From the sequence record NC_061442.1: a stretch of DNA of 64,000 nucleotides; one strand, 5' to 3'. Below the pieces are notes generated by a model. That model saw only the letters and a list, made by a program, of their open reading frames with translations. It had not been told where the DNA came from and ran no database searches. This document shows positions 1 to 64,000 of this stretch, in pieces. Numbering within the stretch: position 1 is the first letter of the stretch; each line of letters begins with the position of its first letter. The position numbers and the translations under genes are program-made.

Positions 1-629
1 TACTCGGCAACTGCGATCCTGTCAGCAAGCAACTGCCTCTTGTTACTCAAGGCGAAACAACGTATGCTGCGAACTGCCTGTTCATAGACATGGTAGGCGA
101 AGATACCGACACTGGTTCGTTCTCGTTCTGGGTAGAGAAGCTACTGGCTATCGGTATCTATGCTTATGCAGATGAAACTGGTATCTGGATTCCTGGCCTG
201 AACAAACACGAACTGGAAGCGGCTGTAGAGCAGGACGAACTCGGTGCGTTTGCCGGTATCAGTTTTGAAGCGACCTGCCGTCAACGTCAGACTCAAATGC
301 TGACCGTGATTGTCGATCACTTCCCTGAGTTGGTACGTTACGTTCTGGACTATCAGTTGCAGACAGGTGAAGACAAAATCTATCTGGCGCCTGAGAACGA
401 CTTCGCACAAGCGCTTGATCTGATTCTGCATAAAGAGATCGCTGGCTACGATGACATGTATGACCTGCTGATGTTCCAGCTGGCGTATGTTGATGACTGG
501 TACAACTTCGACTCTGCAATTCTGCCTGTGCCGTTTACGCTTCGTGCGCTCGACGAACAGCGTGAGTTCTGGGATGTGAACGTTGAGGAAACTGCGGTAG
601 TTATTACCAACGGCTTCGTCAGTCATAAT
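1..629 (+). mobile_element. Intein (C-terminal part) within recA
   Basis: Block F/G motif EFWDVNVEETAVVITNGFVSHN followed by Ser (+1 at 630-632). Upstream FWVEKLLAIGI resembles a degenerate LAGLIDADG segment. Confidence 0.85.
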
Positions 630-1169
630 AGTGATGTGCGTGTGCGTCTGGCCTCTCGTGCAGTACCTGAAGGTTGGCCGAAGCTGAAAGACGCTCCAGG
701 CATCGTCGGTGAGAAGTCTGTTACCGTCGAAGGTGGTACTGACCGTTATCGCTTCATCGCTGCTAAGACCATCAAGAACAAGATGGGCGGCATCCCGAAC
801 CAACAGACGTGGTTACGTTTGTGGGAAGCTGATGGTAACGGCGAAGCGCGAGGATTTGACCCAGTGTTCGATACGTGGCATTACCTGAAAACTCTCGGTC
901 TGGTTAACGGCACCCGTAAGTCGTTCAAACTGAAAGCACCGTGCCCGCTCGCATCTGATGTTAAGATGGACTGGGATGACTTCCGTACTCTTATCAACGG
1001 CAGCAAAGAACAAGTTGTCGGCGTGTGTAAGAAACTGAAAGTCAAACCATCAGGCCTGCGTTTGTGGTGCTTCAAGTTCGTTCAGTCTGTCAAAGGTAAC
1101 GACATGCTGAAAGCTGCTATCAGTAGGTCTGCCAAGAAGTCTGATGACGACGACGGCGACGACGAGTAA
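3..1169 (+). CDS. recA: RecA/UvsX-like recombinase, 5'-truncated by window edge, intein-containing
   Basis: Frame is open from nt 3. After the intein end, SDVRVRL...KTIKNKMGGIP...GFDPVFDTWHYLKTLGLV aligns with RecA ASVRLDI...KVVKNKIAAP...GINFYGELVDLGVKEKLI. Confidence 0.8.
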   Translation, partial: LGNCDPVSKQLPLVTQGETTYAANCLFIDMVGEDTDTGSFSFWVEKLLAIGIYAYADETGIWIPGLNKHELEAAVEQDELGAFAGISFEATCRQRQTQMLTVIVDHFPELVRYVLDYQLQTGEDKIYLAPENDFAQALDLILHKEIAGYDDMYDLLMFQLAYVDDWYNFDSAILPVPFTLRALDEQREFWDVNVEETAVVITNGFVSHNSDVRVRLASRAVPEGWPKLKDAPGIVGEKSVTVEGGTDRYRFIAAKTIKNKMGGIPNQQTWLRLWEADGNGEARGFDPVFDTWHYLKTLGLVNGTRKSFKLKAPCPLASDVKMDWDDFRTLINGSKEQVVGVCKKLKVKPSGLRLWCFKFVQSVKGNDMLKAAISRSAKKSDDDDGDDE

Positions 1170-1174
1170 TCCCT

Positions 1175-1202
1175 GGGCGGGCTTCGGCCTGCTCTCCTTT
1201 CT
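1175..1202 (+). terminator. Hairpin with UUCG loop, probable intrinsic terminator
   Basis: gggcgggc-ttcg-gcctgctc followed by a pyrimidine run, just after the stop. Confidence 0.55.
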
Positions 1203-1212
1203 GGAGAAAGAA

Positions 1213-1641
1213 ATGCGTACTCAAATCTACACCGCTGATATCGTTAATCTGGAGACCGTTGTCGTTGATGACGAAGGTCAAGAGACACGTAGCCCGACAA
1301 TCGTTCCTAATCTCGAAGGCGAACGTGACCTGACTGTTAGCACTCTCGGTACAATCATGGCTACCGTGACTGCTGAACCAAACGCTGATGCGCGCATGAT
1401 CGTTCTGGTATCTCGCGCTCTGGTTCCTGCTTTCGCAGACCCTGAAGGTGACCTGTTCGATATCTTCGACCCAATCGAACGTGTTGCTGATGTTGTTGCT
1501 GGGAACGTCGGTAGCGTTCTCGGTATGCAGGTAGTAATCAACGATAAGTCAGACGACAACGTTCTGGCCATCGCTGATGTTCTCGACAATGAAGCTGGCG
1601 TTATCATTCGTACCTACGGCGCTGCTATCATTCGCGTTTAA
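1213..1641 (+). CDS. Hypothetical protein (142 aa)
   Basis: ORF track; start moved to ATG 1213 after the GGAG RBS. Confidence 0.75.
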   Translation: MRTQIYTADIVNLETVVVDDEGQETRSPTIVPNLEGERDLTVSTLGTIMATVTAEPNADARMIVLVSRALVPAFADPEGDLFDIFDPIERVADVVAGNVGSVLGMQVVINDKSDDNVLAIADVLDNEAGVIIRTYGAAIIRV

Positions 1642-1683
1642 GTAAACCCTGTGCGGGAGAATGCCCTCTCGCACAATCCCTCT

Positions 1684-1736
1684 CTCGATAGGCAATAAGC
1701 CACGAGAAAACAAATCACTCGATAGGCAATACGCCA
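1684..1736 (+). repeat. Direct repeat ctcgataggcaata(a/c)gcca x2
   Basis: 1684-1702 and 1718-1736, 18/19 identical, directly upstream of the RBS of the 1747 gene. Confidence 0.85.
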
Positions 1737-1746
1737 GGAGTAATGT

Positions 1747-2448
1747 ATGAAAAAGATTCAACACGTAGTTCTTCCGACCGATGCACTCAACGGACTCATT
1801 CATGGTTATTATCACCACAGCAAAGGTACGGACGAATTTTGCAAGTCACTGTTCTACATTGACGTGACTGATCGTAGCGCCTCAGATGCGCTATACTCTA
1901 TTCTCAAACGAGACAGGACCTCAGGCATTGTTCCTATGGGTTACGATAGTCAAAAAGATGCGCGAGGCCACACTTCTCCTGCGTCTTTGGCGGTTGTACT
2001 GTCTAACAATTTACTGCATCTGGATGACAAGAAAATGTCCAGAGGCATTTTAACCATCTTCTCCGCTCTGGCTAGAACCACGCACACCAACAACACACAA
2101 ATAACTGTGTATGGGGAGCCGGGCGTAGACAAAATTCTAAACATAGTGCGTAGCGTTGGCTACAAGGACTATATTGAGGGTGAAGGTGCAGATGTTGTGC
2201 TTGGCGAATTTGATCTTGAGTCAAACATGACTATAGACCATTTCGTTCACATGGCTATCGAGCCTAAGTTCGAAGACGCTATCCGCAACTCGCCTGCGAC
2301 GGAGTTTAAACTGGGAGCAAACTTTATGTTCATGCACCCAGACGAGCTGGATAAGGTTGTCCGCATGATTCGCCGTTGCAGTAAGATCTGCATCATGCAC
2401 CCTGACATCCATCGCTATTACTTTGAGAACGTAATCTGTAAATACTGA
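1747..2448 (+). CDS. Hypothetical protein, paralog of 3586..4353
   Basis: ORF with AGGAG RBS; shares N- and C-terminal motifs with the 3586 ORF. Confidence 0.75.
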   Translation: MKKIQHVVLPTDALNGLIHGYYHHSKGTDEFCKSLFYIDVTDRSASDALYSILKRDRTSGIVPMGYDSQKDARGHTSPASLAVVLSNNLLHLDDKKMSRGILTIFSALARTTHTNNTQITVYGEPGVDKILNIVRSVGYKDYIEGEGADVVLGEFDLESNMTIDHFVHMAIEPKFEDAIRNSPATEFKLGANFMFMHPDELDKVVRMIRRCSKICIMHPDIHRYYFENVICKY

Positions 2449-2495
2449 TCAACAACCGAACACATTGCTGTGTGTAGTCTAGCCCGACTTGGGCA

Positions 2496-2527
2496 GGGGA
2501 GAGCCGGATGGCCTCCCCATTTTTTTT
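2496..2527 (+). terminator. Intrinsic terminator
   Basis: ggggag-a-gcc-ggat-ggc-ctcccc followed by a T run. Confidence 0.75.
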
Positions 2528-2550
2528 ATCTACGGCAGCAGGAGAACAGC

Positions 2551-3540
2551 ATGTCCAAAACGACTCCTCAAATCTTCCTCGACCTGTTTATCAAAGACGT
2601 TAGAATCTTTTTGCCTAAGTTCGACAAAGGTCTGGACGCGTACTTCTTGAAGTGCAAAGGCAAACCTGGAAACTTTGGCGTAGCGATACATCAATACTTG
2701 AAGTGGCTGAGTCCTATAGCAAAGCATCCAGAGAACCCAAGCAAACTCTCTATTACTATATCGGGTTACCTGCATTACTTTTGGCAATTGTCTAAACCAA
2801 ACTTTGTGTTTGAATCGACACTGGTTAATCACTTGGCGGACTCTGAATTGCCAGATAGGCTGCCGACAGAGATCTTGCAGAAACTCCCTTACTGGTGTCA
2901 GTGGGTAACATTGCCTATACATCTGGAGAATGCGTTCAGGACATTGCATCTTGACTTCGATGGTGCTTTTGTTGGGTACTCTCAGATCAACAATAGGCCT
3001 GTACTTGTTTTATGTGCTCCATTTGCTCCAGGTGATGAAAGCATCAAGTCAAATAACTTCACACCGTCTGTAACGTCATTCGTATATCTGGACGAACCTG
3101 TCGACCCTTGGTCAATGCTAAAGAACATGCACCTGTTAAATCTGGTTGATACTCTTGAGGACCCAGACTTTCGGGAACTGATGTTCAGCGTATACCACTA
3201 CCTAACAAAAGTTATGTGTTGTGTGATGTACATCTGTTCGCAGCAGGAAGCGTTATATACAGAAGGTCATACTCAGCCCAAGCCTCAACGTTTAGGCAAG
3301 AGCTATCGTATCACTCCGCCTAAGTCAGATCGCATGATCAATATAGGTTCGGAGATGATGCAGATTATCAAGGACTTCGAATCAGAAGTCGAAACGTGTA
3401 CTCGCGCTTTTAACGGACGCAAACCGCACCTGAGAAAAGCGCACTACCACCACTTCTGGACGGGACCGAAAGCTGGACATCGTAAGCTCGTTTGCAAGTG
3501 GTTGCCGCCAAGCGTTGTTCGAGGCACATCGCCTGAGTGA
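2551..3540 (+). CDS. Hypothetical protein with His-rich C-terminal motif (PHLRKAHYHHFWTGP)
   Basis: ORF track; start moved to ATG 2551 after CAGGAG. Confidence 0.8.
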   Translation: MSKTTPQIFLDLFIKDVRIFLPKFDKGLDAYFLKCKGKPGNFGVAIHQYLKWLSPIAKHPENPSKLSITISGYLHYFWQLSKPNFVFESTLVNHLADSELPDRLPTEILQKLPYWCQWVTLPIHLENAFRTLHLDFDGAFVGYSQINNRPVLVLCAPFAPGDESIKSNNFTPSVTSFVYLDEPVDPWSMLKNMHLLNLVDTLEDPDFRELMFSVYHYLTKVMCCVMYICSQQEALYTEGHTQPKPQRLGKSYRITPPKSDRMINIGSEMMQIIKDFESEVETCTRAFNGRKPHLRKAHYHHFWTGPKAGHRKLVCKWLPPSVVRGTSPE

Positions 3541-3585
3541 CGTAAATCAATACTCCACGTATGGGCGTTATGCCCGGAGGCTATT

Positions 3586-4353
3586 ATGAAATCTCGTGTA
3601 CAACATGCGTATATTCCTGATATGGAATCGTTTGACCCTTACGTCCGTTCTCTGTGCCATATGGCGCGAGCACTGGACACACCGAACTCTAACTACGGTA
3701 AGTTGAAACGTGTCGTGATCATTGGTACGTCGAAGCGCGTGGTCGAAGCCTACGTTAAGCAGTTACTCAACACAAACAACCTGCCACACACTCTCATTTG
3801 TTTTGGTGTAGACGAATCGCCTATCAGCCACAGAGACTATTCCTATGCTGGCGCCCACGTTGTGCTGATGCACGATCTGACTTACGTTGATAGTGGTACA
3901 ATGGGCAAGGTTGCCGCTCGCGTCCTAGAAATCATAGACAGCCTAAAACAGAAAGAAGGCGACACTGAACTCAAAAACAGCGAGCTGTCTTTGGTCTACT
4001 CGAACCCGCACCTGTGGTCTGCTATTCTTGACTACGGCGCTGCTTCATTCATGAACACGGCGGGCCGCAACATTGAATACCGTAGCGGTTTGGTTTCATC
4101 TATCGGTCTTGACGCGTTGATGAAATGCGAAAGCAACCAACAATACCACGAGCTTCGTGCCGAAACGATTACTATAGGCCTGGAGTTCTTCTGCATACAC
4201 ACGGACTACCTGCTATCCAAAGTACATAATCTGTTGTGGTCACTCTCGTGTGATGATTGCAAGTTCAAAAAGAATCACCGCATCATCTTCCATGAAGACT
4301 TTCGTCGTTTATTCTTCGAAGAATACATCCTAAGAGACTTCAAGGGCTTTTAA
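3586..4353 (+). CDS. Hypothetical protein, paralog of 1747..2448
   Basis: ORF with GGAGG RBS; shared motifs. Confidence 0.75.
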   Translation: MKSRVQHAYIPDMESFDPYVRSLCHMARALDTPNSNYGKLKRVVIIGTSKRVVEAYVKQLLNTNNLPHTLICFGVDESPISHRDYSYAGAHVVLMHDLTYVDSGTMGKVAARVLEIIDSLKQKEGDTELKNSELSLVYSNPHLWSAILDYGAASFMNTAGRNIEYRSGLVSSIGLDALMKCESNQQYHELRAETITIGLEFFCIHTDYLLSKVHNLLWSLSCDDCKFKKNHRIIFHEDFRRLFFEEYILRDFKGF

Positions 4354-4426
4354 GAATATTCTTAGCCTGCTCTCTAATTTCAATATGTTGGCAAGTAGTG
4401 CTGACATATCGTTATTGGAGAATAAC

Positions 4427-4687
4427 ATGTGCGGACGTAGCCTCGTTAGGTTGAAGTACCTCGCACGGTCATCGAACTGGTGCAATAATAAAGTAAACGC
4501 TTGTAGTGAGCGGAAGGCGAAGAATGTGCAATGTGAGGAATTTTTGGCAGCGACCAAGAATTGCCGCAGCGAACAGAAGTCGTCCAGTGTAGTTTCTTTC
4601 TTCAAAGGTCATGAGCTTGTTGGTCAGGCTATATGGCATGAGATTGAAGGAGACAGCACACTTCAATTCCGGTTGCTACTTGCTTAA
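4427..4687 (+). CDS. Small hypothetical protein (86 aa)
   Basis: GGAG RBS before ATG 4427; followed by a terminator. Confidence 0.5.
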   Translation: MCGRSLVRLKYLARSSNWCNNKVNACSERKAKNVQCEEFLAATKNCRSEQKSSSVVSFFKGHELVGQAIWHEIEGDSTLQFRLLLA

Positions 4688-4692
4688 CGACA

Positions 4693-4733
4693 GAGGGCCT
4701 TTCAGATTAACATCTGGTGGGCCCTTTCTTCTT
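4693..4733 (+). terminator. Intrinsic terminator
   Basis: agggcc...cagat-taac-atctg...ggccct followed by a T-rich run. Confidence 0.65.
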
Positions 4734-4789
4734 TATATGCTAATTTTCTCCTGTCATTAACACACAAACCTACTTCGGGGTATAACACT

Positions 4790-6862
4790 ATGTCTTTGAT
4801 TAAAATCGAAGGCGTCCAATCATTGTCTGCGCCCACCAAAGCTCAGAAAGACGCCGCTGTTTATATGTTTGGCTCCAAGGGCCATTCAATCGTTGCTGTG
4901 CTTGACAAGTTCAGCCGTGCGAAAGAAGTGCGCACCGCACACATCGACGGTCTGCTAAAGCTGATGAAAGATGGAGACGATGAAGAAATCATCAAGTTCA
5001 CCGCATCTGCTCCTGGTAAGAAAACCATCGCGGCTGCGAAGCAATTCGCTGTAGCAAAAACACTGGCCGCCAGCATCAAAGCACTGAAACTTGTGCGCGT
5101 TCCGATGAAGTGGATAGATGGTCACTCTGATGCCGCTGCTGCTCGTATTACCGAGACAAAAGAAATCCGCGCGCGTAAGACTGCTGGCAATCGACCTGAG
5201 AAGCCAATCAAGCTCGACAACCCACACGCGCCAGAAGCCACCGTAGTGACGCAGACGGATTCAAATTCTCCTCTCAGCAGAATCTACACTCTGCCTAAAT
5301 CAGTTGCTGGCTATGGCTATGCGCTTACTCCTCAGTGGAAAGCAATCATCGTCGCAGCAAACGAAGCGCTTAAAGGCATGTTTGTTCTCAAGTGGGCTAA
5401 GTCCGAAGGCTGTCCTCAGATCATACCAGTAGGCAAAGGCTATCGCTCAATTCCTAACGCTTACTTGGGCGCTGCTGTTGCTGATAATAGCTGGCATCTG
5501 TATGCAGTCGCTCCTTCTGATAAGAAAGGCTCAGGTATTGAAGGCCGCATGATCGGTAACAAGCTGACCATGGCTTCTGTTGCAGCATTCATGCGTGACG
5601 TTATGGCACAGCAAGGCTCACCTCAGACCGCAGCAATCAACAAGATGATCGCTGGCGCTACTGTGTTCGATAAAGAAGTTGTTATCACCGAAGCAAATAA
5701 CCCTGACCTGAAAGCAATTGGTGACGTCAAACGTGCGCAGGACGCAGAGGGTACAGCTAAAGGTGCGATCAACTCTGTTACTAAAATCACCCCGACCAAC
5801 GTGTCTAAGATCACACGCGGCGCACAGGTCAAGATCGAGCAACAACTGGATAGTAAATTGAGCGGTGTGTTGGGTAATGCGCAGTTCCGTGAAAAGGGTA
5901 CCTATCTGGCACTTGACGGTTACCTGTTTGAAATGAGCGCGCCAGAGTCATACAAAGGCGTAGCGAAGCTGGCCAGCTATGCGGTCATTCCACCTCAGAC
6001 CAAAACAGGTCTGGCAGGTAAGAACTGGCGCGTAAGTGCGTTGAAGATTGGTCGTGCTTCCGCTGCTGATATCATTGATATCGGGCCTAAGTTCTCTTTG
6101 GCTAAAGTCAAGTCGGCTGTACGTCAACTTGCTGGTGCCGCTGAATCTACCGTGTACACGCCGTCAGGTAAAACCGACATCGCGCTGGTGGACGAACTCG
6201 CAGAAATCCCTGCACGTAAGATCTCTGCTAAGCCTTTGCAGGCGCGTGAAGAATATTTCAATGCACTGCGCACGGTACTACAGAACAATCTGCCTAAGCG
6301 TGAAGTGTCTGCCACCTCTACCGGTGTTGTGATCGGTGGTAGCAAGCTGCATACCTTACGTCTAGATAACAACACATGGACGTTGCAGACTGGTGTAACA
6401 GGCAAGACGAAGAAAGTCGGATCTACGTTCGATATCGTTGATCTTTTGGCGCTGGTGGACAAGGGTATTCTGCGCCCAAAGCCTGAAGGCGGCTCTACGA
6501 CCATTCGTAAGCAGCCGCCTTTCTTTGACCGCGTAACAAAAGACGCCAAGACAGGTGAGTACCGTACTATCATTCAGGCTAACGAGAACCAAGCGTATCA
6601 GGTTGCCGTGAAGCGTGAAGGAGATACGTTCGTGTTCACCTCTCCTGTGTATCCTGCTGTCCAGCGTTTCGTAACACAGGGTATGACAGAGGCTGACGTT
6701 ATGTGGGAGACGTTCACAGGCAAGAGCGTGACCTTCTCCAAAGAAGACGCTGATAAGTTTGAGAAGTGGCTAAAGTCAATTCGTAAAACTCAGTCTCTGA
6801 CCAGCAATTATCTGTTCCCTGCGATTGCACCAACACGCAGTGGTGGCGGTATGAGTATGTAA
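4790..6862 (+). CDS. Large Ala/Lys-rich hypothetical protein (690 aa), possibly virion-associated
   Basis: Long ORF bounded by terminators; no recognisable motif. Confidence 0.85.
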   Translation: MSLIKIEGVQSLSAPTKAQKDAAVYMFGSKGHSIVAVLDKFSRAKEVRTAHIDGLLKLMKDGDDEEIIKFTASAPGKKTIAAAKQFAVAKTLAASIKALKLVRVPMKWIDGHSDAAAARITETKEIRARKTAGNRPEKPIKLDNPHAPEATVVTQTDSNSPLSRIYTLPKSVAGYGYALTPQWKAIIVAANEALKGMFVLKWAKSEGCPQIIPVGKGYRSIPNAYLGAAVADNSWHLYAVAPSDKKGSGIEGRMIGNKLTMASVAAFMRDVMAQQGSPQTAAINKMIAGATVFDKEVVITEANNPDLKAIGDVKRAQDAEGTAKGAINSVTKITPTNVSKITRGAQVKIEQQLDSKLSGVLGNAQFREKGTYLALDGYLFEMSAPESYKGVAKLASYAVIPPQTKTGLAGKNWRVSALKIGRASAADIIDIGPKFSLAKVKSAVRQLAGAAESTVYTPSGKTDIALVDELAEIPARKISAKPLQAREEYFNALRTVLQNNLPKREVSATSTGVVIGGSKLHTLRLDNNTWTLQTGVTGKTKKVGSTFDIVDLLALVDKGILRPKPEGGSTTIRKQPPFFDRVTKDAKTGEYRTIIQANENQAYQVAVKREGDTFVFTSPVYPAVQRFVTQGMTEADVMWETFTGKSVTFSKEDADKFEKWLKSIRKTQSLTSNYLFPAIAPTRSGGGMSM

Positions 6863-6863
6863 C

Positions 6864-6892
6864 AAAAGGGGTGGCTTCGGCTGCCCCTTTTT
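6864..6892 (+). terminator. Strong (bidirectional-type) intrinsic terminator
   Basis: aaaa-ggggtggc-ttcg-gctgcccc-ttttt. Confidence 0.9.
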
Positions 6893-6920
6893 GCGTCTAT
6901 ATGCGCCTGAAAGCTGACTA

Positions 6921-7002
6921 ACTCTGCATATAATAGGTTGAAATAGCGGTGTACGCATATCAGTCAAAATGATACAATATAGTCTCTAGCGCAATAACGC
7001 GC
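6921..7002 (+). promoter_or_regulatory. Class-A phage promoter (upstream GG box + extended -10 + hairpin)
   Basis: actctgcatataataGGttgaaat; TGaTACAAT at 6970; gcgc-aataac-gcgc hairpin. Confidence 0.8.
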
Positions 7003-7027
7003 ATAACACTGCCGAGGGGCAAAAACA

Positions 7028-7399
7028 ATGACTATCAAATTTAACTCTGTTTACGAAATCTTTGAAGCTATGGAAATGTGCGCCAGCGATTCTGCTTTCA
7101 CCAAACAATGCGGTTTCCCTTATCCTGCGGTAGAAATTTTGCAGTGTGGTTTGCAGGAAGATTTAGGTGTGTATGCGTCAATGGCAGACGGCGTGAATTT
7201 CCTGATTGCAGATACGAGTGACCTGTTTTCTGAACATCTTCAAGGTGATGGTGAAATCACCGTTTGTCGTATCGAAACTCCCAACGGTGAGATGTTCGAC
7301 GAGCCAGAAGCTATCGTTGCGCAGCTGGGGACATTCAACGATTTTGATGAAGCATACGCAGCATTCACCACAGCCATAAACGCTGAACTCAACAAATAA
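7028..7399 (+). CDS. Small acidic hypothetical protein
   Basis: ORF with GAGGGG RBS. Confidence 0.8.
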   Translation: MTIKFNSVYEIFEAMEMCASDSAFTKQCGFPYPAVEILQCGLQEDLGVYASMADGVNFLIADTSDLFSEHLQGDGEITVCRIETPNGEMFDEPEAIVAQLGTFNDFDEAYAAFTTAINAELNK

Positions 7400-7469
7400 T
7401 AGGTCAAAAGCGCTATAGCAATATAGCGCTATTTATCGTACTATATATTCTCTAGCGCAATGATGCGCA
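7387..7469 (+). promoter_or_regulatory. Class-A phage promoter
   Basis: actcaacaaataataGGtcaaaa; TACTAT at 7439 (37 nt from GG); gcgc-aatgat-gcgc hairpin. Confidence 0.7.
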
Positions 7470-7496
7470 CATACAACACTTGCCAAGGGGCATACA

Positions 7497-7871
7497 ATGA
7501 AAGCAGCAAACTTCGATAAAGCATTCAACGCGAAAGATGAAGCAACTCTGAACGCATACGCAGCGCAAATCGTTGAAGCGCTCAACGCTCTGGGACGTAA
7601 TGACCTGAAGATCACTATTATCTTCGGCACTGACCCGTACGGCGAGCGCCCCGACTTCGTTAACGACCCCAACGGTTTTCGTGTCGTGCAGAACGGGGAA
7701 GAAATTTTCGATATCTACACCCCAACTGAAAAACAGATTGAAGGCGATGCGTCTGACGCTTTCATCTACGCTTCATGGGCAGACGGTGTAGCGCCGTGGG
7801 GCAAAGAAGTTTCAGACAATGACGTTGCTGAAATCGCAGCGCACCTGAACACTGCAATCCCAGCTCTGTAA
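7497..7871 (+). CDS. Small acidic hypothetical protein
   Basis: ORF with AAGGGG RBS. Confidence 0.8.
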   Translation: MKAANFDKAFNAKDEATLNAYAAQIVEALNALGRNDLKITIIFGTDPYGERPDFVNDPNGFRVVQNGEEIFDIYTPTEKQIEGDASDAFIYASWADGVAPWGKEVSDNDVAEIAAHLNTAIPAL

Positions 7872-7933
7872 CGAACAACTGACTGCGGGGTTACGGCCCC
7901 GCTTATATGACAACTTGCCAAGAGAACATAATC

Positions 7934-8239
7934 ATGACCAGAGAAGAACTGACTACACTGATTAGCAACTCACTCACACGCACTGACTTCGCAGTAATGA
8001 ACTGCGTAGAGCCTGATGACTACGAACTTGTTTTGCTCTATGAAGTAGACAGCGCTGGTGAATCACTTGGCGAGATGGGTTATGAAGTAGAATTGAATGA
8101 TGACGGCACATTCTCGCTTCACTACCTTGAGATGCCGTGGTCTCCTGAGCCGTTCCCGTCGTTCGCTAAAACTTCGAACTTCGACGAACTGATGGCAGCG
8201 ATAAACAGTATCGAGTTTCACGTTTCAGGTACTAACTAA
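7934..8239 (+). CDS. Small acidic hypothetical protein
   Basis: ORF track; start moved to ATG 7934. Confidence 0.7.
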   Translation: MTREELTTLISNSLTRTDFAVMNCVEPDDYELVLLYEVDSAGESLGEMGYEVELNDDGTFSLHYLEMPWSPEPFPSFAKTSNFDELMAAINSIEFHVSGTN

Positions 8240-8257
8240 CATTAAGAGGCAACAATC

Positions 8258-8503
8258 ATGTCAGAGAAACAAATCATCATCGACGTAATCGCAGACGTAG
8301 CATCACCAACAGAAGTTGTGTTTGAAGATGGCGAGTCTTCTAATCAATGGCTCGCGCCGTTCGATCTGCGCCTGACTGTGGCCCAGGCCTGCGGTCCGGC
8401 GGGCGTACCAGAAGTGAACATCATCGGCGATGAAGATAACCTGCGCCGCTTCTTGGCCGCGAACGATCAGTTCGAAGACGCTGAGATCGTAGACGTTATC
8501 TAA
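8258..8503 (+). CDS. Small acidic hypothetical protein
   Basis: ORF with GAGG RBS. Confidence 0.8.
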   Translation: MSEKQIIIDVIADVASPTEVVFEDGESSNQWLAPFDLRLTVAQACGPAGVPEVNIIGDEDNLRRFLAANDQFEDAEIVDVI

Positions 8504-8512
8504 CAAACAAAG

Positions 8513-8536
8513 AGCGGCGCTTCGGCGCTGCTTTTC
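8513..8536 (+). terminator. Intrinsic terminator
   Basis: agcggcgc-ttcg-gcgctgct-tttc. Confidence 0.8.
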
Positions 8537-8559
8537 TATTTCTGCCTGAGAATGCTGCT

Positions 8560-9117
8560 ATGAAAAATCAATATCTCATTATTCGCATGAACGCCGCAAA
8601 CTTCTACGACAAACAGTTTCTGATGCGTGGCTTTAACGCCAAGCGTATCGAGCAGGTCATTGGCGTTATCGTTATCATAGGCGATGAACATACATACTCG
8701 CTGAAAGACAGCATGTATCATTTAGCAAAAATTCACGTCGAACAGCTTACATCTGACACACAACAAAATTTAGTTAAGCTACGCTGGTCGAGCGTAGACA
8801 GCAAGCGCATAGAAGAAGGCTTGACGCGCATACCCACTGACTTGACAGACGCCATACGTGCGATGCGCAACACTCGATTGTATTATGAAGTCGATACGAC
8901 AATCCCACAGGCGTTTCGTGACTGCCACACTGAATTTGATATACCTACTGGTGCGCAAATGCGTGAGCGCATAAACAAACGACAACGTGAAGACGAGACA
9001 AAGATCAAACTTGTTGACCGCTCGCACGTAACGAAAGCGCTTAACGATTGCACTGTGGAAGAAATTCTAAAGCACCTGAAAGAGCGCACGGGCGCTGAGA
9101 TCACAATCAAGCTGTAA
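8560..9117 (+). CDS. Hypothetical protein
   Basis: ORF track, fills the gap on +. Confidence 0.75.
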   Translation: MKNQYLIIRMNAANFYDKQFLMRGFNAKRIEQVIGVIVIIGDEHTYSLKDSMYHLAKIHVEQLTSDTQQNLVKLRWSSVDSKRIEEGLTRIPTDLTDAIRAMRNTRLYYEVDTTIPQAFRDCHTEFDIPTGAQMRERINKRQREDETKIKLVDRSHVTKALNDCTVEEILKHLKERTGAEITIKL

Positions 9118-9180
9118 CAACTAATCAATGTGTGGCGTTACGGCGCCACATCATCACAACTTAATAGAGAGAATCACATC

Positions 9181-9789
9181 ATGTCTATCGTAACTTTTTT
9201 CGTAAAACGTTCTTATGCTTCACTTGGCGCAGGCAACTTCGCTATCGCTGCCTCACAGGTGCAAGAGCTGGCAGAAGCTGAGTGCTTCATCGTCTACACT
9301 AACACGGGACTGGGTAACACGTTCGCTGTGCGTAACATCACGATCACACCGCTCGATGAAAACAGCGTGACTGTTTCATTCGACCCTCTCACCGATGTTC
9401 ACGCGCTGCCTGCTTCGATTCTCCCTAAAGAGATTTTGAAAGAGTCAGTCGAGCGTATCGTAATGCCAGAAGAAGATATGCGTGAAGTGCCACGCTTCTA
9501 TATCGCCAACGATGCAAATGGCAATAACCCGAACCTGCTTGCGCTTGATCTGAACTGCCGTCAACGTTTCGTGCAGTATCATGGCGGCCTGTGTACGCTG
9601 ACCGATCTTGTGCTGGCGCTGTACGAGTCAGGCATTCATATCTCTGACATTCATCATGGCGTGAAGCAGAAAAGCAACGTTGCTGCCGTACTAGCACAAT
9701 ATCCCCGCACCGTGTTTGAGCTTAACAAAGATAACGGCGTTGTGAACGACAGCCTGCCTGCGCTGGCGCGTATGACCGTACTAATGTAA
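9181..9789 (+). CDS. Hypothetical protein
   Basis: ORF track; start moved past the UACG hairpin to ATG 9181. Confidence 0.75.
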   Translation: MSIVTFFVKRSYASLGAGNFAIAASQVQELAEAECFIVYTNTGLGNTFAVRNITITPLDENSVTVSFDPLTDVHALPASILPKEILKESVERIVMPEEDMREVPRFYIANDANGNNPNLLALDLNCRQRFVQYHGGLCTLTDLVLALYESGIHISDIHHGVKQKSNVAAVLAQYPRTVFELNKDNGVVNDSLPALARMTVLM

Positions 9790-9798
9790 ACAACTATC

Positions 9799-9822
9799 GC
9801 CTCGCATATCGCGGGGCTTTTC
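9799..9822 (+). terminator. Intrinsic terminator
   Basis: gcctcgc-atatc-gcggggc-tttt. Confidence 0.65.
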
Positions 9823-9837
9823 TATTTGGAGAATGTT

Positions 9838-10098
9838 ATGGTATACGAACGCGAAGAACTCGAAGACATGCCTCTCGATGTACTTTATCATCTGGCGAGT
9901 GCCAAAGGCCTGCTGGACGATCTGGACGATGATGACGATGCACCTGATCGTGAAGTGCTGGTGGGTATGATTCTTGACGACCAGAACGAACAGCAACTGG
10001 CTGACGAAGAAGCCGAAGACAAGCAACGTGCCGAAGATGATCGTGATCCACTAATCAATCGCCGTGACGGTCAGGATGGTTCTGACGACTACTGTTAA
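9838..10098 (+). CDS. Small acidic protein with HeH/LEM-like N-terminus
   Basis: EELEDMPLDVLYHLASAKGLL...DREVLVGMIL followed by a D/E tract. Confidence 0.7.
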   Translation: MVYEREELEDMPLDVLYHLASAKGLLDDLDDDDDAPDREVLVGMILDDQNEQQLADEEAEDKQRAEDDRDPLINRRDGQDGSDDYC

Positions 10099-10109
10099 GT
10101 AAACCCAGA

Positions 10110-10128
10110 GGCTGCCAGCGCTGGTGGC
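10110..10128 (+). repeat. Hairpin repeat ggctgccagYgctggtggc, copy 1
   Basis: 18/19 identical to 10512-10530. Confidence 0.8.
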
Positions 10129-10152
10129 TTCACTCACAAAGAAGGAGTAACA

Positions 10153-10503
10153 ATGAAGCGCAAAGTAATATTGATAGACACAGCAGAGTTTCAAAGCAAC
10201 CTACCGATCGCTCTACCGTCGATTATCGACTTCACTGATATTGAGTCAGTGGTTTTTGTCGTGAAGGCGAATGCAGAGTTCGGAGGCATCGAATATCTAG
10301 GCGCGTACCTAGCGTCTGAGATCTTCGTGGACTATACGAAGATACCGTTGGCGCAAACGATCAAGATCAACGCGTACGGTGTCGTGCCGTTAGAAGAAGC
10401 AATGAAGCGCAATCTTCAAAACGGCTATCAGTACACGGACGATGTACCTGACGAGCACAAACGCATTTATTCTGCAACGCCAACAACAATAACGTTCGCG
10501 TAA
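10153..10503 (+). CDS. Hypothetical protein
   Basis: ORF with AAGGAG RBS. Confidence 0.8.
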   Translation: MKRKVILIDTAEFQSNLPIALPSIIDFTDIESVVFVVKANAEFGGIEYLGAYLASEIFVDYTKIPLAQTIKINAYGVVPLEEAMKRNLQNGYQYTDDVPDEHKRIYSATPTTITFA

Positions 10504-10510
10504 TAACTAA

Positions 10511-10538
10511 GGGCTGCCAGTGCTGGTGGCCCTTTTTC
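10511..10538 (+). terminator. Intrinsic terminator (hairpin repeat copy 2)
   Basis: gggctgccag-tg-ctggtggccc-ttttt. Confidence 0.75.
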
Positions 10539-10581
10539 ATTTCTGTAAATACCTCGTACATTAATCAATGCGAGATATTCA

Positions 10582-10953
10582 ATGCGCCGCTTTCTGACAG
10601 TCTTTAACGTCACTCAACAGGAGTTTGACGACCGTCGCTTTTTCCAGCATAAGCTGAACATCATTACGACCATGCGCCGAACTCACGGCGTGTTGTTAGC
10701 TATTCGTGAAACAGGTAAAGTATTCGTAGCCTCTACCGCCTCATATCAAAGGGCAGAAGAATACGATCTGCGTCGTGTGGACTTCTCTGCTCCTAGTGAG
10801 GTTACGCACGAACTGGGTGAACGTTTCACCGAACTGAAACAGGCAATCGCTAACAACCTGCAGGACAAAAGCATTCGCTACTTCGGTCGCACGTTGTCGC
10901 TTAACGATGTACAGCAGGCTCTGTATCGCACACAACTGGAGATTATCTCATGA
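10582..10953 (+). CDS. Hypothetical protein
   Basis: ORF track. Confidence 0.7.
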   Translation: MRRFLTVFNVTQQEFDDRRFFQHKLNIITTMRRTHGVLLAIRETGKVFVASTASYQRAEEYDLRRVDFSAPSEVTHELGERFTELKQAIANNLQDKSIRYFGRTLSLNDVQQALYRTQLEIIS

Positions 10954-11192
10954 CAACAATCGCATCTCTAGGCGCTCGATTCGCCGCCTCTTCCTCTGAG
11001 CGTTGTTCTGCTCGTAAAAAGAAAGACCCAAAGAACAAGACGATCACCTGCGCAGGCACGACAGCCATGTATAACGCCGTAGAGAGACTTGCAATCAAAC
11101 TCAACGTGTCCCGCTCCCGTGCAGTAGAGATCGCCATTGAACAGCTTATGGAGAAACACGGAATTGTCGTGGAGGGTGCCGATGACAACTGA
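10950..11192 (+). CDS. Ribbon-helix-helix (Arc/CopG-like) DNA-binding protein
   Basis: KTITCAGTTAMYNAVERLAIKLNVSRSRAVEIAIEQLM has the RHH pattern. Confidence 0.65.
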   Translation: MTTIASLGARFAASSSERCSARKKKDPKNKTITCAGTTAMYNAVERLAIKLNVSRSRAVEIAIEQLMEKHGIVVEGADDN

Positions 11193-11547
11193 TACGATCT
11201 ACTGTCGTCTATACGGCGTTCAGTATCGTCTGGGTGTCACTGGCATCGACTTCTCACAATCGCCTACTGTCTACACAGTACATGCCTGTGACCTGCTGCG
11301 TATGCTGCCTCGTATTCATGTCGGGGCTGCCTACAGCACGTACACACCGTACCTTGTGCTAAAAGTAGGCCGTGCTGACTTCAAGATCAAACTGATTGAG
11401 AAGATAAGTGCTGACGAGTGGCGCTACTCATTCGTTGATAGCACAGGCAGACCATTCAACACTATTCTGAAACGGAGAAAGTATGACCATTGGTTTGATC
11501 AAAGTCTTAGGCCTAAAGGACAAGGCCCCAAAGGGATTCGATCTTGA
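11182..11547 (+). CDS. Hypothetical protein
   Basis: GGAGG RBS before ATG 11182. Confidence 0.7.
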   Translation: MTTDTIYCRLYGVQYRLGVTGIDFSQSPTVYTVHACDLLRMLPRIHVGAAYSTYTPYLVLKVGRADFKIKLIEKISADEWRYSFVDSTGRPFNTILKRRKYDHWFDQSLRPKGQGPKGIRS

Positions 11548-12115
11548 TATCACACCAGTCTCACGCGATGATGATTGGTGGTCGCTGAGTCCTTTCTATC
11601 TAGGCCCGTGTCGTACTCCTGACGGTATGATGTTCTTGAACATGGAAAACATGTGGCAGTACAGCAAAGTGTACGAAGAACATCTGGTTAATTCGAACGA
11701 CCTATTTCATGGAGAGATATCCCGTGAGTGGTGGGAATGGCATTTGAAAGGCAGTACAACCGAACAGGCGCATCGCTATCCAGCGGGGAAGGGTCGAAAG
11801 GCCCTGTTCTCGAAATGGGGTGACTTGCGCCTTTCGTACATTCCCGCACGAAAACAAATCTACGTTCCAGAGTATGCGAAGCTGGTCATTCACAAGCCGA
11901 AGTTCAAACGCTTGTTGAAGGATTATAAGAAAGGTGCCAAGATAGTCCTCAGAGATTATGACACCTACGATATTCAAAAGGCATACCCAGATTCTCGTAG
12001 CCCGTGGTTGTCTGCCATTCAAAACGAGAATGCAAAGTTCGGCCATGCGTTCGTCATTGCATTGGCCTTGATGTTCCACGAACGACCACTATGGTATAAT
12101 CAATGGGTAATCTGA
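11483..12115 (+). CDS. NADAR-like (DUF6939-type) protein
   Basis: LSPFYLGP...FLNMENMWQYSKVY...ARKQIYVPEY...FGHAFVIA resembles the NADAR SPF / xExxxQxxK pattern. Confidence 0.55.
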   Translation: MTIGLIKVLGLKDKAPKGFDLDITPVSRDDDWWSLSPFYLGPCRTPDGMMFLNMENMWQYSKVYEEHLVNSNDLFHGEISREWWEWHLKGSTTEQAHRYPAGKGRKALFSKWGDLRLSYIPARKQIYVPEYAKLVIHKPKFKRLLKDYKKGAKIVLRDYDTYDIQKAYPDSRSPWLSAIQNENAKFGHAFVIALALMFHERPLWYNQWVI

Positions 12116-12159
12116 CCAGGTACGTAGCCTGCATTGAGTTGTCTACCCGCGAAGGAAAT

Positions 12160-12423
12160 ATGAATCTGCCGATTCTACCTCGCTGTGAACTACAAGCATT
12201 TGTTCTTGATGGACACACGCAAACTAAAGTGCCTATCAAACTTAATGCCACAAACGTCATCAATGTGGCGGGCAAAACGTGTGGTAGTCTGCAATGGTTT
12301 GATTGTGTGAATCTGCTCATATGGTCATCGTTTGAGCCTGGCAGGTTTACGCTGTATATTGAACGTGCTTGCAAAACAGACGAGACTACAGACGACCAGC
12401 AATCTGCTGAACTCTGCAAATAA
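12160..12423 (+). CDS. Hypothetical protein
   Basis: AAGGA RBS before ATG 12160. Confidence 0.6.
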   Translation: MNLPILPRCELQAFVLDGHTQTKVPIKLNATNVINVAGKTCGSLQWFDCVNLLIWSSFEPGRFTLYIERACKTDETTDDQQSAELCK

Positions 12424-12487
12424 TAGGCTGAAATAGCCATTCAGTCAGATACGCTCCTATGATATACTATACGTGAGCGCAGTGCTC
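12411..12487 (+). promoter_or_regulatory. Class-A phage promoter
   Basis: actctgcaaataataGGctgaaat; TGaTATACT at 12460; gagc-gcagt-gctc hairpin. Confidence 0.85.
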
Positions 12488-12513
12488 ATAAAACTAACGC
12501 TGAGGAGCGTATC

Positions 12514-12963
12514 ATGACTACTTTATCTATCGTTGATTTGAAGACCCCTGCGGAATTTACTACACATCTGACTTTCGGTCACATGGAAGAACTGCGGGCC
12601 AGCCTCGAACGCGCCTTAAATCGTTCTGACCTCGAGGTGTATGTTGAATGCGATTCGAACTACACACTCGAAGAAGCAAACACTGATGGCCCTGACCAAC
12701 TGGTGGGCGACCATGAGTGTATTAACGTTCACGTTCGTTATTCGGGAATGTCGTTCGATGAAGCGACGGCGAAAGGCGTGTGGGATATCTTACTGCAAGC
12801 CCCGCACGAAGATAACAGCATGTCCGAGTGGTCTAACTCATACATCATGTATGTGGCCGATGAAAACCTCGACGCGCTGGAAGAAGTGACGATAGAAAAC
12901 GGGAATCCTCGTATGATGGAAACTCTCGTTGATCGTATTAACTACTGGCTGCCAAAACTCTAA
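12514..12963 (+). CDS. Acidic hypothetical protein
   Basis: GAGGAG RBS. Confidence 0.8.
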   Translation: MTTLSIVDLKTPAEFTTHLTFGHMEELRASLERALNRSDLEVYVECDSNYTLEEANTDGPDQLVGDHECINVHVRYSGMSFDEATAKGVWDILLQAPHEDNSMSEWSNSYIMYVADENLDALEEVTIENGNPRMMETLVDRINYWLPKL

Positions 12964-12967
12964 GCGC

Positions 12968-13032
12968 TTTGTGAAGGGCATTTGCGAGTGCCCTTTGAAA
13001 ATCAAACCCCATAAGCTGAGGAGCTTAACATG
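12968..13032 (+). repeat. Intergenic module (hairpin + RBS), copy 1
   Basis: tttgtgaagggcat..gagtgc(c/t)ctttgaaaatcaaacc is shared with 13350; cccataagctgaggagcttaacatg is shared with 13807. Confidence 0.85.
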
Positions 13033-13347
13033 TCATCTTCTACTACTTTGACTTTCATCTTCCCAGAAATGACCACTCTGGAAGTATCTATCGGTAACGG
13101 CGTTGTGCCTGCGTATCTGGGTCTCGCAGAAAACAAAGACATAACATTCAGTGATGTTAAGGCACTGCGTCTGATGGGTGACTCAAACATCGTGGGTGCA
13201 ATGTCACGCTTCGATCAGTCGATGCTTAACATGCTGATCGCTCGCCACGAAACGCATGAGCACATTCGATGCCGTGACGCCATGGACTCGGGCGCAGAGT
13301 ATTTCCCATCTACTTGTCTGTATCTGAAAGTAGCGCATCACCGCTAA
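13030..13347 (+). CDS. Hypothetical protein
   Basis: GAGGAG RBS. Confidence 0.8.
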   Translation: MSSSTTLTFIFPEMTTLEVSIGNGVVPAYLGLAENKDITFSDVKALRLMGDSNIVGAMSRFDQSMLNMLIARHETHEHIRCRDAMDSGAEYFPSTCLYLKVAHHR

Positions 13348-13349
13348 GA

Positions 13350-13413
13350 TTTGTGAAGGGCATTCTAACGAGTGCTCTTTGAAAATCAAACCTGTTCTGA
13401 GGAGGACAACATG
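13350..13413 (+). repeat. Intergenic module, copy 2
   Basis: Near-identical to 12968-13010. Confidence 0.85.
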
Positions 13414-13764
13414 CCCGCAACTGAATTGCCTATCGACGCTCGCGCTTTTGACGATTTGAGCAATAACAACTTCCTGCAAGTGTGCAACGCAATCTCTTTC
13501 TGCGTGTCTCGAGGTGACCTTGAGTTTCGTCATCATATCAAAGGACGCCACATAGACGTTGCCTATCGCGCTGGTGGCAATAACGCTTTCGGCATCAGCA
13601 CTGTTCGCATCTTGATGCCGTCCGAAGTTCTACGTGAAGATATCGTGGAAGACTTCGAAATCATTCATGGCGATGCAGTAATCCAAATTGAACGCCAGAA
13701 AGATTCGTTCTCAACGCTGCAACGTATCGCAGGTGCAGTAGAAGCCTGTATGCCTAAGAAGTGA
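13411..13764 (+). CDS. Hypothetical protein
   Basis: GAGGAGG RBS before ATG 13411. Confidence 0.8.
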   Translation: MPATELPIDARAFDDLSNNNFLQVCNAISFCVSRGDLEFRHHIKGRHIDVAYRAGGNNAFGISTVRILMPSEVLREDIVEDFEIIHGDAVIQIERQKDSFSTLQRIAGAVEACMPKK

Positions 13765-13806
13765 TTGTTGTTCGCAGGTTCTTACGAGAGCCTGCTGTCA
13801 ACATAA

Positions 13807-13831
13807 CCCATAAGCTGAGGAGCTTAACATG
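13807..13831 (+). repeat. 25-nt translation-initiation repeat
   Basis: Identical to 13008-13032. Confidence 0.9.
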
Positions 13832-14236
13832 AAACAATATCCACGCCGTGGCCAAGTGTACTCCCTGAAAGAAATCGAAAACGAGCTGGAGTTGCGTGAT
13901 AGCCCGTTCTTGCGCTTCATCCCGCAGAAGGTTTGTATGGTGGGAGAACGTGAAGCAGGCATTCAGGTCATCCAGACCTCGTCAGTTGCTAATCTATCTG
14001 ACATTGAAGGTTGGGCAGATACGCAGTGGACATACGTGCGCGAGACCGAAGAGTGGATTCCGCTTTTCCGTGCTGTTGATGACGCGGCGATTGAAGCGCT
14101 CTGTGTTATCGAGCCTGACACGTCTGAGTTTCGTTCTGGCGACGGTATGCACATCTACCCTAAGGGTACCGTGTGCAATCAGTATGAGCCGTACGATGAA
14201 AAGCTGCACGGTGATATGCTTGTGAGGGTATCATGA
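13829..14236 (+). CDS. Hypothetical protein
   Basis: GAGGAG RBS. Confidence 0.8.
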   Translation: MKQYPRRGQVYSLKEIENELELRDSPFLRFIPQKVCMVGEREAGIQVIQTSSVANLSDIEGWADTQWTYVRETEEWIPLFRAVDDAAIEALCVIEPDTSEFRSGDGMHIYPKGTVCNQYEPYDEKLHGDMLVRVS

Positions 14237-14457
14237 AGGGATTAATGAATCTTTTCAACGGTTGGGCTACGCGCCTTTCTGAGCGTACAATCAAAATTGC
14301 ATATTGCGTATATGTCGCATTGTTTATTTTGGTTGCTTTCCTGACAAGCCCGTGGGTGTATGACTCGCCCATAGGCATGTGGATATTCTGCTGTGTTACT
14401 GTGTGTTTTGTGACGCCAACGTTCATTGCTGTTCTGATTCGCTCTAAGACTTGTTAA
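14233..14457 (+). CDS. Small membrane protein (2 TM)
   Basis: Two hydrophobic stretches; ATGA overlap. Confidence 0.7.
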   Translation: MKGLMNLFNGWATRLSERTIKIAYCVYVALFILVAFLTSPWVYDSPIGMWIFCCVTVCFVTPTFIAVLIRSKTC

Positions 14458-14515
14458 TAAAACAGGGATGCTCACGATTGTGCGCGTCCCATTTCTCATT
14501 TAAGGACAATTTCCC

Positions 14516-15025
14516 ATGATACCAGAACTCACTCATATCTTTAACGTAATGATGACCAGCCTGAAAGATATTCGCAGCGTTGATCGTCTCCATCTCATTA
14601 ACAAAAGTGCTGTGCGCTTTCATCTCAAAGGCAAACAGTTCGACGTTCGCGGTAAGTTTCCGTTGTTATCCGTTCATGAAGTTGAAAGTCACTGCCTGTC
14701 TTATTCGAAAGCTGCCAAAGAGATTGAAGCACAACTCAATGGCGACCCTATCGAAGAAATCGAAGACAACTCCCATGATACCGCGCTGGATGAAGTGTTA
14801 ATCGCTCACGTCGATAGCATGGAAGAAGATCGTGTTCGGGCGTACAACGAAGAATGTGGAGGCCCTGATTTAGACCCGATCAATATGCAGCGCACTTGGC
14901 TCAAAACACATTTTCTGCATATCGGCCACAACACGCCCGACCTTCTCGAAACAGTTCTGATGATGGAAGGTCAAGAGCGTCATGACGCACTGGCAGGAGC
15001 CGTTAGGGGGACATTATGTTTCTAG
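14516..15025 (+). CDS. Hypothetical protein
   Basis: AAGGA RBS. Confidence 0.75.
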   Translation: MIPELTHIFNVMMTSLKDIRSVDRLHLINKSAVRFHLKGKQFDVRGKFPLLSVHEVESHCLSYSKAAKEIEAQLNGDPIEEIEDNSHDTALDEVLIAHVDSMEEDRVRAYNEECGGPDLDPINMQRTWLKTHFLHIGHNTPDLLETVLMMEGQERHDALAGAVRGTLCF

Positions 15026-15297
15026 CGTGGATTAAATACCTGCGCAGTAGAAAGAACCAGCAGTTTATGATTGAAGTAACAACGGCAATCGGCAAGTTAA
15101 ACCAGCGTGACCGTGACCTACTATGTCGTATATTCAATCTTTCTGCTGATGCGGAAGGTTTGTTTACGTTGTCTAACATGAAGCGTAAGCAATTGGCCGA
15201 GCAGTGCAACATGTATTATGCCAGCGTGTCTGGTAAAAACTGGAACGTGTATGATACGTTCCTCAAAGTCCTACACAACGCAAGAAAAGGAAAGTAA
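15016..15297 (+). CDS. Hypothetical protein
   Basis: GGGGGA RBS. Confidence 0.7.
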   Translation: MFLAWIKYLRSRKNQQFMIEVTTAIGKLNQRDRDLLCRIFNLSADAEGLFTLSNMKRKQLAEQCNMYYASVSGKNWNVYDTFLKVLHNARKGK

Positions 15298-15300
15298 ACC

Positions 15301-15741
15301 ATGAACGAAATAGATATTCTGATCCGTGAGTATGACCGGGCGTATCTGAAAGCAGAAGCATCACCTTTCGGTAACGTCGCATATCACGTACAAGATCAAA
15401 CGGACGGCCTGAAAAACATTGCACTCTATCTGCGTTTTCGTTCTGGCCCGCAAGCTCTTTGGCAGCGTCCGTGTTTAGTGCTCGCCACAATTGATGTTCG
15501 TGACTCAGGTAAAGGTACGTTCAGTGAGTTGCTTCGTCGCACAAAAGACCTGTGCCGCGAACGTGACTGGATTCTTCAAGTTGAAAACGTTCTGACTCCT
15601 CAGTTCAGAAAGTTCTTGCAGCGTGGTGGCTTCAAGCCATTCGGCATTGATAAAGACGTACCGTACGGAAGTCTCTACTGGTTCCATGACGAGACAATCC
15701 CGCAGCAATGCGCTATGTACCCAGAGAGGCCACACCCATGA
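15301..15741 (+). CDS. GNAT-family acetyltransferase
   Basis: LATIDVRDSGKGTFSELL (motif A) and VENVLTPQFRKFLQRGGF (motif B). Confidence 0.6.
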   Translation: MNEIDILIREYDRAYLKAEASPFGNVAYHVQDQTDGLKNIALYLRFRSGPQALWQRPCLVLATIDVRDSGKGTFSELLRRTKDLCRERDWILQVENVLTPQFRKFLQRGGFKPFGIDKDVPYGSLYWFHDETIPQQCAMYPERPHP

Positions 15742-16184
15742 ACATTCCTTGGTATGTGATGTTCGCTATGGGTCTACTTCCTCTGTCCACTTGCTACGTT
15801 GTCTTCCCGTGGTTCCGTGCTGCTGTCAATCGCAGACTGACGTTCAAGCCTCTTGACTATGATGCACTTGACGAGATACTGACTGGTGGTATGCCGGAGC
15901 GTGTTACCATTACGTGTCTGCGAGCCGCATATAGGTCGAACACTCCCGCACATTCTCATGTGGATATCTATCCGCACAAAGAGAACGTTGCAGTGATTCG
16001 AATGCTGGTGGACCCTAACTTCCCTATTGCACGAATCTTTCACAAGGTCCTGATCGATAACTATAGCGCGTTCGCTGTGAAGTCGAACAGAGCACCGCTG
16101 ATCACAATCAATCAGTGCGTATATCCTGTTGTTGAGTATGAGTATGACGATACGTACCTGTTGATTTACGTCAAGCATAAGTAA
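15738..16184 (+). CDS. Hypothetical protein with N-terminal TM segment
   Basis: ATGA overlap; hydrophobic N-terminus. Confidence 0.7.
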   Translation: MNIPWYVMFAMGLLPLSTCYVVFPWFRAAVNRRLTFKPLDYDALDEILTGGMPERVTITCLRAAYRSNTPAHSHVDIYPHKENVAVIRMLVDPNFPIARIFHKVLIDNYSAFAVKSNRAPLITINQCVYPVVEYEYDDTYLLIYVKHK

Positions 16185-16193
16185 GGAAACATC

Positions 16194-16493
16194 ATGGTCA
16201 CCCAACAGCAACTAACAGAGTTTGCCGCAATGCCTGTACTCCACCGTAAAGTGGTACTGCGCAGTATGCAGGTTGAGATGTTGGGTGCCTTGCCTGAGCT
16301 GACTGACATTGTACGTGAGATGCTATACCGTGCGATTGTCGTTGACGTAGCTCAAGCTGAACTGGCACTCCTTGCTGCTCGTCAAATGTGTGAGAATAAG
16401 GACGTTCGTAAAAGCATTGACGACCTGCTTCAATTCGCTGCGCGTCTGCATGACGTTGCAACTGATAACTTTCTTTCTGGAGATTTACTATGA
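16194..16493 (+). CDS. Hypothetical protein
   Basis: AAGGA RBS. Confidence 0.75.
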   Translation: MVTQQQLTEFAAMPVLHRKVVLRSMQVEMLGALPELTDIVREMLYRAIVVDVAQAELALLAARQMCENKDVRKSIDDLLQFAARLHDVATDNFLSGDLL

Positions 16494-17554
16494 ATAAGAC
16501 CGTTGGCCTGATGATTGATGAAGACGTAATGAACTGGCTGGACATGCTGCTTGCTGGTGAACTCAGCAACGTCTTAGGCGCGTTGAACAATATCGTATAC
16601 GCCCGCCGTCAGGAACTGTCTGTCGAACGTCTAACAGAAGACGAAGACATTGCAGCACTTTCTCACAAAGAGTTGGAAATCATCCTGCGTTACGCTTCAC
16701 CTGAGCATGAGTACGACACGTCCGTGCTGTCTAATGAGCAACTGCTTCGTTTGGCGATGGACGCACAAGGGATCATCTCGTACACATTGCCGTGCCACTG
16801 TTCGCCTATCATGGTTCAACGTGCTTTCGCTAACGGCCAGATCAAATCGTTGTTGGGTAGCTTCTCTAATCGTGCTGATATCGTCATGGCAGTTCATCAT
16901 TGGGAATGTGGCCTGACTAACATCTCACTTGATGCTATTGTGGGAAATGATGTGCGCCCAGACGAGCAGGGGCTGTATCTGTGTTACGACGAACATAAAC
17001 AGGTACGTTATGGTCGCCTGTTCCGAAATGCCAACGACGGCTGGACATTCCATGAATCGTATGCTGCTGGTGGTTCGACTTCGTGGTTCGAAGAGGGCGA
17101 AGGTAAAGCTCTTGACGACGATGACCTGCCGATCAATCTGCTGTCTAACTGGGTATTCGTAGCGCCTGATCAATCACCGTCAATCATTCGCAAAGAGACG
17201 GACATTAAACGTCTGTCTGAAACGCAACGCATCTTCCTGTATTTGCGTAGCCTGAGTCCTCACGTCAAAGCAGAAATCGTTGCGCATTTCGATGGCGTGT
17301 TGAACAATCGCGTATTCACTTCTGTTGAGCAGATTGGTCGCCTTACAGAAACTGACTGGCGCAATGCTGCTATCGCTATCGGTGAAGAAGAACGTGGGCA
17401 AGAAGGTAAACACTTCTGGGATGACCGTGGTGCTTGGGCTTGTTTCGTTGCTGTGCTCAACTCTCTGAGCTATGACATGGAGACACGCGACTTCCAACCT
17501 CAATACGAATATCAAGCTAACGACGACACTCTGGAAGAAGACAACAATGGCTAA
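16490..17554 (+). CDS. Hypothetical protein (354 aa)
   Basis: Long ORF, ATGA overlap. Confidence 0.8.
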   Translation: MNKTVGLMIDEDVMNWLDMLLAGELSNVLGALNNIVYARRQELSVERLTEDEDIAALSHKELEIILRYASPEHEYDTSVLSNEQLLRLAMDAQGIISYTLPCHCSPIMVQRAFANGQIKSLLGSFSNRADIVMAVHHWECGLTNISLDAIVGNDVRPDEQGLYLCYDEHKQVRYGRLFRNANDGWTFHESYAAGGSTSWFEEGEGKALDDDDLPINLLSNWVFVAPDQSPSIIRKETDIKRLSETQRIFLYLRSLSPHVKAEIVAHFDGVLNNRVFTSVEQIGRLTETDWRNAAIAIGEEERGQEGKHFWDDRGAWACFVAVLNSLSYDMETRDFQPQYEYQANDDTLEEDNNG

Positions 17555-18086
17555 ATCACTCGGTGTATATATGACTTACATTCTGCGACACAAGCCGCAG
17601 GATATCGGGATCGCAATGGACACTCAGGGTTGGGTGTCCATTCAGGACTTCTTGGAAAAAGCGAGCTACAAGAATAAGCCCATCACACGCGATCAGTTAT
17701 TGGCTGAGGTAGTTGAAGACGAAAAAGGCCGCTTCCAGTTGAACGCCGCGCAGACCCGCATTCGTTGCGTTCAGGGTCACTCGGTTGAGAACGTCATCAT
17801 GAACCTCGAACTATACACGCTAATCACCGACCCCGTGTATCACGGTACTGCGGAAAAGAACGTTGCTTCTATTCTGGCGCAAGGTCTATTGAAAGGTAAA
17901 CGCAAGCACGTTCACATCTCCGCTAATGTGGCTACAGCGAAACAAGTAGGTCAACGTCATGGTTCGCCTGTTGTGTTTGAGATCGACACTTACGCCATGA
18001 TCACGCACGGCTATAAATTCTACCGTGCCGAGAATGGAGTCATCCTGACCGACCACGTACCGTCCCGATATATCAAGTTGGTGTAG
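17547..18086 (+). CDS. kptA: RNA 2'-phosphotransferase (Tpt1/KptA)
   Basis: YILRHKP, KGRFQ, IRCVQGHS, YHGT, KRKHVHIS, RHG motifs; start moved to ATG 17547. Confidence 0.95.
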   Translation: MAKSLGVYMTYILRHKPQDIGIAMDTQGWVSIQDFLEKASYKNKPITRDQLLAEVVEDEKGRFQLNAAQTRIRCVQGHSVENVIMNLELYTLITDPVYHGTAEKNVASILAQGLLKGKRKHVHISANVATAKQVGQRHGSPVVFEIDTYAMITHGYKFYRAENGVILTDHVPSRYIKLV

Positions 18087-18102
18087 TATGGAGAAGACGT
18101 AT

Positions 18103-18489
18103 ATGCGTCATTGGGGATCGCGCTATGTGCGATCCTCCTCCGGCAAGTGGTATTCAGTTCATGGCCGTGAGGGTACGTGGGTAACGAATCGTTACGGTAC
18201 TTCATTCTATCGAAGCGGCTCCGAAGTATGGCGTGACATAACCCGCGCTGACCGCGAATCGCTAGAGCGTGAATTAATCAAACGTACACGCGAAGACTTT
18301 AAGGAGAATAAACTCAAGTATAACCACTGGGGCAATATAGTGAGGGCTATTGCTAGGCAGTCAGAAGACGAAAAGAATGAGCATACGGCAGAACTTGCTG
18401 AGATGCTCGAAGCGCTTAGACAGACTTTCTACGGACAGAAGGTACAGCAACTAAGCACAATTCTGGACGAAATAGCCGTTAAGAAGTAG
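18103..18489 (+). CDS. Hypothetical protein
   Basis: GGAG RBS before ATG 18103. Confidence 0.7.
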   Translation: MRHWGSRYVRSSSGKWYSVHGREGTWVTNRYGTSFYRSGSEVWRDITRADRESLERELIKRTREDFKENKLKYNHWGNIVRAIARQSEDEKNEHTAELAEMLEALRQTFYGQKVQQLSTILDEIAVKK

Positions 18490-18510
18490 GCTGATTCGTG
18501 CTATAATAGA
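18450..18510 (+). promoter_or_regulatory. Class-A phage promoter, upstream box embedded in the preceding ORF
   Basis: aagcacaattctGGacgaaatagc (GG at 18465); TGcTATAAT at 18499. Confidence 0.75.
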
Positions 18511-18556
18511 GATGAACGCTAGACAGTCGTTTAGCTACTTACATGAGGACATGTAT

Positions 18557-20005
18557 ATGAAAAAGATTAAACACACTTTCCGTCTGACCGATTTGGTACA
18601 TATCTCCAAACTTCCTGCAGGTATGTCCAAATTCCATGAAGGTTCGGACGCGATTGTTGTCGGTCGTAATGAAGATAGCGACCAGTATATTCTGCACGTT
18701 AAGCATGTCGGTGAGCTTTCATGGTACGAAGGTAAATCACTGACTCTGATTAGCCATAACAACGGTGAACTGCTTGACCAGTGGGAAGCGGGTGATTATG
18801 GTCGTGACAAGAAAAAGAAACGCAAGATCCCAAAAGAACTGCGTAACTTCACGGCAATCCTGCCTGTGACCTGCAATGCCGATTGTTCGTTCTGCCCTGA
18901 GAAAGAGATGGAGCAGAAAGCCAATCAGAAAGAATGGCAAGATGGTTTGATTGCCCAGATCAAACGCATGTACAAGAAAACGAAGTTCGACCATGTATCA
19001 ATCAGTGGCGGTGAACCTACGTTGCGAACAAAGTTCCTGTTTGAAACGATTGACCGTATTCAGAAAGAAACGCCGATCAAGAAAGTCGGTCTGACTTCTA
19101 ACGGTCAGTTCCTCGAGAAGCCAAACAGCACGTTCGACTTCTTAGACCGTAACACTACGCCTGAGATGACCAGCAAGCTGTCGCATCTGAATATCAGTAT
19201 GCACTCATTCAATCGTGAACGTGCCAACAAGATCATGGGCGTGAACTACAAACAGACCCTGGAAGATTTAGTTCGCTTCCGCCGTCAGCTTGGTCGTGAC
19301 GTTAGCTTCCATATTAACTTCGTGATCAACGATCAGACAGGCTCGATTACGGAAGAGTTCAAAGCTGCTGCTAACTTCATGCGGGCCAACCCATTCATCG
19401 ACGTTGTGTTCCGTGTTGACTACAACGATGTTGAACTGTCAAAAGCACTGCGTGACTACGCTATGGAGTATGAGGAGTACAACACCGCCGTGCGTACTTC
19501 GAAAAGGAAACTCAAGTTACTTGCCCCACGAGCACCTCACATCGTTCAGAAGTTTGATCGCTTCTTCGGTGGCCAGAATCTCGATGACGTTGAAAGCGCT
19601 TGGACTACAGGCTGCCCGTCGTGCTTCACTCATGCGTCGAACCCTGTCAATAATAGTCGCGCATATTTGAAAGCGTCTTCCTACGAACCTAATGAAGACG
19701 AAGCGGAGTACACTGAGCTGGTGTATCACATGGATGGCGCTCTGTATTGGGACTGGACTCGCAATGACCCTGTGCCGCTGCCACGCAGTAAACGTTTTGA
19801 CTTCGAGATGAAGGAAGAGAGGGCCGATAAGCCTATGCCTCGTTTGAAAAGCGCGCCTAAAGCGAAGACTGTGAAGAAAGCAAAAACCACCAAGAAAGAA
19901 ACTCCTACAACGAGTTCCGGAAGCTGTCACTATTCCGCGCCTTGTAGCTACAGCCAGGGCACTGGCGGTTCCTGTAGCTTCCGTAGCGGCGGTTGCAACT
20001 ATTAA
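18557..20005 (+). CDS. Radical SAM enzyme with extra N-terminal domain and Cys/Ser/Gly-rich C-tail
   Basis: CNADCSFC (CxxxCxxC), SGGEPT, TSNG; start moved to ATG 18557 (GAGGA RBS). Confidence 0.9.
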   Translation: MKKIKHTFRLTDLVHISKLPAGMSKFHEGSDAIVVGRNEDSDQYILHVKHVGELSWYEGKSLTLISHNNGELLDQWEAGDYGRDKKKKRKIPKELRNFTAILPVTCNADCSFCPEKEMEQKANQKEWQDGLIAQIKRMYKKTKFDHVSISGGEPTLRTKFLFETIDRIQKETPIKKVGLTSNGQFLEKPNSTFDFLDRNTTPEMTSKLSHLNISMHSFNRERANKIMGVNYKQTLEDLVRFRRQLGRDVSFHINFVINDQTGSITEEFKAAANFMRANPFIDVVFRVDYNDVELSKALRDYAMEYEEYNTAVRTSKRKLKLLAPRAPHIVQKFDRFFGGQNLDDVESAWTTGCPSCFTHASNPVNNSRAYLKASSYEPNEDEAEYTELVYHMDGALYWDWTRNDPVPLPRSKRFDFEMKEERADKPMPRLKSAPKAKTVKKAKTTKKETPTTSSGSCHYSAPCSYSQGTGGSCSFRSGGCNY

Positions 20006-20017
20006 GAGGAAAAGAAC

Positions 20018-20245
20018 ATGGCTAAGAAAGAACAAGTAACATCGAAAGACCTCGACGAACTCTACTCTGTTGTTATGGAGTACACAGGTAGCGAGCGTTA
20101 TCGTTTGTACTCGATGCTGACTGTCCGTAAGTTGCAGGCGATTCACTACGGACATACAATTCCTGCTGACATTCTTCGTCTGACGCACGGAAGCAATGAA
20201 TACGATTTGCAGGAAGCTATTGCCTTGCTGGGGAAAATGAAATGA
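20018..20245 (+). CDS. Hypothetical protein
   Basis: GAGGA RBS. Confidence 0.75.
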   Translation: MAKKEQVTSKDLDELYSVVMEYTGSERYRLYSMLTVRKLQAIHYGHTIPADILRLTHGSNEYDLQEAIALLGKMK

Positions 20246-20604
20246 GAGAACGTCGTAACTATTACTATGATAGCCCGTTCTACTACGGACTGATCACTTG
20301 GCGCAAACGCTTATTCATCGTCGTGGCCTTCTTTGTCTTCATCGTAATGTTCCATGCAGACAAACCTCCAGTCGTACACAATCAGTGGGCGATAACTGCC
20401 ATTATCTTTGGCCTGATGTTTGCTTTCTGCTATATAAGAATGCGTATCTATGAAACGTATCTACTCGAGGCGATGGGGCCATTAGACAACAACACGGTTA
20501 TCGGTAGCCTATCGTTCGACAAACTTGAGCGCCGTCACGAACTCTGGTACGAGAAGAAGTTCGGACACAAACCGCCTAAGACTAACACATGGAGCATCGA
20601 CTAA
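20242..20604 (+). CDS. Membrane protein (2 TM)
   Basis: Two hydrophobic helices; ATGA overlap. Confidence 0.7.
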   Translation: MRERRNYYYDSPFYYGLITWRKRLFIVVAFFVFIVMFHADKPPVVHNQWAITAIIFGLMFAFCYIRMRIYETYLLEAMGPLDNNTVIGSLSFDKLERRHELWYEKKFGHKPPKTNTWSID

Positions 20605-20981
20605 TGGCACTCATGTTTACTGAGAAGCATCGCAAACAATTCGGACGTGACAGCAAAGACCCGCAGTATCATGGAGATGCGTGTGAGGCCGTGTACAACC
20701 ATGGCATGGAATTGTTGCGTGAGCATAAGCGCCTGGCGTTGCTTATCGGAGCGAAACGTAGAACGCGCCTAGACAAAGGTGCGCCTATAACCAAGTGCTT
20801 TCGCAAGCAGTGGATTGAAGATAAGAAACTGGCGAACGAAGACACTCGCCCTATTGCTATGTTGATTGCTCGCTTTAAAGAAGTGGCTGTCTTATTGAAG
20901 CTGGCGCGTATGAACTATACCGACCTACATACTCGTCGTCACGGCTTTACTCGTCCTAGCTACTTCCACTGGAGAGACTAA
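20604..20981 (+). CDS. Hypothetical protein
   Basis: GGAG RBS before ATG 20604. Confidence 0.7.
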   Translation: MALMFTEKHRKQFGRDSKDPQYHGDACEAVYNHGMELLREHKRLALLIGAKRRTRLDKGAPITKCFRKQWIEDKKLANEDTRPIAMLIARFKEVAVLLKLARMNYTDLHTRRHGFTRPSYFHWRD

Positions 20982-20982
20982 C

Positions 20983-21558
20983 ATGGAAAAGAAATTCTGC
21001 AAACTGGCGCACATGGGTGCCGACGTGATTATGCCTGCTATCCTGTACGCATTGAATGAGAAGATGCAGGCAGGAGTCAAAGTAGATCTGGCCGAAGCGT
21101 ATACGTTGTTGAACGATACTCAGGCTGTGTACCTAACTATGGCAGGCGGTCAGCCTGATCGCTATTACGATCAACTCACGCCAACTATTCGTTTTCTTCT
21201 GGCAAAGTATGAAATAGAGTGGGCACTCGACCACGCGGCGCTTACGAAATACTGTCAAGCGTATATGGAGAGCAAGGGCTTCACTCCTGTTGGCGATGGC
21301 GTGTATTCATATCCAGAAGTTGTTTTGTATGGCAACTATGACCGAGTGTTCCTGCGTTCATTGATTAGTGACGCGGACTACAATCTACTGGGCGCTGCAA
21401 TACAGGACGAGATGGACGTTGCGGCCGAGATGGACGAGATTGATAAGAAACTCGATCGAGTAGAAGACGGCTGCTGCTCTGAGTGCGGTGCAAAACTAGA
21501 TCCCGATATTGATGGCCCGTTCATGTGCCTAGCATGTGACGAGGATGATGGAGAATAA
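20983..21558 (+). CDS. Hypothetical protein with C-terminal Zn ribbon
   Basis: CSECG...CLAC. Confidence 0.75.
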   Translation: MEKKFCKLAHMGADVIMPAILYALNEKMQAGVKVDLAEAYTLLNDTQAVYLTMAGGQPDRYYDQLTPTIRFLLAKYEIEWALDHAALTKYCQAYMESKGFTPVGDGVYSYPEVVLYGNYDRVFLRSLISDADYNLLGAAIQDEMDVAAEMDEIDKKLDRVEDGCCSECGAKLDPDIDGPFMCLACDEDDGE

Positions 21559-21560
21559 AA

Positions 21561-21824
21561 ATGGCTGTAGGCTTCGTAAAAGATGATGGCGTTAATGACA
21601 CCATCGAAGCTAACCTGAACAACGAGATTGACCGCGCCCGTGCAGAACTCTTAGGTAAGGGCACTACGCATTGCGTTAACCCTGATTGCGGTGCAGAGAT
21701 TCCCCTCATGCGCCGTGTAGCAATGCCGAATGCACGTTACTGTGTTGCCTGTCAATCAAGCCACGATGGTTCGGCGGTGAGCCTGTACAATCGTCGTGGT
21801 TCAAAAGATTCTCAACTGAGGTAA
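21561..21824 (+). CDS. ybiI: DksA/TraR C4-type zinc finger protein (YbiI-like)
   Basis: DDGVNDTIEANL..EIDRARA..C..CG.EIP..RR.A.P..RYCVACQ..YNRRGSKDSQLR, matching enterobacterial YbiI including the C-terminus. Confidence 0.9.
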   Translation: MAVGFVKDDGVNDTIEANLNNEIDRARAELLGKGTTHCVNPDCGAEIPLMRRVAMPNARYCVACQSSHDGSAVSLYNRRGSKDSQLR

Positions 21825-21828
21825 GATT

Positions 21829-22146
21829 ATGCTGCGTAAACTTTGGGTAGCAATGGGTTTCATGTTCCCTACTGTCCGGGATGCACTAAATAGCGGCGCA
21901 CATTGTACGCGCATTGGATATCGTAACTACTGTGTTCGAAGCTCTGGTGGTTTTGCCGAAGCCTTCTCTGACCACTTGATTCAGTATCGTGGAAGCTCTA
22001 TGTCACTCGCACGAAATGAAGACAGGCATGAAGACGTGTTGAATAAAGCACGTCATCTGGAATATCCGTGCGTAATCTATTTCAACGACAACACGTTCAA
22101 CTCTATGCCTGTAGAAGAGCCTCACATAAGGTACCCGGCACCATGA
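21829..22146 (+). CDS. Hypothetical protein
   Basis: ORF track. Confidence 0.65.
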   Translation: MLRKLWVAMGFMFPTVRDALNSGAHCTRIGYRNYCVRSSGGFAEAFSDHLIQYRGSSMSLARNEDRHEDVLNKARHLEYPCVIYFNDNTFNSMPVEEPHIRYPAP

Positions 22147-22727
22147 AACCTAACAAATGGAAAGTGAAGTTCACGCAGATCGACAAGCCCACTAATACGT
22201 TCACTGCAACGTATGGTAGTCTGGCTGAATTTGAAAAGTGGGCGCAACTGCATAGCAATAACGGATTCACTGTAGAAGTCGAAACGTCCGTTGTCGTTGA
22301 GATTCCTCTTGTTTCGTGGACATACCCTGCTTCGCCTGATCAAAGTGGTGTGCCGCGCCTCTTTCATGTTAAGCACTACTCGTCTGACGAACAGCCTTCG
22401 CTCATTGGTATGAAGCGTTACTTCCATGTTGAAGGCGACCGTGAAGAAGTTGAGGAGTTTGCTGACCTGCTCAACAAAACGATCTATGCTGCGCGTACCT
22501 ACGTAGAGCAAGGCGTGACGTATACTGTTGAAGGTTACGCGCCCTCCGGCGCTGCTTGGCTTACTGTTCAATCTGGTTTGGCAACACTTCAGGCTGTAGA
22601 AGAATGCCTTGCGATGGTTAGAAGCAGGGCACCAAGCGCCGTTAACGTTCTGACTGCGCTTCGCGTCGCACGTATTGTGCGTGAAGTCGGTGAAGAAATA
22701 ACTGATATGGGGAAACACGTATCATGA
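22143..22727 (+). CDS. Hypothetical protein
   Basis: ATGA overlap; start moved to 22143. Confidence 0.7.
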   Translation: MKPNKWKVKFTQIDKPTNTFTATYGSLAEFEKWAQLHSNNGFTVEVETSVVVEIPLVSWTYPASPDQSGVPRLFHVKHYSSDEQPSLIGMKRYFHVEGDREEVEEFADLLNKTIYAARTYVEQGVTYTVEGYAPSGAAWLTVQSGLATLQAVEECLAMVRSRAPSAVNVLTALRVARIVREVGEEITDMGKHVS

Positions 22728-22906
22728 CAGAAGAAGAACGCAAAGTCTTCCTAGAACGTTTGAAAAAGCGCGGGGAAGAACGTAAGTCTATCACCAAATG
22801 CGAAGACTGCCGTACTTCTCTGGAAGAAGGTGAAGTCTATGGCGACTCCGCAGACCTGTGTGAGAATTGCTGTGCTGATCGTGAAGACGAAGGAGAGTCA
22901 ACATGA
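22724..22906 (+). CDS. Small Zn-finger protein
   Basis: CEDC...CENCC. Confidence 0.65.
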   Translation: MTEEERKVFLERLKKRGEERKSITKCEDCRTSLEEGEVYGDSADLCENCCADREDEGEST

Positions 22907-23238
22907 AGAAAGTAACTGCTTCTGTAAATGCTGTACACGGCGAACGTGTTGTCCCAATCTTCTTTGGTGAAGATGATGGAAAGCCGTACATAGGCAAAGC
23001 ATTTTGGGATAGCCTGTGTCTGCGTGATGACTTGTTTAAAGAGCCTGAGACGCAGCAGGTTCTTCATAACGATCAACGGATGAATAGAACGGAGTTCATC
23101 CGCGTGTCTACCTTCCCTGACGTGATTCAGGCATTGCGTCGATGCACAAACTACATTCGTTACTTTGAGTATATCAGTGACGAAGACATTGAAGACCTGA
23201 GTGAAGCTCTCAGTCACTGGGTAAACGAGGACGAATAA
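22903..23238 (+). CDS. Hypothetical protein
   Basis: AAGGAG RBS. Confidence 0.75.
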   Translation: MKKVTASVNAVHGERVVPIFFGEDDGKPYIGKAFWDSLCLRDDLFKEPETQQVLHNDQRMNRTEFIRVSTFPDVIQALRRCTNYIRYFEYISDEDIEDLSEALSHWVNEDE

Positions 23239-23958
23239 ATGGAACACGCACAGCACTTAGAAGCAATCAAGCAAATCACCGTCAACCAGATTCAATCGTT
23301 CAGCTACGTGGCTGCAATCATCCACACGCAGGCTAACAGTCAGCCTGAAGTGCTGTCCGAAGTATGGCAGCGTCATATGTGTACCACGCTCGGCCTGACT
23401 TACGAACACTGGACGTACTACAACGAGCTTGCTAACTACATGGAGCTCGGTATGGTTCCATACATGCCTGTGCTGCAGGTGGCCGTAACTGCTTTCGTTG
23501 GCGCAGACGTTCGTGAGACACTGGCGCGTTTCTCGCATCTCGATAAAGAGCTGGTAGTGTCTGCGTATGAAGTAGGCAACGAGTGGCTGCTGGACAATCA
23601 TCGTTTGATTTGCACATGCCGCGCAATCGACGCGCTGATCAGTCTGTACTCTACGCACAAGCTGGAGATAGACGAGCAGGAAGAAAGTCGCTGCATCGCC
23701 TATCCTGGTATGCCGAATATGCCCCATCAGTTTGTTGAGATGTACAAGCTGATCGAAGAAGCTCGTATGAGTGTTGATGGTCATTGGCGAACACCTCTGC
23801 GTTACTTCCACTCCAAAGAACGTGACTATCTGTGGAACTATCCTCCTAACATGTCCAGTATGCAGAACGTCATCATTCAGACAGACGCAGGTACTATCTA
23901 CCTGACTGGTGTGCCTAAGCGTGGAGATACTAACGCTAACCATCTACGCTCTGTGTGA
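23239..23958 (+). CDS. Hypothetical protein
   Basis: Abuts the upstream stop. Confidence 0.75.
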   Translation: MEHAQHLEAIKQITVNQIQSFSYVAAIIHTQANSQPEVLSEVWQRHMCTTLGLTYEHWTYYNELANYMELGMVPYMPVLQVAVTAFVGADVRETLARFSHLDKELVVSAYEVGNEWLLDNHRLICTCRAIDALISLYSTHKLEIDEQEESRCIAYPGMPNMPHQFVEMYKLIEEARMSVDGHWRTPLRYFHSKERDYLWNYPPNMSSMQNVIIQTDAGTIYLTGVPKRGDTNANHLRSV

Positions 23959-23999
23959 ACTGTAAACCCATAACATCAACCTGATTGAGGTATTGAGAC

Positions 24000-24368
24000 A
24001 TGATTAAGAAAGTGACAGCGTTCATCGCTAAAGATGAAATGACCGTAGAGCAAATGGCGGAGAAACTTAACCTGTCTAGCTACAACGCGATTCATCGTGG
24101 TGGCTATACGGTAGTTTGTGGTACAGACAGTCAAGGTGATCGTATCAGCTTGGTCTGCGGTCCGTATGTATTGCAGCAAAGTATCTGGGGCGTTCAGAAG
24201 ATGCTGGACGCAGGGTTTAGCGAGACAGATGCGCTGCTGGCTTTAGGTCTGACCCGTCCTGCTTACACCGCGCTCAAGAAGAAAGAGCGTGAGCAAAAGA
24301 AAGCGGCCGAGCAAGCTGCTAAACAACAACCTCGTCGCGGCTCTGTCGTGTCTCTCGATGACCTTTAA
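24000..24368 (+). CDS. Hypothetical protein
   Basis: GAGG RBS. Confidence 0.75.
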   Translation: MIKKVTAFIAKDEMTVEQMAEKLNLSSYNAIHRGGYTVVCGTDSQGDRISLVCGPYVLQQSIWGVQKMLDAGFSETDALLALGLTRPAYTALKKKEREQKKAAEQAAKQQPRRGSVVSLDDL

Positions 24369-24378
24369 GGAACAAGCA

Positions 24379-25161
24379 ATGAAACAGTTATTCGTAGGTA
24401 GCCACCCAAACACTGTGAAGTTCTCTGACCTTGACGGACGTGATCGTGTTTGTGAGATTCGCGCGATGATCACTGACGCGTATCGCATGTTGCGTGATTC
24501 AATTGGCGAGCAAGCCAAGAACGAAACGAATACCTTCCACGGCCCGTGGCTTGTGTTCCGCAATCTCATGAACGATCACCCTGCCGCCTGTCTGGAAGAG
24601 TTTCGTCATGCGTCTATCTACTTCGATGCAGATACAGAAGGCAAGGTAACTGAGATTGCTGATCTGATTGAACAGCACATTGAACTGACCAGACAGTCAC
24701 TCGACCTGCGTGGTACTCACAAACATCAGGCCGATGTGATGGTTGGTATCGCAAGAACTGACGATTCAATGCGTGAGGTAACGCTTATGCGTGGGCTGGG
24801 TAAATCTCGAGGCGATGCGGTGCTTGAGACTGAATTGCAGCACAACCCACATCGTGCTCTGGCTGATGATCTGCGTAAGTATCTCGATCATTTCAAAGAG
24901 CGTGACGGTATCTTCGAACTGTGTACGCTGCTGACTAAACGATACGGTAAGCCTTCATTCGATACCTATGCTGATAGCACGGTAGATGAAATGATTGACG
25001 AAACGTGTCAGGCTGTTCAGTCGGTCAATGAGCCTATCGATCAAGTGTACGACTTGGTCTGCCGTGCAATCCTTTCATTTGGTCTGCCTGCGCTTCCTGC
25101 TGATGCAGACGACAAAGATGACCAGGCTGCTGACGATGAAAACTACGCTCTCGCACCTTAA
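24379..25161 (+). CDS. Hypothetical protein
   Basis: AAGGA RBS before ATG 24379. Confidence 0.75.
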   Translation: MKQLFVGSHPNTVKFSDLDGRDRVCEIRAMITDAYRMLRDSIGEQAKNETNTFHGPWLVFRNLMNDHPAACLEEFRHASIYFDADTEGKVTEIADLIEQHIELTRQSLDLRGTHKHQADVMVGIARTDDSMREVTLMRGLGKSRGDAVLETELQHNPHRALADDLRKYLDHFKERDGIFELCTLLTKRYGKPSFDTYADSTVDEMIDETCQAVQSVNEPIDQVYDLVCRAILSFGLPALPADADDKDDQAADDENYALAP

Positions 25162-25342
25162 GCAGTATTGGCGTGAAGCGATGATACTGACTGTGTTGGT
25201 TATTGTCGCTATCGCTCTTCCTTTTCTCGAAGTACGCAACCCAACGTTAGTGATGCTTGTTGCTGTTATCGTTGCTGCGTACTTCATTGCTACTTGGGCA
25301 TGTAAGCCTATATACGGACCCGACGATGAAGAAGAAAAATGA
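25136..25342 (+). CDS. Small membrane protein (2 TM, acidic tail)
   Basis: Two hydrophobic segments; start inferred. Confidence 0.55.
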   Translation: MKTTLSHLKQYWREAMILTVLVIVAIALPFLEVRNPTLVMLVAVIVAAYFIATWACKPIYGPDDEEEK

Positions 25343-25880
25343 AATCAAACTGAGTGCTGCTGATATCGCAACGGGTATCATCTGCATCAACGAAGCTCTG
25401 GCTAAGCACGGCCTGTCGTGTGCAGAGGGCGATGTTGGTTACGAAACTGTGTACACTGACGAGCATGGTGAAACGCAGGGTGGCTGGTACGCCGAGTTTG
25501 ATAAGAAGTCTCGTGAGAAGCTGCGCGAATCTAAGCAGGTGCACTGGCGCAATACTGGAATGCTCGGCGGCGATACGATTGACGAGATCCTTCGCACAAT
25601 CGCCAGTCTCAAATTTCGCAATCACGCCAAAGAGCCGACGCCATTGCAGTTGAAGAAAGCAGAGACGGCTTTGACCAAAGAAGAGGCTACTAAGAAGGCA
25701 CTGGAGATCTACAACTCTGCATTGCCTCTGTCTGATGCAGACTTAAAGCTATGTATCGATCACTTCCGTATGCTGGAGAAGATGATTCGTATTGACCCAA
25801 TGTTAAAGCTCGCGCAGCCGTACGTTGTGAACAATCTATATCAACTCGAAAACTATCTACACGCACGTAAGTGTAAGTAA
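25326..25880 (+). CDS. Hypothetical protein
   Basis: ORF track; start moved to 25326. Confidence 0.7.
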   Translation: MKKKNEIKLSAADIATGIICINEALAKHGLSCAEGDVGYETVYTDEHGETQGGWYAEFDKKSREKLRESKQVHWRNTGMLGGDTIDEILRTIASLKFRNHAKEPTPLQLKKAETALTKEEATKKALEIYNSALPLSDADLKLCIDHFRMLEKMIRIDPMLKLAQPYVVNNLYQLENYLHARKCK

Positions 25881-25886
25881 CCAATC

Positions 25887-25912
25887 AGGGAGGTCCTTAA
25901 CTGGATCTCCCT
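25887..25912 (+). terminator. Hairpin (ttaact loop), possible terminator or processing site
   Basis: agggaggtcc-ttaact-ggatctccct; same loop as 34588. Confidence 0.5.
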
Positions 25913-25935
25913 CTGTCATTTCTGGAGCATTTCTC

Positions 25936-26916
25936 ATGCGATTTGGTTTCGCCTGCAAGCTGATTGACCCACAAGGCAAACAGCCGTACACAAACAAAAG
26001 TCTAAGCTATAAACATTTCTCTGCCTTATCTGCACCTGACCAACATGACAAGCTCTTGGACGTCGTTACGCATAACCTGACTTCACTGCTATCTATGATC
26101 AAACACGTTGGTCAGTTACGTACGGATATGCGCATGTTCCGAATCACAAGTGAGTTGCTGCCTCTATACACGCACCCTAAGGTGTTTCACATGTACATGC
26201 GACATGATGTTGTGCGCCTGACTGAAACTATGCTGGCGCTATGTGGCAAAGCAGCAAGACGACATGGTGTGAGGCTTTCATTCCACCCAGGACAATTCAC
26301 GGTGCTCGCGTCTGATCGACCAGACGTTGTTCAAAACTCGATTGCTGAACTTGAGTACCACGCTTACTGCGCCTATCACATGGGATACGGTAGACGCTTT
26401 CAAGACTTCAAGATCAACATTCACCTTAGCGGTAGATTAGGTGCAGTAGGATTCAGAGCAGCCTTTAGCAAACTCTCTACCCACTGTCGAAAGATGCTGA
26501 CTGTGGAGAACGATGAAATCACTTCGAGCATTGAGGACGTACTGACATTATCCGACCTGTGTCCTATCGTGCTGGATATACATCACCACTGGGTAATGAC
26601 TAACGAGTATATACGACCAGAAGATGATCGTGTGCGACAAGTCATAGATTCTTGGCGAGGTGTTCGACCTGTAGCGCATTACTCTGTGTCTAAGCCTGAG
26701 TTTGTTCCTTCTCGCGGTCTGCCTGATCAAAACAAGCTGCCTGCTAATCGTATGCAGTTACGAGCACACTCTGATTACTATCATAATGAAGACGTGAGCG
26801 AGTGGGCGCTTTCATTCACTGATTTTGACCTAATGTGTGAGTCAAAAGCGAAGAATCTAGCACGTACAAAATTGGCATGTTTTTCAGGCAACTCTGCAAA
26901 TAACTGGACAAAATGA
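25936..26916 (+). CDS. uvsE: UV DNA damage endonuclease (UvsE/UVDE)
   Basis: MRFGFACK, RMFRITS, RLSFHPGQF, LEYH, INIH, TVENDE, LDIHHH, HYS, HSD, MCESKAK. Confidence 0.95.
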   Translation: MRFGFACKLIDPQGKQPYTNKSLSYKHFSALSAPDQHDKLLDVVTHNLTSLLSMIKHVGQLRTDMRMFRITSELLPLYTHPKVFHMYMRHDVVRLTETMLALCGKAARRHGVRLSFHPGQFTVLASDRPDVVQNSIAELEYHAYCAYHMGYGRRFQDFKINIHLSGRLGAVGFRAAFSKLSTHCRKMLTVENDEITSSIEDVLTLSDLCPIVLDIHHHWVMTNEYIRPEDDRVRQVIDSWRGVRPVAHYSVSKPEFVPSRGLPDQNKLPANRMQLRAHSDYYHNEDVSEWALSFTDFDLMCESKAKNLARTKLACFSGNSANNWTK

Positions 26917-26968
26917 GGCTTGTATCTGAATATAGCCCTGTGATACACTAGATATGAGCATTATCGCT
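26891..26968 (+). promoter_or_regulatory. Class-A phage promoter
   Basis: actctgcaaataactGGacaaaat; TGaTACACT at 26941; gagc-attatc-gctc hairpin. Confidence 0.85.
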
Positions 26969-26998
26969 CGTCAGAATAACTAGAATCGAGGAATCGCT

Positions 26999-27292
26999 AT
27001 GTTCACAACTACTATGACTCAAAAGAAACCTGCAATGTCTCTCACGTACTCACGGTCTAATCACTATGAGACACGTAATAGAATCTCTTGCATCTGGCCT
27101 GGTGCGCTGGACGTACCTATGCCAATCAAACGTTGGTGCCGTGCAAATGAAATCCTGATCGACCTCGACGCTTACATGCGTGTTCGATTCAGGGGCCGTC
27201 GCCAAGATATCCTTACGTTGATTGCTAATCACATTGCAGTCAATAACCCTGACCTTGCCACTCGCATCGCCGCGACAATCACTGAGGCTTAA
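26999..27292 (+). CDS. Hypothetical protein
   Basis: GAGGA RBS. Confidence 0.7.
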   Translation: MFTTTMTQKKPAMSLTYSRSNHYETRNRISCIWPGALDVPMPIKRWCRANEILIDLDAYMRVRFRGRRQDILTLIANHIAVNNPDLATRIAATITEA

Positions 27293-27293
27293 A

Positions 27294-27557
27294 ATGAAAC
27301 TTCAACCTGTGGAAGCTGTTTACGGTGCATACAACACCAACACTCCTCTAGTGGAGAAACGCGGCTTTCGTTCTGTCGAATCGCAGTACGTCGATGGCAC
27401 GGAGGTTAGATTACAGCGGCTCGCACATGATATACATGAACGTGTGGTTGTGGGCTACGACCAATTTGGTCGGGCAGTGTACGGAACACGCGTACCACAA
27501 TCAACGTTCGAAGTGCGTGACAGCAAGGAAAGCGAACCGAATAAGACGGCGCCCTAG
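27294..27557 (+). CDS. Hypothetical protein
   Basis: GAGG RBS before ATG 27294. Confidence 0.7.
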   Translation: MKLQPVEAVYGAYNTNTPLVEKRGFRSVESQYVDGTEVRLQRLAHDIHERVVVGYDQFGRAVYGTRVPQSTFEVRDSKESEPNKTAP

Positions 27558-27629
27558 CAAGCTCACAACCAGAAGCCATAGAATAACAATAACCAATTCA
27601 TGCGCTGACCTATCGTGGGGTGTCTTAAA

Positions 27630-28007
27630 ATGATCGTTATATGTAATAGCTCGAAAGAATTTTCAGCCGACCGTTTGGCTCATGGGGACGCATTTGTTTT
27701 TGGAAAGACACGCATGTTGTTACGTGCGGACTTCATCATCCTGACAGACAAAAACAATGCAGTCTTCGTAGTACGCAAATCTGATGTTGTTTGGTCTCCC
27801 GAGCTTACGGGTGCAACGCATGTGATTAAAATCCGGGCGTTCGCCCAGATTAAGCCTTTTGAACTTAACGCAGCATGTCCGCAATTTAATAGTCGTGTGT
27901 TCGGAACAATTGCATTCCGTAACCCACACTTCGAGCACCGCCTTGGTAGCTTGAAATATGTAGAGACAATCTTCGGAGGTTTACATGGCACGGTATCATG
28001 TGTTTAG
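27630..28007 (+). CDS. Hypothetical protein
   Basis: ORF track; start moved to 27630. Confidence 0.65.
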   Translation: MIVICNSSKEFSADRLAHGDAFVFGKTRMLLRADFIILTDKNNAVFVVRKSDVVWSPELTGATHVIKIRAFAQIKPFELNAACPQFNSRVFGTIAFRNPHFEHRLGSLKYVETIFGGLHGTVSCV

Positions 28008-28236
28008 TGCGACCCATAAATACTACGGTGAAGCATACGAAGGGACTTGGCTGAAAGAGATAACTCTCAATGGGCATCAAGTCCTCAACGCAGAGTTCCC
28101 CAACTTTGAGGCGGCGAAAGAATGTGCCGATAAGTTGCATGAGGTTTGCGATATTGGGTGGATCGTGTATAACGCTTTTTCTGAACGCGCTATGTACGAT
28201 ACCCGTACAGTACAGGGCGAGTCTGTAAACAACTAA
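27985..28236 (+). CDS. Hypothetical protein
   Basis: GGAGG RBS. Confidence 0.7.
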   Translation: MARYHVFSATHKYYGEAYEGTWLKEITLNGHQVLNAEFPNFEAAKECADKLHEVCDIGWIVYNAFSERAMYDTRTVQGESVNN

Positions 28237-28306
28237 CAGGCCCGCTAGTAATCCCTAATCGTGATGCTCACGGGCGTCACACAAATTCATAATACGAGGC
28301 TATAAA

Positions 28307-28816
28307 ATGAAATTCACCGCAATCGCTATCGCACTGGTTATGTCTGCTTCCGCTTCTGCTGCAAACTACGTTGCTCCCGCACCTGCCGCCGGCATGAAAT
28401 CTTCTGGCATGACTATCAGCGACAAGCTGGACGATAGCTGCCAGAAGAAGCTGGAGAAAGCTATCGACCTGCGTCATTCAGTGATCGACTTTGCTGTTTC
28501 GAAAGATGCTATCGACACTGTGGCTGCATGGCCGCTAGTGTGTTCCCCGACTGTTGAATCTGCAACGGTTACTGTTGAACGTATCGGCAGTGACATTACG
28601 ATCACTTACGTCAACAAGGACAAGAAGCTGGCCAACCTGAGCCTCGTATTGCAGCGAGTAGAGTCCACTACTGAGGATGATGCTCCTGCGTATCAAGTTG
28701 TCCAGATTGGTGACCTGAACGCTATGGGTTATCCAGAGCAGAACGTTGTGAAAGAGTGGCTGCTGGATTGCTATGCGGCTACAGTTCAGGACAACATGGC
28801 TATGGCGAAGAATTGA
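28307..28816 (+). CDS. Secreted/periplasmic protein
   Basis: Sec signal MKFTAIAIALVMSASASA|A. Confidence 0.8.
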   Translation: MKFTAIAIALVMSASASAANYVAPAPAAGMKSSGMTISDKLDDSCQKKLEKAIDLRHSVIDFAVSKDAIDTVAAWPLVCSPTVESATVTVERIGSDITITYVNKDKKLANLSLVLQRVESTTEDDAPAYQVVQIGDLNAMGYPEQNVVKEWLLDCYAATVQDNMAMAKN

Positions 28817-29121
28817 TGAAAGGGAAGAAGCTAAACGTATTCTTGCAGCAACGAACGGCAGTAAACAAAGTTGCGTCCAGTCCACAAGACTGGGAGACGT
28901 ACAAAGAAATGCTGCTGAACATACGGCTTGCCGTAGCGGTCGACCCGCGCCCTGATGCTGCTATTCGCCATTTGGCTCGTACTTGGTATGCTGAATCAAA
29001 GTACGCGCTCCCTGTTTGTCAGGCTACGCTTTTAAAACTCATGACGTTGAAGAAAGCAAACCAGACACTCGAAGAAATGATTGCTCTTTATATTGACCTA
29101 GAGGAAGGAACTGAGAAATGA
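28816..29121 (+). CDS. Hypothetical protein
   Basis: TGATG overlap. Confidence 0.7.
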   Translation: MKGKKLNVFLQQRTAVNKVASSPQDWETYKEMLLNIRLAVAVDPRPDAAIRHLARTWYAESKYALPVCQATLLKLMTLKKANQTLEEMIALYIDLEEGTEK

Positions 29122-30332
29122 CCGAAGCTGAACTGAACAACGACTACATCGTTAACGCAGCAAAAACTATCTTCACCGCAGGGACAGTGCAACAACGTGA
29201 CGCCTTGCGAACTATCGCTAATACTGTCCTTTCAGGCAAAGCTGCTTTCGCTTACGAAGACTGTTCGTTGGATATTGAAACAACGTATCGTCTGTTAGAA
29301 GAAATCCAGTTTACTGGTGATGGCCGTCGAATGTTGCCTGCCGATGAAATTGTCGCGCTTGATAACATCTTGCGCAAGAACTGGCGCAAAGACTTCTTCA
29401 CCGCAGTATCGAACATGGCTCTGACTATGTACAGTACAGACCCACGTACTGCTGGACGCGGCTTCTGGCCGACGAGTCATAGCGAGTGTGCGCTGCTTGT
29501 GCATCGTGCGTTCTTGTGGGTTGTCGCCCAGAACGGTCTTACTAATCTGCTGCGTGAGAACTATATGGGTGTGAGTCATACTCGCCTGCCTCAGTTTATC
29601 GTAGCGTTTCAAGTCGCAGGTAAAGACGAAGGTGTTGCGCGTCATTACACTCTGTATAATGCGCAGGAAGATTGCGGGACCATCACTACGAACAATCTTC
29701 TGCCTGAGGACTACAAAGAGAAACTGGCGGCAGAGCTTTTAGCGAATCGTCCTGCTGAGTATGATGCCGTAGAGCACATGGATTTTGACGAACTGATCGA
29801 ACTGTGCGAACGTCTGAACGTTATCGGACCAAACTCGACCAAGCGCCAGGCCACTTGCGATTGTAGCATTGACGATGATTGTGAGTGTGACGAAGAAGAC
29901 GAGCCTATGACCCGCGACGACTTCGATAAAGATGAAGTCGGTGACCTGCGCGATCACTTCTGGCAGAAGTACGGTTACCCAGACGACGAGCCTGAAATCC
30001 CAGACGAAGATGTGTGGATTCCCGGTGTGTCTCAAATGGAAGTCCGTATCGATCTTCCTGTAGTAACTCTGTCTGACCCAGACAAACAGATTGTCCCACG
30101 TGCTGGCATGAAGATGAAGTCCCGCGCGAAAAAGCCTATGGGCAAAAGTGAGCCTGTTGTGCTGTCTTACGCCCAACAAATCTGGCATGAGCTGGATAGC
30201 AAGAAAGAGTTTGGTGATCGTAGTTTCGCAATCACTCTCGTTTCTCGCCATACGTGCGGAGTTAGTCGCGCAGTCGCTACGACCCGTGAAGCGCTGGCAA
30301 TCGCTACTGCACTGATGGATGTAAGCAAATAA
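29118..30332 (+). CDS. Hypothetical protein with helical module and acidic tract
   Basis: EHMDFDELIELCERL followed by a D/E-rich segment. Confidence 0.8.
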   Translation: MTEAELNNDYIVNAAKTIFTAGTVQQRDALRTIANTVLSGKAAFAYEDCSLDIETTYRLLEEIQFTGDGRRMLPADEIVALDNILRKNWRKDFFTAVSNMALTMYSTDPRTAGRGFWPTSHSECALLVHRAFLWVVAQNGLTNLLRENYMGVSHTRLPQFIVAFQVAGKDEGVARHYTLYNAQEDCGTITTNNLLPEDYKEKLAAELLANRPAEYDAVEHMDFDELIELCERLNVIGPNSTKRQATCDCSIDDDCECDEEDEPMTRDDFDKDEVGDLRDHFWQKYGYPDDEPEIPDEDVWIPGVSQMEVRIDLPVVTLSDPDKQIVPRAGMKMKSRAKKPMGKSEPVVLSYAQQIWHELDSKKEFGDRSFAITLVSRHTCGVSRAVATTREALAIATALMDVSK

Positions 30333-30400
30333 CTGGTCAGAATAGCGCTTCTTCGTGAGGCGCTTCTATGATATAATCATAGATAGAGCAACAATGCTCT
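30320..30400 (+). promoter_or_regulatory. Class-A phage promoter
   Basis: gtaagcaaataactGGtcagaat; TGaTATAAT at 30369; agagca-acaa-tgctct hairpin. Confidence 0.85.
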
Positions 30401-30445
30401 CAACGTTCTATTCAACCATACGTTTAAACACGGGATTGTCATAAA

Positions 30446-30748
30446 ATGTCACGTACTATTTCACGCAAGAAAGCTCTCGAATTAATGTCTAAAACTTACA
30501 ACGCAAAGCATCCTGAATATCTGCCTCGCCTGATGGCAGAAGATATGGATTCTTCCAGCTTGTTTGAATTTCGTGAAGATGTTGTTGCCCAGATTCGTGA
30601 AGGCAAAGATCCCGTTGCTGTTGTTGATGCTATGATCGACAACGCTATTCGTGTGACTCTGGTTCGTCGTCGTTCTAGCAACGATTACAATCCAAAGATC
30701 GCCGATGTACTTACTGATGAAATTCGTGATCTGCTCCGTAACCTATAA
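30446..30748 (+). CDS. Hypothetical protein
   Basis: ORF track. Confidence 0.75.
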   Translation: MSRTISRKKALELMSKTYNAKHPEYLPRLMAEDMDSSSLFEFREDVVAQIREGKDPVAVVDAMIDNAIRVTLVRRRSSNDYNPKIADVLTDEIRDLLRNL

Positions 30749-30756
30749 GGAATAAA

Positions 30757-31308
30757 ATGAAAAGCTACGGTTACTTTTATATGTTGAATCACATTGCGAT
30801 GGCCGTAGACGCACCCAGCAAGGACGCTGGGTTTAAAGCTATGGTTGAGTTGGACATGTTCAACCGTGCGTCTATCTTCACCCGCCCTGACGCTGAGCCT
30901 CGTGCTGCTCAACTCGTCAAAGACTTGACTGCTTCAATCTATCCTGTCGGCGACTGTCACCCGACTATCGAACAGCGCATGATGCTTGTTCGCGCTCTGC
31001 ATGATCAAGAGCTGGAAAAGATTGTAGGCTCGATTCGTTTCTTCGTGCCGTTCGCATACACGAAAGAAGAACTGTGCGACACGTTCGGCTTCTTCGACAA
31101 CGGAGACACGTTGAGCATTCCGTATTTCTTGCGTCATCATTTCATGGACGACCAAGCTGTCTTCTGTGAAGGTAAGCTAACCAGCTTCGCTTACTCCTGC
31201 ACTCATGGAGAAGTGTCGCAGACGGCTCGCCAGTACGGTTTGTTCCCTGCATACGCTTATGGTAAGAACGATATACCTGAGCAATTCAAACATCTGCCTC
31301 TGTTCTAG
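30757..31308 (+). CDS. Hypothetical protein
   Basis: AAGGA RBS. Confidence 0.75.
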   Translation: MKSYGYFYMLNHIAMAVDAPSKDAGFKAMVELDMFNRASIFTRPDAEPRAAQLVKDLTASIYPVGDCHPTIEQRMMLVRALHDQELEKIVGSIRFFVPFAYTKEELCDTFGFFDNGDTLSIPYFLRHHFMDDQAVFCEGKLTSFAYSCTHGEVSQTARQYGLFPAYAYGKNDIPEQFKHLPLF

Positions 31309-31317
31309 GAGCTTCTC

Positions 31318-31779
31318 ATGGGAGTAGTTAAAGGCATAACCGCTACCACGTTCCCTTCGAGGGGACGTGACGAGGGCCAGAAGATTGCTCTCAAAACTCG
31401 CTGGGGAATTTTCCCTGCGTCTGTTGTTCGTCAGGACAACGATCATCCGTACAACGAGATATGGAAGATTGACGGTAAGAACTTACCGCGTCGCTACTTC
31501 TCGGAAGACGCAGACCTGTTCGTGTCCAGACAGTTCATCGAGAACTTCCCGAAGCGCTCTCTAGTCTGCGCTAAAGGTGAAAGTGAAAACCAATTCGTTG
31601 ACGTTGTGTTTGACCACGACACGCAGAATACCTGCGAAGGCGTTATCGTGACGCATCGTGATCTGTTAATCGTCATCTTGATTACGACGGGCCCTCATGC
31701 AGGCCGATACGTTACAGGAAAAGAATGCCAGTACGCACCTAAGCCGCGTAAGGTTAAGGAGCTGATCGATGAAAGTTGA
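31318..31779 (+). CDS. Hypothetical protein, apparent internal domain duplication
   Basis: Two FP(S/K)R...(V/I)V...(R)RY(F/V) units. Confidence 0.7.
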   Translation: MGVVKGITATTFPSRGRDEGQKIALKTRWGIFPASVVRQDNDHPYNEIWKIDGKNLPRRYFSEDADLFVSRQFIENFPKRSLVCAKGESENQFVDVVFDHDTQNTCEGVIVTHRDLLIVILITTGPHAGRYVTGKECQYAPKPRKVKELIDES

Positions 31780-32050
31780 TAAAGGTAATTTCCTTGAGCG
31801 TTTGAGGTCAGGCGAAACCTTTTACATGCACGTTAGCGGCAAGAAGAAAGGTCAACCTCGTCAAGGTGTTTCGTTGGGTCATGATGCTCGATACAAAGAC
31901 CTGATGATGGCCGTAGGTGGAGTTGCATTCACTCACGGGTATAAGAACGTTCATGTATCATTTAGCCGCAACATTATGGCAGATGCTGATGGTGTTGTGG
32001 TGTTTCGTGTTAAACAATCAATCACTGTTAAAGAAGAAAGGACGTACTAA
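31769..32050 (+). CDS. Hypothetical protein
   Basis: AAGGAG RBS. Confidence 0.75.
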   Translation: MKVDKGNFLERLRSGETFYMHVSGKKKGQPRQGVSLGHDARYKDLMMAVGGVAFTHGYKNVHVSFSRNIMADADGVVVFRVKQSITVKEERTY

Positions 32051-32577
32051 TGCAATTCTTAATCAAGCCAGAAGATCGTTTCCCGAATTTCATTCCGCCT
32101 AAGCGCGCCACAGCTAAAGCTGCTGGCTTCGACCTGTTTGCGCAGGAAGATATGATCATCACTGGTGAAACAGTGTTGTTCGATCTGGGCTTCCGCACTA
32201 AAGTGCCGAAAGACCACGTTGCTGTCATCTTCCCTCGTAGTGGTCTGGGTGCTAAGTTTCAGGTGCAGTTGTCAAACACGAACGGTGTTATCGACGAAGA
32301 CTACACGGGTATCTGGATGGCGGCGTTGCATCTCGGCGGTAAAGGTACTCAGGTGCAGCAACTCGATTGGTTGAGCGCCGCCTACGAGCAATCAAGCCAC
32401 AAAGAAATCCCTGACATTGACGATGACGAAGACCAGAAAGCATTGTTGATCAAACGCGGCGATGCGTTCGCGCAAGTGCTGTTCTTCCCAGTGCCAGAAG
32501 TCGAAGTGGTTATCACCCATGAACCTCTGCCTGAAACAGATCGTGGTGACGGTGGATTCGGTTCCACGACGAAGTGA
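32050..32577 (+). CDS. dut: Trimeric dUTPase
   Basis: Motifs AAGFDL, PRSGL, GVIDEDYTG, GDAFAQ, RGDGGFGST. Confidence 0.97.
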   Translation: MQFLIKPEDRFPNFIPPKRATAKAAGFDLFAQEDMIITGETVLFDLGFRTKVPKDHVAVIFPRSGLGAKFQVQLSNTNGVIDEDYTGIWMAALHLGGKGTQVQQLDWLSAAYEQSSHKEIPDIDDDEDQKALLIKRGDAFAQVLFFPVPEVEVVITHEPLPETDRGDGGFGSTTK

Positions 32578-32789
32578 ATTACTTCTGGCTAATCTTTGCA
32601 GCGTACTACGTTGTCGGCATTGTCGTATTCGTCCGGGACCTGAGGGAATCGACAGATGATGTAATGCTGATGCGCCAGTTCAATGAAGAACTGAATCGCA
32701 TGTCCAATCTCGAACTCGTTTGGGATGCGACAAAACTTTTGCTGTTCGTGGTATTCATTCACATTCCGTGCTGGATTCTCCGCGTATAG
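32574..32789 (+). CDS. Small membrane protein
   Basis: GTGA overlap; two hydrophobic segments. Confidence 0.6.
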   Translation: MNYFWLIFAAYYVVGIVVFVRDLRESTDDVMLMRQFNEELNRMSNLELVWDATKLLLFVVFIHIPCWILRV

Positions 32790-32847
32790 TGATATCGTTC
32801 ACACAAGGAGCCTTACGTGGGCTCCTTATTATCGTAATATAAATGCT

Positions 32848-33162
32848 ATGGGAAAGAAAACTTATCTGCTGCCACGCGAACGCCCTAGCCCTCTGCCGAA
32901 CTTACGTGCCTATCTCGCGTATCTCGCCCGGAAGCCTAACGCTAACCGCGAAGTATTAGAAACGTATTGTGATGCAAGCCTAGCTCAAATGCGCCGCGAA
33001 CGGTTTTTCGTCGGTAAGCTCTTTGCCTACAAAGTGTATACGAAATCGAACAAACTCGCGTACACGGTTGTGTGGATTGACCCATACAACTACGACTGCC
33101 TTGTTCTCAATCACCAAAGGAGATGTGTAGAGTTCAAAAACTTATACGGCCTGCTATTATAG
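32848..33162 (+). CDS. Hypothetical protein
   Basis: ORF track; start moved past the 32803-32827 hairpin. Confidence 0.6.
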   Translation: MGKKTYLLPRERPSPLPNLRAYLAYLARKPNANREVLETYCDASLAQMRRERFFVGKLFAYKVYTKSNKLAYTVVWIDPYNYDCLVLNHQRRCVEFKNLYGLLL

Positions 33163-33200
33163 TTGGGTCCTAGCGCCTTCACACTAGGGGAAATATTCCG

Positions 33201-33881
33201 ATGATAACTGTCCTTAACAATCGTACCGACGAGGTAATGAAACGCCTGAACGTAGCAGTATGGGTATGCGTGGTAGTTGCGTTCGCTGTCTTAATAGCGT
33301 TGCGTATCTCACCTGCATTCGCCAGTATGTCTACAGGCCCTGACAATGCCATTGATATGTCCTCCGCCGTGTCACTCGATCCCTCCAATCGCGTGGCGAC
33401 AAAATACAAGGAGATAGAAAAGGCAGTAGCAGTCAAAGACGAACGAAGGCCAAAACGCTATGTAACACGCGAGCGCCTCCGACAACTTTACGCGCACTTG
33501 CCTCACCCGTCTGACTTAGGCAAGCAGATTGATTTGGCCGCAGAGAAGTATGGAGTAGACGCAAAACTCGTTCTCTCTATCTGTGTCTCCGAGTCGCATC
33601 TTCGTGCAAAGGTCAGGAATAAGTCTGGTGCTACTGGTATGTGTCAAATCATGCCTGACATGCACGGACGTTCTGCACGGGAACTCATGGACTACCGAGT
33701 CAACATTGATCAGGCAGCCCAGATTGTTGCGTTACTAAACAAGCAGTGTAAGGGACGACGCGCCTGCGTTATCCAAAGTTACAACACTGGTTGGGGAGCA
33801 TACTTAAAAGGTGTACGTTCACCACAATACTTAGCGAAAGTTCAGACCGAGTATCGCCGCAAGCATACTCCTTCTTCCTGA
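33201..33881 (+). CDS. SLT-family lytic transglycosylase with N-terminal membrane anchor/signal
   Basis: AAEKYGVDAKLVLSICVSES...SGATGMCQIMP...NIDQAA...SYNTG. Confidence 0.9.
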   Translation: MITVLNNRTDEVMKRLNVAVWVCVVVAFAVLIALRISPAFASMSTGPDNAIDMSSAVSLDPSNRVATKYKEIEKAVAVKDERRPKRYVTRERLRQLYAHLPHPSDLGKQIDLAAEKYGVDAKLVLSICVSESHLRAKVRNKSGATGMCQIMPDMHGRSARELMDYRVNIDQAAQIVALLNKQCKGRRACVIQSYNTGWGAYLKGVRSPQYLAKVQTEYRRKHTPSS

Positions 33882-33895
33882 TAGAGGATATAATA

Positions 33896-34582
33896 ATGAG
33901 CATGAATATCACCGCACTGTACAAAATGCAATTCCAGTTGTTGAAGCCGCTGTCTCCACGTCAGGAGTATGCACTGGTAGTGCTGCTGTGTGACAACATT
34001 GTTGATGGTGACGTTGCAGCAATGGCAGAAGTGATCGTCCGTGACTATCCGCACGTTGCGCGCCTGTATGATGCGTTTGCTGCGGCTAATCAATACGAGA
34101 ACGCAGTACCGTTCATCGTACCTGTGTTGAACTCCGAAGAAGTTACAGAAGAAATCTTCTGCATTCGTGACCACGCACTCGTAGTTGCACCTGACCTGCG
34201 CGAACTTCTTAATCAGGCTCTCACTCGCGTTATTCTGATGCGTGAAACACCTGATGAATTGCTGATACGTGAAGGCGCCGAGTTGCTGCTCTGTGAAGAT
34301 GCACTGCCGTTTGTTCTAGGTCAGTTCATCGACAGTATGCTCGATGCTTACAACTGCGGTGTGCTCCCAATGATCGTGCGCCCTTCGAAAGAGCAACAGG
34401 CAATGCGCCCTGAGCGTCTGCTCTCGTTCGATATGCTGCGCGAACATAACATGTTCTCTGGAAGTCTGGACTTTACTAAAGCTCTACAGCCGAGTGCTAA
34501 AGCAAAGGTGATTGCTGCCCAGCTTATCTCTCGTCTGCATAGCGTCAAAGCTAAACAAGGCTTCGATGCGGTAACACAATAA
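33896..34582 (+). CDS. Hypothetical protein
   Basis: GAGGA RBS before ATG 33896. Confidence 0.75.
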   Translation: MSMNITALYKMQFQLLKPLSPRQEYALVVLLCDNIVDGDVAAMAEVIVRDYPHVARLYDAFAAANQYENAVPFIVPVLNSEEVTEEIFCIRDHALVVAPDLRELLNQALTRVILMRETPDELLIREGAELLLCEDALPFVLGQFIDSMLDAYNCGVLPMIVRPSKEQQAMRPERLLSFDMLREHNMFSGSLDFTKALQPSAKAKVIAAQLISRLHSVKAKQGFDAVTQ

Positions 34583-34587
34583 ACTCA

Positions 34588-34618
34588 ACGGGAGACCTTA
34601 ACTGGTTTCCCGTTTTTC
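34588..34618 (+). terminator. Intrinsic terminator
   Basis: acgggagacc-ttaact-ggtttcccgt-tttt. Confidence 0.75.
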
Positions 34619-34649
34619 ATTTCTGCGCAAATTTTTAAGGACTACACAA

Positions 34650-35591
34650 ATGACCAAAATGGTTGCACTGCCTTTCGCTTCTTCTGAACAACGCAATCGC
34701 TTCTTCGATCAACGCGTGGGTGACCTAAAACTTAACGCCGTCTGGAACTACGTTGTATCAAACAACAATCCGAACTGGAAAGGCGATCCTCTGCTGCACC
34801 ACATGCACTACCATTCGACCGAGCATATGAAGCAGGTAACTGCTCTGGCTCTCTGGCTGCTGGATAAAGAAGCGCAACAGCCGTGGCAATACGATACTGG
34901 GGCCTTGCCTCTTGCTGTGGCCTGTATGTTCCACGACATGGACCACTCACTTGGTCGCCTCAACGATGCAAGTAATATTCGTCTGGCGCAAGAGGCTTTC
35001 AAGAAGTATCTGACCGTGTGTGAAGATGAACGTATTAAAGATCACGAAGCAATTATCCTAGACCTGATTGACATTACGCGCTTCCCGTACATGAAGAACC
35101 GTCAGCCGAAGAATCTGATTGAGCGTTGCATTCGTGATGCGGATATTCTCTACGGTATGCAGGACGATGCACTGGACGTTGTGATATTCTCGCTGCGCCG
35201 TGAAGTAAACCGTAACGTAAATGAAAACGTGTATTTCCAGGCAGACCAGTGGGCACAAGGCCGTGTTGACTTCGTTCGCAGTGTTGAAATCTACTGCCCG
35301 TCTGCTGACGCAATGATGGAATGGCTACTGGCGGAAGACAACGATCACAACCATCAAGATAAGATTGACGACTGGATGCGTCACGAAGTCAGTTTCCGAG
35401 ACACGTCCGCGCATAAACTCAAAGCCAATGACGTGCTGTTCATCGACACGCAGGAAGACAGCACACCGAAGCGCCGTCTGATTGAACGTGTCGAAACAGT
35501 TCACCCGTATCTCAATATCTACTTTGACGGAGGCGAATCTATCTCGCTACGTGATGGTGAGAGTTGTGTGGTTGTCGAACGTCGCAAATAA
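34650..35591 (+). CDS. HD-domain phosphohydrolase
   Basis: YHSTEH...FHDMDH...RDAD. Confidence 0.85.
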   Translation: MTKMVALPFASSEQRNRFFDQRVGDLKLNAVWNYVVSNNNPNWKGDPLLHHMHYHSTEHMKQVTALALWLLDKEAQQPWQYDTGALPLAVACMFHDMDHSLGRLNDASNIRLAQEAFKKYLTVCEDERIKDHEAIILDLIDITRFPYMKNRQPKNLIERCIRDADILYGMQDDALDVVIFSLRREVNRNVNENVYFQADQWAQGRVDFVRSVEIYCPSADAMMEWLLAEDNDHNHQDKIDDWMRHEVSFRDTSAHKLKANDVLFIDTQEDSTPKRRLIERVETVHPYLNIYFDGGESISLRDGESCVVVERRK

Positions 35592-35640
35592 TAGGCTGAA
35601 ATAGTCATGTACTGACTAGGCGCCTGTGATATAATACGCA
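35579..35640 (+). promoter_or_regulatory. Class-A phage promoter
   Basis: gtcgcaaataataGGctgaaat; TGaTATAAT at 35627. Confidence 0.85.
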
Positions 35641-35667
35641 TAGGCACACATAATAGAGAGAACTCGA

Positions 35668-36360
35668 ATGGTACACATAAAGCGTCTGCATCTGAACTCC
35701 GACACCAACTTCTTTGCGATTAACGGAATCGTAATACCGATGGCTTTCTACTACATGGACGTTACCATGCACACGGCAGAGCGCGGTGACAGAGAATTAA
35801 AAATTGGTGTGCGTATGAATCCGCATGTTGCCCGTGAGTCGTATCTGCGTGGAGTGGACTACAGAACGTTTATACCTGTTCTGGCCTGTCATCCTTCTTC
35901 GGACGAAGAATTTTATACAGAGCTTGGCTACATTGATGTTAACAGTCGATTCTTCGACATGCACCACCAGAAGCGTTCGCACTTGGCGTATCTTGGTGTG
36001 CTGCCTGATGTTGCCGAGTCGGATGTGCGGGACTCACGATATGTAACACCGATTGATGTGTATCAAGTGCAACTGCCTGAACGCGCCCGCACCTTTGCTA
36101 AGGTGTACGGCGCTACGCTACGCACGGACTACCTACGCACTTCCGCAATCAATAAGATTGACGATGATATGTGGGAAGCGTTGCGTACCGTAGATCATCC
36201 TAAAGGTATCTCGTGGTCCCGCTTCTTAGATGAAGCAACGTCAGGCCGCTTCACGCCGCACGATGACCTGTCTAACTGCTTAGAGGCATTCGATCAAGAG
36301 TACATGCCTGAGCATATCTTTAAACGCATTCGTCTGGCCCAGTTCGACAAACGAGGTTAA
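35668..36360 (+). CDS. Hypothetical protein
   Basis: ORF track. Confidence 0.75.
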   Translation: MVHIKRLHLNSDTNFFAINGIVIPMAFYYMDVTMHTAERGDRELKIGVRMNPHVARESYLRGVDYRTFIPVLACHPSSDEEFYTELGYIDVNSRFFDMHHQKRSHLAYLGVLPDVAESDVRDSRYVTPIDVYQVQLPERARTFAKVYGATLRTDYLRTSAINKIDDDMWEALRTVDHPKGISWSRFLDEATSGRFTPHDDLSNCLEAFDQEYMPEHIFKRIRLAQFDKRG

Positions 36361-36362
36361 TC

Positions 36363-36593
36363 ATGATGCACGATTTGTATAAGGTGAGTGCTATCCTGTT
36401 CTACACGCTAGGCGCTATGGCTTTCCTTGCACATATCGTGGGCTTCATGAAGAACTGGATGAAAATTCAGGAGATGCGCCAGAAGGCAAAAGCGAAAGCC
36501 GCTAAGGTGCGCTCTCCTGTTGAAGACATTAAGCGCCGTCTGCGTAAAGCAGAAGAACGCGCACGGCATCGCCCACGTAAATTGAGAGACTAA
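36363..36593 (+). CDS. Small single-TM protein with basic tail
   Basis: Hydrophobic segment followed by a K/R-rich tail. Confidence 0.65.
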   Translation: MMHDLYKVSAILFYTLGAMAFLAHIVGFMKNWMKIQEMRQKAKAKAAKVRSPVEDIKRRLRKAEERARHRPRKLRD

Positions 36594-36595
36594 TC

Positions 36596-36904
36596 ATGGC
36601 TGAATCAACGCACGACAACAATCTGGCAAACAAAGTACAACGTGCTTTGGAGATCTGCTGGGAAGAAACAACAAAGCGCAACGAAGGCGAACACACCTAT
36701 GCGTTTCTCGCCTCCGAGTTTGCTGCTAACGGTAAGAACTTGTTTGATGGTGAATTGCGGATGCTGAACGTTATGCTACGTGACGCCGTTAACATCAACA
36801 TGTACGGCCGTTATGTTGCGACTGTCTATACAGGCAACAAGGGCATCATGGTCGCGTTCCAGCCTGTTGCTGATCTGGAAGATATCATCGAGATGAGGTT
36901 CTAG
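36596..36904 (+). CDS. Hypothetical protein
   Basis: ORF track. Confidence 0.7.
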   Translation: MAESTHDNNLANKVQRALEICWEETTKRNEGEHTYAFLASEFAANGKNLFDGELRMLNVMLRDAVNINMYGRYVATVYTGNKGIMVAFQPVADLEDIIEMRF

Positions 36905-36905
36905 C

Positions 36906-37481
36906 ATGGACCAGATTGATATGTTTGAAACGTACGGCGCTCATGAGATCTCTGAATACACTCAACTTGAGTATGAGCGTCTGGCCGGTGAGTACATAGC
37001 GAAATGTGATCGCAGAGTGCAGGCTGCCTTCGGTGACCCAATGCCTACGGCAGAGTTTCTGGATAAATACCCGATGCTTGTGCCTGGCAAATTGAAGTTT
37101 CGTAAGAAGCTGGCTATGGTCCAGGAGTTCGTGCTCGTTACACACGACAAGCTCAAGGCGAGCCTGCTCAAGAAACAGGGCAACGTTCGACAGACAGGTA
37201 ATATCGACCCGCAGTACCTAATCAACGTGTACAATCACAATGAGAAGCTCGCGCTGTTCTTGAGTGACTTCCACGACTTCATGAGCGACTTCATGAATGC
37301 CGTTCACCTGTTCACAGTTGCAACCGTGTATGATGGTCGCTTGCTTGTCTACGCAGAGAACGGAGAGCCTTTGGTTACTACCAAAGAAACGCTGGAGATG
37401 CTCACCGAGATAGAGCACTTCATCAACAAGAGCAAGGTCTACCGCGTACACTCACAAAACGCCATCTACCGTACAATTTAA
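36906..37481 (+). CDS. Hypothetical protein
   Basis: GAGG RBS. Confidence 0.75.
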   Translation: MDQIDMFETYGAHEISEYTQLEYERLAGEYIAKCDRRVQAAFGDPMPTAEFLDKYPMLVPGKLKFRKKLAMVQEFVLVTHDKLKASLLKKQGNVRQTGNIDPQYLINVYNHNEKLALFLSDFHDFMSDFMNAVHLFTVATVYDGRLLVYAENGEPLVTTKETLEMLTEIEHFINKSKVYRVHSQNAIYRTI

Positions 37482-37517
37482 CCTGAGCGCTTACGGGCGC
37501 TCTACTGGAGAAACATT

Positions 37518-39164
37518 ATGTCATTCGATCTTCGTCAAAACTTACTGCTTGTCCGTGACGCTACTCTGACAGGCAAACCGCTGTTCTATTTCTACAACGC
37601 TATGGGTCGTGAGATGGTACTCACAGGTGACGTGCTACGTGAGATTCTTGAGCGTCAGAAAGAAGGTACGCTCTGCACCAACACTTACTGGGGTTTTGCT
37701 ACTGACCCAACACTGGAAGTTTGGTCGTTCGATGATAACAATGACCTAATGCTTCACCATCGCGTAGGCAAGTCCTGCACCACATTCCTGCCTTACGAAA
37801 TGATTGCAAATGCCCATGACGGATTCAAGCCAATCAACGGCATGTTCATTGAAGACAGCCTGCGCCGTATCATTGCTATTCACCTAAAGGCGACTTGCCG
37901 TGAAGAACAAAAGATTACGTGGTTCGCTGACCTACCTGAGCCTGAGATGCGTAGCATGTTGCTTTCGTTTGGTCTGGGCCCTCTGCGGGTATCGCGTGAA
38001 GACAAAGAAGGTCTGATCAAACTGCATGACCAGTGGCTGGACGACTTCGACGACAAATACAAATATACGCACAACGCAATCGGCCTCGACGCTGACGAGA
38101 AGATTCCTGCTGACTATCGCCCTGAACGTATTCGTGACATTATGAAGCGTATGATGCACAACACCAAGACGCAGAAGATCATGGTTCAGACTCTGAATGA
38201 CCTGTTACGTCAGTGTAGTATCAGGGGCGATATCCCAATGCCTGGCGCCAACTTTAATCTCCAACAGTTGACCTGCTATTACGCAACACACTTAATCTTT
38301 GCGCACGATGCTGATGCGAAGCTACGCAGCCTGATAGATAATCCTCAGTTTGTTGTCAACTTCATCTACGGTTGGTACCCGGACTATTCTTGGATTATGG
38401 TCAATGAGGAAACGTTCGACTATCAACAATCACTGGTACGCGCCGCGCTGATCTCGTTAAAGCGTCATGTGGAGAATGAAATCGGTACGTACAAAATCGT
38501 TCACGGCATGGTTAAGTTCGCAGACGGTTTTGACCCTCATGTACCTGAGAAGGTAGAAATCGAAGAAGAGGACTTCGAAGAGGAAGAGGACCTCGAAGAG
38601 GAAGAGGAAGAAACTGACGATCAAGAGAAAGAAGTCATCGACTACCTGCGTACCAAAAGCGAAGATGAATTACGCAAAGTTGCGACAAGAAAGAAAATGG
38701 CGCGTCCTAATAAGTTGAAGTCTATGGACAAAGAAGAATTGATTGAGCTGTGTGCTGACTACTACGGCACTGAGATGCCTGAAGACTTCGACGAAGAGGA
38801 AGAGGAAGAAGAAAAAGAACAGGAGCGTGTGCGCATCGCCCGCAAGTTCCCCGTAGTGTTGCGTTATGATCGCATAGATTATGACTATGTTCATCGTGCA
38901 TTAGTTAAAATGGGCATACTTAAAAAGAACAAGACCCGCAAGCAGATGGACAAATCGCAGAAGCTGACCGTTGCTCAACAACACGCCGCACTGCTTGTCA
39001 CACTCAAAGAAGCTGTCTTGGACTCAGGTCAGGACGTTCTGTCTAAATTGGACGAAATAACGTTGTACCAGCTGGCCGCCTGCATGACGAAATTGAAAGA
39101 AGGTGATAGCTATCCTCGTGACGCTGCGTACCTGAAAGAACTAATTAAACACGCGGTCAAGTAA
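37518..39164 (+). CDS. Hypothetical protein with acidic tracts and shared helical module
   Basis: GGAG RBS; SEDELRKVATRKKMARPNKLKSMDKEELIELC between E-tracts. Confidence 0.85.
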   Translation: MSFDLRQNLLLVRDATLTGKPLFYFYNAMGREMVLTGDVLREILERQKEGTLCTNTYWGFATDPTLEVWSFDDNNDLMLHHRVGKSCTTFLPYEMIANAHDGFKPINGMFIEDSLRRIIAIHLKATCREEQKITWFADLPEPEMRSMLLSFGLGPLRVSREDKEGLIKLHDQWLDDFDDKYKYTHNAIGLDADEKIPADYRPERIRDIMKRMMHNTKTQKIMVQTLNDLLRQCSIRGDIPMPGANFNLQQLTCYYATHLIFAHDADAKLRSLIDNPQFVVNFIYGWYPDYSWIMVNEETFDYQQSLVRAALISLKRHVENEIGTYKIVHGMVKFADGFDPHVPEKVEIEEEDFEEEEDLEEEEEETDDQEKEVIDYLRTKSEDELRKVATRKKMARPNKLKSMDKEELIELCADYYGTEMPEDFDEEEEEEEKEQERVRIARKFPVVLRYDRIDYDYVHRALVKMGILKKNKTRKQMDKSQKLTVAQQHAALLVTLKEAVLDSGQDVLSKLDEITLYQLAACMTKLKEGDSYPRDAAYLKELIKHAVK

Positions 39165-39203
39165 GACCTGCGTAAACAATACCTAACATTGACGGGAAAT
39201 AAA

Positions 39204-39626
39204 ATGAAATTTGAACAAAACATTCTGGTAGTAAATCGCATTGCTCTTATCATGGACGACGAATTAGTTCAGAAGTGGGGCGAAGCTGCAAATGCAAATC
39301 GTGACGCTACTGCGTATGCGACGGCCATTATTCTTGCCAAACTCCAGCAGAAGATTATAGCCGCAGTTGCTGAGGAGAATCCGGAAGCCTGTGTTCGTCC
39401 TGAGATATTGTGGACAGACTACGGCTCCATCTCCATCAACGGCCTGTTTATCATTGCGTCGGGTGCGGATGCTGAGTTGTTGAATCACGTAGAAGACCAC
39501 GATTACTTGAACCACCTGCACACCATCAAACGTGTTGCTGAGGAGAATGGATTCAAGCTGACGGTTCTCCCTGTGAAGCACCTGTTCCCATTCACCAACA
39601 CTGAAATCCCTGAATCCATGAAGTGA
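39204..39626 (+). CDS. Hypothetical protein
   Basis: GGGA RBS before ATG 39204. Confidence 0.7.
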   Translation: MKFEQNILVVNRIALIMDDELVQKWGEAANANRDATAYATAIILAKLQQKIIAAVAEENPEACVRPEILWTDYGSISINGLFIIASGADAELLNHVEDHDYLNHLHTIKRVAEENGFKLTVLPVKHLFPFTNTEIPESMK

Positions 39627-39634
39627 GGTGCCCT

Positions 39635-39934
39635 ATGTCACACAAACAAATCCTGATGAATGATGTTGCTATCGTCCTAACTATGAGTGAGCGCCGCGCG
39701 TTCCTCGGACCGAAAGCTGACGGCTTTGTGTATCTGCCATCTAAGGATGCTCTCACGAAATTTGAGGCGCATATCAAGAAGTATGGCAATCGTGATGACT
39801 ATGCGTTTATTGACCATCGTGAGCTACATTCTATTAGCTCTGCGGGCATTGTCGCTATTGCTCATGCTGTCGAGTCTGATTCTGAGCAGCCATGGCTGTG
39901 GACGAAAGAAGACTTCCGCGTCAAGCTGTGGTAA
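39635..39934 (+). CDS. Hypothetical protein
   Basis: GAGG RBS before ATG 39635. Confidence 0.7.
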   Translation: MSHKQILMNDVAIVLTMSERRAFLGPKADGFVYLPSKDALTKFEAHIKKYGNRDDYAFIDHRELHSISSAGIVAIAHAVESDSEQPWLWTKEDFRVKLW

Positions 39935-40008
39935 GCATAAAACTGGCTAAAATCGTGGTATCAGTCTGAACCGTCCTATGATATAATAGAAGCGTAGCTT
40001 GTGCTGCG
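39930..40008 (+). promoter_or_regulatory. Class-A phage promoter
   Basis: gtaagcataaaactGGctaaaat; TGaTATAAT at 39979; gcgtagc..gctgcgc hairpin. Confidence 0.85.
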
Positions 40009-40040
40009 CTTTTTTAACATATGTCTGAGGAGACAACAAA

Positions 40041-40505
40041 ATGCTCGAAGAAATCAAACCAACCCCATCCGACTTAGAACTGCAAGACCAGATGGTCGAT
40101 GCGGCCGCCCAGAAGATTATCGAATTGAAACCTGAATGGGTTGACGTTTGTGCCGCAGGTCTGCGCCTGTATCTGTCCGTGTGTGAACAACTTGGTGGTC
40201 CTATTCCTGAATTGCGTTTCGTCCACAACGGCAAGCCATGCCGCATTCAGTTTAACTTGAATGAAGTATCGGAAGGTACCGAGTTCGTAGCAAATGAAAT
40301 CGACAAAGAAAAGCAAATGGCAATTGCCGACGAAATGCTGAAAACTGCCGAAGCATGTCCGAACGGCCACTCGCTGCTGGATATAGCTATTTGCTCTGGT
40401 CGCCTGTTCATGATTGGTTATGACGGCCTTGCAGGTACTCTCGATAAGATCTGCATTCGTTGTAATCAGAAGAACTACACCATGAATCTGGTTAAAGGTG
40501 AATAA
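40041..40505 (+). CDS. Hypothetical protein with C-terminal Zn ribbon
   Basis: GAGGAG RBS; CPNGH...CIRC. Confidence 0.8.
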   Translation: MLEEIKPTPSDLELQDQMVDAAAQKIIELKPEWVDVCAAGLRLYLSVCEQLGGPIPELRFVHNGKPCRIQFNLNEVSEGTEFVANEIDKEKQMAIADEMLKTAEACPNGHSLLDIAICSGRLFMIGYDGLAGTLDKICIRCNQKNYTMNLVKGE

Positions 40506-40506
40506 C

Positions 40507-41166
40507 ATGAAACCTGAATACACTTTACTCAAACGCAGCAAGGTCGATGTTAACCGTTTTGCTTTCGTACATGACGGCAAGATACTAGCTAACTTCACCG
40601 ATGGCCAGTTGTACAGAACATTGGAGAAGCTCGGTCGATCAACATCCTTTAAAGACGTTGATGTGATTTGGAGAGACGGCACTCGCACCGTCGAAGAACT
40701 GCGAGTGACTGAGCACCGCCACTTTGTTCGTTTTGATACTTGCGAGTACGATCATGCAATCTGTCTGATGATGCGGGCGCAAGGTCTGCCTGTCGAACTC
40801 TCTGTTCCTGTAGACGTGCGTAAGCTGTTTGACGAGCACGGCCCGCTTATTACTTCAATCTGTGTACCTTGTGAACTCGCAGATGACCTAAAGCCTGCAC
40901 TTGCGCGTTTCATCCCAGACGAAGATGACGACGAAGATGAAGATGACGACGAGTGGGTTGACTTAGAGGATGATGTAGATGAAGATGACTTCGGATTCCG
41001 CCCAGAAGATTTACGTCCTCAACTGAGTGACTTCGGATATCGTGCCGCGGACTGGGTTGTCACTTTGACTGATGATCAAATCAGCGATGTGCATAGTCTT
41101 GAAGTCGGTATGGACCCAGATATTGAACTGCCTCGTGCTGATGATGCGAAGGAAGAATTTTTCTAA
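40507..41166 (+). CDS. Hypothetical protein with acidic tract
   Basis: AAAGGTG RBS before ATG 40507. Confidence 0.75.
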   Translation: MKPEYTLLKRSKVDVNRFAFVHDGKILANFTDGQLYRTLEKLGRSTSFKDVDVIWRDGTRTVEELRVTEHRHFVRFDTCEYDHAICLMMRAQGLPVELSVPVDVRKLFDEHGPLITSICVPCELADDLKPALARFIPDEDDDEDEDDDEWVDLEDDVDEDDFGFRPEDLRPQLSDFGYRAADWVVTLTDDQISDVHSLEVGMDPDIELPRADDAKEEFF

Positions 41167-41357
41167 TGAAAACGATTAACGAACAGGTCAACGAATTGAA
41201 ACAGCGCGGCGTGCTTATCATCGAAGAACACCAGAAGCATACGCTACCTGATTTGACCTTCACGCTTGATTGTCTGTGTATCACTCATACGAAGCGGGAA
41301 GTAGAGACAACCACGCGCGGCCGCGTTGTTAAGATTCGCCTGACACACATTCACTAA
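41166..41357 (+). CDS. Small hypothetical protein
   Basis: TAATG overlap. Confidence 0.6.
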   Translation: MKTINEQVNELKQRGVLIIEEHQKHTLPDLTFTLDCLCITHTKREVETTTRGRVVKIRLTHIH

Positions 41358-41369
41358 CTTTGTGGTCTT

Positions 41370-41445
41370 GGCCCGCCCGTCCAGAGATGCTCACCCCCAA
41401 TGAGGTGCCTCGCGCAGAGGCATGACGGTCACCGGGTCCTTTTTA
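41370..41445 (+). ncRNA. Candidate multi-stem structured RNA
   Basis: Nested helices ggcccg/cgggtc and ccgtc/gacgg enclosing ctca/tgag and tgcctc/gaggca, followed by a T run. Confidence 0.4.
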
Positions 41446-41499
41446 GAGCGCACTACCCTAGTACGCTGTACAAAGTAAAACAATCAACAGGAGGCTGTT

Positions 41500-41859
41500 A
41501 TGAAGTTCAACGAAGTATCCAAAGAGGCGCAAGTCGCCCTAATGTCAAGTGCCTTGGCTGGCGTAATCGAAGCGTTCACGCGTGAAGATGGAGACGAAGG
41601 TCGCAAGATTCTAGTCTTAGCACTCAAGCAAGTCGGTCTGACTGTAGACGAGTTCGGCGCTCTTATCTCTGACTTGTCTCCAGAAGTTGAGCTTGAAATT
41701 GTCAGTGTTATGGAAGCTGCCGATGCAGAGCCGGACGAAGATGACGACGACGAAGAACCTGCTGACGACGACTCTGATACAGACGCAGACGGCTGGCAGA
41801 ACCTGCATGAAGATCGCGTGTGTCTTGTATGCAACCATGAAAGCTGCATCTGTCACTAA
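41500..41859 (+). CDS. Acidic hypothetical protein
   Basis: AGGAGG RBS; C-terminal CxxC..C.CH. Confidence 0.8.
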   Translation: MKFNEVSKEAQVALMSSALAGVIEAFTREDGDEGRKILVLALKQVGLTVDEFGALISDLSPEVELEIVSVMEAADAEPDEDDDDEEPADDDSDTDADGWQNLHEDRVCLVCNHESCICH

Positions 41860-41915
41860 TCTGCATAAATCTGGACAAAACGACGGTTGTCTCAAATAGC
41901 TGCCTGAACTATACT
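41858..41915 (+). promoter_or_regulatory. Class-A phage promoter
   Basis: aatctgcataaatctGGacaaaac; TATACT at 41910 (37 nt from GG). Confidence 0.75.
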
Positions 41916-41919
41916 ATAT

Positions 41920-42095
41920 AGACAGCGAGACAACGTTCTCTCTGAATGCCTTTGTTATGCTTTAGTCGTGTGTTTTCTATTTTCCCGGGCACACGGCTCT
42001 TTTTAGAGTGACTTCACTGAGGTTGCTTTAAAAAGAGTTCGATACTCTTTGAGCGCGTCGGGCTTTACGCGGTTTCCGCCTTACGTGCTCTCATG
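41920..42095 (+). ncRNA. Long structured 5' leader or candidate ncRNA
   Basis: About 200 nt non-coding, with four or more hairpins including a T-loop-like aagag-TTCGATA-ctctt. Confidence 0.4.
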
Positions 42096-42117
42096 CTAAA
42101 CCGCAAAGGAAATTGAA

Positions 42118-42825
42118 ATGCCTACTACTTCATGTCCTAAGACAGAAGACAAGTTCTCCCGTGCTCGCGCTGCTAAGAACTCTCCTGAGCGTCAGGCCGC
42201 GGCCATCAAGAAAACGCCACGAGGACCTTCCTCGGTTCGCCCTAAATCGACGGCAGATCGTGAGCCTAAGATTCGTGACGAGGAGCGTGTGTACAATCTC
42301 GTACATGCAATTCTGAGCGCGTGGAAAGCTGATGTGGGACATGCTGAAAACACGGCAGCATCTGCTGGTATCATCAAAGTGTCACGTCGTAATATTGAAG
42401 GTGCCCTGCGTGACCTCAAGAATACGCGCTTCACTAAAATCCCGACGCTCATTAACGATATCTTGACAGGCTCCGATATCTGCGCTGAGTTTGGTCGTTG
42501 GGTATACGTCGAGCACGATAGCCCTGATTGGATTTTCGTGCGTCTGCCTGAAAACAGCACACCTGTGATTCGTGCTGATGTAAGCGTAGGTAAAACGGAC
42601 GAAACGGCAACGTCCGTGACGACCTCTAGCGAAGTGCTTCTGGAAGCGTTCGAGGCCAGTGACGACGAAATTGAGATACTCGAATGTAACGATCAGGATA
42701 TTGAAGACCTCGAATCTGCTGGGATGCGCAAGCGTCTGATAGATGCGAAAATCATCAAACCGGAAGCTGCCTCGAAGCTGTCACGCAATGACTTAATGAA
42801 GCTCTGCGCGTACTACAGCGCATAA
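42118..42825 (+). CDS. Hypothetical protein: basic N-terminus, shared helical module at C-terminus
   Basis: AAGGA RBS; DIEDLESAGMRKRLIDAKIIKPEAASKLSRNDLMKLC. Confidence 0.8.
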   Translation: MPTTSCPKTEDKFSRARAAKNSPERQAAAIKKTPRGPSSVRPKSTADREPKIRDEERVYNLVHAILSAWKADVGHAENTAASAGIIKVSRRNIEGALRDLKNTRFTKIPTLINDILTGSDICAEFGRWVYVEHDSPDWIFVRLPENSTPVIRADVSVGKTDETATSVTTSSEVLLEAFEASDDEIEILECNDQDIEDLESAGMRKRLIDAKIIKPEAASKLSRNDLMKLCAYYSA

Positions 42826-42868
42826 GCAATAATAAGCAGGCAGTCTACATGCTGCCTGCTATCTGCGA

Positions 42869-42950
42869 AGTATGCAGAAAACTGGACAAAATCGTGGTTG
42901 TTATCTGACGGCCACCTATGCTATAATAGATTCAGACGCAATAGTGCGTC
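42869..42950 (+). promoter_or_regulatory. Class-A phage promoter
   Basis: gtatgcagaaaactGGacaaaat; TGcTATAAT at 42919; gacgca-atag-tgcgtc hairpin. Confidence 0.85.
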
Positions 42951-42984
42951 GCAAACAAAACACTTATACTGAGGAGTATTAATC

Positions 42985-44604
42985 ATGGCACGTATCGAAA
43001 CTAACACTAACCTGGTTGGCAAAACTATCGTCCTGCTGAACGGCACCAAAGCTAAAATCGAAGATGCAATCGCGTCTGGTTACAAAGTGAAAGGCCAGAC
43101 CAAGCGTATCGCCACTCGCTGCGTTATCAAAGAAGGCGCTCACTTTAAAGAAATCGAGCGCATGAACATGAGCCAGCTGGAAGATACAGGCGAAGGTTAC
43201 GTGAAGCTGAAAGATGCGAAAGCTGCGAAAGCGTCAACCAAGAAACCTTCTGCGAAAGAGAAGGCGCCAAAAGCAGGCAAGAAAGCCGCCCAGCCAGCGA
43301 AAGAAAAAGAACCTAAGGTTCGTCGCAAATCTTCTAAAGAGAAAGAAGACGAATATCAGGACTTGGCTCACGCTATCATCAAAGGTGGTAAACGTGCGGC
43401 GCCTGTTGAAATCGCTGAGATCGACGGCGACCTGACTGACTGCGTTGCTCAACGTCTGGTAGACGTGCTGAATAATAGCGAAGTTGCGAAGCTGTGCGCT
43501 GATAACAAAACGCCGATCGCAAACGCAATTGAAGTGACGTACGGCGCTGAGTTCGCCCCTGAGACCAACGTCATGCAGATCACGCTGAGTCTGCAATACG
43601 CTAAGCCTGTTCAAACGCTGTCACGTCCGACGCTGGAAAACGCAGAAGCTATCGCGTTACGTGCTGAGAAAATGGCGGCGCCTAAGCTGTCGATGAAACT
43701 CAAGAAAGCGATTCGTGAAGCATTCAGCCTCGAAGACGCGAATGACCTTGAGCTTGGAACTGTGTTGCTGTCTGACGGCGCTGAATTTGTTTACTTCGGC
43801 GAATCTGCGAAGCATGTCGGCAAAGCGCTGCTGTATGTTGTAGAGACCGACAAGTTCAAATCTGTGCTGGGCTCTACGCTGGGTGAGTACGAAATCCCAG
43901 ACGCAGAGGAAGAAGAGGAAGAGGAGGAAGAAGTTGAAGACGAATCCGAAGAGGAGGAAGAAGAAGACGGCGAAGAAGAAGACGGCGAAGAAGAAGACGG
44001 CGAAGAAGAAGACGGCGAAGAAGAAGACGGCGAAGAAGAAGACGGCGAAGAAGATTCTGCCGAATACGACTACGTTGCCGTGAACAAAGATCAGCTCGAT
44101 ATGGTCAACAAGAAAGTGACCGCTAAGTATCACGCTGCGCTGGCCGAACGTTTCAACACGACCGAAGAAGTTCTGATTCCGGGTCTGGTACTAACAGACG
44201 GCGAAACAACCTTCGCTTACCTGGGTTGCGATAGCAAAGGCGGTCTGCTGGTAATCGACTGTGGTGATGACGGCGAAGGCGAAGACGTGCTGATGTATAG
44301 CAAGTCTGATATCAAGTCTCTGGATGACTTCAATCCTGTGATGGGCGAAGCTGACGAAGACGGCGAAGAATCAGACGGCGGCGAAGAATCAGACGATGAA
44401 GATCTGGACGAAGAAGACGGCGAAGAAGAAGAAGAAGACGGCGAAGATGACGACTTCGACTTTGACGATGTGCCAGAAGCTGATATCGAAGATCTGACCG
44501 AAGACGAACTGCGTGACCGCGTAGTCGAAGCCGGCCTGACCACTCCGCGTAAAGCTGAGAACATGAATGAAGCTAAACTGCGCAAGCTGCTGAAAAGCGC
44601 ATAA
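42985..44604 (+). CDS. Highly acidic low-complexity protein (539 aa), paralog of 44687 gene
   Basis: GAGGAG RBS; D/E tracts; duplicated G(T/L)VL.DG..F.Y.G domain; C-terminal helical module. Confidence 0.9.
   Translation: MARIETNTNLVGKTIVLLNGTKAKIEDAIASGYKVKGQTKRIATRCVIKEGAHFKEIERMNMSQLEDTGEGYVKLKDAKAAKASTKKPSAKEKAPKAGKKAAQPAKEKEPKVRRKSSKEKEDEYQDLAHAIIKGGKRAAPVEIAEIDGDLTDCVAQRLVDVLNNSEVAKLCADNKTPIANAIEVTYGAEFAPETNVMQITLSLQYAKPVQTLSRPTLENAEAIALRAEKMAAPKLSMKLKKAIREAFSLEDANDLELGTVLLSDGAEFVYFGESAKHVGKALLYVVETDKFKSVLGSTLGEYEIPDAEEEEEEEEEVEDESEEEEEEDGEEEDGEEEDGEEEDGEEEDGEEEDGEEDSAEYDYVAVNKDQLDMVNKKVTAKYHAALAERFNTTEEVLIPGLVLTDGETTFAYLGCDSKGGLLVIDCGDDGEGEDVLMYSKSDIKSLDDFNPVMGEADEDGEESDGGEESDDEDLDEEDGEEEEEDGEDDDFDFDDVPEADIEDLTEDELRDRVVEAGLTTPRKAENMNEAKLRKLLKSA
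43957..44046 (+). repeat. Perfect tandem repeat (GAAGAAGAAGACGGC)x6 encoding (EEEDG)6
   Basis: Six identical 15-nt units. Confidence 0.95.
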
Positions 44605-44686
44605 CGAACTACCGTAACTACGAAATAGTGTGCGGCTCTTACTGGGTCGCATATTTGACAAATAAAGCTGATTGAGGAATCACACT

Positions 44687-45946
44687 ATGTCAAACGCAAA
44701 CAAAATTCTGCTTAACGCTCGTGTACGCCGTTTAGATGGGACCATTACTTACATCAACAAAGTGAACGCTAACGGCTATAGCACCGATGCGAAAGGCCCG
44801 CAGATTCCTGTGAAACGCATTGTGCTTGCAGGCAAAACGCTCAAAGAGATTGAAGCGCCGTTCGAGAGAGGCGAGTATATCATTGTACAGGGCATTGCAG
44901 TGAAACTGAACAAGCGCCAGCAACGTGAACTTGCAGACAAGACGCTGGATGAGAAAGCGCTGCGTCCTGACTTCGGGCGTCTGGCGTTCATTGACCGCGA
45001 CGACGGCAAAGCAACTGACGGTAAGAAAGTGAAGCCGAAAGCTGCGAAGAAAGAAGGCGGGTTGAAAGCGACTCGTAAGCAGAACGGCGATACACGCACA
45101 AAGAAAGAGCGTAAGGCAGAAGCTGCCGCCGCCGCTGAATCGCTCGACACAATCAAGTCAACTCCAGTTGATCGCAAGGGCGAACTGATAGCGACCATCG
45201 ACGCGACCATTGAAGACGCGACAAGCAAAGAGCGCCGTAAGTTGTTGTCTGAATCGTTCGACATGGACTGGAAAGACATTAAGAAGCACGGCGGTAAGGG
45301 TGTCGTTAAACATCTGGGCCGTAAAGCTGCGCAATCTGCCGTAAGCAAAATGCGCGCGACTGTTACGCAGGACGCATTCATTAAGCAGATGCCTGCTGAG
45401 TTGAAGCGCTTGATTCAAGATCGTCGGCTCGTACTGAACAAGCGCCAGATTGAAGCTGTGCTCTCTGCGCTTGGGCTTGATGTGAAGTTCTATAACATCG
45501 CCATGCAGACGTTGCTTGGCAATCTGTCGCTGGCTGTAGACGACACGCTGGCTGACGACAAAGCAGATAAGAAAGTGAAGAAGCTGAAAAAGCATAAAGC
45601 CTCTAAGCCGCAGTATCTGTCAGAGAAAGACCAGCAACGTCGTATGAAGAAAATGAAAGTGAAGCTGCTGGCTCCTACTGAGAAAGGCATGAAGAAAGCC
45701 AAAGCGAAATTGAAGCAGGCGAAAGTTACGCTTGCCGACAAGCTGGGCATCTCGCCGAAAGAAATCAAACGCGGTCTGATTGCATACCGTCCTAACGGCG
45801 TTGATTACATGTTTGTTGCCAGTGATGCTCGCGGCCCAATCTTCATCGACAAAGACGGTGACCCGTGCGTGTATACTTACGAGAATCTCGAATCGACATT
45901 CGACTTCCGTCTGACTCAACCTTCTGAACTGGACGCTACTGTATGA
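44687..45946 (+). CDS. Lys-rich basic protein, paralog of 42985 gene
   Basis: GAGGA RBS before ATG 44687; shares N- and C-terminal domains with the 42985 protein. Confidence 0.85.
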   Translation: MSNANKILLNARVRRLDGTITYINKVNANGYSTDAKGPQIPVKRIVLAGKTLKEIEAPFERGEYIIVQGIAVKLNKRQQRELADKTLDEKALRPDFGRLAFIDRDDGKATDGKKVKPKAAKKEGGLKATRKQNGDTRTKKERKAEAAAAAESLDTIKSTPVDRKGELIATIDATIEDATSKERRKLLSESFDMDWKDIKKHGGKGVVKHLGRKAAQSAVSKMRATVTQDAFIKQMPAELKRLIQDRRLVLNKRQIEAVLSALGLDVKFYNIAMQTLLGNLSLAVDDTLADDKADKKVKKLKKHKASKPQYLSEKDQQRRMKKMKVKLLAPTEKGMKKAKAKLKQAKVTLADKLGISPKEIKRGLIAYRPNGVDYMFVASDARGPIFIDKDGDPCVYTYENLESTFDFRLTQPSELDATV

Positions 45947-46326
45947 CCAACAATGAGATCATCCTGACTGGTGTTTTCGCTCAACTGTATTCGCGGCTAG
46001 TAATGGCCGCTATACAGCGCGTCCATGTATACTACTCTGATCTCGCTCCTGTGGTGTTTGGTGTGCAGTTCACTCGCGTAGGGAAAGCGCAGTACAAAGC
46101 ACTGGAGGCGCTCATTGCCGAGACGATGCGCCTCGATATTCAAAACGGCAGGCCACCACTTGCGGCCTTATACGTGTCACGCGCAAACGACACCAAGAAA
46201 CCTACCCAGTCATTCTTCAATGAGTATCTCAAATTGACTGGCAAATATCTTTCTGACGATGAATGGTTGATGCTCGTTGAACATGTGTGGAAACAATATA
46301 CACCAGACCTTCGGGAGCCATCATGA
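45943..46326 (+). CDS. Putative winged-helix DNA-binding protein
   Basis: LVMAA...VYYSDLA...GRPPLAALYV...P...FF pattern. Confidence 0.6.
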   Translation: MTNNEIILTGVFAQLYSRLVMAAIQRVHVYYSDLAPVVFGVQFTRVGKAQYKALEALIAETMRLDIQNGRPPLAALYVSRANDTKKPTQSFFNEYLKLTGKYLSDDEWLMLVEHVWKQYTPDLREPS

Positions 46327-46784
46327 AAAAGTCAAAAGTTGTAATCAGTCGCGGTGGGTATCGACCCGTCTCGCCGGAAGAGGCCAAGAAGTTGGTTGTT
46401 GAAATGCTGCTTGCTTCAATCGGCGTTAACCCAACGATTATGAGCCAGCAGATGTTGCTGAACATTGCGAACTACAATTACCTCACGTCTATCGCAGACA
46501 CGGGTAAGGCAAATACAGCGAACCAGATAGTTCTACATAAAACTGTAAAAGAACTTAATGCGTTCTGTAGATTGCACAAGATTCCTCTGGGCTTACTAAT
46601 TATGCCCCATACATCGGCGAGCGATTACTCCGGTGACGAGGTTGTAGCGATTCCCTGGGAGTCTGTGCGCAAGAATGCACCGAGCCAGTCCGCTGTCAAC
46701 TCCCTGTTCCAAACAGTCGAAGCTGATGGCTATCCGCAGTTTGTGACTGATGCGAAAACAGTAGAGGACTACAATGTTTTATGA
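46323..46784 (+). CDS. Hypothetical protein
   Basis: GGGAG RBS, ATGA overlap. Confidence 0.75.
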   Translation: MKKSKVVISRGGYRPVSPEEAKKLVVEMLLASIGVNPTIMSQQMLLNIANYNYLTSIADTGKANTANQIVLHKTVKELNAFCRLHKIPLGLLIMPHTSASDYSGDEVVAIPWESVRKNAPSQSAVNSLFQTVEADGYPQFVTDAKTVEDYNVL

Positions 46785-48054
46785 TCACGTATTCAGCCAT
46801 GACGAGAAGCAACTTCTCTTGTCTGTAGCTGAGTCTAAATATCTGGTGCGGCTTGATTGCCCTGAGTATTTGAAGAAATCAAAACACTCGATTGAAATTC
46901 GTCATACAGTGACCAACCGTGGCGAACAACGTCGAAGCGGTGTTATCAATACAACGTTTGTACCGCGTATTCATGCCTCAACTGTGCAGCGCCTGTTACG
47001 TGAGATTCGTGACAACGCAACTATCAGTTCGGCTAACAGCCTTGCCTCGTTATTTGAACTTGGGCTTGGCGTACCGAAGCAACGTGATATCGCAACGTAC
47101 TTGCACGACTACTCTCGGGAGAATGACAAGAAGGGCGTTGGTATCAAGTACATCCGCAAACTGATTAACGAGTATCACCGCAAGCACCGTCATAGTTTTG
47201 CTGGCAGTCGCTGGATGATGCCTGCTGCGTATACAGCGAACATGCTGAACATGCAGTCTTTCATTCATCTGAAAGAAAACGGCTACAGCAAGAAAGTGAA
47301 AGTGCCTGACGGTCTGCCTGTTGTTCTGATCTATCAGAATACGAATCACGCCGAAGCTGAGTTCTCTATGTGTGACGCCTTCGCTATTAGCCCTCTGGGT
47401 TATCCGATGCCGTTCGCCCAGATTGCGATGCGCCCTGAGTTCAAAGCTGCGCCGAAGACCTTTCAATCTAAAGCGCTGCGTGGGCAAGGCATGTATAGCA
47501 TGATCATGGGTATCGTTCACTGGGACAAAGGTGACGCACTGACGAACATACGCGAACTGAACGCCATTGACGACGAGCCGTACCTGACGTTGTTGTGTGA
47601 CGAGCAATACGCAGATCGTCGTTCGCCTGAGTATCAGAAGCTGCTGGACAAACGTGCTGAGTTTGCTGAACAGCGGCATGAGTGGGCAGAAGTGATTGCG
47701 AAGTATGGCAACACAACTCGCACACTCAAGCCCAAGCAGTTAGAGCGACTGGAGCAGGCAGAGAACTTCTTCAAAGAACGCAAAACGTTTATGGACGAGT
47801 TTGATAAGTTCGAGAAGAAAGAGAACCATCAGGCTGCTAAGAAGTTTGCAGTAGCCAGTGCGAAGTTCGCTGCCGTTGATTGTGGAACTATTGCTGACCG
47901 TTCGACGTATATGTCAGTAGCGTCGGGCCTCGACAAAGTTAATAAGATTCTCACTAAGTGGGGATTCACCACGGTTGATACTGTTAATAGTAGTTTGAAG
48001 AAGTCTATCCTTACATTCGACCCAACAACCGCTACTCGCGTGTGGTCACTGTAA
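46774..48054 (+). CDS. Hypothetical protein (426 aa)
   Basis: GAGGA RBS; long ORF. Confidence 0.8.
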   Translation: MFYDHVFSHDEKQLLLSVAESKYLVRLDCPEYLKKSKHSIEIRHTVTNRGEQRRSGVINTTFVPRIHASTVQRLLREIRDNATISSANSLASLFELGLGVPKQRDIATYLHDYSRENDKKGVGIKYIRKLINEYHRKHRHSFAGSRWMMPAAYTANMLNMQSFIHLKENGYSKKVKVPDGLPVVLIYQNTNHAEAEFSMCDAFAISPLGYPMPFAQIAMRPEFKAAPKTFQSKALRGQGMYSMIMGIVHWDKGDALTNIRELNAIDDEPYLTLLCDEQYADRRSPEYQKLLDKRAEFAEQRHEWAEVIAKYGNTTRTLKPKQLERLEQAENFFKERKTFMDEFDKFEKKENHQAAKKFAVASAKFAAVDCGTIADRSTYMSVASGLDKVNKILTKWGFTTVDTVNSSLKKSILTFDPTTATRVWSL

Positions 48055-48078
48055 ACCTTTTATCTGAGGAGATAACGT

Positions 48079-51075
48079 ATGTCGGAAAATAACCTGGGCG
48101 CTGCTGCAACCTTCGGCTCTGAGACTCAAAAGCAATTAAACGACCAACAGCGTCGTGCGCATTCTGCTGAGTCCGGCCACGTAAACAAATGTACCATCGT
48201 CGTTCTTACTGCGCTTAACGCGCATGGTCGATTCTCTTACCTGACTGCTGACGAGCAACTGCGTGAGCGTTCAATCGAAGGTAAGGTGATGGACCGTCTG
48301 CCGGATCTGATTGGCCGTGCATCGGGTCCTTCTACTGATCCGAACAGCGCGTACCACATCCTGCATCCAAACAATGGCGTGCCTACTCGTATCGACGAGC
48401 GTATCAAAGTTGGCGAAGCGGATTCGGTCATCATTTCATATACTGTAAATAAAGCAGTGTCAGAGATGTATGGCAGTTTATCGCTGGCGCTGTTTAGTGC
48501 TGGTGAAAGTGATATCGCTGATTTGGCGGCTGAGTATGGTATTCACTCCATCTCAATCGTCGAAGAGGCGAAAGCGCCTGACTATATCAAAGCTCTTACT
48601 GAACAGGTAGAAGCTCTGAATATTGTAAATCTCACTAGCATTGATGAAGCTGACGGTGCTTTTGAGAAACCAGTAATCAACTACAGCGCCCTGCCGGGTA
48701 ATCCAATCAACGTACTGTCCGGCGCTGTGCGTACTTTCATTATGCAAACTCTAAACGGCGAAGTATTCGCTGCGATTCCAAATAACGGAGAACTGAACGT
48801 GAAACAACCTACTAACGCAACGCCGGTCAATCTGGACGAAGACTTCGATTCAGAAGACGAAGTGGTTGATCAGCAGGGCGGCGAAAGCGACGACGAAGAA
48901 GTGACAGGCACTGACCTGTTCGGCTATAAAGCTGAAACACTGACCGTCGCGCAAATGACAGAAGCTCTTGAAGCTCTGTCCTACGATGTTAGCGCGATGG
49001 ACGAAGCGGGCATCCGTGAGTCGTTCGAAACTGAACAGCAAATCTGGATGGAAGGTAACGACGCTGCCGAAGAAGACGGCGAAGAAGAAGATGCCGAAGA
49101 CGAAGAAGAATCTGATGATGAAGATTCCGAATTCGATCCTTCTCTGTATCTGGGCCACCTGCTGTCTGCTGACCAGCTGGACCGTTCTGCACTGAAAGTT
49201 CTGGTGCGTACTCAAGACCTCAAAGTCATGAAGTCCGACACCGAAGAAACGCTGACTGCGAAACTGCTCGAACTGGTCGAAGGTGCAACCGAGCAGGAAA
49301 TGGCTGAACTGATTGACACCTTCGTAGGCGCGCTGCAAGAGCGTGAGATCGATTGTCCTAACCTGCTGGCCGCGCTGTCGTCTGACGAAGACGAAGAAGA
49401 AGACGCGGAAGAGTCAGAAGAAGAAGATGAAGAAGAATCTGAGGATGAAGAATCCGAAGATGAAGATGATTCTGATTCTGTGCAAGACCAGATCGATGCC
49501 GTTACTGACCCGCTCGACTACTTCCAGTTCGCTGGTGGTTCGCTGACTGCTGAACAGCGTGTTGCTGCTGTCGAAGCGATGGGCGAAGACGTTACCGGCT
49601 TGAACATCGTGCAGGTAATGAAAGCGTTCTCTCGCATTCAGGGTCAGACTAACGAAATCGACGTTGACGCAGAAGAAAGCGAAAGCAACGTTGCTGAACT
49701 CGAAGCGCTGCTGGGCCAGTACGACGATGCTACCGTGCAGCACGTCGCAGAAAGCCTGGGCGTTAACGTTGACGAATGCGAAACCGCAGAAGACATGATC
49801 GAAGCGATTGTCAATGGCGGTACCGAAGACCAGTTCGCTGCGGTTGAAGAAATCGCAACCAGCTACGGTGTTGACCTGTCAGAAGTTGCTGACGGCGAAG
49901 ACCTGGACTTTGTTGACGCGGTTCTGTCTGTGCTGCCGTCCTTCCTGTCAGACGACGAGCAGGAAGAAGATGAAGAAGATGAAGAATCTGAGGAAGAAGA
50001 ATCCGAAGACGGCGAAGAAGAAGATGAAGACGAGCAGGACTCTGAGATCGATTCTTCTGAAAACGAAAGCCTGAAATTCATCAAGTCTGTTAACTCTGAC
50101 AACGCCGTGGGCACTCTGCTGGCAGTCGATATGGATCAGACTGTAGTTATCAACTTTACTCTGACTGACGGCGATACCTACAGCGCTGTTGAATCTGAGC
50201 TGGTCGATATCAATGGTTTCAACTACCGCTTCCCATTCAACCTGGGCAAAGCGTCTAAAGGTACTGCGCCGGGTTCAATGCTGCTGCCAGCTCAATCCCT
50301 GCTGGACATTGTTGAGCGCGTGAACACTACTCGCTTCCTTGCCGATCCGAAAACGTTCGACATTGGCGCATGGGCTGAAAGTCTGGAAGCAACGCTGGCA
50401 GAAGAAATTCCTGTCGCGCTGTATGCAGATCGTATTGAAGACGGCGTTGACCCAAGCGAAGCTGGTCTGGTTGTTGGTGACTTCCTCGACGAAGAAGAAC
50501 TGGAAGCCGCAACTGAGCTGGGTCACATCGACGCTGACGATGCCTCTGAACTGAACGGCGATCATCTGCCACTGGCAAGCCTGTATAACGCTCGCTCTCG
50601 CGTTCGCCCGGTTCGTGTAGACAGCGCTTACGTTGCACTGCACACCACAGTGATGAACGTCGCACTGCCTGGCTTCTGGAGCGAAGCACCTGTACAGCGC
50701 ATGATTCAGGCGGCAGTTAACCGTGTCATCAATCTGGCTGAATCTGTTGAGAACGTTAAAGTGTATGCTGCGTTCACCATGGAGTCTGCTGCACTGCTGA
50801 ACAACGGCCGTCTGTTTGAAGCGCTGGCAACTCTGCGTGAGTTTGAGCACGTCCAGTCTTACTCTGCTGCTGACGCTGCTAACTTCGACGATGCCGAAGA
50901 CGTGATCGAAGTAGCTGGTTCACTCGACACCCGTGACCTGCCGCTGTCTGTACTGGCTGGTGGTCTGGCTGGCGCATCGTTCGACAACGGCGGTGACCTG
51001 ACCATTCTGGTTCCGTGCTTCACACAAGAAGAAGACGCGGACGAAGAAGAAGGCGACGACGGCGACGACGAATAA
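48079..51075 (+). CDS. Very large acidic protein (998 aa) with repeated HeH/SAP-like helical units
   Basis: GAGGAG RBS; several D/E tracts; LDRSALKVLVRTQDLKVMKSDTEETLTAKLLELV. Confidence 0.9.
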   Translation: MSENNLGAAATFGSETQKQLNDQQRRAHSAESGHVNKCTIVVLTALNAHGRFSYLTADEQLRERSIEGKVMDRLPDLIGRASGPSTDPNSAYHILHPNNGVPTRIDERIKVGEADSVIISYTVNKAVSEMYGSLSLALFSAGESDIADLAAEYGIHSISIVEEAKAPDYIKALTEQVEALNIVNLTSIDEADGAFEKPVINYSALPGNPINVLSGAVRTFIMQTLNGEVFAAIPNNGELNVKQPTNATPVNLDEDFDSEDEVVDQQGGESDDEEVTGTDLFGYKAETLTVAQMTEALEALSYDVSAMDEAGIRESFETEQQIWMEGNDAAEEDGEEEDAEDEEESDDEDSEFDPSLYLGHLLSADQLDRSALKVLVRTQDLKVMKSDTEETLTAKLLELVEGATEQEMAELIDTFVGALQEREIDCPNLLAALSSDEDEEEDAEESEEEDEEESEDEESEDEDDSDSVQDQIDAVTDPLDYFQFAGGSLTAEQRVAAVEAMGEDVTGLNIVQVMKAFSRIQGQTNEIDVDAEESESNVAELEALLGQYDDATVQHVAESLGVNVDECETAEDMIEAIVNGGTEDQFAAVEEIATSYGVDLSEVADGEDLDFVDAVLSVLPSFLSDDEQEEDEEDEESEEEESEDGEEEDEDEQDSEIDSSENESLKFIKSVNSDNAVGTLLAVDMDQTVVINFTLTDGDTYSAVESELVDINGFNYRFPFNLGKASKGTAPGSMLLPAQSLLDIVERVNTTRFLADPKTFDIGAWAESLEATLAEEIPVALYADRIEDGVDPSEAGLVVGDFLDEEELEAATELGHIDADDASELNGDHLPLASLYNARSRVRPVRVDSAYVALHTTVMNVALPGFWSEAPVQRMIQAAVNRVINLAESVENVKVYAAFTMESAALLNNGRLFEALATLREFEHVQSYSAADAANFDDAEDVIEVAGSLDTRDLPLSVLAGGLAGASFDNGGDLTILVPCFTQEEDADEEEGDDGDDE

Positions 51076-51087
51076 TATCGTCTAAAC

Positions 51088-51117
51088 GAGTGGCTCGAAA
51101 GGGCCACTCACTTTCTT
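51088..51117 (+). terminator. Intrinsic terminator
   Basis: gagtggctc-gaaa-gggccactc followed by ctttctt. Confidence 0.7.
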
Positions 51118-51131
51118 GGGGATCTGTAAAC

Positions 51132-51953
51132 ATGACACAAGAAGTAGACCACGGCGCAAACATCATTAAGATGGTAAGTGACCGTGACGCTAAAATCCGT
51201 GAACTATCTGCTGACCTGACAGTGACTTCTGGAGGCAAAGCAGACGTGGAAGCGGAACTGCGTGAACTGTCTCTCGATCATCTGGCACTCAAAATCAAGA
51301 TGCGTAGCCGTGAGCGCGAACACGCCTCGGAGATTGCGCTGCGTGATGAACGCATTAAAGAAGTTGTTGGGTTCTGCAACGAACAAACAGTTGAAGTGAA
51401 GAACATCCGTGCTGAACTCGAATCTGTAAAACAAAAGAGTGAACCGGCTGCTGCACTGCCATTCGTTCTGCAATTGATAATGTCTGCTGGTGTCGCGCAC
51501 TACCATGCGATTATCGCACAATGCGCTATCGCTACTGTCAACAAAGCAACAAATAAAGTTGCCCGTGAACTGCGCGAAATTTATGATATTGATAATGTAG
51601 TGAAGCATCCTTCACTCTATCGTGTCGCTGTCCGACTGTGTACTCAGCTCGGTGTTTCGCCACCATCTCGCACCGAACTATCGGCCGAGATTAAAGAGTA
51701 TGTGGCCCAGAACATCGACCTGTACGTGAAAGACCCGCAGTACGCTACATCTGAATCCGCCTTGCGCCAGATTATCGCGGCGAAAAACAATGCCGCACAT
51801 TATGGCTCTTATGGCCGTGACGTGTGCCGAATGTTCGACTGGCTCCCTGCACTAGCTGCTGGCCTGGACGACATTGAAGATGACTACAACGATTTGGTGG
51901 AACAATCTGTCTATCAAGTCTGTCGTAATCTGATTAACGATAGCTTTTCATAA
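51132..51953 (+). CDS. Coiled-coil hypothetical protein
   Basis: ORF track; start moved to ATG 51132. Confidence 0.75.
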   Translation: MTQEVDHGANIIKMVSDRDAKIRELSADLTVTSGGKADVEAELRELSLDHLALKIKMRSREREHASEIALRDERIKEVVGFCNEQTVEVKNIRAELESVKQKSEPAAALPFVLQLIMSAGVAHYHAIIAQCAIATVNKATNKVARELREIYDIDNVVKHPSLYRVAVRLCTQLGVSPPSRTELSAEIKEYVAQNIDLYVKDPQYATSESALRQIIAAKNNAAHYGSYGRDVCRMFDWLPALAAGLDDIEDDYNDLVEQSVYQVCRNLINDSFS

Positions 51954-51996
51954 TCTGTAAAAGTTACCTGTAATCGAATCTGTAAACACTAATTGA
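51952..51996 (+). promoter_or_regulatory. Class-B motif cluster (AATCTGTAAA x2)
   Basis: aatctgtaaaagtt at 51952 and aatctgtaaacactaattgaag at 51977. Confidence 0.55.
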
Positions 51997-52046
51997 AGTT
52001 CGAACCGAGCGACAAGCTCACACTTATAAAATCCCGGAGCATTACA

Positions 52047-52601
52047 ATGGCTAAAGCAATTAAGTCCTCTAACCTGTCACCTACCCTGATCTCTCGTATT
52101 CAGAAAAAGTCTGGCTCCATCGGTACTTCTAAAGCTAAGCCTTCTGAACTGCCGCACGACATTCTGATCGAAACGGTGCAGGCTGTTGAGCTGATTGGCT
52201 TCATTACTGACCGCACCGAAAACAGCGTCACCATTCGTCACAAACGTGGTCATGGTTCTTCTGCGCAAGTTGTTTCTACCTTCGGCCCGAATCAAACTCT
52301 GTCTGTGCTGGGCGAAGCTGGCGGTCACGGTAGCGTAATCGCTCTGATCAACGCGCCGGTTCGTGAGTACAAGGGCTTCACTATCAAATACAAAGGCGCG
52401 ACCATCGTTGCTACCTCTGTTGAGACTGGCGAAGTGATTGAAGTGAACACCGCACTGCCTGGCTTCACTGTTCGCGCAACCGTGAACGAAACTGCTGCTG
52501 CTAAAAAGTACGGCACGCCTGCTCCTACCAAAGCTAAGAAGCTGGACAAAGGCGACAAAGCTGGTAAGACTGCGAAAGTGGCAAAGAAAGTAAAAAAGTA
52601 A
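52047..52601 (+). CDS. Hypothetical protein with Lys-rich termini
   Basis: GGAG RBS before ATG 52047; strong codon bias. Confidence 0.8.
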   Translation: MAKAIKSSNLSPTLISRIQKKSGSIGTSKAKPSELPHDILIETVQAVELIGFITDRTENSVTIRHKRGHGSSAQVVSTFGPNQTLSVLGEAGGHGSVIALINAPVREYKGFTIKYKGATIVATSVETGEVIEVNTALPGFTVRATVNETAAAKKYGTPAPTKAKKLDKGDKAGKTAKVAKKVKK

Positions 52602-52628
52602 GTAAGTCTGACGAAGACTTCTAACTTT

Positions 52629-52710
52629 CGAAATCTGTAAACATTAAGTATGCAGCGAGATAAAAATGTTTCGCTGCCTGTCTCTCGAAATCTGTAAATC
52701 TTAATTGAAG
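52629..52710 (+). promoter_or_regulatory. Class-B motif cluster (CGAAATCTGTAAA x2) flanking a hairpin
   Basis: Copies at 52629 and 52686; gcagcga/tcgctgc stem between them. Confidence 0.55.
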
Positions 52711-52745
52711 CAACGTCGCTTCTAATCAAACAGGAAATAAATATC

Positions 52746-53531
52746 ATGGCTAAAGCTAAAGCAACCGCAAACACCGCAGCAACCGTTCTGGCTAAAATGC
52801 TGGGCGTCGTAGTCGAAAACGCCAGCGCTGCTGACATTGCAGCAATTCTGAAAGAAGCCGGCCTGACTGTTGTTGGCGGTAAAGTTGTTAAAGCTGAAAA
52901 AGGCGGTAAAGCTGCTAAAGGCAAAAAGGCCAAAGCACCTACCGTTGCTGAAATCGTCGCTGCTGTTAAGGACGAAGAAGAACTGGACATCTCCGGCGTA
53001 AGCGAAGATGACCTGCGCGCCGCAGTTGTTAAGGCCAAGCTGTCTACCGCTAAGAAAGCGAAAGCGCTGGACGAAGATGAACTGCGCGAACTGCTGAACG
53101 ATAACCTGGGCGGCGAGTCCGAAGAGGACGAAGACGAAGAAGAAGAGGACGACGAAGACGAGGACGAAGACGACTCGGACGACGAAGATGAAGACGGCGA
53201 CGACGAAGACGAAGACGACGAAGACTCTGATGATGAAGAAGAGGACGACGAAGACGACGAAGACGGCGACGATGAAGACGAAGATGAAGACGAAGATGAA
53301 GACGAGGACGATGAAGACGAACTCGACCTCGACTCACTCGACAAGAAAGAGCTGTTAGCTCTCGTCCTGGAACACAAGCTGGCCCCGGCCAAGAAAGCTA
53401 AGAAAATGGACGAAGATGAACTGCGCGAACTCTGCGAAGAACACTTCGGTGGTGAAGACGACGAAGACGAAGATGAAGACGAAGACGACGAAGACTTCGA
53501 CGATGAAGACGAAGACGAAGACGACGAATAA
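52746..53531 (+). CDS. Highly acidic protein with two copies of the shared helical module
   Basis: AKKAKALDEDELRELL / AKKAKKMDEDELRELC separated by a ~70-residue D/E tract. Confidence 0.9.
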   Translation: MAKAKATANTAATVLAKMLGVVVENASAADIAAILKEAGLTVVGGKVVKAEKGGKAAKGKKAKAPTVAEIVAAVKDEEELDISGVSEDDLRAAVVKAKLSTAKKAKALDEDELRELLNDNLGGESEEDEDEEEEDDEDEDEDDSDDEDEDGDDEDEDDEDSDDEEEDDEDDEDGDDEDEDEDEDEDEDDEDELDLDSLDKKELLALVLEHKLAPAKKAKKMDEDELRELCEEHFGGEDDEDEDEDEDDEDFDDEDEDEDDE

Positions 53532-53751
53532 GTCCTGATCTGAACCGGCGGCCCCTCTAGTTCTAACGAATGAGCGAGGGGCAAATAATCGAAAAAAAAA
53601 TATCTAGATTATTTTCGTAAAAAGTTTTAAAATTCCTGTTGTTGTATGTTGAACATAATAATGTATGACTACAGGAACACAAACCTGAACAAATTTATCT
53701 TTTCATCCAGCGGTGAAAACGCCGCATCAAATATAAAGTAAGGAATATCGT

Positions 53752-54279
53752 ATGTCTAAGAAAGCAATCAGCGGCCTGAACAAAGAAATCAAAGCCCTGG
53801 AAAAATCTGAAAAAGCTCTGACCAAAACTTCTGCTGAAATCACCAAGCAGGCTGAATCCATCGCTGAACGTCGTGCCGGTCTGACTGCCCAGGTTGAAGC
53901 GTTGCAGAACGACGGTGCTGCTCCGGCCAAAGCTGCTAAGGCGCCGAAAGCTGGCAAAGCAGAGAAAGCTGCTAAGCCTGCCAAAGCTGAAAAAGCTGGC
54001 AAGAAAGCGAAAGCTGAAAAGGCTGAGAAGCCTGCTAAAGCTAAGAAAGCGAAAGCAGAGAAAGCTGAGAAGCCTGCTAAAGCTGACAAAAAAGCGAAAG
54101 CTGCCAAAGCTGAAAAGCCAGCTAAAGCAGAAAAGTCTGGTAAAAAAGCCAAAGCTGAAAAAGCTGCTAAGCCTGCCAAAGCTGAAAAAGCTGGCAAGAA
54201 AGTGAAAGCGGACAAAGCTGCTAAGGCCGGTAAGAAAAGCAAAAAAGAAGCCGAAGACTTCGACTTCGATATGGAATAA
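53752..54279 (+). CDS. Histone H1-like / AlgP-like Lys-Ala repeat protein
   Basis: N-terminal coiled coil, repeated KAEKA(A/E)KPAKA units, acidic C-tail EDFDFDME. Confidence 0.85.
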   Translation: MSKKAISGLNKEIKALEKSEKALTKTSAEITKQAESIAERRAGLTAQVEALQNDGAAPAKAAKAPKAGKAEKAAKPAKAEKAGKKAKAEKAEKPAKAKKAKAEKAEKPAKADKKAKAAKAEKPAKAEKSGKKAKAEKAAKPAKAEKAGKKVKADKAAKAGKKSKKEAEDFDFDME

Positions 54280-54310
54280 GCAAGCGCCGCGCAATAGCGG
54301 TACTTGATCT

Positions 54311-54343
54311 AAAAGGGCAGCGCTGACGAGCGTTTGCCCTTTT
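54311..54343 (+). terminator. Intrinsic terminator
   Basis: aaaagggca...tgccctttt. Confidence 0.8.
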
Positions 54344-54376
54344 GTCATATCTGTCTCAAATTTTGAGGTAAACCGA

Positions 54377-54871
54377 ATGTCTGCTGAACATTTGCTTAAC
54401 GATGACCTACCGGACGATACTCTCTCCACGAAAGTACCCACCTCTCCTGAAAAGCCCAACTACTACGCGTTAATGACTATGCGACTTGAAGCTGGCGCTC
54501 GTCTTGCTCGTGCTCTGAAAACCCTGAAAGATGCCAACGTGTTTGGTGATGATAATACCGTGAACGGTAGTCTCATGTTGACTGAGGCTCTGAAGGTTGC
54601 AGAAGCTAACTGGGCACACATCTGCATGGGATACACGCCTGTAAAAGATTCTAATGACCGAGAGTCTCTGCGTGATAACCTTCCTGCCTGCATCGAAGCA
54701 TTCCGTGTTGTCGTAATGGAACATGCTCAACGCGAAGCATTGGAGCGTGAGTGCAAACTCATGATTAGCCACGCAGAAGGTTTCAAAATTCTGACCCAGC
54801 CTCAAACAATACAGATTGAGCCACTACACTTCTGCGATGGAACCTGCGACCATGACACAAAAACTGTCTGA
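54377..54871 (+). CDS. Hypothetical protein
   Basis: GAGG RBS. Confidence 0.75.
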   Translation: MSAEHLLNDDLPDDTLSTKVPTSPEKPNYYALMTMRLEAGARLARALKTLKDANVFGDDNTVNGSLMLTEALKVAEANWAHICMGYTPVKDSNDRESLRDNLPACIEAFRVVVMEHAQREALERECKLMISHAEGFKILTQPQTIQIEPLHFCDGTCDHDTKTV

Positions 54872-55382
54872 GCAAATCAACCGCTATTTTAATCTCATGG
54901 AGAAAATCCGTGAGCAACTGTTCCGTGTGTTGAACGTGTCCGATCGCTACCTGTGCATCGTGAGCTTTAACACCCAGCATCAGGCAATGCAGTGCGACCT
55001 AGTTAGTCGTGAGAGCCTGCTGCCCGCCAAGCTACTTGAAGGTCTTAGTGGTCAGGAGCTTGTAGTGTACGGCACCATTACTGCCCAGATTGAGAAATGG
55101 GTAGCAGACGGTATGAGCGACGACTTCCCGATTACGCAAGACGCCGATACCTACGCGCAGTATCGCAAGCTGGTGGACCCTGAGCAAGAGCCTGCTATCT
55201 CTGACGCTAACTTGGCAGAGCATGTTGCCTCTCTACCTAAGTCAGATGCCCTGAAATACGTTGACCCTCTGAGCAAGTACGAGCTTGCGATTATCTGCAA
55301 AGCATGGGGACTTGAACAAGATGCCAGCGAGACTGTTATGCTATCTCTCGTCAAGGGCTATATTCTGCGCCGTGACTCGTAG
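54852..55382 (+). CDS. Hypothetical protein with C-terminal HeH-like segment
   Basis: LSKYELAIICKAWGL; start moved to 54852. Confidence 0.7.
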   Translation: MTQKLSEQINRYFNLMEKIREQLFRVLNVSDRYLCIVSFNTQHQAMQCDLVSRESLLPAKLLEGLSGQELVVYGTITAQIEKWVADGMSDDFPITQDADTYAQYRKLVDPEQEPAISDANLAEHVASLPKSDALKYVDPLSKYELAIICKAWGLEQDASETVMLSLVKGYILRRDS

Positions 55383-55387
55383 CTTGA

Positions 55388-55466
55388 ACTCTGCAAATAG
55401 TTGGACAGAACGTGGGTAGCGTCTAATACTTTAGTATGATATAATAGCCGTAGGACAAGTAGTGTC
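55388..55466 (+). promoter_or_regulatory. Class-A phage promoter
   Basis: actctgcaaatagttGGacagaac; TGaTATAAT at 55437; ggaca..tgtct hairpin. Confidence 0.85.
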
Positions 55467-55515
55467 TGCATATGCTAATATCGAGTAGTAATGCTACTCA
55501 TAGGAGATCACGAAA

Positions 55516-57543
55516 ATGGCCAAAGCGCCGAAAGCTGCCAAAGTAAAAAAGAAAACGGGTGATGGTTCCCAAGAAGGTTTCGTAATTCACGAAGGCTTAT
55601 CGGGTATCAGAGAAAACCCCGGCATGTACATGGGTCAACGTGGCGAAGACATGGCGTATCGCGCGGTCAAAGAACCTGTGGACAATGACTACGATGAATA
55701 CATCGCTGGACGTAACAAGTTGATCGAAGTGGTCATTGATTACGACAACGACCTGAACATCGTAGCTGACCAAGCTGGCGGCATCCCTACCGACTTCAAG
55801 AAGTTGAAAGACGGTACGAAAGAAACGATCATGACCGCAGCATTTAGCCGCGTTCATGCGGGTGGTAAATTTAACGATCAGGCGTATAAGACTTCTGCTG
55901 GTACGCACGGTGTTGGCGTCGCGGCACTGAACGCCATATCCAGTCAGTTGCGCGTGTGGTCAATGTACAAAGGCGGCTGCGTCTATCAGATGTGGCAGTG
56001 TGGTGAAGTCAAGTCAGGCAAAGACCCTAAGAAAGTCAAGACCATCGACAAAGACGTTATGAGCCTGCTGCGTGATAAGAAACACAGCAAGTACGGTACA
56101 GTGGTTGCGTGGACGCTCGACCAGACAGTTGTGTCTGCTGACGTTATGCGCGGTAAGAAGCTGCCGAAGAACTATCGACACGCAGCGCCGAACCCTGCTC
56201 AACTGGGCGAGTGGTTGCGTAACATGTCGATGCTCAACCCAGGCCTTGAGATTCGTTTGACGTTGATCAAGAAGGGCAAGCGCAAAGAGTTCACGTTCCA
56301 CAACAAGAAAGACCTGAACTTCGTTGTGAAGACGATGTGCGAAGAACGTGAGCTGGGCACTGTCGGTAAGCCGTTCATCTTCAAGTCAGATAATATCACT
56401 GCTGCACTTGTCTGGACCGATCACGCCGACACTGATAACTTCCTGACGTTCGTTAACACAAGCCCGACAGTTGATGGCGGGTGGCACGTTGTTGGTTTCC
56501 GTGACGCGCTGTTTGATGCTATCAAGCCGTTCATGAAAGAATCGAAGGGCAAAGGCAAGAAGAAGCAGAACTTCAAACAGGAAGATTTGCTTATCGGTCT
56601 GACTGGTATGTTCGACTGGCGTATGCACGGTGCGCAGTATACGTCACAGGTAAAAGACAAGCTGGCCAGCCGTGTAGAGAAAGACGTATACGCAGAACTG
56701 AACAAGGCGTTTGTCGAATACTTCAAGACGAACAAGAAAGTTGCTACGACGATCATCAAACGCGCCGAAGCAATGAACAAGGGACGTGAAGAACTCAGCG
56801 CCGTCGTCAAGTCTATGGCTGACACGAAGAAGAAGCTGAAAGGTAACGCACTCCCTGCGGACCTGATCACTGCAAACAAGTGCAAGCCTCATGAGCGTGA
56901 ACTGATTGTTGTGGAAGGGGACTCTGCTGGTGGTACTGCACAGGATGCGCGTAACCCTGACTATCAGGAAGTTATGCTCGCTGGCGGTAAGCCGCTGAAC
57001 GGACTGAAAGCAAGTCTGGCTGATGTGCTCAAGCACAAAGAAGTGCAGGGCCTGTTAGTGAGTATGGGTGCTGACTTGAAATCGCTCGACCCGAAAGCAG
57101 ACGCACCGATTCTCAGTACGAAGAATCTGCGTATCGGTAATTTGCTGCTGCTGATGGATGCTGATGCTGACGGCTTCCACATCGCAACGTTGTTCCTAGG
57201 TGTTATCTATCGCCTGCTGCCTGACATGTTCCGTGAAGGGCGTGTGTGGATCGTCGATGCGCCTCTGTATAACGTCGTACACAAAGGCAAGCACTACGGT
57301 GGCATGACGTTTGAAGAATGCCGATCGCTCGCACCATCGTCTGTGAAAGACAAAGACATTGTACGTGCTAAAGGTTGGGGTGAAGTCGAGCCTGACGTGC
57401 TGGAAGCTATCGCATTCGATCCGAAGACGCGTCGTGTCATTCGCGTGAATCCATTCGAAAGCGTAGAGCAGGAACGTTTCTTCCGTGGTGTTCTCGCAGA
57501 AGATGCCGTGCACCGTCGTCGCTTACTGGGTCTGGAGAGCTAA
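55516..57543 (+). CDS. gyrB: Type IIA DNA topoisomerase, ATPase/TOPRIM subunit (GyrB/ParE family)
   Basis: IRENPGMYMG, KEPVDN, HAGGKF, GTHGVG, VEGDSAGG, MDADADG.HI. Confidence 0.95.
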   Translation: MAKAPKAAKVKKKTGDGSQEGFVIHEGLSGIRENPGMYMGQRGEDMAYRAVKEPVDNDYDEYIAGRNKLIEVVIDYDNDLNIVADQAGGIPTDFKKLKDGTKETIMTAAFSRVHAGGKFNDQAYKTSAGTHGVGVAALNAISSQLRVWSMYKGGCVYQMWQCGEVKSGKDPKKVKTIDKDVMSLLRDKKHSKYGTVVAWTLDQTVVSADVMRGKKLPKNYRHAAPNPAQLGEWLRNMSMLNPGLEIRLTLIKKGKRKEFTFHNKKDLNFVVKTMCEERELGTVGKPFIFKSDNITAALVWTDHADTDNFLTFVNTSPTVDGGWHVVGFRDALFDAIKPFMKESKGKGKKKQNFKQEDLLIGLTGMFDWRMHGAQYTSQVKDKLASRVEKDVYAELNKAFVEYFKTNKKVATTIIKRAEAMNKGREELSAVVKSMADTKKKLKGNALPADLITANKCKPHERELIVVEGDSAGGTAQDARNPDYQEVMLAGGKPLNGLKASLADVLKHKEVQGLLVSMGADLKSLDPKADAPILSTKNLRIGNLLLLMDADADGFHIATLFLGVIYRLLPDMFREGRVWIVDAPLYNVVHKGKHYGGMTFEECRSLAPSSVKDKDIVRAKGWGEVEPDVLEAIAFDPKTRRVIRVNPFESVEQERFFRGVLAEDAVHRRRLLGLES

Positions 57544-57544
57544 C

Positions 57545-57799
57545 ATGTTCAACATTGCAAAGTTGCCTGACGGGACGCAGGTTCGTTTTCTCGATATGCC
57601 TGACGTGCAGTACCCACCAATGACTGACGAGCAACGTAGCCAGTGTGAGGCGCTGTATGGTAAAGCGCGTGAGCTTGCGAAGAACGTTACCGTGTCTGGG
57701 TTCACTGTAGTTGACGGACTACCGAACGAACGTGTGCAGATTCAAATGCGCCGCACAACTCTCGATAAGATTAATGCGATTGCCAAAGGAGAACAGTAA
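57545..57799 (+). CDS. Small hypothetical protein between the topoisomerase genes
   Basis: GGAG RBS before ATG 57545; TAATG overlap with the next gene. Confidence 0.7.
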
Positions 57800-59457
57800 T
57801 GGCAATTACGCCGAAGAAAGTGAAAGTCAAAAAGGTTAAGCCGACCGCTGTGGCGAAAGCCGCTAAGCCTGCAAAACTCAAAGCGAAAGCCGTGTCAGTC
57901 GATGATATCAAAAAGAAGAAGAAGAAAAGCACCGACGTTGCTGCATCGAACGCTGTTGGTACTTCGCTTTATCCCCTGCTTGGGCAGGACCCAAAGCTGA
58001 TTCACGATGAAGGCCTGTCTGACTATACTCGACGGGCGCTGTCTCACTATGGCGCATACGTTGTTGAAGACCGTGCTATCGCTGACTATCGTGACGGCCT
58101 CAAGCCTGTGCACCGCGCACTGCTGTGGTCGCTGTCTGACTTGGGCTTACGACCAAGCGCGGCGTTCAAGAAGTCGGCTCGTACTGTAGGCGACACAATC
58201 GGTAAGTATCACCCACACGGTGACGCTGCCTGCTACGGTGCGATGGTTACGATTGCGAATACAGTACCTCCTGCTGTAGCGGGTCAAGGTAACTGGGGCA
58301 ACCCTGTGTCTGCTGCTGCTGCGCAACGTTATACCGAAGCGCGTATGTCAAAGTTCACAGGCTCGTTCCTGCTTGACCCTGACTATCTCGAAGTTGTGCC
58401 TCGTGTGCCGAACTTCTCGAATGACCTTGAGATTCCTCTGTACTTGCCAGCGTTGCTTCCGTACATGCTATTCAATAGCTCGGTACCAGCGCCAGCATAT
58501 GGTGTGAAGTGCGGTAACCCACCGTTCAGCTTTAGCTCCGTCAGCAAAGTTGTGTGTGACATGCTCAACGGCGTTCAATACGATGCGAAGAAGCTCGCTA
58601 AGACGCTCAAGATCGTCCACACGTACGGCTGTGAAGACGTGACGACTGACGAGGAGATGCTGCAACTGATCTCTACAGGCAAGGGCAAAGTCACGTACCA
58701 GCCGCTAATGCACGTCGATGAAAAGAACAAGCTGGTCATCATCCAGACCTATGTACCTGCTGGTATGTCGAAGCTCGACGCCATCACGAAGAAGCTGGAG
58801 AAGATTGGCGAGTGGAACGGCGTTGTGTCTGCGCGTAACGCAAGCGGTAAGAAGAACAAGCACTCTGGTCCGTATGGCGCGGCATTCGAAATCAAATGCC
58901 GAGGCAGCGAAGACCTGTTGTATGAGACTGCGAAGAAGGTCATGCGGGAAGTGACTTCGAGCGTCAACTATACGCTGGGTGTAACCGTTCGTCGTGCTGA
59001 TGCTTCAAACAAGTTCATGTACCTCGACTACCTGAAGTATTTCAAAGCGTGGATTGCGTATCGCATTAAGCTCGAAACTGCGATGCTCCAGAACAAGCTG
59101 ACGAAAGCAGAGAAGGCATTGCACTTACAGCAAGTCTACCTATGGGCTGTAGACAACATGGACAAGCTGCTCAAAGTGTTGCCGAAAGTGTTGGTCGCTG
59201 CTGACCCTGACGCGATGCTTGCGAAGCTGTGTAAGATTCCTGTTGAAGATGCGAAGATCATCCTCGACCGTCAGGTACGTAAACTGGCGAAACTGGAACG
59301 CAGTGGTCTGCTCGCTAAGATTAAAGAAATCAAGGCAGAGATTGCTGGATATAAAGCAGGTCTGAAAGAGCCGGGCAAATACGCGGCAGAAGGTACTGCG
59401 GCGAAAGTTAAGGCGTATATGAAATCGCCTGACGACAAGATGCCTGTCAATCTGTAA
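57799..59457 (+). CDS. gyrA: Type IIA DNA topoisomerase, breakage-reunion subunit (GyrA/ParC family, no CTD)
   Basis: [37 protein letters not shown] (catalytic Tyr). Confidence 0.95.
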
Positions 59458-59473
59458 TAGATCTGTAAATACA

Positions 59474-59530
59474 ACTCAGCATATTCTAGGACGAAACGCG
59501 GTTGTGTCTGTATGTCATTTATGTTACAAT
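59474..59530 (+). promoter_or_regulatory. Class-A phage promoter
   Basis: actcagcatattctaGGacgaaac; TGtTACAAT at 59522. Confidence 0.75.
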
Positions 59531-59730
59531 GACGTGTCTGTGGGTAGCTGTCTGTTTGGGAGATAGACAGCTATTCGAACTCATAACAGGAGGGTACGTT
59601 AGCGCAGCAAATATATTCACTCAGGAAAAATAAACGAGCCTAAAAAGGCCAACCAGCCTGACTGTAGACTATAACTACGGCAGAGCAATACTATAATCGA
59701 CCCATGCAATGCTAATATGTTAGAGCAACA

Positions 59731-61071
59731 TTGGCATTCAAAGTGTCGCTAGGGCCGGCAGGATATGGTCCTCAACTCTTAATGAAGTTTGGAAATCCAT
59801 ACATGAAAAATCAGGTAGCCAACCTCAAAGCTGGTTTGGAGAAAGTCAATGCAGTTCTGACCTCTCTGCGTTCAGGAAAGAACTTGAAACGCCAGCATGT
59901 TGTTGATTCATTAGGTCAACCGACCTCTGTTTTAGCTGATCTCACGAAGGCATTAAAGAGTAATACCTACAAGTCATACCCCGATGTAATACAGTTGCGT
60001 GATTCAGTTCGTGCAACCTGTACTTCCTGCCTAAGCCTGTCAGAGCAAGTGGCTGCTCGTCGTATCAAGCCACGTGAACTGATGGAAAAGCTCGGAGAAA
60101 TTGTAAAGTCGTTCGACGCCGACGCCAAGTTGGCTAAGTCGTGCTTGGGCTACCTGCCTGAATCACGCAAAACTCTCAGTCTCGATGATCTCCCAGAAGA
60201 CAGCAAAGAGCGCTTAGAAGCTCTCAAAGCTATCGACAAAGAGGTGTACGAGAACGAAGCGAACGATAAAGCTATACGCCGTGAGCAACGCGAAGACGCA
60301 GCGACTGCCAAAACAAGTCGTGTGTTACAGCGCCTCAAGGACGCTTACTCTCACAAGGTCCCGAGAACGTTCAACAAAGCTATTCAAATAATCCAACTTC
60401 CTGTGATGGCTCGATTCGGTACACTCGCCATGAGTCCTGAATCGCTCTCTCGTATGGGCTTCAAAATCGAAACCGCCGGTCTGCACTCAACCCCTAGTTC
60501 GGACTTAGGTATCGTCTTTGAAAACCAACTTCTACTGTTCTTCCGTATGTCCGACGCGAAAGGCATGGCAGAAGAAGCTGCGAAAGATCACAAGATGCTT
60601 GATGGAACTCTCGTCGAACGCAAACGCCTCCAGAAAGAACGCAACGCAGAACGCCGCGATCTCAAGAAGCTGAACAAGCTCCTCGAAGAATCGAAGTCGC
60701 TCAAAGCTCGTCGTGCTCTCCGTGAACAAATCGCAGAGACTCAGACAGAGATTGACGACATTACGGCGAAGCTCGATGCGATGGAGTACAAAGTGCGTGA
60801 GTCCGGTTCCCGCGAGCGTGTGTATCGTCAGATGAAAACATCTAGCGATCATGCGATGCTGGATTATCTTAACCCCATTGTCGATATGATTAACGAGAAG
60901 GGAAGTTCCACGTTAGGTCTGTTTACTACCATGCCGTTACGCGGTGTGATGAAGGATTCAGACGTGCATTGTGCTTGGCTTATGGAGAAATCAGCGATCA
61001 ACTTGTTGCTGCGCCACACTGGCGGCGATATGAAGTTGCAGAACTGGTTCCTGCCGTGGACTAATGGCTAA
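59731..61071 (+). CDS. Hypothetical protein with internal coiled coil (start uncertain)
   Basis: Long ORF; TTG 59731 or ATG 59782. Confidence 0.8.
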   Translation: MAFKVSLGPAGYGPQLLMKFGNPYMKNQVANLKAGLEKVNAVLTSLRSGKNLKRQHVVDSLGQPTSVLADLTKALKSNTYKSYPDVIQLRDSVRATCTSCLSLSEQVAARRIKPRELMEKLGEIVKSFDADAKLAKSCLGYLPESRKTLSLDDLPEDSKERLEALKAIDKEVYENEANDKAIRREQREDAATAKTSRVLQRLKDAYSHKVPRTFNKAIQIIQLPVMARFGTLAMSPESLSRMGFKIETAGLHSTPSSDLGIVFENQLLLFFRMSDAKGMAEEAAKDHKMLDGTLVERKRLQKERNAERRDLKKLNKLLEESKSLKARRALREQIAETQTEIDDITAKLDAMEYKVRESGSRERVYRQMKTSSDHAMLDYLNPIVDMINEKGSSTLGLFTTMPLRGVMKDSDVHCAWLMEKSAINLLLRHTGGDMKLQNWFLPWTNG

Positions 61072-61603
61072 CGAGAACCGTTTACCGGCGGTGCAGAAGG
61101 GTGATTTGTCACAGTGTATCATCTGCCAGAAGTTCAGTAGATCGATTCACTACCATCACACCATTCCCCGCTCACTGGGTGGCGAAGATAGTCTTCAAAT
61201 CCCTATAGACGGTGACTGCCACACAACGCTTCACGCAAAAGCAGAAGCTGTGGTAGCGAAGTTAGCAGGTAACCGTAAGCAACCAATCGGGACGTTTTGG
61301 GATAACCCTGAGACAGAACGACGAGCACAAACGTGGCTAGACATTCTAGTTGATGCTATGCTTAACCCACCGGTGCAGCCCGGACAGAAAGAAGTGCTGC
61401 TACCGATGATCAAGGTTGACATGGAAACTAGACATGCTCTCGAACTCTTGAAGCGCGACACGCCTGGCATTACTAATATGAGCCAAGTGTTGCGATATTG
61501 TATTGAGACAACATTAAAAGCGAAGGGGTTAAAAAATGGCGAATCAAAAAGTACGCACTCTGGACATCAAAGCACTCGTAAAAAACGAACTGACCTGTGG
61601 TGA
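61064..61603 (+). CDS. HNH endonuclease with C-terminal RHH-like segment
   Basis: CIIC...HHTIPRSLGG...IPIDGDCHTTLH. Confidence 0.8.
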   Translation: MANENRLPAVQKGDLSQCIICQKFSRSIHYHHTIPRSLGGEDSLQIPIDGDCHTTLHAKAEAVVAKLAGNRKQPIGTFWDNPETERRAQTWLDILVDAMLNPPVQPGQKEVLLPMIKVDMETRHALELLKRDTPGITNMSQVLRYCIETTLKAKGLKNGESKSTHSGHQSTRKKRTDLW

Positions 61604-62402
61604 TTGCCGAGGTCTGACTCGTGATGCTCTTTTACCGACTGCGGAGAAACCGTGTGCTACGCAAGGTCAGTTGGCCGATTCTAAGATCTGCAAACACTAT
61701 CGCTCCGACAGCCAATCGCTGACCGAGTTGATGACCGAGCATGGTGATTCACTTGTTGGGCTTTTCAATACGTTCAAAAACTTCACAGACAAAGACCTGC
61801 GCGTTGTCGCTGGTATGTTGTTAGCTGAATCGAAAACTCGCCGCCACGGTGTGCGCATGGGGCAAGCAGTATTCGTGCGCTATCAAGGGCGCGAGACACG
61901 CAACTACCTGAACAACTTCATGGCAGCGCGTGTGTTGGATGTAGACGACGATACGATTCGCCTGATCAGTGAGAAGGGTGACATTGTGTTGACGTATGCA
62001 AACACAGGATTCAATGGTCCGTCCGTATATACTAAGAAGCAATTTGCTAAACTGCGTAAAGAGATGATCAGTGCTGGCAAGCTGATTGACCCTGAACGCG
62101 AGATCAAGACTGCCAAGCGCAATCTCCCGCAAGAAGACAACGTTAACTTCTCCGCACCGAGCGACCTCGATGGGTTCTCTATTCCTCTTATGGAAGACGT
62201 GGCCAAAGGCCGTGGCGGTAAGCGTAAAGGTAAGAAGACCCAGACGTTGGTCGATATTGTGAGCATGATCGAAAGTGGTCATGACATGGGAGCGGAGCAA
62301 GACGAGTCTGGCGTAATGTCACTCGGCGGCAACAGCTATCGCCACAAGAAGAAGAAACTTAACGTCGGTAAGAATGGCGTGGTTGAACTTGGTGATATGT
62401 AA
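61536..62402 (+). CDS. Hypothetical protein with Cys4 metal site and SH3/Tudor-like region
   Basis: CGDC..C..C; MGQAVFVRY...ARVLDVD. Confidence 0.75.
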   Translation: MANQKVRTLDIKALVKNELTCGDCRGLTRDALLPTAEKPCATQGQLADSKICKHYRSDSQSLTELMTEHGDSLVGLFNTFKNFTDKDLRVVAGMLLAESKTRRHGVRMGQAVFVRYQGRETRNYLNNFMAARVLDVDDDTIRLISEKGDIVLTYANTGFNGPSVYTKKQFAKLRKEMISAGKLIDPEREIKTAKRNLPQEDNVNFSAPSDLDGFSIPLMEDVAKGRGGKRKGKKTQTLVDIVSMIESGHDMGAEQDESGVMSLGGNSYRHKKKKLNVGKNGVVELGDM

Positions 62403-62460
62403 GTTAAGGTCTACACAGCAAATATACTTCCAAAAACAATACGAATAGGATCTCGGAAAA

Positions 62461-63603
62461 ATGATCACAACAGAAGAATCAGGCCTTAACGAATATCTTT
62501 CACGCCGTCTGGGTATCGAGGAGAACTCAGAGGAATTCCGTCAAGTATACGCTGCAACGATACGTTACATAGGCAGCGGGTATAAATCTATCGCGGATTA
62601 TCACCGTGATTTGCAAGCAGCAATTGACTTTAAGCAGTTCGAATTTACTGCTCCTGACTTGCGTATTGATATCTCTTCCGTGTGTCGCTTCACGTTGAAG
62701 ATGCGTTACTTTGTGTTGGCTGTTTGTCTGCACAAAGACCCAGTAGCAACAATTAAAAAATATGCGTCGTATGGCCTGTCTCACCGCGAAGCTGTCCTCG
62801 CTTGGAACCTGATTCTCAAGCACGACAATCAACGTAAGCAGATGCGCCGTACGGCTAAAGCGCGAGCGAAGACAAAAGGCGGATTGGATATCACAATGGT
62901 GTCCAGCCGTGAACTACGCTTGCGTCTTGATCAAACGACTAGCCTGTTTGGTGAGTTACATCGTAACGCCAAGCGTCTGGTCAGAAAGAATTTGCAGTGG
63001 GTGTCAGTCAGCCATAACATTCCGATTGCTGATCTGACTTGCGATATCATGTGCAAGGTGTTGTTGTCGTACTATCAATCCTTGCCTAATCGTTTCAGCG
63101 AGGGCCACCAGCTCAACTATCTTCGTGCCTCATTGACGAACCGCATTAACAACATGAACAACTACTACGGCGCAGAGAAGCGCAAGCGTATGAAGAAAGT
63201 TGGCGAAGACAAGTATGAGATTGTGGTTATGTCTGACAATCAGATGTGGCACAATCCAGACGACGACAGCTCCAACTCATACGAAGACATGTTGGGTGAG
63301 GATGCTCGTGTGCATACCGAGCAGATGGAAAACAATCTGACTATCAATCGTCTTCTGGAAGAGGCCGAGGGCACTAAGCGCCACAAACTGTATCAGACTG
63401 TTCTCGGACGGGATTGCGCCGAGTTCACTGAATATCTGCGTGAGAACGGGCTACTCAAACAGACCATGACATGCGCCACTCAGTGGATCATGGCTAAACC
63501 TACGAAGTTCATACGCAAGACCTTAGCCAGTTGGTTGCAGGTCAGCGTTGACGCTATCACAGGCGGTCTGGAAACGTTACGCGGTTCATTACAGGTAGCA
63601 TGA
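62461..63603 (+). CDS. Putative divergent sigma-70-family factor
   Basis: Region-2-like LVRKN...IADLTCDIMCKVL...NYLRASLTNRI; region 3.2/4.1-like DSSNSYEDML...INRLL; HTH-like RKTLASWLQVSVDAITGGLETLR. Confidence 0.6.
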   Translation: MITTEESGLNEYLSRRLGIEENSEEFRQVYAATIRYIGSGYKSIADYHRDLQAAIDFKQFEFTAPDLRIDISSVCRFTLKMRYFVLAVCLHKDPVATIKKYASYGLSHREAVLAWNLILKHDNQRKQMRRTAKARAKTKGGLDITMVSSRELRLRLDQTTSLFGELHRNAKRLVRKNLQWVSVSHNIPIADLTCDIMCKVLLSYYQSLPNRFSEGHQLNYLRASLTNRINNMNNYYGAEKRKRMKKVGEDKYEIVVMSDNQMWHNPDDDSSNSYEDMLGEDARVHTEQMENNLTINRLLEEAEGTKRHKLYQTVLGRDCAEFTEYLRENGLLKQTMTCATQWIMAKPTKFIRKTLASWLQVSVDAITGGLETLRGSLQVA

Positions 63604-63992
63604 GAGGTCACCGTATAGTTATGCAGCAGGCAATCATTAACACTGACGTAGAGCGCTCTGCACTCGCGCTGTTCAGTCGTCCTCAGTTGGATGAGGACTA
63701 TAAGCGTACCGTGTTGTATCTCGTGTATAAGACTGTAAATCGTAATGGCATGATGCAAGTCAATCGTCTGCTGTTCGAATTGAGCCAGAAGTATGAACTC
63801 AACAAAGAAGATGTGAAGTCTGCTATCGGTGCGCTCAAAGCTCCGTACGCATTCAACGCGCTCTCTGTGTTTGTACCTCGCGCAGATACAAAAGCAAATC
63901 GTGTGTGTCGTGTGAACTCCACACTGGCAATCGAAAGTTGGATTGCAGAAGTGGAACAAACCCGTCCACATATCGCACACTTGTTGCAGTAG
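63600..63992 (+). CDS. Hypothetical protein (possible winged helix)
   Basis: ATGA overlap. Confidence 0.7.
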   Translation: MRGHRIVMQQAIINTDVERSALALFSRPQLDEDYKRTVLYLVYKTVNRNGMMQVNRLLFELSQKYELNKEDVKSAIGALKAPYAFNALSVFVPRADTKANRVCRVNSTLAIESWIAEVEQTRPHIAHLLQ

Positions 63993-64000
63993 GGGCATAA

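Follow-up and report, generated by a model that had tools for sequence, protein, structure and literature searches.

In phage T4, early and middle promoters are commonly found in tandem, and in phage P2 the late promoters carry a site for Ogr near -55. The T4 early promoters follow the order UP/-35/TGn/-10, with extra consensus regions (Hinton 2010, PMC2988021), while the MotA box of T4 middle promoters has its centre at -30 and, by sigma appropriation, stands in for the -35 element (PMC2988021). In the PeSL and PmSL cassettes of T4-like phages, a stem-loop located just 5' of the promoter terminates transcription (PMC2839356, PMC4122927). The subsites of UP elements, of which that of rrnB P1 is an example (Ross 1993, Estrem 1998; in PMC2613000), occupy positions -58 to -37 (PMC2613000), and the activator site of the Mu promoter Pm, which is bound by Mor, is centred at -43.5 (PMC4390567). 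Jumbo phages which lack a polymerase of their own rely on the host enzyme (PMC13282480, PMC7824862).

The DNA surveyed here, a window of 64,000 nucleotides, is the final 64 kb of the genome of Erwinia phage pEa_SNUABM_35 (Alexandravirus, 261.7 kb). Its sequence supports the existence of a single, phage-specific promoter architecture, in which a box under selection is held at a fixed distance upstream of the -10 hexamer. The motif, with its uniqueness, spacing and conservation, is shown directly by the sequence, as are the hairpins. The 12 elements are, in our main reading, early promoters of the extended -10 class which are used by the host sigma70 polymerase and in which the box is probably contacted by alpha-CTDs; we put the probability of this reading at roughly 0.55, and from the sequence we infer the early timing, the use of host sigma70, the alpha-CTD contact and the role of the hairpins described below. 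The phage itself is a "hairy" jumbo myovirus of 49% G+C.

The T4 early promoters and the PeSL cassettes appear to be closer analogues of these elements than MotA-dependent promoters. Like the former, they comprise many copies of one strong phage-specific consensus, suited to unmodified host sigma70 polymerase, with TGn and a good -10, and they possess a conserved sequence in the alpha-CTD region, extra consensus positions and a location before small early genes. They differ in that the -35 element is nearly absent (only T-35 is kept) and in the invariant G/C of the upstream block; the phage clade is also unrelated to T4 in this respect. The elements share with T4 middle promoters a good -10 and a non-standard upstream element, yet the box is located 20-30 bp further upstream and its sequence is different. 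The analogy to MotA-box logic drawn in the preliminary description is not upheld, since the MotA box at about -30 takes the place of the -35 element (PMC2988021), whereas the present box extends from -66 to -36, has another sequence and accompanies an excellent extended -10, which should work with unmodified sigma70 polymerase. The promoters dependent on Mu Mor and P2 Ogr are similar in their poor -35, in a conserved element held at a set distance upstream and in the contact that may be made with alpha. Their activator sites, however, show dyad symmetry, and these promoters do not fire unless the activator is present; the box has no dyad, and the extended -10 is strong enough alone.

The literature searched, with the Y3 genome paper (Res Microbiol 2018) lying outside it, contained no account of the motif or of the promoters of this clade, and the transcription signals of the ~260-kb "hairy" jumbo phages (Alexandravirus, Sasquatchvirus and Salmondvirus) seem not to have been described before. 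Phages of the clade are under development for use against soft rot and fire blight. Combined with two other motifs, the 12 promoters would provide a testable three-class map of the gene-expression programme, and they point to about 50 kb of genes, most of them unknown, which probably act early in host takeover. As an upstream element the box is defined unusually well, and it could show how upstream DNA replaces the -35 element and whether the alpha-CTD region can gain sequence-specific reading from a phage. The elements may also be useful as compact strong promoters for Enterobacterales.

Genomic distribution of the promoter elements

The 12 copies reported earlier were recovered in full: the IUPAC consensus of the box, with up to one mismatch allowed, matches exactly the 12 noted sites, all on the + strand, compared with an expectation of 0.44 and a largest count of 4 on shuffled sequences. 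A position weight matrix of 31 nt (GG-17 to GG+13), run over both strands of the 261,719-bp genome, likewise gave exactly 12 copies in the whole genome, on the + strand only and within 52.5 kb. Their scores range from 27.9 to 37.1 bits (19.9-33.8 in leave-one-out scoring), while the next-best score anywhere in the genome is 12.6 bits and the maxima on shuffled genomes average 15 bits, with 18.3 as the highest. In an exact-pattern scan of IMG/VR, matches with a correctly spaced -10 were confined to ~260-kb relatives; 12 matches occurred in other contigs, all without a -10, which is about the chance number as estimated.

The predicted promoters are all located on the coding strand, here the + strand, and are numbered in order, each with its GG dinucleotide as landmark. 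Promoter 1 (6919-6978; GG at 6936, TGaTACAAT) drives gp246, with a 5' hairpin at 6989-7002, and promoter 2 (7385-7444; GG at 7402, TACTAT without TGn) drives gp247, with a 5' hairpin at 7455-7468 and, in its spacer, a terminator-like hairpin at 7409-7430. Promoter 3 (12409-12468; GG at 12426, TGaTATACT; hairpin at 12473-12489) drives gp259. The box of promoter 4 (18448-18507; GG at 18465, TGcTATAAT; hairpin at 18518-18535), which drives the radical SAM protein gp272, lies in the 3' end of gp271, and that of promoter 5 (26889-26948; GG at 26906, TGaTACACT; hairpin at 26954-26971), which drives gp288, in the 3' end of the endonuclease gene gp287. Promoter 6 (30318-30377; GG at 30335, TGaTATAAT; hairpin at 30385-30400) drives gp295; its spacer has a hairpin as well. 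Promoter 7 (35577-35635; GG at 35594, TGaTATAAT at +36) has no 5' hairpin and is followed by a 26-nt leader to gp305.

Promoter 8 (39928-39987; GG at 39945, TGaTATAAT), which drives gp312, is followed by an 11-bp hairpin and T-run (39988-40013), the hairpin overlapping the predicted transcript start. A 196-nt leader separates promoter 9 (41856-41915; GG at 41873, TATACT without TGn) from gp316. Promoter 10 (42867-42927; GG at 42884, TGcTATAAT at +38; hairpin at 42935-42950) drives gp317, and promoter 11 (55386-55445; GG at 55403, TGaTATAAT; hairpin at 55450-55469) drives gp329, the large subunit of topoisomerase II. Promoter 12 (59472-59530; GG at 59489, TGtTACAAT at +36) possesses a 12-bp hairpin (59543-59575) and a conserved leader of 266 nt to gp332. 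At the other 10 sites, beside these leaders of 196 and 266 nt, the start codon is 26-64 nt downstream, which is compatible with transcripts that start 5-9 nt past the hexamer. The genes which follow the promoters are mostly ORFans, together with a DksA/TraR zinc-finger protein and topoisomerase II subunits; Pfam and PHROG searches with the first gene after each promoter returned nearly all of them as ORFans, and the first genes therefore give no functional clue.

Core promoter

The spacing of 36-38 nt between GG and hexamer, as originally proposed, is borne out: the hexamer begins at GG+37 in nine of the 12 sites, at +36 in two (35594 and 59489) and at +38 in one (42884), where the -10 of site 26906 (TGaTACACT at +37) was assigned by eye. 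TGn accompanies the hexamer everywhere but at 7402 and 41873, giving 10 of 12, and the -35 hexamers are indeed poor, with only 3-4 sites passing a 9/12 two-hexamer scan. The same pattern extends to 47 orthologous sites in four phages. The hexamer is TAnnnT in 12/12 sites of the window and in 47/47 orthologous sites (TATAAT in 19 and TATACT in 12 of the 47), TGn is found in 42 of 47, and the box-to-hexamer spacing is 37 in 35 sites, 36 in five and 38 in seven. The spacer from -34 to -16 is the least conserved part of the promoter (identity 0.56, information ~0.3 bit). With the TAnnnT hexamer throughout and TGn at most sites, the 12 elements fit the sigma70 extended -10 class.

Perfect TGnTATAAT occurs seven times on the + strand of the genome, and six of these copies are linked to a box. 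Outside these sites, canonical -35/-10 matches are no more frequent than in shuffles, extended -10 matches show no enrichment genome-wide either, and the genome is shown to be without another strong sigma70-type promoter class. An RNA polymerase gene is not named among the 336 annotated features of the record, as far as annotation goes, which suggests the host sigma70 holoenzyme as the reader; the phage does have a sigma factor gene, gp237. Upon DNA entry, the host holoenzyme would read the 12 promoters, with core recognition through the extended -10 (TGnTAtAaT) and a -35 element shrunk to a conserved T at -35, and the box (-66 to -36) would provide the upstream contact which is otherwise missing.

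These properties of the core bear on a second explanation, in which the box is the operator of a phage-specified protein, made early or delivered by the virion, that binds at about -60 to -40. Such a protein could either recruit polymerase, in which case the elements would be middle or delayed-early promoters, or build up and then switch the early promoters off. We regard this explanation as possible, though clearly less probable than the main reading: a near-perfect extended -10 should fire unaided, and an activator could not be made beforehand from other sigma70-type promoters, as the genome has none.

5' hairpins

A third conserved part of the promoter, which was absent from the preliminary description, is a short GC-rich hairpin near +1, found at 9-10 of the 12 sites. 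Transcripts would start about 7 nt past the hexamer, and the conserved hairpin begins between -5 and +7 relative to this predicted start. The hairpins are maintained with 11 compensatory pairs, and they may shield the 5' end of the transcript from decay. That of site 8, the only one with a T-run, would also terminate read-through from upstream.

The arrangement recalls the PeSL cassettes, in that a repeated sigma70-like early promoter with a stem-loop is placed between small variable ORFs, here in 12 copies. It differs from them, since the conserved hairpin is located downstream of the -10, at about +1, and mostly lacks a T-run, and since an upstream terminator-like hairpin appears only at site 2, where it is inside the promoter. 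Nothing in the PeSLs corresponds to the box, apart from an upstream region that is AT-rich in general.

Upstream box

The box had been placed at about -60 to -41. Its location, which is that where the alpha-CTD or a class-I-type activator binds (PMC2613000), stands, yet its extent does not, as the conserved block is longer and reaches from about -66 to -35. In full it reads AAcTcTGCAaAtAa..GG..rAAAt.g.g.T, with a near-invariant T at -35. Six positions (C-58, A-57, A-55, G-49, G-48 and A-43) show no variation across the 47 sites.

The A-tracts of the box, which span -57 to -52 and -45 to -41, fall in register with the distal and the proximal subsite of a UP element, and two alpha-CTDs are therefore the most likely readers. 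The match to the UP consensus string used here peaks at register -2 to 0 with 7.8-8.3 of 14 positions, as against 2-5 off register. The box resembles the rrnB P1 UP element and its consensus in position (-58 to -37), in about 8/14 consensus matches and in its two A/T subsites, spaced by about one helical turn. It differs in having an invariant GC at -59/-58 and GG at -49/-48, with the T-tract replaced by nnGGn. G-59, C-58, G-49 and G-48 are outside UP recognition, and the invariant G/C counts against a pure UP element: none is needed there, yet C-58, G-49 and G-48 are present in 47/47 sites. In the main reading, these bases may be read or tuned by an extra factor specified by the phage lineage. 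An invariant G/C within an otherwise A/T-rich block is also what the operator of a phage protein would offer. However, the consensus contains no inverted repeat by inspection, and a test for pairing between -51 and -35 gave a negative result, unlike the sites of most dimeric regulators; a conserved block of ~32 bp is also long for one small regulator. No convincing likeness to LexA, Fis, IHF, DnaA, PhoB or CRP sites was found in an informal comparison by eye with their consensuses.

The overlap of the box with gene ends was confirmed: its TAA is the stop codon of gp246, gp258, gp294 and gp304, ending at 7399, 12423, 30332 and 35591, and at 18465 and 26906 the box falls within the last codons of gp271 and gp287. 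Since most boxes overlap the upstream stop codon or adjoin it, and since spacer hairpins occur at site 2 (7409-7430) and site 6, the box could be thought to act at the RNA level, as a signal for the 3' end, the processing or the termination of the upstream gene's transcript. This we consider the least credible of the explanations. An RNA hairpin within the box (GGCT…AGCC or ACAA…TTGT) was rejected, as 53% pairing in register is no better than in slid registers; there is no covariation inside the box either, which argues for an element acting at the DNA level. Rfam and tRNA scans of the 64-kb window gave no matches, and a -10 distance that is constant to +/-1 nt is explicable only if the element works as DNA.

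Conservation among related phages

Alexandra, AD1 and Y3 have the same sites at orthologous positions, giving the 47 sites together with those of pEa_SNUABM_35. That the box is under selection, also where it overlies coding sequence, is strengthened by its orthologous identity of 0.80-0.82, against 0.56 in the spacer and 0.52 in the upstream gene ends.

A functionless box, belonging to a cassette that multiplied by duplication and whose copies recombination keeps uniform, as proposed for the PeSL cassettes, is very improbable in this light. Orthologous boxes are 0.74-0.90 alike but paralogous ones only 0.62, which indicates that inheritance is mainly vertical, and the box is kept while spacer and gene ends drop to 0.52-0.56, which indicates purifying selection rather than homogenisation. 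Some exchange has nevertheless left traces. As with PeSL, where gene exchange is bounded by the cassettes, a homologue of pEa_SNUABM_35 gp246 is found only in Y3, while gp247 has its match in the gene that follows site 1 in Alexandra and AD1; promoters 1-2 are the one such case here. Site 10 of Y3 bears the 5' hairpin of pEa_SNUABM_35 sites 1 and 2, and the boxes within Y3 are slightly more alike (0.647) than non-orthologous boxes between genomes (~0.61). Concerted evolution of the boxes within a genome was rejected as their explanation, this effect being too small to account for the conservation.

A lineage-specific variant is provided by JA29, in which nine of 10 boxes have T at -48 in place of the G-48 of the four-phage set. 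JA29 and AD1 infect the same Dickeya solani strain, and position -48 thus tracks the phage lineage and not the host. This pattern fits a phage-encoded reader better than the alpha-CTD, and with it the operator explanation. The operator explanation is also favoured by two JA29 boxes, which stand at the usual distance from a class-ii-like core in place of TGnTATAAT and suggest that the box can serve different cores.

Relation to other motifs and transcription genes

Two further compact motifs, aaTCTGTAAAtA and gCTAATTT, are found 5' of other genes, and the class-ii motif precedes about 27 other genes. A single base distinguishes the distal half of the box, TCTGCAAATA, from the class-ii motif of the phage, TCTGTAAATA; this closeness hints at a shared phage-specific reader and is a further point for the operator of a phage protein. 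The same resemblance, of the box AAcTCTGCAAATAA to the class-ii motif AAtCTGTAAAtA, could be taken to mean that the distal half is a second, tandem class-ii promoter (TCTG-C/T-AAATA), read by a phage sigma or a modified polymerase, so that the same genes are transcribed in two phases. The tandem promoters of T4 are a precedent, and a perfect TATAAT is located inside the box at promoter 1 and at sites 1, 3 and 5 of Y3. We nevertheless hold such a second promoter to be improbable, since C-58 is present in 47/47 boxes whereas every class-ii copy has T, all copies having been collected on the exact word CTGTAAA. Copies of TCTGCAAAT are absent outside the boxes, the class-ii sites have neither the GG nor the proximal A-tract, and independent promoters need no spacing fixed to +/-1 nt.

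A single clade-specific phage protein may have related recognition of class-ii cores (TCTG-T-AAATA) and boxes (TCTG-C-AAATA), a tentative and rather unlikely proposal. If true, one factor would turn on the next promoter class and also act from -60 on the early promoters, shutting them off or boosting them, "start here" and "regulate from here" would differ in a single base, and the change at -48 in the JA29 copies would mark co-evolution of site and reader. The operator explanation names no binding protein, and neither MotA nor AsiA appears by name among the 336 annotated products. One candidate ribbon-helix-helix protein, gp255, gave a weak match (E = 0.0018, which falls short of the Pfam cut-off); it is encoded in the first early operon and would suit such an operator. 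The class-ii motif is also found at 59463, directly 5' of promoter 12.

The box and its -10 region

The twelve box promoters of Erwinia phage pEa_SNUABM_35 (GG at 6936 in promoter 1 to 59489 in promoter 12) are, on sequence grounds, a real, strongly selected and clade-specific family of predicted early promoters. The consensus of the preliminary description, with at most one mismatch, matches those 12 sites alone (0.44 expected). A scan of both strands of the whole genome with a 31-nt weight matrix of the box (GG-17 to GG+13) scored them at 27.9-37.1 bits (19.9-33.8 on leave-one-out), while the best match elsewhere reached 12.6 bits; the maxima of shuffled genomes averaged 15, with a top value of 18.3. 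This clean separation implies that the list holds every copy of the box in the phage, all of which (12/12) lie on the plus strand, within 52.5 kb. The proposed spacing of 36-38 nt also stands: counted from the first G of GG, the -10 hexamer begins at 37 nt in nine sites, at 36 nt in two and at 38 nt in one. As first described, TGn precedes the hexamer in 10 of the 12 sites and their -35 hexamers are poor, and the reported overlaps of the box with stop codons and coding sequence match the gene annotation. Away from the box sites, a genome scan showed no enrichment of two-hexamer sigma70 or extended -10 matches; six of the seven perfect TGnTATAAT sequences on the plus strand belong to box sites.

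Conservation among related phages

The window equals bases 197,720-261,719 of the 261,719-bp genome of pEa_SNUABM_35 (NC_061442.1), a member of the genus Alexandravirus. Together with Y3, AD1 and the JA phages, this jumbo myovirus belongs to the 'hairy' group (PMC6143709). Orthologous copies of the box, 11-12 per genome, precede orthologous genes in Alexandra, in AD1 (host Dickeya solani) and in Y3 (Sasquatchvirus). Across the 47 sites of the four phages, C-58, A-57, A-55, G-49, G-48 and A-43 (numbered from the predicted start) show no variation, T-35 is kept in 46 and TGn in 42, and a box-to-hexamer spacing of 37 nt predominates (35 sites), with 36 nt at 5 sites and 38 nt at 7. Mean identity between orthologues is 0.80-0.82 in the box, 0.71 in the -10 region, 0.56 in the spacer between them and 0.52 in the 3' ends of the upstream genes. 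No part of the whole region is better conserved than the box, the signature of purifying selection, as had been claimed; a box devoid of any function of its own is very unlikely. Orthologous boxes (identity 0.74-0.90) are far closer than paralogous ones (0.62), indicating mainly vertical inheritance, and homogenisation between copies does not account for the pattern. A search of IMG/VR for the exact pattern found the cassette together with its -10 in relatives of ~260 kb only. No description of the motif was found in the searchable literature, a scope outside which the Y3 genome paper falls.

Additional candidate promoter classes

Plus-strand genes extend from ~181.7 kb past the record end to ~41.3 kb, and minus-strand genes, including most structural genes, occupy 41.4-181.6 kb. 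The annotation of the whole genome lists no RNA polymerase gene and a single sigma factor, gp237, which matches a PHROG sigma family; jumbo phages of this type are believed to combine the host polymerase with sigma factors of their own (PMC13282480, PMC7824862). Two further motifs emerged upstream of ORFs called in this work. Class ii, aaTCTGTAAAtA, precedes at least 27 genes in both arms at a distance of 27-67 nt; among these are the sigma factor gp237, SSB and clamp-loader genes, and the motif is conserved at the corresponding positions of Y3 and JA29. In the window it starts at 2436, 10543, 23960, 28223, 48049, 51124, 51955, 51980, 52635, 52692 and 59463, with more copies genome-wide. A single base separates it from the T4 late motif TATAAATA, and it probably represents a later class, for which it would be the core promoter. 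Class iii, gCTAATTT, a candidate late promoter, precedes 19 genes at a distance of 30-90 nt, almost all of them structural genes of the minus strand; most copies lie at genome 45-182 kb, and one is in the window at 4374 (genome 202093). The three together look like a three-class programme, of which the box promoters should be the only class recognisable by unmodified host polymerase.

Possible modes of action of the box

The suggested alpha-CTD location holds, since the box spans the stretch that alpha-CTDs contact, where the UP subsites occupy -58 to -37 (PMC2613000). Its A/T pattern agrees with the UP consensus at 7.8-8.3 of 14 positions at shifts of -2 to 0, versus 2-5 off register. We favour, at a confidence of roughly 0.55, a UP-type element of a host sigma70 early promoter. 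T4 early promoters, which combine UP, -35, TGn and -10 elements with additional consensus positions (PMC2988021), offer a known parallel. The proposed analogy to MotA fails on both the position and the sequence of the box.

Action of a dedicated phage activator or repressor on the box is possible, though a distinctly weaker candidate. A reader beyond alpha-CTD is argued for by the invariant G/C bases and by the Salmondvirus relative JA29, which has ~10 copies of a box variant (AACTCTGCAAAT…GTGTCCAAAAT) with G-49 retained and T at -48 in 9/10 copies; JA29 and AD1 share a host strain yet differ at -48. It is also argued for by the distal half of the box, TCTGCAAATA, which is one base from the class ii word TCTGTAAATA, the C-variant of that word having no occurrence outside boxes. 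Mor- and Ogr-type promoters, by comparison, have dyad-symmetric sites, whereas the box has no dyad. Downstream of two JA29 boxes, a class ii-like core stands at the usual spacing, so that the box may be a general upstream module; a tandem promoter at the box is improbable. No consistent pairing was found within the box, and its spacing is fixed to ±1 nt, which together mark it as a DNA element and not an RNA one; an RNA-level signal is the least probable reading.

Hairpins and leaders

PeSL cassettes of T4-like phages resemble the box promoters in their repeated early promoter and association with gene exchange, but their stem-loop, a transcription terminator, is located upstream of the promoter (PMC4122927). 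At about 10-11 of the 12 box sites, a short GC-rich hairpin lies downstream of the hexamer, its 5' edge between -5 and +7 of a start assumed 7 nt past the hexamer, and 11 base pairs are preserved through changes on both sides. At promoter 8, an 11-bp stem followed by a T-run (39988-40013) begins directly after the -10, with the predicted start within the 5' arm, so that upstream read-through would terminate and new transcripts would not. Promoter 2 has a terminator-like hairpin between box and -10 (7409-7430), in which Alexandra and AD1 show compensatory changes. At many early genes a second small hairpin, of 4-6 bp and immediately upstream of the start codon, presents the Shine-Dalgarno GAGG/AGGA in its loop (7010-7027, 12496-12513, 18540-18556, 40024-40040, 42967-42984), a feature conserved across the phages. 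The 266-nt leader from promoter 12 to gp332 (59538-59802) contains blocks identical in four phages, is non-coding as judged by indels that are not multiples of three, and has three predicted helices with 9 pairs preserved through double changes; it may represent a structured RNA or a further signal in the DNA. In the 196-nt leader from promoter 9 to gp316 (41922-42117) no ORF is convincing, while four phages share its conserved start (AGACAGCGAGACA).

Genes behind the box promoters

The genes driven by the box promoters are mostly ORFans, and the remaining early region codes for a radical SAM protein, a DksA/TraR zinc-finger protein and topoisomerase II subunits, a content consistent with early expression, though no proof of it. 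The zinc finger of gp277 (21561-21824) is of the DksA/TraR type (Pfam E = 7e-12), and the protein would likely bind the secondary channel of the polymerase. In the first early operon, the ribbon-helix-helix match of gp255 (10950-11192) is weak, at E = 0.0018 (below the cut-off), and the protein is possibly a small DNA-binding one. Promoters 1 and 2 (6919-7871) are followed by genes that are swapped cassette-wise among pEa_SNUABM_35, Alexandra/AD1 and Y3. These promoters lie 466 nt apart with nearly identical 5' leaders; gp246, between them, has a homologue in Y3 only, and gp247 is the counterpart of the gene that follows promoter 1 in Alexandra and AD1, which suggests cassette exchange between promoter copies.

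Follow-up and report, generated by a model that had tools for sequence, protein, structure and literature searches.

A conserved cysteine-repeat tail on the radical SAM protein gp272 of Erwinia phage pEa_SNUABM_35 and its relatives: a possible tethered substrate

The window analysed (64,000 nt of record NC_061442.1) belongs to the jumbo phage Erwinia phage pEa_SNUABM_35. It carries at nt 18557-20005 a CDS of 482 aa, gp272, supported by ORF calling and by the record, where it is annotated as 'hypothetical protein'. All features of the locus described here lie on the + strand. A PF04055 search of the phage's own genome returned one match, so that gp272 is its sole radical SAM gene. A search of expression data found no RNA run containing it. 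The initial annotation, made from the DNA sequence alone, had given the gene a promoter of its own, and a consensus scan agrees: a putative sigma-70-like promoter with an extended -10 (nt 18479-18507; TTAAGA, 17 nt, TGCTATAAT) has 10/12 consensus matches and a TG preceding the -10. The -10 block is kept upstream of the orthologues in SNUABM_2, SNUABM_20, SNUABM_32, Alexandra and AD1, and partly in Y3. The Shine-Dalgarno sequence GAGGA (nt 18545-18549), 7 nt before the ATG at 18557, is invariant in the orthologue alignment. Between it and the promoter, a small inverted repeat can be read from the sequence and alignment of the 5' untranslated region (nt 18518-18535); its counterpart in Alexandra has a different sequence that is still self-complementary (GCTGTACA..TGTACAGC), and looks like a compensatory change. 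A longer ORF from the in-frame start at nt 18512 is unlikely, because in Alexandra the distance between the two ATGs differs by 2 nt and the frame is not kept.

Upstream lies gp270 (nt 17547-18086), an RNA 2'-phosphotransferase of the Tpt1/KptA family according to the record annotation and PHROG 5470 (9e-64). A Tpt1/KptA neighbour is also present at the Alexandravirus, Sasquatchvirus, Snuvirus and Yersinia phage loci, and the RNA-repair-type neighbours of gp272 and its family include Tpt1, an RNA ligase, a CCA-adding enzyme, Thg1 and Metallophos. The position of gp272 is an accessory region of RNA-repair type. Near the radical SAM enzyme in the phage hosts, no protease or exporter gene was found.

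From N- to C-terminus, gp272 consists of a beta-rich domain, a MoaA/viperin-like core, a C-terminal hairpin with a CPSC motif, a Lys-rich linker and a Cys tail. The initial annotation had recognised most of this arrangement: its radical SAM core, Lys-rich linker and four-Cys tail are supported jointly by Pfam PF04055, AF2 and the sequence, and its accessory domain of about 85 aa and extra CPSC..H site both reappear in the protein as modelled. The N-terminal accessory domain (aa 1-85, nt 18557-18811) is predicted by AF2 to form five strands (13-16, 31-37, 43-48, 54-58 and 62-66) and a helix (70-77) with pLDDT of ~73-92, and had no Pfam match. It is restricted to the clade of Alexandravirus, Sasquatchvirus and the Yersinia phage; the Snuvirus and Rivsvirus orthologues and the wider family are without it. 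It does not appear to be a separate gene in Snuvirus and Rivsvirus, where the ORFs directly upstream show no similarity.

The radical SAM partial-barrel core (aa 95-344, nt 18839-19588; Pfam and fold matches) carries the CX3CX2C cluster motif as CNADCSFC (aa 106-113, nt 18872-18895; C106, C110 and C113) and the GGE motif for SAM binding at aa 151-153. PF04055 (Radical_SAM) matched aa 104-259 with 51.7 bits against a cut-off of 29.5 (1.4e-13), and Fer4_12 was also matched in the core. By cluster motif, Pfam score and partial (beta/alpha)6 barrel alike, gp272 is a member of the radical SAM superfamily. CX3CX2C was found in 194/197 representatives of the wider family, and G151-G152-E153 is invariant there. 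The core of the AF2 model of gp272 (52 sequences) has pLDDT >90. Many solved radical SAM enzymes match the fold of the family, represented by gp272 and a minimal relative, at Z 16-19.5; those matching gp272 include GDGT-MAS (Z 17.6), MoaA (Z 17.1) and viperin (Z 16.7), and the best match of the minimal relative is MoaA (Z 19.5, 243 residues aligned). Enzymes that modify peptides are also among the best matches, namely SuiB (Z 17.8), SkfB (Z 17.1) and PqqE (Z 16.0).

The C-terminal subdomain (aa 345-412, nt 19589-19792) is modelled by AF2 as a hairpin (strands 349-353 and 356-360) with CPSC at the turn, followed by K372, E377-P378, E387, H391 and D399-W400. The motif reads CPSCFTH (aa 353-359; CPSC at nt 19613-19624), and its cysteines C353 and C356 occur in 196/197 wider-family representatives, as compared with 196 for E387 and 195 for D399-W400. 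They are the only two conserved Cys of the family core beyond the SAM cluster. In the structural alignment with MoaA, which extends to MoaA residue 307, the hairpin CxxC falls within the aligned C-terminal stretch, and the matching stretch of MoaA presumably holds the incompletely ligated auxiliary cluster that binds substrate. Conserved core positions include few basic residues (R286 and K372).

Beyond the core, the Lys-rich linker (aa 413-448, nt 19793-19900) is followed by the Cys-repeat tail (aa 449-482, nt 19901-20002), which reaches the C-terminus and was delimited from the sequence and homologue alignments. Its four cysteines, C457, C463, C473 and C480, each stand in a C-x-[Y/F] context (CHY, CSY, CSF and CNY). 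AF2 gives pLDDT <50 for aa 413-482, so the linker is disordered, and the tail (~30) is left undocked. The initial annotation had suggested AlphaFold as a check on docking of the tail in the barrel, and docking is not seen for gp272; as AF2 models the protein without its clusters, this is not evidence against binding. In the model of a relative with a short linker (P0173), the first 10 residues past the core have pLDDT 91 and the Cys region 56-68, a predicted tail that is semi-ordered, unlike that of gp272. Among 1879 ORFs of >=40 aa in the whole genome, no real ORF but gp272 has such a tail, the sole look-alike being an antisense ORF inside a helicase gene. Chance is therefore excluded as the origin of the pattern. 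A second substrate with the same Cys tail was not found elsewhere in the phage genome and, since no other phage protein bears the motif, the only candidate peptide substrate is gp272's own tail. Scanned against Pfam and NCBIfam, neither the tail nor the split partners described below matched a family, and the only hits were sub-threshold coiled-coil ones.

The tail is strongly conserved. It follows the core in 16/16 phage homologues, in 57/57 close metagenomic homologues (down to 35% identity) and in 181/197 representatives of a wider, mostly viral family. The initial annotation had made its proposal depend on the tail being present and conserved in homologues, which it is. C463 and C473 are nearly invariant in the alignment of close homologues. 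A C-G-[Y/F] C-terminus is common in the gp272 clade; wider-family tails have [G/S]-C-G as the motif at their very end, and the aromatic residue is not conserved there. The last Cys lies 0-2 aa from the C-terminus in 52/57 close homologues, and 0-3 aa from it in 147/166 members of the wider family. Two or four tail Cys are commonest (46/57 close homologues), within a range of 2-10; every copy retains the same local context, the spacing is mostly 3-13, and in some tails a single unit, such as YSGCGG, is repeated in tandem. Even numbers outweigh odd ones in the wider family (115 vs 51, about a third being odd). The linker varies in both length and sequence among close homologues (9-75 aa before the first Cys), and is usually net basic and Lys/Arg-rich. 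The family comprises 350 clusters at E <1e-10 in 1.84 billion representatives, nearly all of them unannotated or mislabelled MoaA, and has some 2800 members in all. The AD1 paper lists the orthologue merely as a 'radical SAM superfamily protein', a literature search for the family found no description, and a search of the ESM Atlas returned only generic 'radical SAM' clusters, mostly viral. The gp272 family is large, mostly phage-borne and apparently undescribed.

Some lineages have no fused tail, and in at least five of these the basic linker and Cys tail are specified by a separate small gene adjoining the tail-less enzyme, in an ORF that bears a coiled coil and/or a basic stretch as well as the Cys tail (L017, 7011-7316; L020, 5991-6230; L026, 2770-3018; L050, 4810-5007; L040, 3620-3901). 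In L026 the enzyme has 269 aa and its partner 82 aa. The background rate of tail-like ORFs is 3/783. In a tree reconstruction the root is fused, and ~13 changes lead to the unfused state; for several tail-less relatives no partner gene was found within 4 kb. Radical SAM maturases and their precursor peptides show the same adjacent-gene layout as the split cases. The recurrence of adjacent split genes, together with retention of the tail, speaks for a cognate peptide module, which is encoded with the enzyme, mostly fused to it and separately in five lineages, and which may be its substrate.

The hairpin and tail Cys also vary together. In one subclade (P0199, P0206 and P0207), NPVS replaces CPVC in the hairpin and G-H-G replaces G-C-G in the tail, and these proteins gain a new Cys-His next to E387. 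Since the tail is conserved, the split genes adjoin the enzyme and the two sets of Cys co-vary, a joint action of the tail with the active site or CxxC of the enzyme is almost certain, with the tail serving either as the enzyme's own substrate or as an arm that binds metal.

Among described enzymes, MoaA provides the closest comparison. The gp272 family shares its CX3CX2C, GGE and N-x-S-x-[D/H] core motifs, and the family CxxC lies in a stretch aligned with the C-terminal region of MoaA. However, the NCBIfam scores of gp272 are 58.6, 55 and 50.2 bits against cut-offs of 231, 325 and 284, the Mob_synth_C domain (PF06463) is missing in a Pfam search, and an hhalign comparison with a MoaA-like protein ends after the N-terminal two thirds, leaving the C-terminal third unaligned. 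Of the three Cys of the MoaA auxiliary motif (CX2CX13C), gp272 has only two, C353-x2-C356, with no third in the core, and MoaA itself has no tethered Cys tail. The label 'GTP 3',8-cyclase' carried by the orthologue of phage Y3 is unsupported, as the scores are far under the cut-offs and both Mob_synth_C and the third Cys are missing.

The SPASM/twitch maturases (CteB/SCIFF, PapB, SkfB/AlbA and SuiB) likewise combine a radical SAM enzyme with a short Cys-repeat peptide, in the adjacent arrangement seen when the gp272 module is split. CteB matches the fold at Z 14.2, and in that enzyme a substrate Cys reportedly binds the open site of an auxiliary cluster. The gp272 family differs in lacking the seven-Cys SPASM motif (only CxxC follows the barrel, and there is no SPASM Pfam match), in its phage hosts, and in usually carrying the peptide as a C-terminal extension of the enzyme. 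No RiPP recognition element is recognisable in the family, and the NCBIfam models for PapB, CcpM, CefB, GggB and others give gp272 19-21 bits against cut-offs of 340-650. The likeness to sacti- and ranthipeptides drawn in the initial annotation is accordingly weak, since the SPASM Cys motif is missing, NCBIfam scores are far below cut-off and the aromatic residue is unconserved in the wider family. In mycofactocin biosynthesis, MftC acts on the last residue of MftA, the Tyr of a C-G-V-Y end; here too a radical SAM enzyme works at the extreme C-terminus of a peptide, and C-G-[Y/F] ends are common in the gp272 clade. MftC has a SPASM domain, however, and needs MftB; in gp272 the Cys are followed by H, S or N, and the wider family lacks the aromatic residue. 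By analogy, the flexible tail may also be likened to that of the class I ribonucleotide reductase R1, in which a C-terminal Cys pair visits the active site. Fold and chemistry are unrelated, and the variable repeat number and the Cys-to-His variant of the gp272 family are unlike a thiol shuttle.

Several other assignments were rejected. The best NCBIfam match, the His-Xaa-Ser maturase HxsC, reached 59 bits against 267.9. For viperin and prokaryotic viperin the scores were 49.6 bits vs 180 and 26.7 vs 450, and there are few conserved basic residues to bind a triphosphate. A glycyl-radical activase of the PflA/NrdG kind (PFLA 33 bits vs 231.75; NrdG2 31 vs 131) might be suggested by the R-C-G-[Y/F] of relatives, but the disordered gp272 tail has H/S/S/N after its Cys and no Gly, and in the wider family no aromatic residue follows the Gly. 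Formylglycine formation of the anSME type is not indicated, as the C-x-P-x-R motif is missing.

The best reading of these results is that the tail of gp272 is a tethered substrate of its own enzyme, for which a probability of about 40% is given. The flexible linker would allow the Cys tail to enter the MoaA-like barrel through its lateral opening, and there pairs of tail thiolates would bind a half-site (metal or Fe-S) that the hairpin residues C353 and C356 hold. This would bring the residues adjacent to the Cys (G/S/N at +1, and Y/F at +2 in the gp272 clade) near the 5'-deoxyadenosyl radical generated at the CX3CX2C cluster. Each repeat unit would be one modification site, the likeliest chemistry being an oxidative, Cys-centred crosslinking of thioether type, and tail-less relatives would modify the separately encoded partner. 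Because copy number varies with a constant local context, the tail resembles repeated substrate sites more than a fixed set of ligands. The reading gains from the retention of a separable tail module behind a hypervariable linker, the covariation of hairpin and tail Cys together with the fold matches to SuiB, SkfB and PqqE, the presence of only two extra core Cys in the MoaA-aligned stretch, and the partly ordered tail predicted for P0173. It is weakened by the undocked tail of the gp272 model, the missing SPASM/twitch Cys set and RiPP recognition element and low NCBIfam scores, and the lack of a partner within 4 kb of several tail-less relatives. Furthermore, a Cys-to-His swap typifies metal ligands more than substrate residues, a fused substrate allows few turnovers per molecule with no evident benefit to the phage, and the RNA-repair-type neighbours could point to a nucleic-acid substrate instead. 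The initial annotation had proposed a fused enzyme and substrate: tail conservation and the split genes bear out the cognate peptide module, and self-modification goes beyond the present evidence. Its alternative, a tail acting as ligand of an auxiliary metal or Fe-S cluster, is equally or better backed, given the two extra core Cys, their MoaA-like position, and their joint loss with the Cys-to-His change.

Taken further, as a view in which the tail is only a ligand arm, that alternative is somewhat less likely than the tethered substrate. A tail Cys pair and the hairpin CxxC would together clasp an auxiliary [4Fe-4S], [2Fe-2S] or mononuclear metal centre serving catalysis on some other substrate (nucleotide, RNA or DNA), and the basic linker would bind the polymer or act as a lid. 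Beyond the SAM cluster the core offers just two conserved Cys, at a CPxC knuckle and too few for a cluster alone; in the tails, two or four Cys are commonest and even numbers prevail. The loss of hairpin Cys alongside tail Cys-to-His and a new Cys-His by E387 has the look of classical ligand remodelling. MoaA, the best fold match, has an auxiliary cluster that binds a nucleotide, and the Lys/Arg-rich linkers and RNA-repair neighbours would also fit. However, Fe-S ligands normally lie in ordered segments with fixed spacing, and here spacing and copy number vary behind a disordered linker. Tandem duplication of the motif would bring a ligand no gain, the Cys count is odd in roughly one tail in three, and cluster ligands are not usually split off into a coiled-coil protein of their own. 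The few conserved basic residues of the core are poorly suited to binding a triphosphate or nucleic acid.

It is improbable that the tail is instead a consumable or recyclable helper like that of R1, which would supply a redox-active hairpin CxxC with reducing equivalents, or else deliver sulfur or hydrogen atoms, such that each Cys pair would support one turnover on another substrate. The mostly paired Cys at the extreme C-terminus, the CxxC (a classical redox motif), the joint loss of hairpin and tail Cys in one subclade, and the extra turnovers that more repeats would give all agree with such a role. In that subclade, however, His replaces Cys in place, in a G-x-G context, a change that would not be expected of a thiol shuttle, and none of the results points to a reductive reaction. 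A tail unrelated to catalysis (for localisation, assembly, nucleic-acid or condensate binding, or as a handle for the host Fe-S assembly machinery) is very improbable: the linker resembles basic low-complexity DNA-binding tails and the tail is disordered in the AF2 model, but this would leave unexplained the strict retention of Cys in a fixed context at the C-terminus across ~30-35% identity, the covariation with the hairpin CxxC and the split partners adjoining tail-less enzymes.

Pairs of a radical SAM enzyme and a Cys-rich peptide have been described in the making of bacterial peptide natural products, and auxiliary clusters are familiar as fixed parts of enzymes. The gp272 family combines a two-Cys half-site in the enzyme with a mobile, repeat-bearing Cys tail, which can be part of the same chain or a separate protein. 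A tail that serves as substrate would make the family a natural fused enzyme-substrate system and open a route to new phage peptide chemistry; a tail that serves as ligand arm would mean that an auxiliary centre is built, and perhaps gated, in a new manner. Under either reading the family offers a clean, testable system consisting of one gene or a natural two-gene pair, with the Cys-to-His subclade as a natural control, and the wrong database name of the phage Y3 orthologue is corrected. It may tentatively be proposed that these proteins form a phage-specific, 'self-loaded' class of radical SAM enzymes, in which tethered or partner-borne Cys(His) repeats complete a half-built metal site, are themselves transformed, and yield a modified peptide or protein end used during infection. 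If true, such a fused system of enzyme and substrate, or of enzyme and cartridge, would have no described counterpart.

The radical SAM (rSAM) gene gp272 (nt 18557–20005, plus strand) lies in the final 64 kb of the genome of Erwinia phage pEa_SNUABM_35 (NC_061442.1, genus Alexandravirus, 261.7 kb; record coordinate = window coordinate + 197719), and a search of that genome found no other rSAM gene. The ORF specifies 482 aa and is annotated 'hypothetical protein'. It is preceded by a sigma-70-like promoter with an extended -10 (nt 18479–18507) and, 7 nt upstream of the start on the same strand, a Shine-Dalgarno sequence (GAGGA). The -10 block, an inverted repeat in the 5' UTR and the Shine-Dalgarno are all kept in related phages. 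A longer in-frame start at nt 18512 is unlikely because Alexandra differs there by 2 nt in length. The gp272 features described in the initial annotation were all found where it had placed them. The repeat is small (nt 18518–18535, between the promoter and the Shine-Dalgarno); its Alexandra version has another sequence but is still self-complementary, a change that resembles a compensatory one, pointing to a conserved RNA hairpin. A single other exact copy of the extended -10 string, TGCTATAAT, lies in the window (nt 42919–42927; 2 found vs 0.28 expected) and may be a promoter of the same type.

Pfam detected Radical_SAM (1.4e-13) and Fer4_12. In an AlphaFold2 model built with 52 homologues, the beta-rich N-domain (aa 1–80) and the rSAM barrel are confident, and the C-terminal subdomain opens with a beta-hairpin that carries C353-P-S-C356 at its turn. 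From aa 413 on pLDDT falls below 50; this is the tail region, a Lys-rich linker followed by C457, C463, C473 and C480, with x-[Y/F] after each Cys. No second real ORF with a gp272-like tail was found across the whole phage genome. The top structural matches were MoaA, GDGT-MAS, viperin, SuiB, SkfB, BlsE and PqqE, the MoaA match scoring Z 19.5 over 243 residues for the 276-aa relative P0173 and 17.1 for gp272. The MoaA alignment spans the hairpin subdomain and reaches MoaA residue 307; the stretch up to this residue is where MoaA carries its C-terminal three-Cys auxiliary cluster, the free iron of which binds substrate. The family has a two-Cys half-site in the stretch aligning with this MoaA region. 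All NCBIfam scores for gp272 are far below cut-off (best, HxsC 59 vs 268 and MoaA 59 vs 231) and in a profile comparison only the N-terminal two thirds align with a MoaA-like protein; gp272 therefore belongs to the rSAM superfamily without fitting any curated family. The orthologue in phage Y3 (HOS33_gp274, L010 1501–2844) is labelled 'GTP 3',8-cyclase MoaA' in RefSeq, a name that is very likely wrong because gp272 has low MoaA scores and lacks the C-terminal motif and domain of MoaA. Docking of the tail, envisaged in the initial annotation, was not seen in the gp272 model. In P0173, with a linker of about 20 residues, pLDDT is 91 over the first ten residues beyond the core and 56–68 over the two-Cys end (AlphaFold2, 74 aligned sequences), which suggests, not conclusively, a tail partly ordered on the core.

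The gene was detected (tblastn) in 47 phage records, from Alexandravirus, Sasquatchvirus Y3, Snuvirus, Rivsvirus, Dickeya phage AD1 and Yersinia phage fHe-Yen9-02, and a word-index search returned metagenomic relatives down to 35% identity, on contigs mostly of jumbo-phage size. The tail, which the initial annotation had proposed to be either a substrate fused to its own enzyme or a binder of an auxiliary metal or Fe-S cluster, proved to be conserved: a terminal Cys tail is present in 16/16 aligned phage homologues, with linkers varying freely in length and sequence, in 57/57 close metagenomic homologues and, fused and with at least two Cys, in 181 of 197 representatives of the wider family. 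The core of all 57 close homologues ends in an invariant D-W-x-R, followed by 9–75 variable, mostly basic residues and a tail of two or four Cys, rarely more. These are mostly spaced by 5–8 in the context [S/G]-[S/R/G]-C-[G/S/N/R]-[Y/F], and 52 of the 57 proteins end 0–2 residues after the last. The N-terminal domain is restricted to the Alexandravirus-like clade. In Alexandra, SNUABM_2 and SNUABM_16 (L004 1501–3096, L003 1501–3078, L002 1501–3021) the tail is split into C-S-F..C-S-Y and C-G-Y..C-G-Y pairs, with about 45 Lys-rich residues between them, suggesting that the functional unit may be the Cys pair.

Searched with a profile, 1.84 billion representatives gave 2783 proteins at E <1e-3 and 350 at E <1e-10. 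Of the 197 representatives that were aligned, 194 retain the SAM-cluster Cys; hairpin C353 and C356 are kept in 196, G151, E153 and N212-x-S214 in all, H216, R286 and E387 in 196, D399-W400 in 195 and G152 in 193. The wider tail motif is [G/S]-C-G (Gly after about 80% of non-terminal Cys), usually ending 0–3 residues past the last Cys; the aromatic residue at +2 is thus special to the clade of the window, the universal features being Cys and the extreme C-terminal position. Genomic contexts are phage-like throughout and Atlas clusters mostly viral, and the family is confined to phages. One branch (P0222, P0224, P0232, P0238, P0241 and P0243; L036 3923–5203) retains a hairpin CPVC and has, in place of the Cys tail, a Cys-free C-terminal extension of about 100 aa ending K-Y-N-L; no partner ORF was found within 4 kb of L036.

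The Cys-repeat module is mobile, conserved, fused or split, and variable in copy number. At locus L017, home of the tail-less close relative P0058, an ORF of 101 aa lies 44 nt downstream of the enzyme; its product combines a coiled coil with a Lys-rich stretch and carries a Cys pair at its C-terminus. The same layout recurs in unrelated branches, the partner lying two genes downstream of the enzyme with four Cys (L020), directly downstream (L026, 82 aa), 3 nt downstream (L050, 65 aa) or directly upstream (L040, 93 aa); at L024 an upstream protein bears the motif at its N-terminus. Elsewhere in these loci only 3 of 783 ORFs are tail-like, and some tail-less members have no partner ORF within 4 kb. 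By parsimony on the core tree the fused state is ancestral; forms without fusion are scattered over the tree and require about 13 changes, a rough count because the deep topology is unreliable.

Half-site and tail module covary. A search from the one wider-family representative lacking both hairpin and tail Cys returned two more members (44% identity), and in alignment A3 these three metagenomic relatives (P0199, P0206 and P0207) have NPVS instead of CPVC at the hairpin; their tails carry G-H-G, not G-C-G, at three to five positions, and beside the invariant Glu there is a new Cys-His pair. Where the hairpin Cys are lost the tail thus persists, with His taking the place of Cys in an unchanged context, so that tail and hairpin site behave as one functional unit.

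Neighbouring genes include some of RNA-repair type: Tpt1 in the window (RNA 2'-phosphotransferase, nt 17547–18086), and RNA ligase with Metallophos, CCA-adding enzyme with Macro, and Thg1 at other loci. Distant members (L026 580–3728; L023 5071–7424; L021 1–1010 and 7038–9268) lie amid such genes, there with a DSPc-like phosphatase as well. This neighbourhood may be simply a shared accessory region of large phages. Downstream of gp272 are two small proteins with Cys4-type zinc-ribbon motifs (nt 20983–21558 and 21561–21824), one of them a DksA/TraR-type zinc finger according to related-phage annotation.

By itself the core cannot supply the ligands of an Fe-S cluster; most probably, therefore, a metal or cluster is bound at the hairpin by the thiolates of the tail. 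The leading interpretation, with a probability of about 0.4, is that the tail would be a tethered substrate. A tentative second is that it serves purely as a ligand arm of an enzyme acting on another substrate, which is favoured by the replacement of Cys with His, a tendency towards even Cys numbers (115 vs 51, so not strict), linkers of basic character and the RNA-repair genes nearby. In favour of a substrate are the repeat logic with the same context at every copy, the tandem unit duplications and low-complexity sequence, a split layout like that of maturase and precursor, and the fact that the genome offers no other candidate peptide. The two are compatible, as in CteB a substrate Cys has been reported as a ligand of the auxiliary cluster. 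A redox or consumable shuttle is improbable, and a role unrelated to catalysis more so still.

Full-text literature searches turned up no description of the gp272 family. Its known counterparts are rSAM enzymes that have either a cognate Cys peptide or an auxiliary site, and there is a substantial chance that the family is something more unusual. The subclade of P0199, P0206 and P0207 provides a natural 'ligand swap' control.

What the first reader, a model, noticed from the sequence alone, without database searches (positions are those of the whole stretch)
29118..53531. A shared ~45-aa helical module, always next to D/E tracts, recurs in at least four proteins
Alignable copies: VIDYLRTKSEDELRKVATRKKMARPNKLKSMDKEELIELC (37518 ORF), DIEDLESAGMRKRLIDAKIIKPEAASKLSRNDLMKLC (42118), DIEDLTEDELRDRVVEAGLTTPRKAENMNEAKLRKLL (42985), and LDISGVSEDDLRAAVVKAKLSTAKKAKALDEDELRELL plus LDLDSLDKKELLALVLEHKLAPAKKAKKMDEDELRELC (52746). 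Partial copies lie in 29118 (MDFDELIELC), 9838, 16490, 48079 and 54852. The helix-loop-helix pattern resembles HeH/LEM/SAP/Rho-N folds, which bind nucleic acid or a partner protein. A reused tag on unrelated proteins suggests a localisation address recruiting them to one structure.
Basis: partly seen in the sequence, partly recalled or inferred. Interest (0 to 1): 0.75.

Follow-up and report, generated by a model that had tools for sequence, protein, structure and literature searches.

The report
Acidic-tract helix-loop-helix module in phage proteins
A real, unannotated 39-residue two-helix mini-domain of the SAP/Rho-N/LEM kind recurs five times in four unrelated proteins of an Erwinia jumbo phage, usually beside long Asp/Glu runs, and probably docks DNA-handling proteins onto a shared target that is still unknown.

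Summary
The window is the last 64 kb of Erwinia phage pEa_SNUABM_35, a 262-kb Alexandravirus that was used as a comparison phage without chimallin. The five quoted copies exist verbatim in four proteins. They survive leave-one-orthogroup-out profile tests, with E from 6.5e-6 to 1e-14. The five "partial copies" are not supported.

"Always next to D/E tracts" is too strong. Four of the five window copies and 44 of 64 copies overall touch a dense tract, against 2.7% of random positions. The 42118 copy and the stand-alone mini-proteins do not.

AlphaFold gives a confident model (pLDDT 89): helix, basic loop with a short helix, helix. Beyond family members, the named structural neighbours are mostly Rho-N and HeH/LEM proteins, but only at weak E-values. 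No Pfam model reaches its threshold.

The module, often with an acidic tract, behaves as a cassette that is gained, lost or swapped between orthologues. In uncultured phages it sits in the acidic tail of a gp32-type single-strand DNA-binding protein and in small proteins beside RecA-type genes.

Best reading: an undescribed HeH-type docking module for DNA-transaction proteins. The target is unknown. It is a new variant of a known kind, of moderate interest.

The parts
38643..38759 (+). Module copy in the 548-aa protein (ORF 37518-39164), aa 376-414
   Evidence: Verbatim. Leave-orthogroup-out E = 9.6e-8.
38553..38633 (+). D/E tract upstream of the 37518 module (aa 346-372, 74% D/E). A second tract lies at 38772-38819 (aa 419-434, 75% D/E).
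   Evidence: Composition. GAAGAG-type tandem repeats at 38565-38611.
42697..42813 (+). Module copy at the C-terminus of the 235-aa protein (ORF 42118-42825), aa 194-232. Only a mildly acidic lead-in (42649-42696, 44% D/E).
   Evidence: Leave-orthogroup-out E = 6.5e-6. In phage AD1 the same module is a separate 50-aa ORF.
44482..44598 (+). Module copy at the C-terminus of the 539-aa protein (ORF 42985-44604), aa 500-538
   Evidence: Leave-orthogroup-out E = 2.4e-14. This is the C-terminal end of PHROG 33433.
44344..44481 (+). D/E tract directly before the 42985 module (aa 454-499, 67% D/E, ends DDDFDFDDVPEA). A further tract lies at 43897-44055 (aa 305-357, 81% D/E).
   Evidence: Composition. 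A perfect 15-nt x 6.5 tandem repeat at 43957-44054.
52986..53102 (+). Module copy a in the 261-aa hyper-acidic protein (ORF 52746-53531), aa 81-119
   Evidence: Leave-orthogroup-out E = 1e-14. 90% majority identity across 13 phages.
53115..53321 (+). D/E tract between the two 52746 modules (aa 124-192, 93% D/E)
   Evidence: Composition. GACGAA-type tandem repeats. Spacing between the two modules varies from 100 to 124 aa among 13 phages.
53325..53441 (+). Module copy b in the 52746 protein, aa 194-232
   Evidence: Leave-orthogroup-out E = 1.2e-12. This copy headed the AlphaFold alignment (pLDDT 88.9).
53451..53528 (+). Acidic C-terminal tail of the 52746 protein (aa 236-261, 92% D/E) ending in DEDFDDEDEDEDDE
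   Evidence: The last 14 residues are identical in all 13 orthologues examined.

Best explanation
The repeat is a genuine, so far unannotated 39-residue mini-domain with a helix-extended-loop-helix (HeH) fold, the fold class of SAP, LEM, Ish1 and the N-terminus of Rho.

Its hydrophobic core positions (2, 5, 10, 14, 15, 19, 25, 28, 33, 36, 37) are almost invariably hydrophobic. Both helices start with acidic caps. The connecting loop is conserved and basic (T-x-K/R-K-A-K-K).

It often travels together with tandem-repeat-encoded Asp/Glu tracts as a cassette. That cassette has been inserted into, deleted from or swapped between otherwise unrelated non-structural proteins of Alexandravirus and related jumbo phages, and of other uncultured phages.

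The next steps are inferred, not shown. The folded module is a docking element that holds its carrier on a shared target in the phage's DNA replication and recombination machinery. That target is more likely a common protein partner than naked DNA. The polyacidic tracts act as flexible, DNA-like, self-inhibiting linkers. This is the way the acidic tails of gp32, T7 gp2.5, bacterial SSB and HMGB1 work.
For: Homology and restriction to five copies.

Fold: the AlphaFold2 model has pLDDT 88.9. The same helix, short helix, helix pattern appears for module 2 of P0003 in an independent model (pLDDT 84-91 at residues 361-400). BFVD neighbours are named Rho_N and HeH/LEM. Sub-threshold Pfam hits fall on SAP, Ish1, LEM and Rho_N.

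Conserved core and basic loop across 64 copies.

Cassette behaviour:
- Many 42118 orthologues match only aa 1-160 and carry a different HeH-like tail instead.
- AD1 has the module as a 50-aa ORF.
- The SNUABM_33 orthologue of the 54852 protein has a 75-aa insert made of an acidic stretch plus a module, which is absent here.
- A 37518 orthologue, about 85% identical over aa 1-340, carries a 52746b-like module instead.
- Stand-alone 38-75-aa versions exist.

D/E association: 44 of 64 copies against 2.7% background.

Functional context:
- P0003 has three modules and acidic tracts behind a core that Foldseek matches only to RB69 gp32 SSB (E = 3e-5, probability 1.0).
- Its family lies between a DnaE-type polymerase gene and RecA, Mre11 and Rad50 genes.
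- The two-module protein P0018 lies directly upstream of a RecA-type gene in a cluster running from PolA to a clamp loader.
- The four-module protein P0005 follows a PD-(D/E)XK nuclease and an AAA_24 ATPase.
- The window copies lie among dUTPase, UV-endonuclease, gyrase B and topoisomerase IV genes, going by the annotation of relatives.

D/E repeats next to DNA-binding domains are known to autoinhibit and tune binding (PMC10250230). Rho-N/SAP HeH domains in phage and plasmid proteins are predicted dsDNA binders (PMC5512222).
Against: No binding partner or activity is shown for any copy.

No Pfam HeH-clan model reaches its gathering score. The PDB Foldseek search has no hit below E = 1, so the fold assignment rests on a predicted model matched to predicted models.

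The module itself is net acidic (mean charge -4) and sits beside polyanionic tracts, which argues against simple DNA binding.

The SSB and RecA context comes from distant metagenomic phages. None of the four window proteins has a recognisable SSB core or any Pfam, NCBIfam or functional PHROG assignment.

Timing of expression and virion content are unknown for this phage group.
Confidence: 0.5

Rival explanations
1. Localisation address in the strict sense of the first reader. The module, helped by multivalent acidic tracts and the neighbouring lysine-rich proteins, drives its carriers into one physical compartment. That compartment would be, for example, a charge-driven replication factory or condensate on phage DNA, rather than a defined one-to-one partner.
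For: The same tag sits on unrelated proteins and in multiple copies per protein, up to four in P0005.

The locus mixes extreme polyanions with polycations:
- the 52746 protein is 46% D/E;
- the next gene, 53752, is a KAEKA/AKP-repeat protein with 30% K+R;
- there are K-rich tracts in the 42985, 44687 and 52047 proteins.
Against: No compartment is known for this phage group. Alexandra served as a comparison phage in a study of chimallin-encoding phages.

Stand-alone modules without any tract exist. Condensate behaviour was not tested.
Confidence: 0.2
2. DNA mimicry for host takeover or counter-defence. The acidic tracts imitate DNA and sequester host nucleoid proteins or DNA-targeting defence enzymes. 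The HeH module serves as a folding or oligomerisation unit, or as the specificity element.
For: The D/E tracts are extreme and the tail ending DEDFDDEDEDEDDE is invariant.

The genes lie on the strand that carries the many small non-structural genes.

D/E-rich regions can act as DNA mimics (PMC10250230; PMC6294567 is listed, title only).
Against: The PADLOC library was not searched and no other link to defence was found.

The module also sits in an SSB tail and next to recombinase genes. That points to the phage's own DNA transactions.

Known mimics such as Ocr and ArdA are rigid folded proteins, not disordered tracts. This last point is from my own knowledge.
Confidence: 0.15
3. No specific function. 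The 'module' would be a compositionally favoured amphipathic helical island that arises repeatedly inside charged low-complexity sequence, so the similarity is convergent or trivial.
For: The module is rich in D, E, K, L and A. Foldseek and Pfam matches to known domains are weak.
Against: Cross-validated E-values go down to 1e-14, while reversed-sequence controls stay at or above 0.13.

Eleven near-invariably hydrophobic positions are kept across 64 copies.

Module positions are 90-92% majority-identical among 13 orthologues, while the length of the D/E tract between the two modules drifts.

Only 30 hits were found in 1.84 billion representative proteins, which is not what a compositional artefact would give.

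Stand-alone ORFs exist.
Confidence: 0.05
4. Virion or packaging signal. The module would target its carriers into the capsid or onto a structural component.
For: Some BFVD neighbours with HeH-like elements are annotated as a head-to-tail connector or a virion structural protein (ranks 25 and 33).
Against: The genes lie in the plus-strand block alongside genes that relatives annotate as nucleotide and DNA metabolism genes.

Contexts elsewhere are replication and recombination clusters.

I found no virion proteome for this phage group.
Confidence: 0.05

Closest known systems
SAP domain (Pfam PF02037) and the wider HeH group (LEM, HeH, Ish1, Rho_N)
   Same: About 35-45 residues, two amphipathic helices joined by an extended loop that carries conserved basic residues. 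It has an L-x-x-L-x-x-x-E-L-R start and a K-K-A ... L-I-x-x-L end. It is used as an add-on module at protein termini. The best sub-threshold Pfam hits are to SAP (E = 3.6e-4 and 1.2e-3), Ish1 and LEM.
   Different: It does not reach any family's gathering score. By my reading of the sequences, the loop is about five residues longer than in SAP, and the model forms a short extra helix there. The module is net acidic (mean charge -4). The glycine typical of SAP is present in only 22 of 64 copies. It is habitually flanked by poly-D/E.
N-terminal HeH of transcription terminator Rho (Pfam PF07498), including the many phage proteins annotated 'Rho termination factor N-terminal domain'
   Same: These are the most frequent named structural neighbours in BFVD. 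TM-score normalised to the query is 0.62-0.76. Foldseek probability is 0.96-0.99 for ranks 7, 11 and 12 and 0.41-0.44 for ranks 45, 46 and 49. They are small helical add-ons in phage proteins.
   Different: E-values are only 0.28-0.65 for the best three and 3.8-4.3 for the others, with sequence identity of 16-28%. No Rho-type OB/cold-shock RNA-binding domain follows. Only one member gives even a weak Pfam hit (E = 0.16).
Acidic C-terminal tails of single-strand DNA-binding proteins (the T4/RB69 gp32 A-domain, T7 gp2.5, E. coli SSB tip)
   Same: In P0003 and its relatives, the D/E tracts plus an HeH-type motif occupy exactly the tail behind a gp32-type core. Acid-plus-aromatic motifs (DFDFD, DEDFDD) recall SSB tips. 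From established knowledge of those proteins, the tails recruit replisome and recombination partners and restrain DNA binding.
   Different: Classical SSB tails are short and unstructured and lack a folded HeH unit. The four window proteins are not SSBs.
D/E repeats next to DNA-binding domains in eukaryotic proteins (the HMGB1 acidic tail)
   Same: Long consecutive Asp/Glu runs are tethered to a small nucleic-acid-binding-type domain. The proposed role is intramolecular autoinhibition and faster target search (PMC10250230).
   Different: Those are eukaryotic nuclear proteins with well-characterised basic DNA-binding domains. Here the folded unit is itself acidic and its ligand is unknown.

Membership tests
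HeH fold group (SAP / LEM / HeH / Ish1 / Rho_N; a single Pfam clan, from my memory) | Two helices of about 10-12 residues joined by an extended loop within about 35-45 residues, packed by conserved leucines | tested here: met
   The AlphaFold2 model has pLDDT 88.9 with helices at 10-19, 25-30 (short) and 33-44. The pattern is reproduced in P0003 module 2. Hydrophobic positions are 89-100% conserved.
HeH fold group | Significant sequence match to one of the curated family models | tested here: not met
   The best hits are SAP at 20.5 bits against a cut-off of 23.9, SAP at E = 1.2e-3, Ish1 at 0.019, LEM at 0.025 and Rho_N at 0.16. Whole proteins give none at E <= 1.
HeH fold group | Structural superposition on a solved or annotated HeH domain | tested here: inconclusive
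   PDB: no hit below E = 1. The best TM-score is 0.68 with rmsd 1.5 A over 41 columns, to 1zbh_A, which I recall contains a SAP domain; the aligned region was not shown. BFVD: six 'Rho_N' proteins and one 'HeH/LEM' protein among the top 50, with probability up to 0.99 but E = 0.28-4.3.
HeH fold group | Binds nucleic acid (SAP, LEM-like, Rho_N) or a defined partner (LEM binds BAF) | not testable with these tools
   This needs EMSA or pull-down experiments. The net charge of -4 and the poly-D/E flanks make plain DNA binding doubtful.
Rho N-terminal domain (PF07498) | The HeH is followed by the OB/cold-shock RNA-binding subdomain of Rho | tested here: not met
   No such domain was found in any carrier by Pfam, NCBIfam or PHROGs. 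Three of the five window copies end within 29 residues of the protein's C-terminus.
SSB acidic C-terminal tail (gp32 A-domain type) | Lies C-terminal to an OB-fold ssDNA-binding core | tested here: not met
   It is met only in a distant relative: the P0003 core matches RB69 gp32 (E = 3e-5). A profile of that family finds no core anywhere in this phage genome, only the tail region of the 37518 protein.
Chimallivirus (phage-nucleus) cargo signals | The phage encodes chimallin and builds a nucleus-like compartment | not tested
   [quoted passage not shown] I did not search this genome for chimallin myself.

The most novel reading that the evidence does not exclude
The acidic HeH-module proteins, the lysine-rich repeat protein encoded next door (53752-54279) and the K-rich tracts of the 42985, 44687 and 52047 proteins together form a phage-built, charge-driven 'chromatin' or condensate. 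It would organise replicating phage DNA in a jumbo phage that lacks a proteinaceous nucleus. The 39-residue module would be the address that admits client proteins, with the SSB-tail versions in other phages doing the same job. This would be a bacterial-virus analogue of SAP/LEM-based chromatin tethering.
Probability: 0.1. Interest if true: 0.8.

Novelty: new variant of a known kind. Interest (0 to 1): 0.5.

Why it matters
All 336 genes of this phage are annotated 'hypothetical'. Nothing in Pfam, NCBIfam or the functional PHROGs touches these four proteins.

Recognising a shared, mobile HeH-type module gives a concrete handle for experiments: one 39-residue bait that should pull down the same target from four proteins. 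It also links these proteins, through gp32-type SSB tails and RecA-adjacent genes in other phages, to DNA replication and recombination.

More generally, the folded mini-domain plus poly-D/E arrangement was until now discussed mainly for eukaryotic nuclear proteins. This finding shows it is a recurrent, exchangeable building block in large phages.

If the target proves to be a common hub or compartment, that would show how non-nucleus jumbo phages organise their replication machinery.

Tried and rejected
**Negative or uninformative searches**
- Pfam on the whole proteins and on the isolated modules gave nothing significant.
- A profile of the five copies against PDB sequences gave nothing.
- NCBIfam gave nothing useful.
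- PHROGs returned only families of unknown function.
- tblastn of the module against the phage collection returned no match, not even the source genome. Presumably the low-complexity filter masked it.
- A homologue search with the 52746 protein found 13 relatives. None has a Pfam domain or a name other than 'hypothetical'.

**Calls that failed for technical reasons**
- The search for related loci failed with the module alignment, with a 46-aa query and with the full 42985 protein, where the poly-E pattern swamped the scan. Shorter non-acidic queries worked.

**Ideas tested and dropped**
- The partial copies: iterated HMM and profile-profile tests against families of the 48079, 54852, 29118, 16490, 9838, 40507 and 41500 proteins were all negative, at probability 5.6% or lower.
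- The alternative HeH tail found in orthologues of 42118 ('type B') was built into a profile and searched. It has no copy in this genome.
- The promoter and terminator scan of 37-55.6 kb was no better than shuffles.
- The phage-nucleus import-signal idea was dropped after reading PMC10299810.
- Literature searches for an earlier description of SAP/HeH with acidic tracts in phages found none.
- I found no virion proteomics for this phage group.

Full report
**Where the window comes from**

The window is identical to positions 197720-261719 of Erwinia phage pEa_SNUABM_35 (MZ443788.1). This is a 261.7-kb Alexandravirus. Every CDS of the record is annotated 'hypothetical protein'.

The phage belongs to the PaBG/Lu11/AD1/Yoloswag/Alexandra group of jumbo phages (PMC7412058). 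[quoted passage not shown] A phage-nucleus import signal is therefore not the obvious reading.

Annotation of relatives places the region among nucleotide and DNA-metabolism genes. These include a radical-SAM protein, a DksA-type zinc finger, a UV-damage endonuclease, dUTPase, gyrase B and topoisomerase IV subunit A.

**Check of the observation**

The five quoted peptides are present verbatim. A profile of the five copies is circular by construction, so I cross-validated it.

- Leaving out each protein in turn and using only the window copies, the held-out copies were found at E = 1.7e-9 (42985), 3e-9 and 7e-5 (52746), 8e-4 (37518) and 0.047 (42118).
- I added copies from five related phages and from a search of 1.84 billion representative proteins. 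The family converged at 64 distinct copies. The best hits in a reversed-sequence database stayed at E = 0.13-0.46.
- Leaving out the complete orthogroup of each protein then gave E = 6.5e-6 (42118), 9.6e-8 (37518), 2.4e-14 (42985) and 1e-14 and 1e-12 (52746), scaled to 336 proteins.
- PHROG profiles give an independent cross-hit: 52746 aa 78-119 against the C-terminus of the 42985 family, E = 1e-6.

A six-frame scan of the whole genome finds these five copies and no others.

The claimed partial copies fail. The 29118 protein matches over 12-14 residues only (E = 0.06-0.9). Profile-profile comparison gives 5.6% probability for it and 0.2-1.6% for the 48079, 54852, 16490 and 9838 proteins.

**The D/E association**

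The link with D/E tracts is strong but not absolute. Of 64 copies, 44 have at least 8 Asp/Glu in a 12-residue window within 30 residues. The figure for random positions in the window's proteins is 2.7%.

In the window the tracts are extreme: 74-75% D/E around the 37518 copy, 67% before the 42985 copy, and 93% and 92% around copy b of 52746. They are encoded by GAA/GAC-type tandem repeats, including a perfect 15-nt x 6.5 array.

The 42118 copy has only a 44% acidic 16-residue lead-in. Stand-alone forms have none. Four other proteins in the window have D/E tracts without the module.

**What the module looks like**

The consensus over 64 copies is D-[LIY]-[ED]-D-[LM]-[DS]-E-D-E-L-R-x-h-V-V-E-x-[KG]-L-A-T-x-K-K-A-K-K-[LM]-D-E-D-E-L-R-E-L-L-E-E.

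Eleven positions are 89-100% hydrophobic. Arg/Lys at position 11 is 77% conserved, and the loop at positions 21-27 is basic. Mean net charge is -4.

AlphaFold2 with a 31-sequence alignment gives pLDDT 88.9. The model has a short turn, helix 10-19, a loop containing a short helix 25-30, and helix 33-44. An independent model of P0003 reproduces this pattern for its second module, at pLDDT 84-91.

Foldseek against the PDB finds nothing below E = 1. The best superposition is on 1zbh_A (TM-score 0.68, rmsd 1.5 A over 41 columns). I recall that this exonuclease carries a SAP domain, but the aligned region was not shown.

Against BFVD, after six family members, the named neighbours are mainly 'Rho termination factor N-terminal domain' proteins (ranks 7, 11, 12, 45, 46, 49) and one 'HeH/LEM domain' protein (rank 32). 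Foldseek probability is 0.96-0.99 for the top three of these and 0.41-0.51 for the rest. E-values are 0.28-0.65 for the top three and up to 4.3 for the others.

Scanning each member against Pfam gives only sub-threshold hits. Several of these fall on one fold group: SAP (3 members, best E = 1.2e-3), Ish1 (3), LEM (2) and Rho_N (1). P0025 hits SAP at E = 3.6e-4, 20.5 bits against a cut-off of 23.9.

Membership of any named family is not demonstrated.

**Cassette behaviour**

- *42118 family.* Many orthologues of the 42118 protein match only residues 1-160. Those of Yoloswag, JA11 and SNUABM_7 end instead in an acidic stretch followed by a different HeH-like motif, W-T-L-x-x-L-Q-x-F-A ... R-x-x-L-I-x-x-I. 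This motif gives sub-threshold Ish1 hits down to E = 3e-4. In AD1 the gene is interrupted, and the module is a separate 50-residue ORF.
- *54852 family.* The SNUABM_33 orthologue of the window's 54852 protein carries a 75-residue insert made of an acidic stretch plus a bona fide module. That insert is absent here.
- *37518 family.* One orthologue is about 85% identical over residues 1-340 but carries a module that resembles copy b of 52746, with much shorter acidic tracts.
- *52746 family.* Across 13 phages the modules are 90-92% majority-identical, while the spacing between the two modules drifts from 100 to 124 residues. The last 14 residues, DEDFDDEDEDEDDE, are invariant.

**Distribution**

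A profile of the five copies finds only 30 proteins at E <= 1e-3 among 1.84 billion representatives, and three of those look like repeat artefacts. The true hits are:

- orthologues of the four window proteins;
- stand-alone mini-proteins of 38, 48 and 75 residues;
- small acidic proteins with one or two modules;
- a protein with four modules (P0005);
- a protein with three modules (P0003).

None has a name or a Pfam domain in the source databases. Several PHROG families of unknown function contain the module: 30618, 33433, 2250, 1772 and 3724.

**Functional clues**

- P0018, with two modules, lies immediately upstream of a RecA-type gene in a 137-kb contig. The cluster runs from a family-A DNA polymerase to a clamp loader.
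- P0005 follows a PD-(D/E)XK nuclease and an AAA_24 ATPase, downstream of a polymerase.
- P0003 and its 13 homologues lie between a DnaE-type polymerase with an HD hydrolase and RecA, Mre11 and Rad50-type genes.
- An AlphaFold2 model of P0003 has a confident N-terminal body. Its only significant PDB matches are the RB69 gp32 single-strand DNA-binding core (E = 2.8e-5 and 5.3e-5, probability 1.0). A weak PHROG 'single strand DNA binding protein' hit agrees (E = 0.003).
- All members of this SSB family carry, in the tail, D/E tracts flanking an HeH-like motif of a third sequence type. P0003 has three copies of the present module there.

The module therefore occupies the position of the gp32 acidic A-domain. 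From established knowledge of T4 gp32, that domain restrains DNA binding and recruits replication and recombination partners.

None of the four window proteins has an SSB core or any recognised domain.

**Interpretation**

Shown:
- a real, conserved, mobile mini-domain;
- an HeH-like predicted fold;
- enrichment next to D/E tracts;
- occurrence in an SSB tail and beside recombinase genes in other phages.

Inferred:
- the module docks its carriers on a shared target of the phage DNA-transaction machinery;
- the acidic tracts act as DNA-like, self-inhibiting flexible linkers, by analogy with SSB tails and with D/E repeats next to DNA-binding domains (PMC10250230).

Rho-N/SAP HeH domains in phage and plasmid proteins are generally predicted to bind dsDNA (PMC5512222). 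The net negative charge of this module and of its flanks makes a protein partner, or a basic surface, at least as likely.

The rivals are set out with their tests in the rival explanations:
- a compartment or condensate address;
- DNA mimicry against host proteins;
- a packaging signal;
- a compositional artefact.

Only the artefact reading is largely excluded.

**Verdict**

The core observation is confirmed for five copies in four proteins. The partial copies and the word 'always' are not.

This is an unannotated sequence family of a known fold class in an unusual, recurrent acidic-tract architecture, that is, a new variant of a known kind. It is moderately interesting, mainly because it offers a single testable bait that links four orphan jumbo-phage proteins.

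Noticed in passing
window 53752-54279 (+): The gene right after the hyper-acidic 52746 gene encodes a 175-aa protein with 30% Lys+Arg. It has an N-terminal coiled-coil-like part, then KAEKA/AKPAK repeats encoded by 27-54-nt tandem repeats, and it ends in the acidic-aromatic tip EAEDFDFDME. It matches PHROG 38087 (unknown function). It resembles bacterial H1-like or AlgP-like basic repeat proteins, from my memory only.
   Followed up: partly
window 53487-53528; 44455-44478; 38781-38801; 54250-54276: Acid-plus-phenylalanine motifs recur. DEDFDDEDEDEDDE is the invariant C-terminus of the 52746 family in 13 phages. DDDFDFDD lies just before the 42985 module. EDFDEEE lies after the 37518 module. 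EDFDFDME is the C-terminus of the basic 53752 protein. They may be short linear motifs like SSB tips. Not tested.
   Followed up: partly
L012:13001-13714, L013:12947-13690, L014:13001-13822, L008:24146-24595: Orthologues of the 42118 protein in Yoloswag, JA11 and SNUABM_7, and the inserted gene AD1_310, end in a different HeH-like tail (W-T-L-x-x-L-Q-x-F-A ... R-x-x-L-I-x-x-I) that is preceded by acidic residues. It gives sub-threshold Ish1 hits (E = 3e-4). There is no copy in the window genome.
   Followed up: yes
L021:7824-8648 versus window 54852-55382: The SNUABM_33 orthologue of the 54852 protein has a 75-aa insert, an acidic stretch plus a true module, between two conserved domains. The window protein lacks it.
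   Followed up: yes
window 42985-43164 and 44687-44860: The 42985 and 44687 proteins share a weakly similar N-terminal domain of about 52 aa (29% identity, pairwise E = 0.002). In both it is followed by lysine-rich tracts. They are possibly paralogues. The 42985 protein also seems to contain two copies of a beta-rich unit, each followed by a D/E tract; I judged this by eye only.
   Followed up: partly
window 48079-51075 (+): A 998-aa protein with 24% D/E and several long D/E tracts, but no detectable module. It matches PHROG 36461 (unknown function) and is conserved in all relatives examined. The segments between its tracts look helix-loop-helix-like by eye, but profile tests are negative.
   Followed up: partly
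window 57799-59457, 61064-61603, 61536-62402: The AD1 annotation calls the orthologues of both the 57799 and the 61536 genes 'DNA topoisomerase 4 subunit A'. Between them lie a 422-aa ORF and an ORF with a weak HNH-endonuclease hit (E = 0.003). The topoisomerase subunit gene is possibly split by a mobile element.
   Followed up: no
window 43957-44054: A perfect 15-nt tandem repeat of 6.5 copies (100% matches) encodes (EEEDG)n in the 42985 protein. This suggests recent repeat expansion.
   Followed up: no
L039:1868-3358, L040:7001-8239, L041:7001-8302: An unannotated family of gp32-type SSBs in uncultured phages of about 90-110 kb (Foldseek to RB69 gp32, E = 3e-5). Their tails carry D/E tracts, an HeH-like motif (F-D-x-M-D-R-x-x-L-K ... 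D-D-x-I-R-x-x-I-R-E) and a conserved basic C-terminus (K-T-L-E-E-I-K-A-E-L-R-K-K).
   Followed up: partly
window 41500-41859 (+): A 119-aa acidic protein (28% D/E) that ends in a cysteine/histidine-rich motif (C-L-V-C-N-H-E-S-C-I-C-H). It has no module.
   Followed up: no
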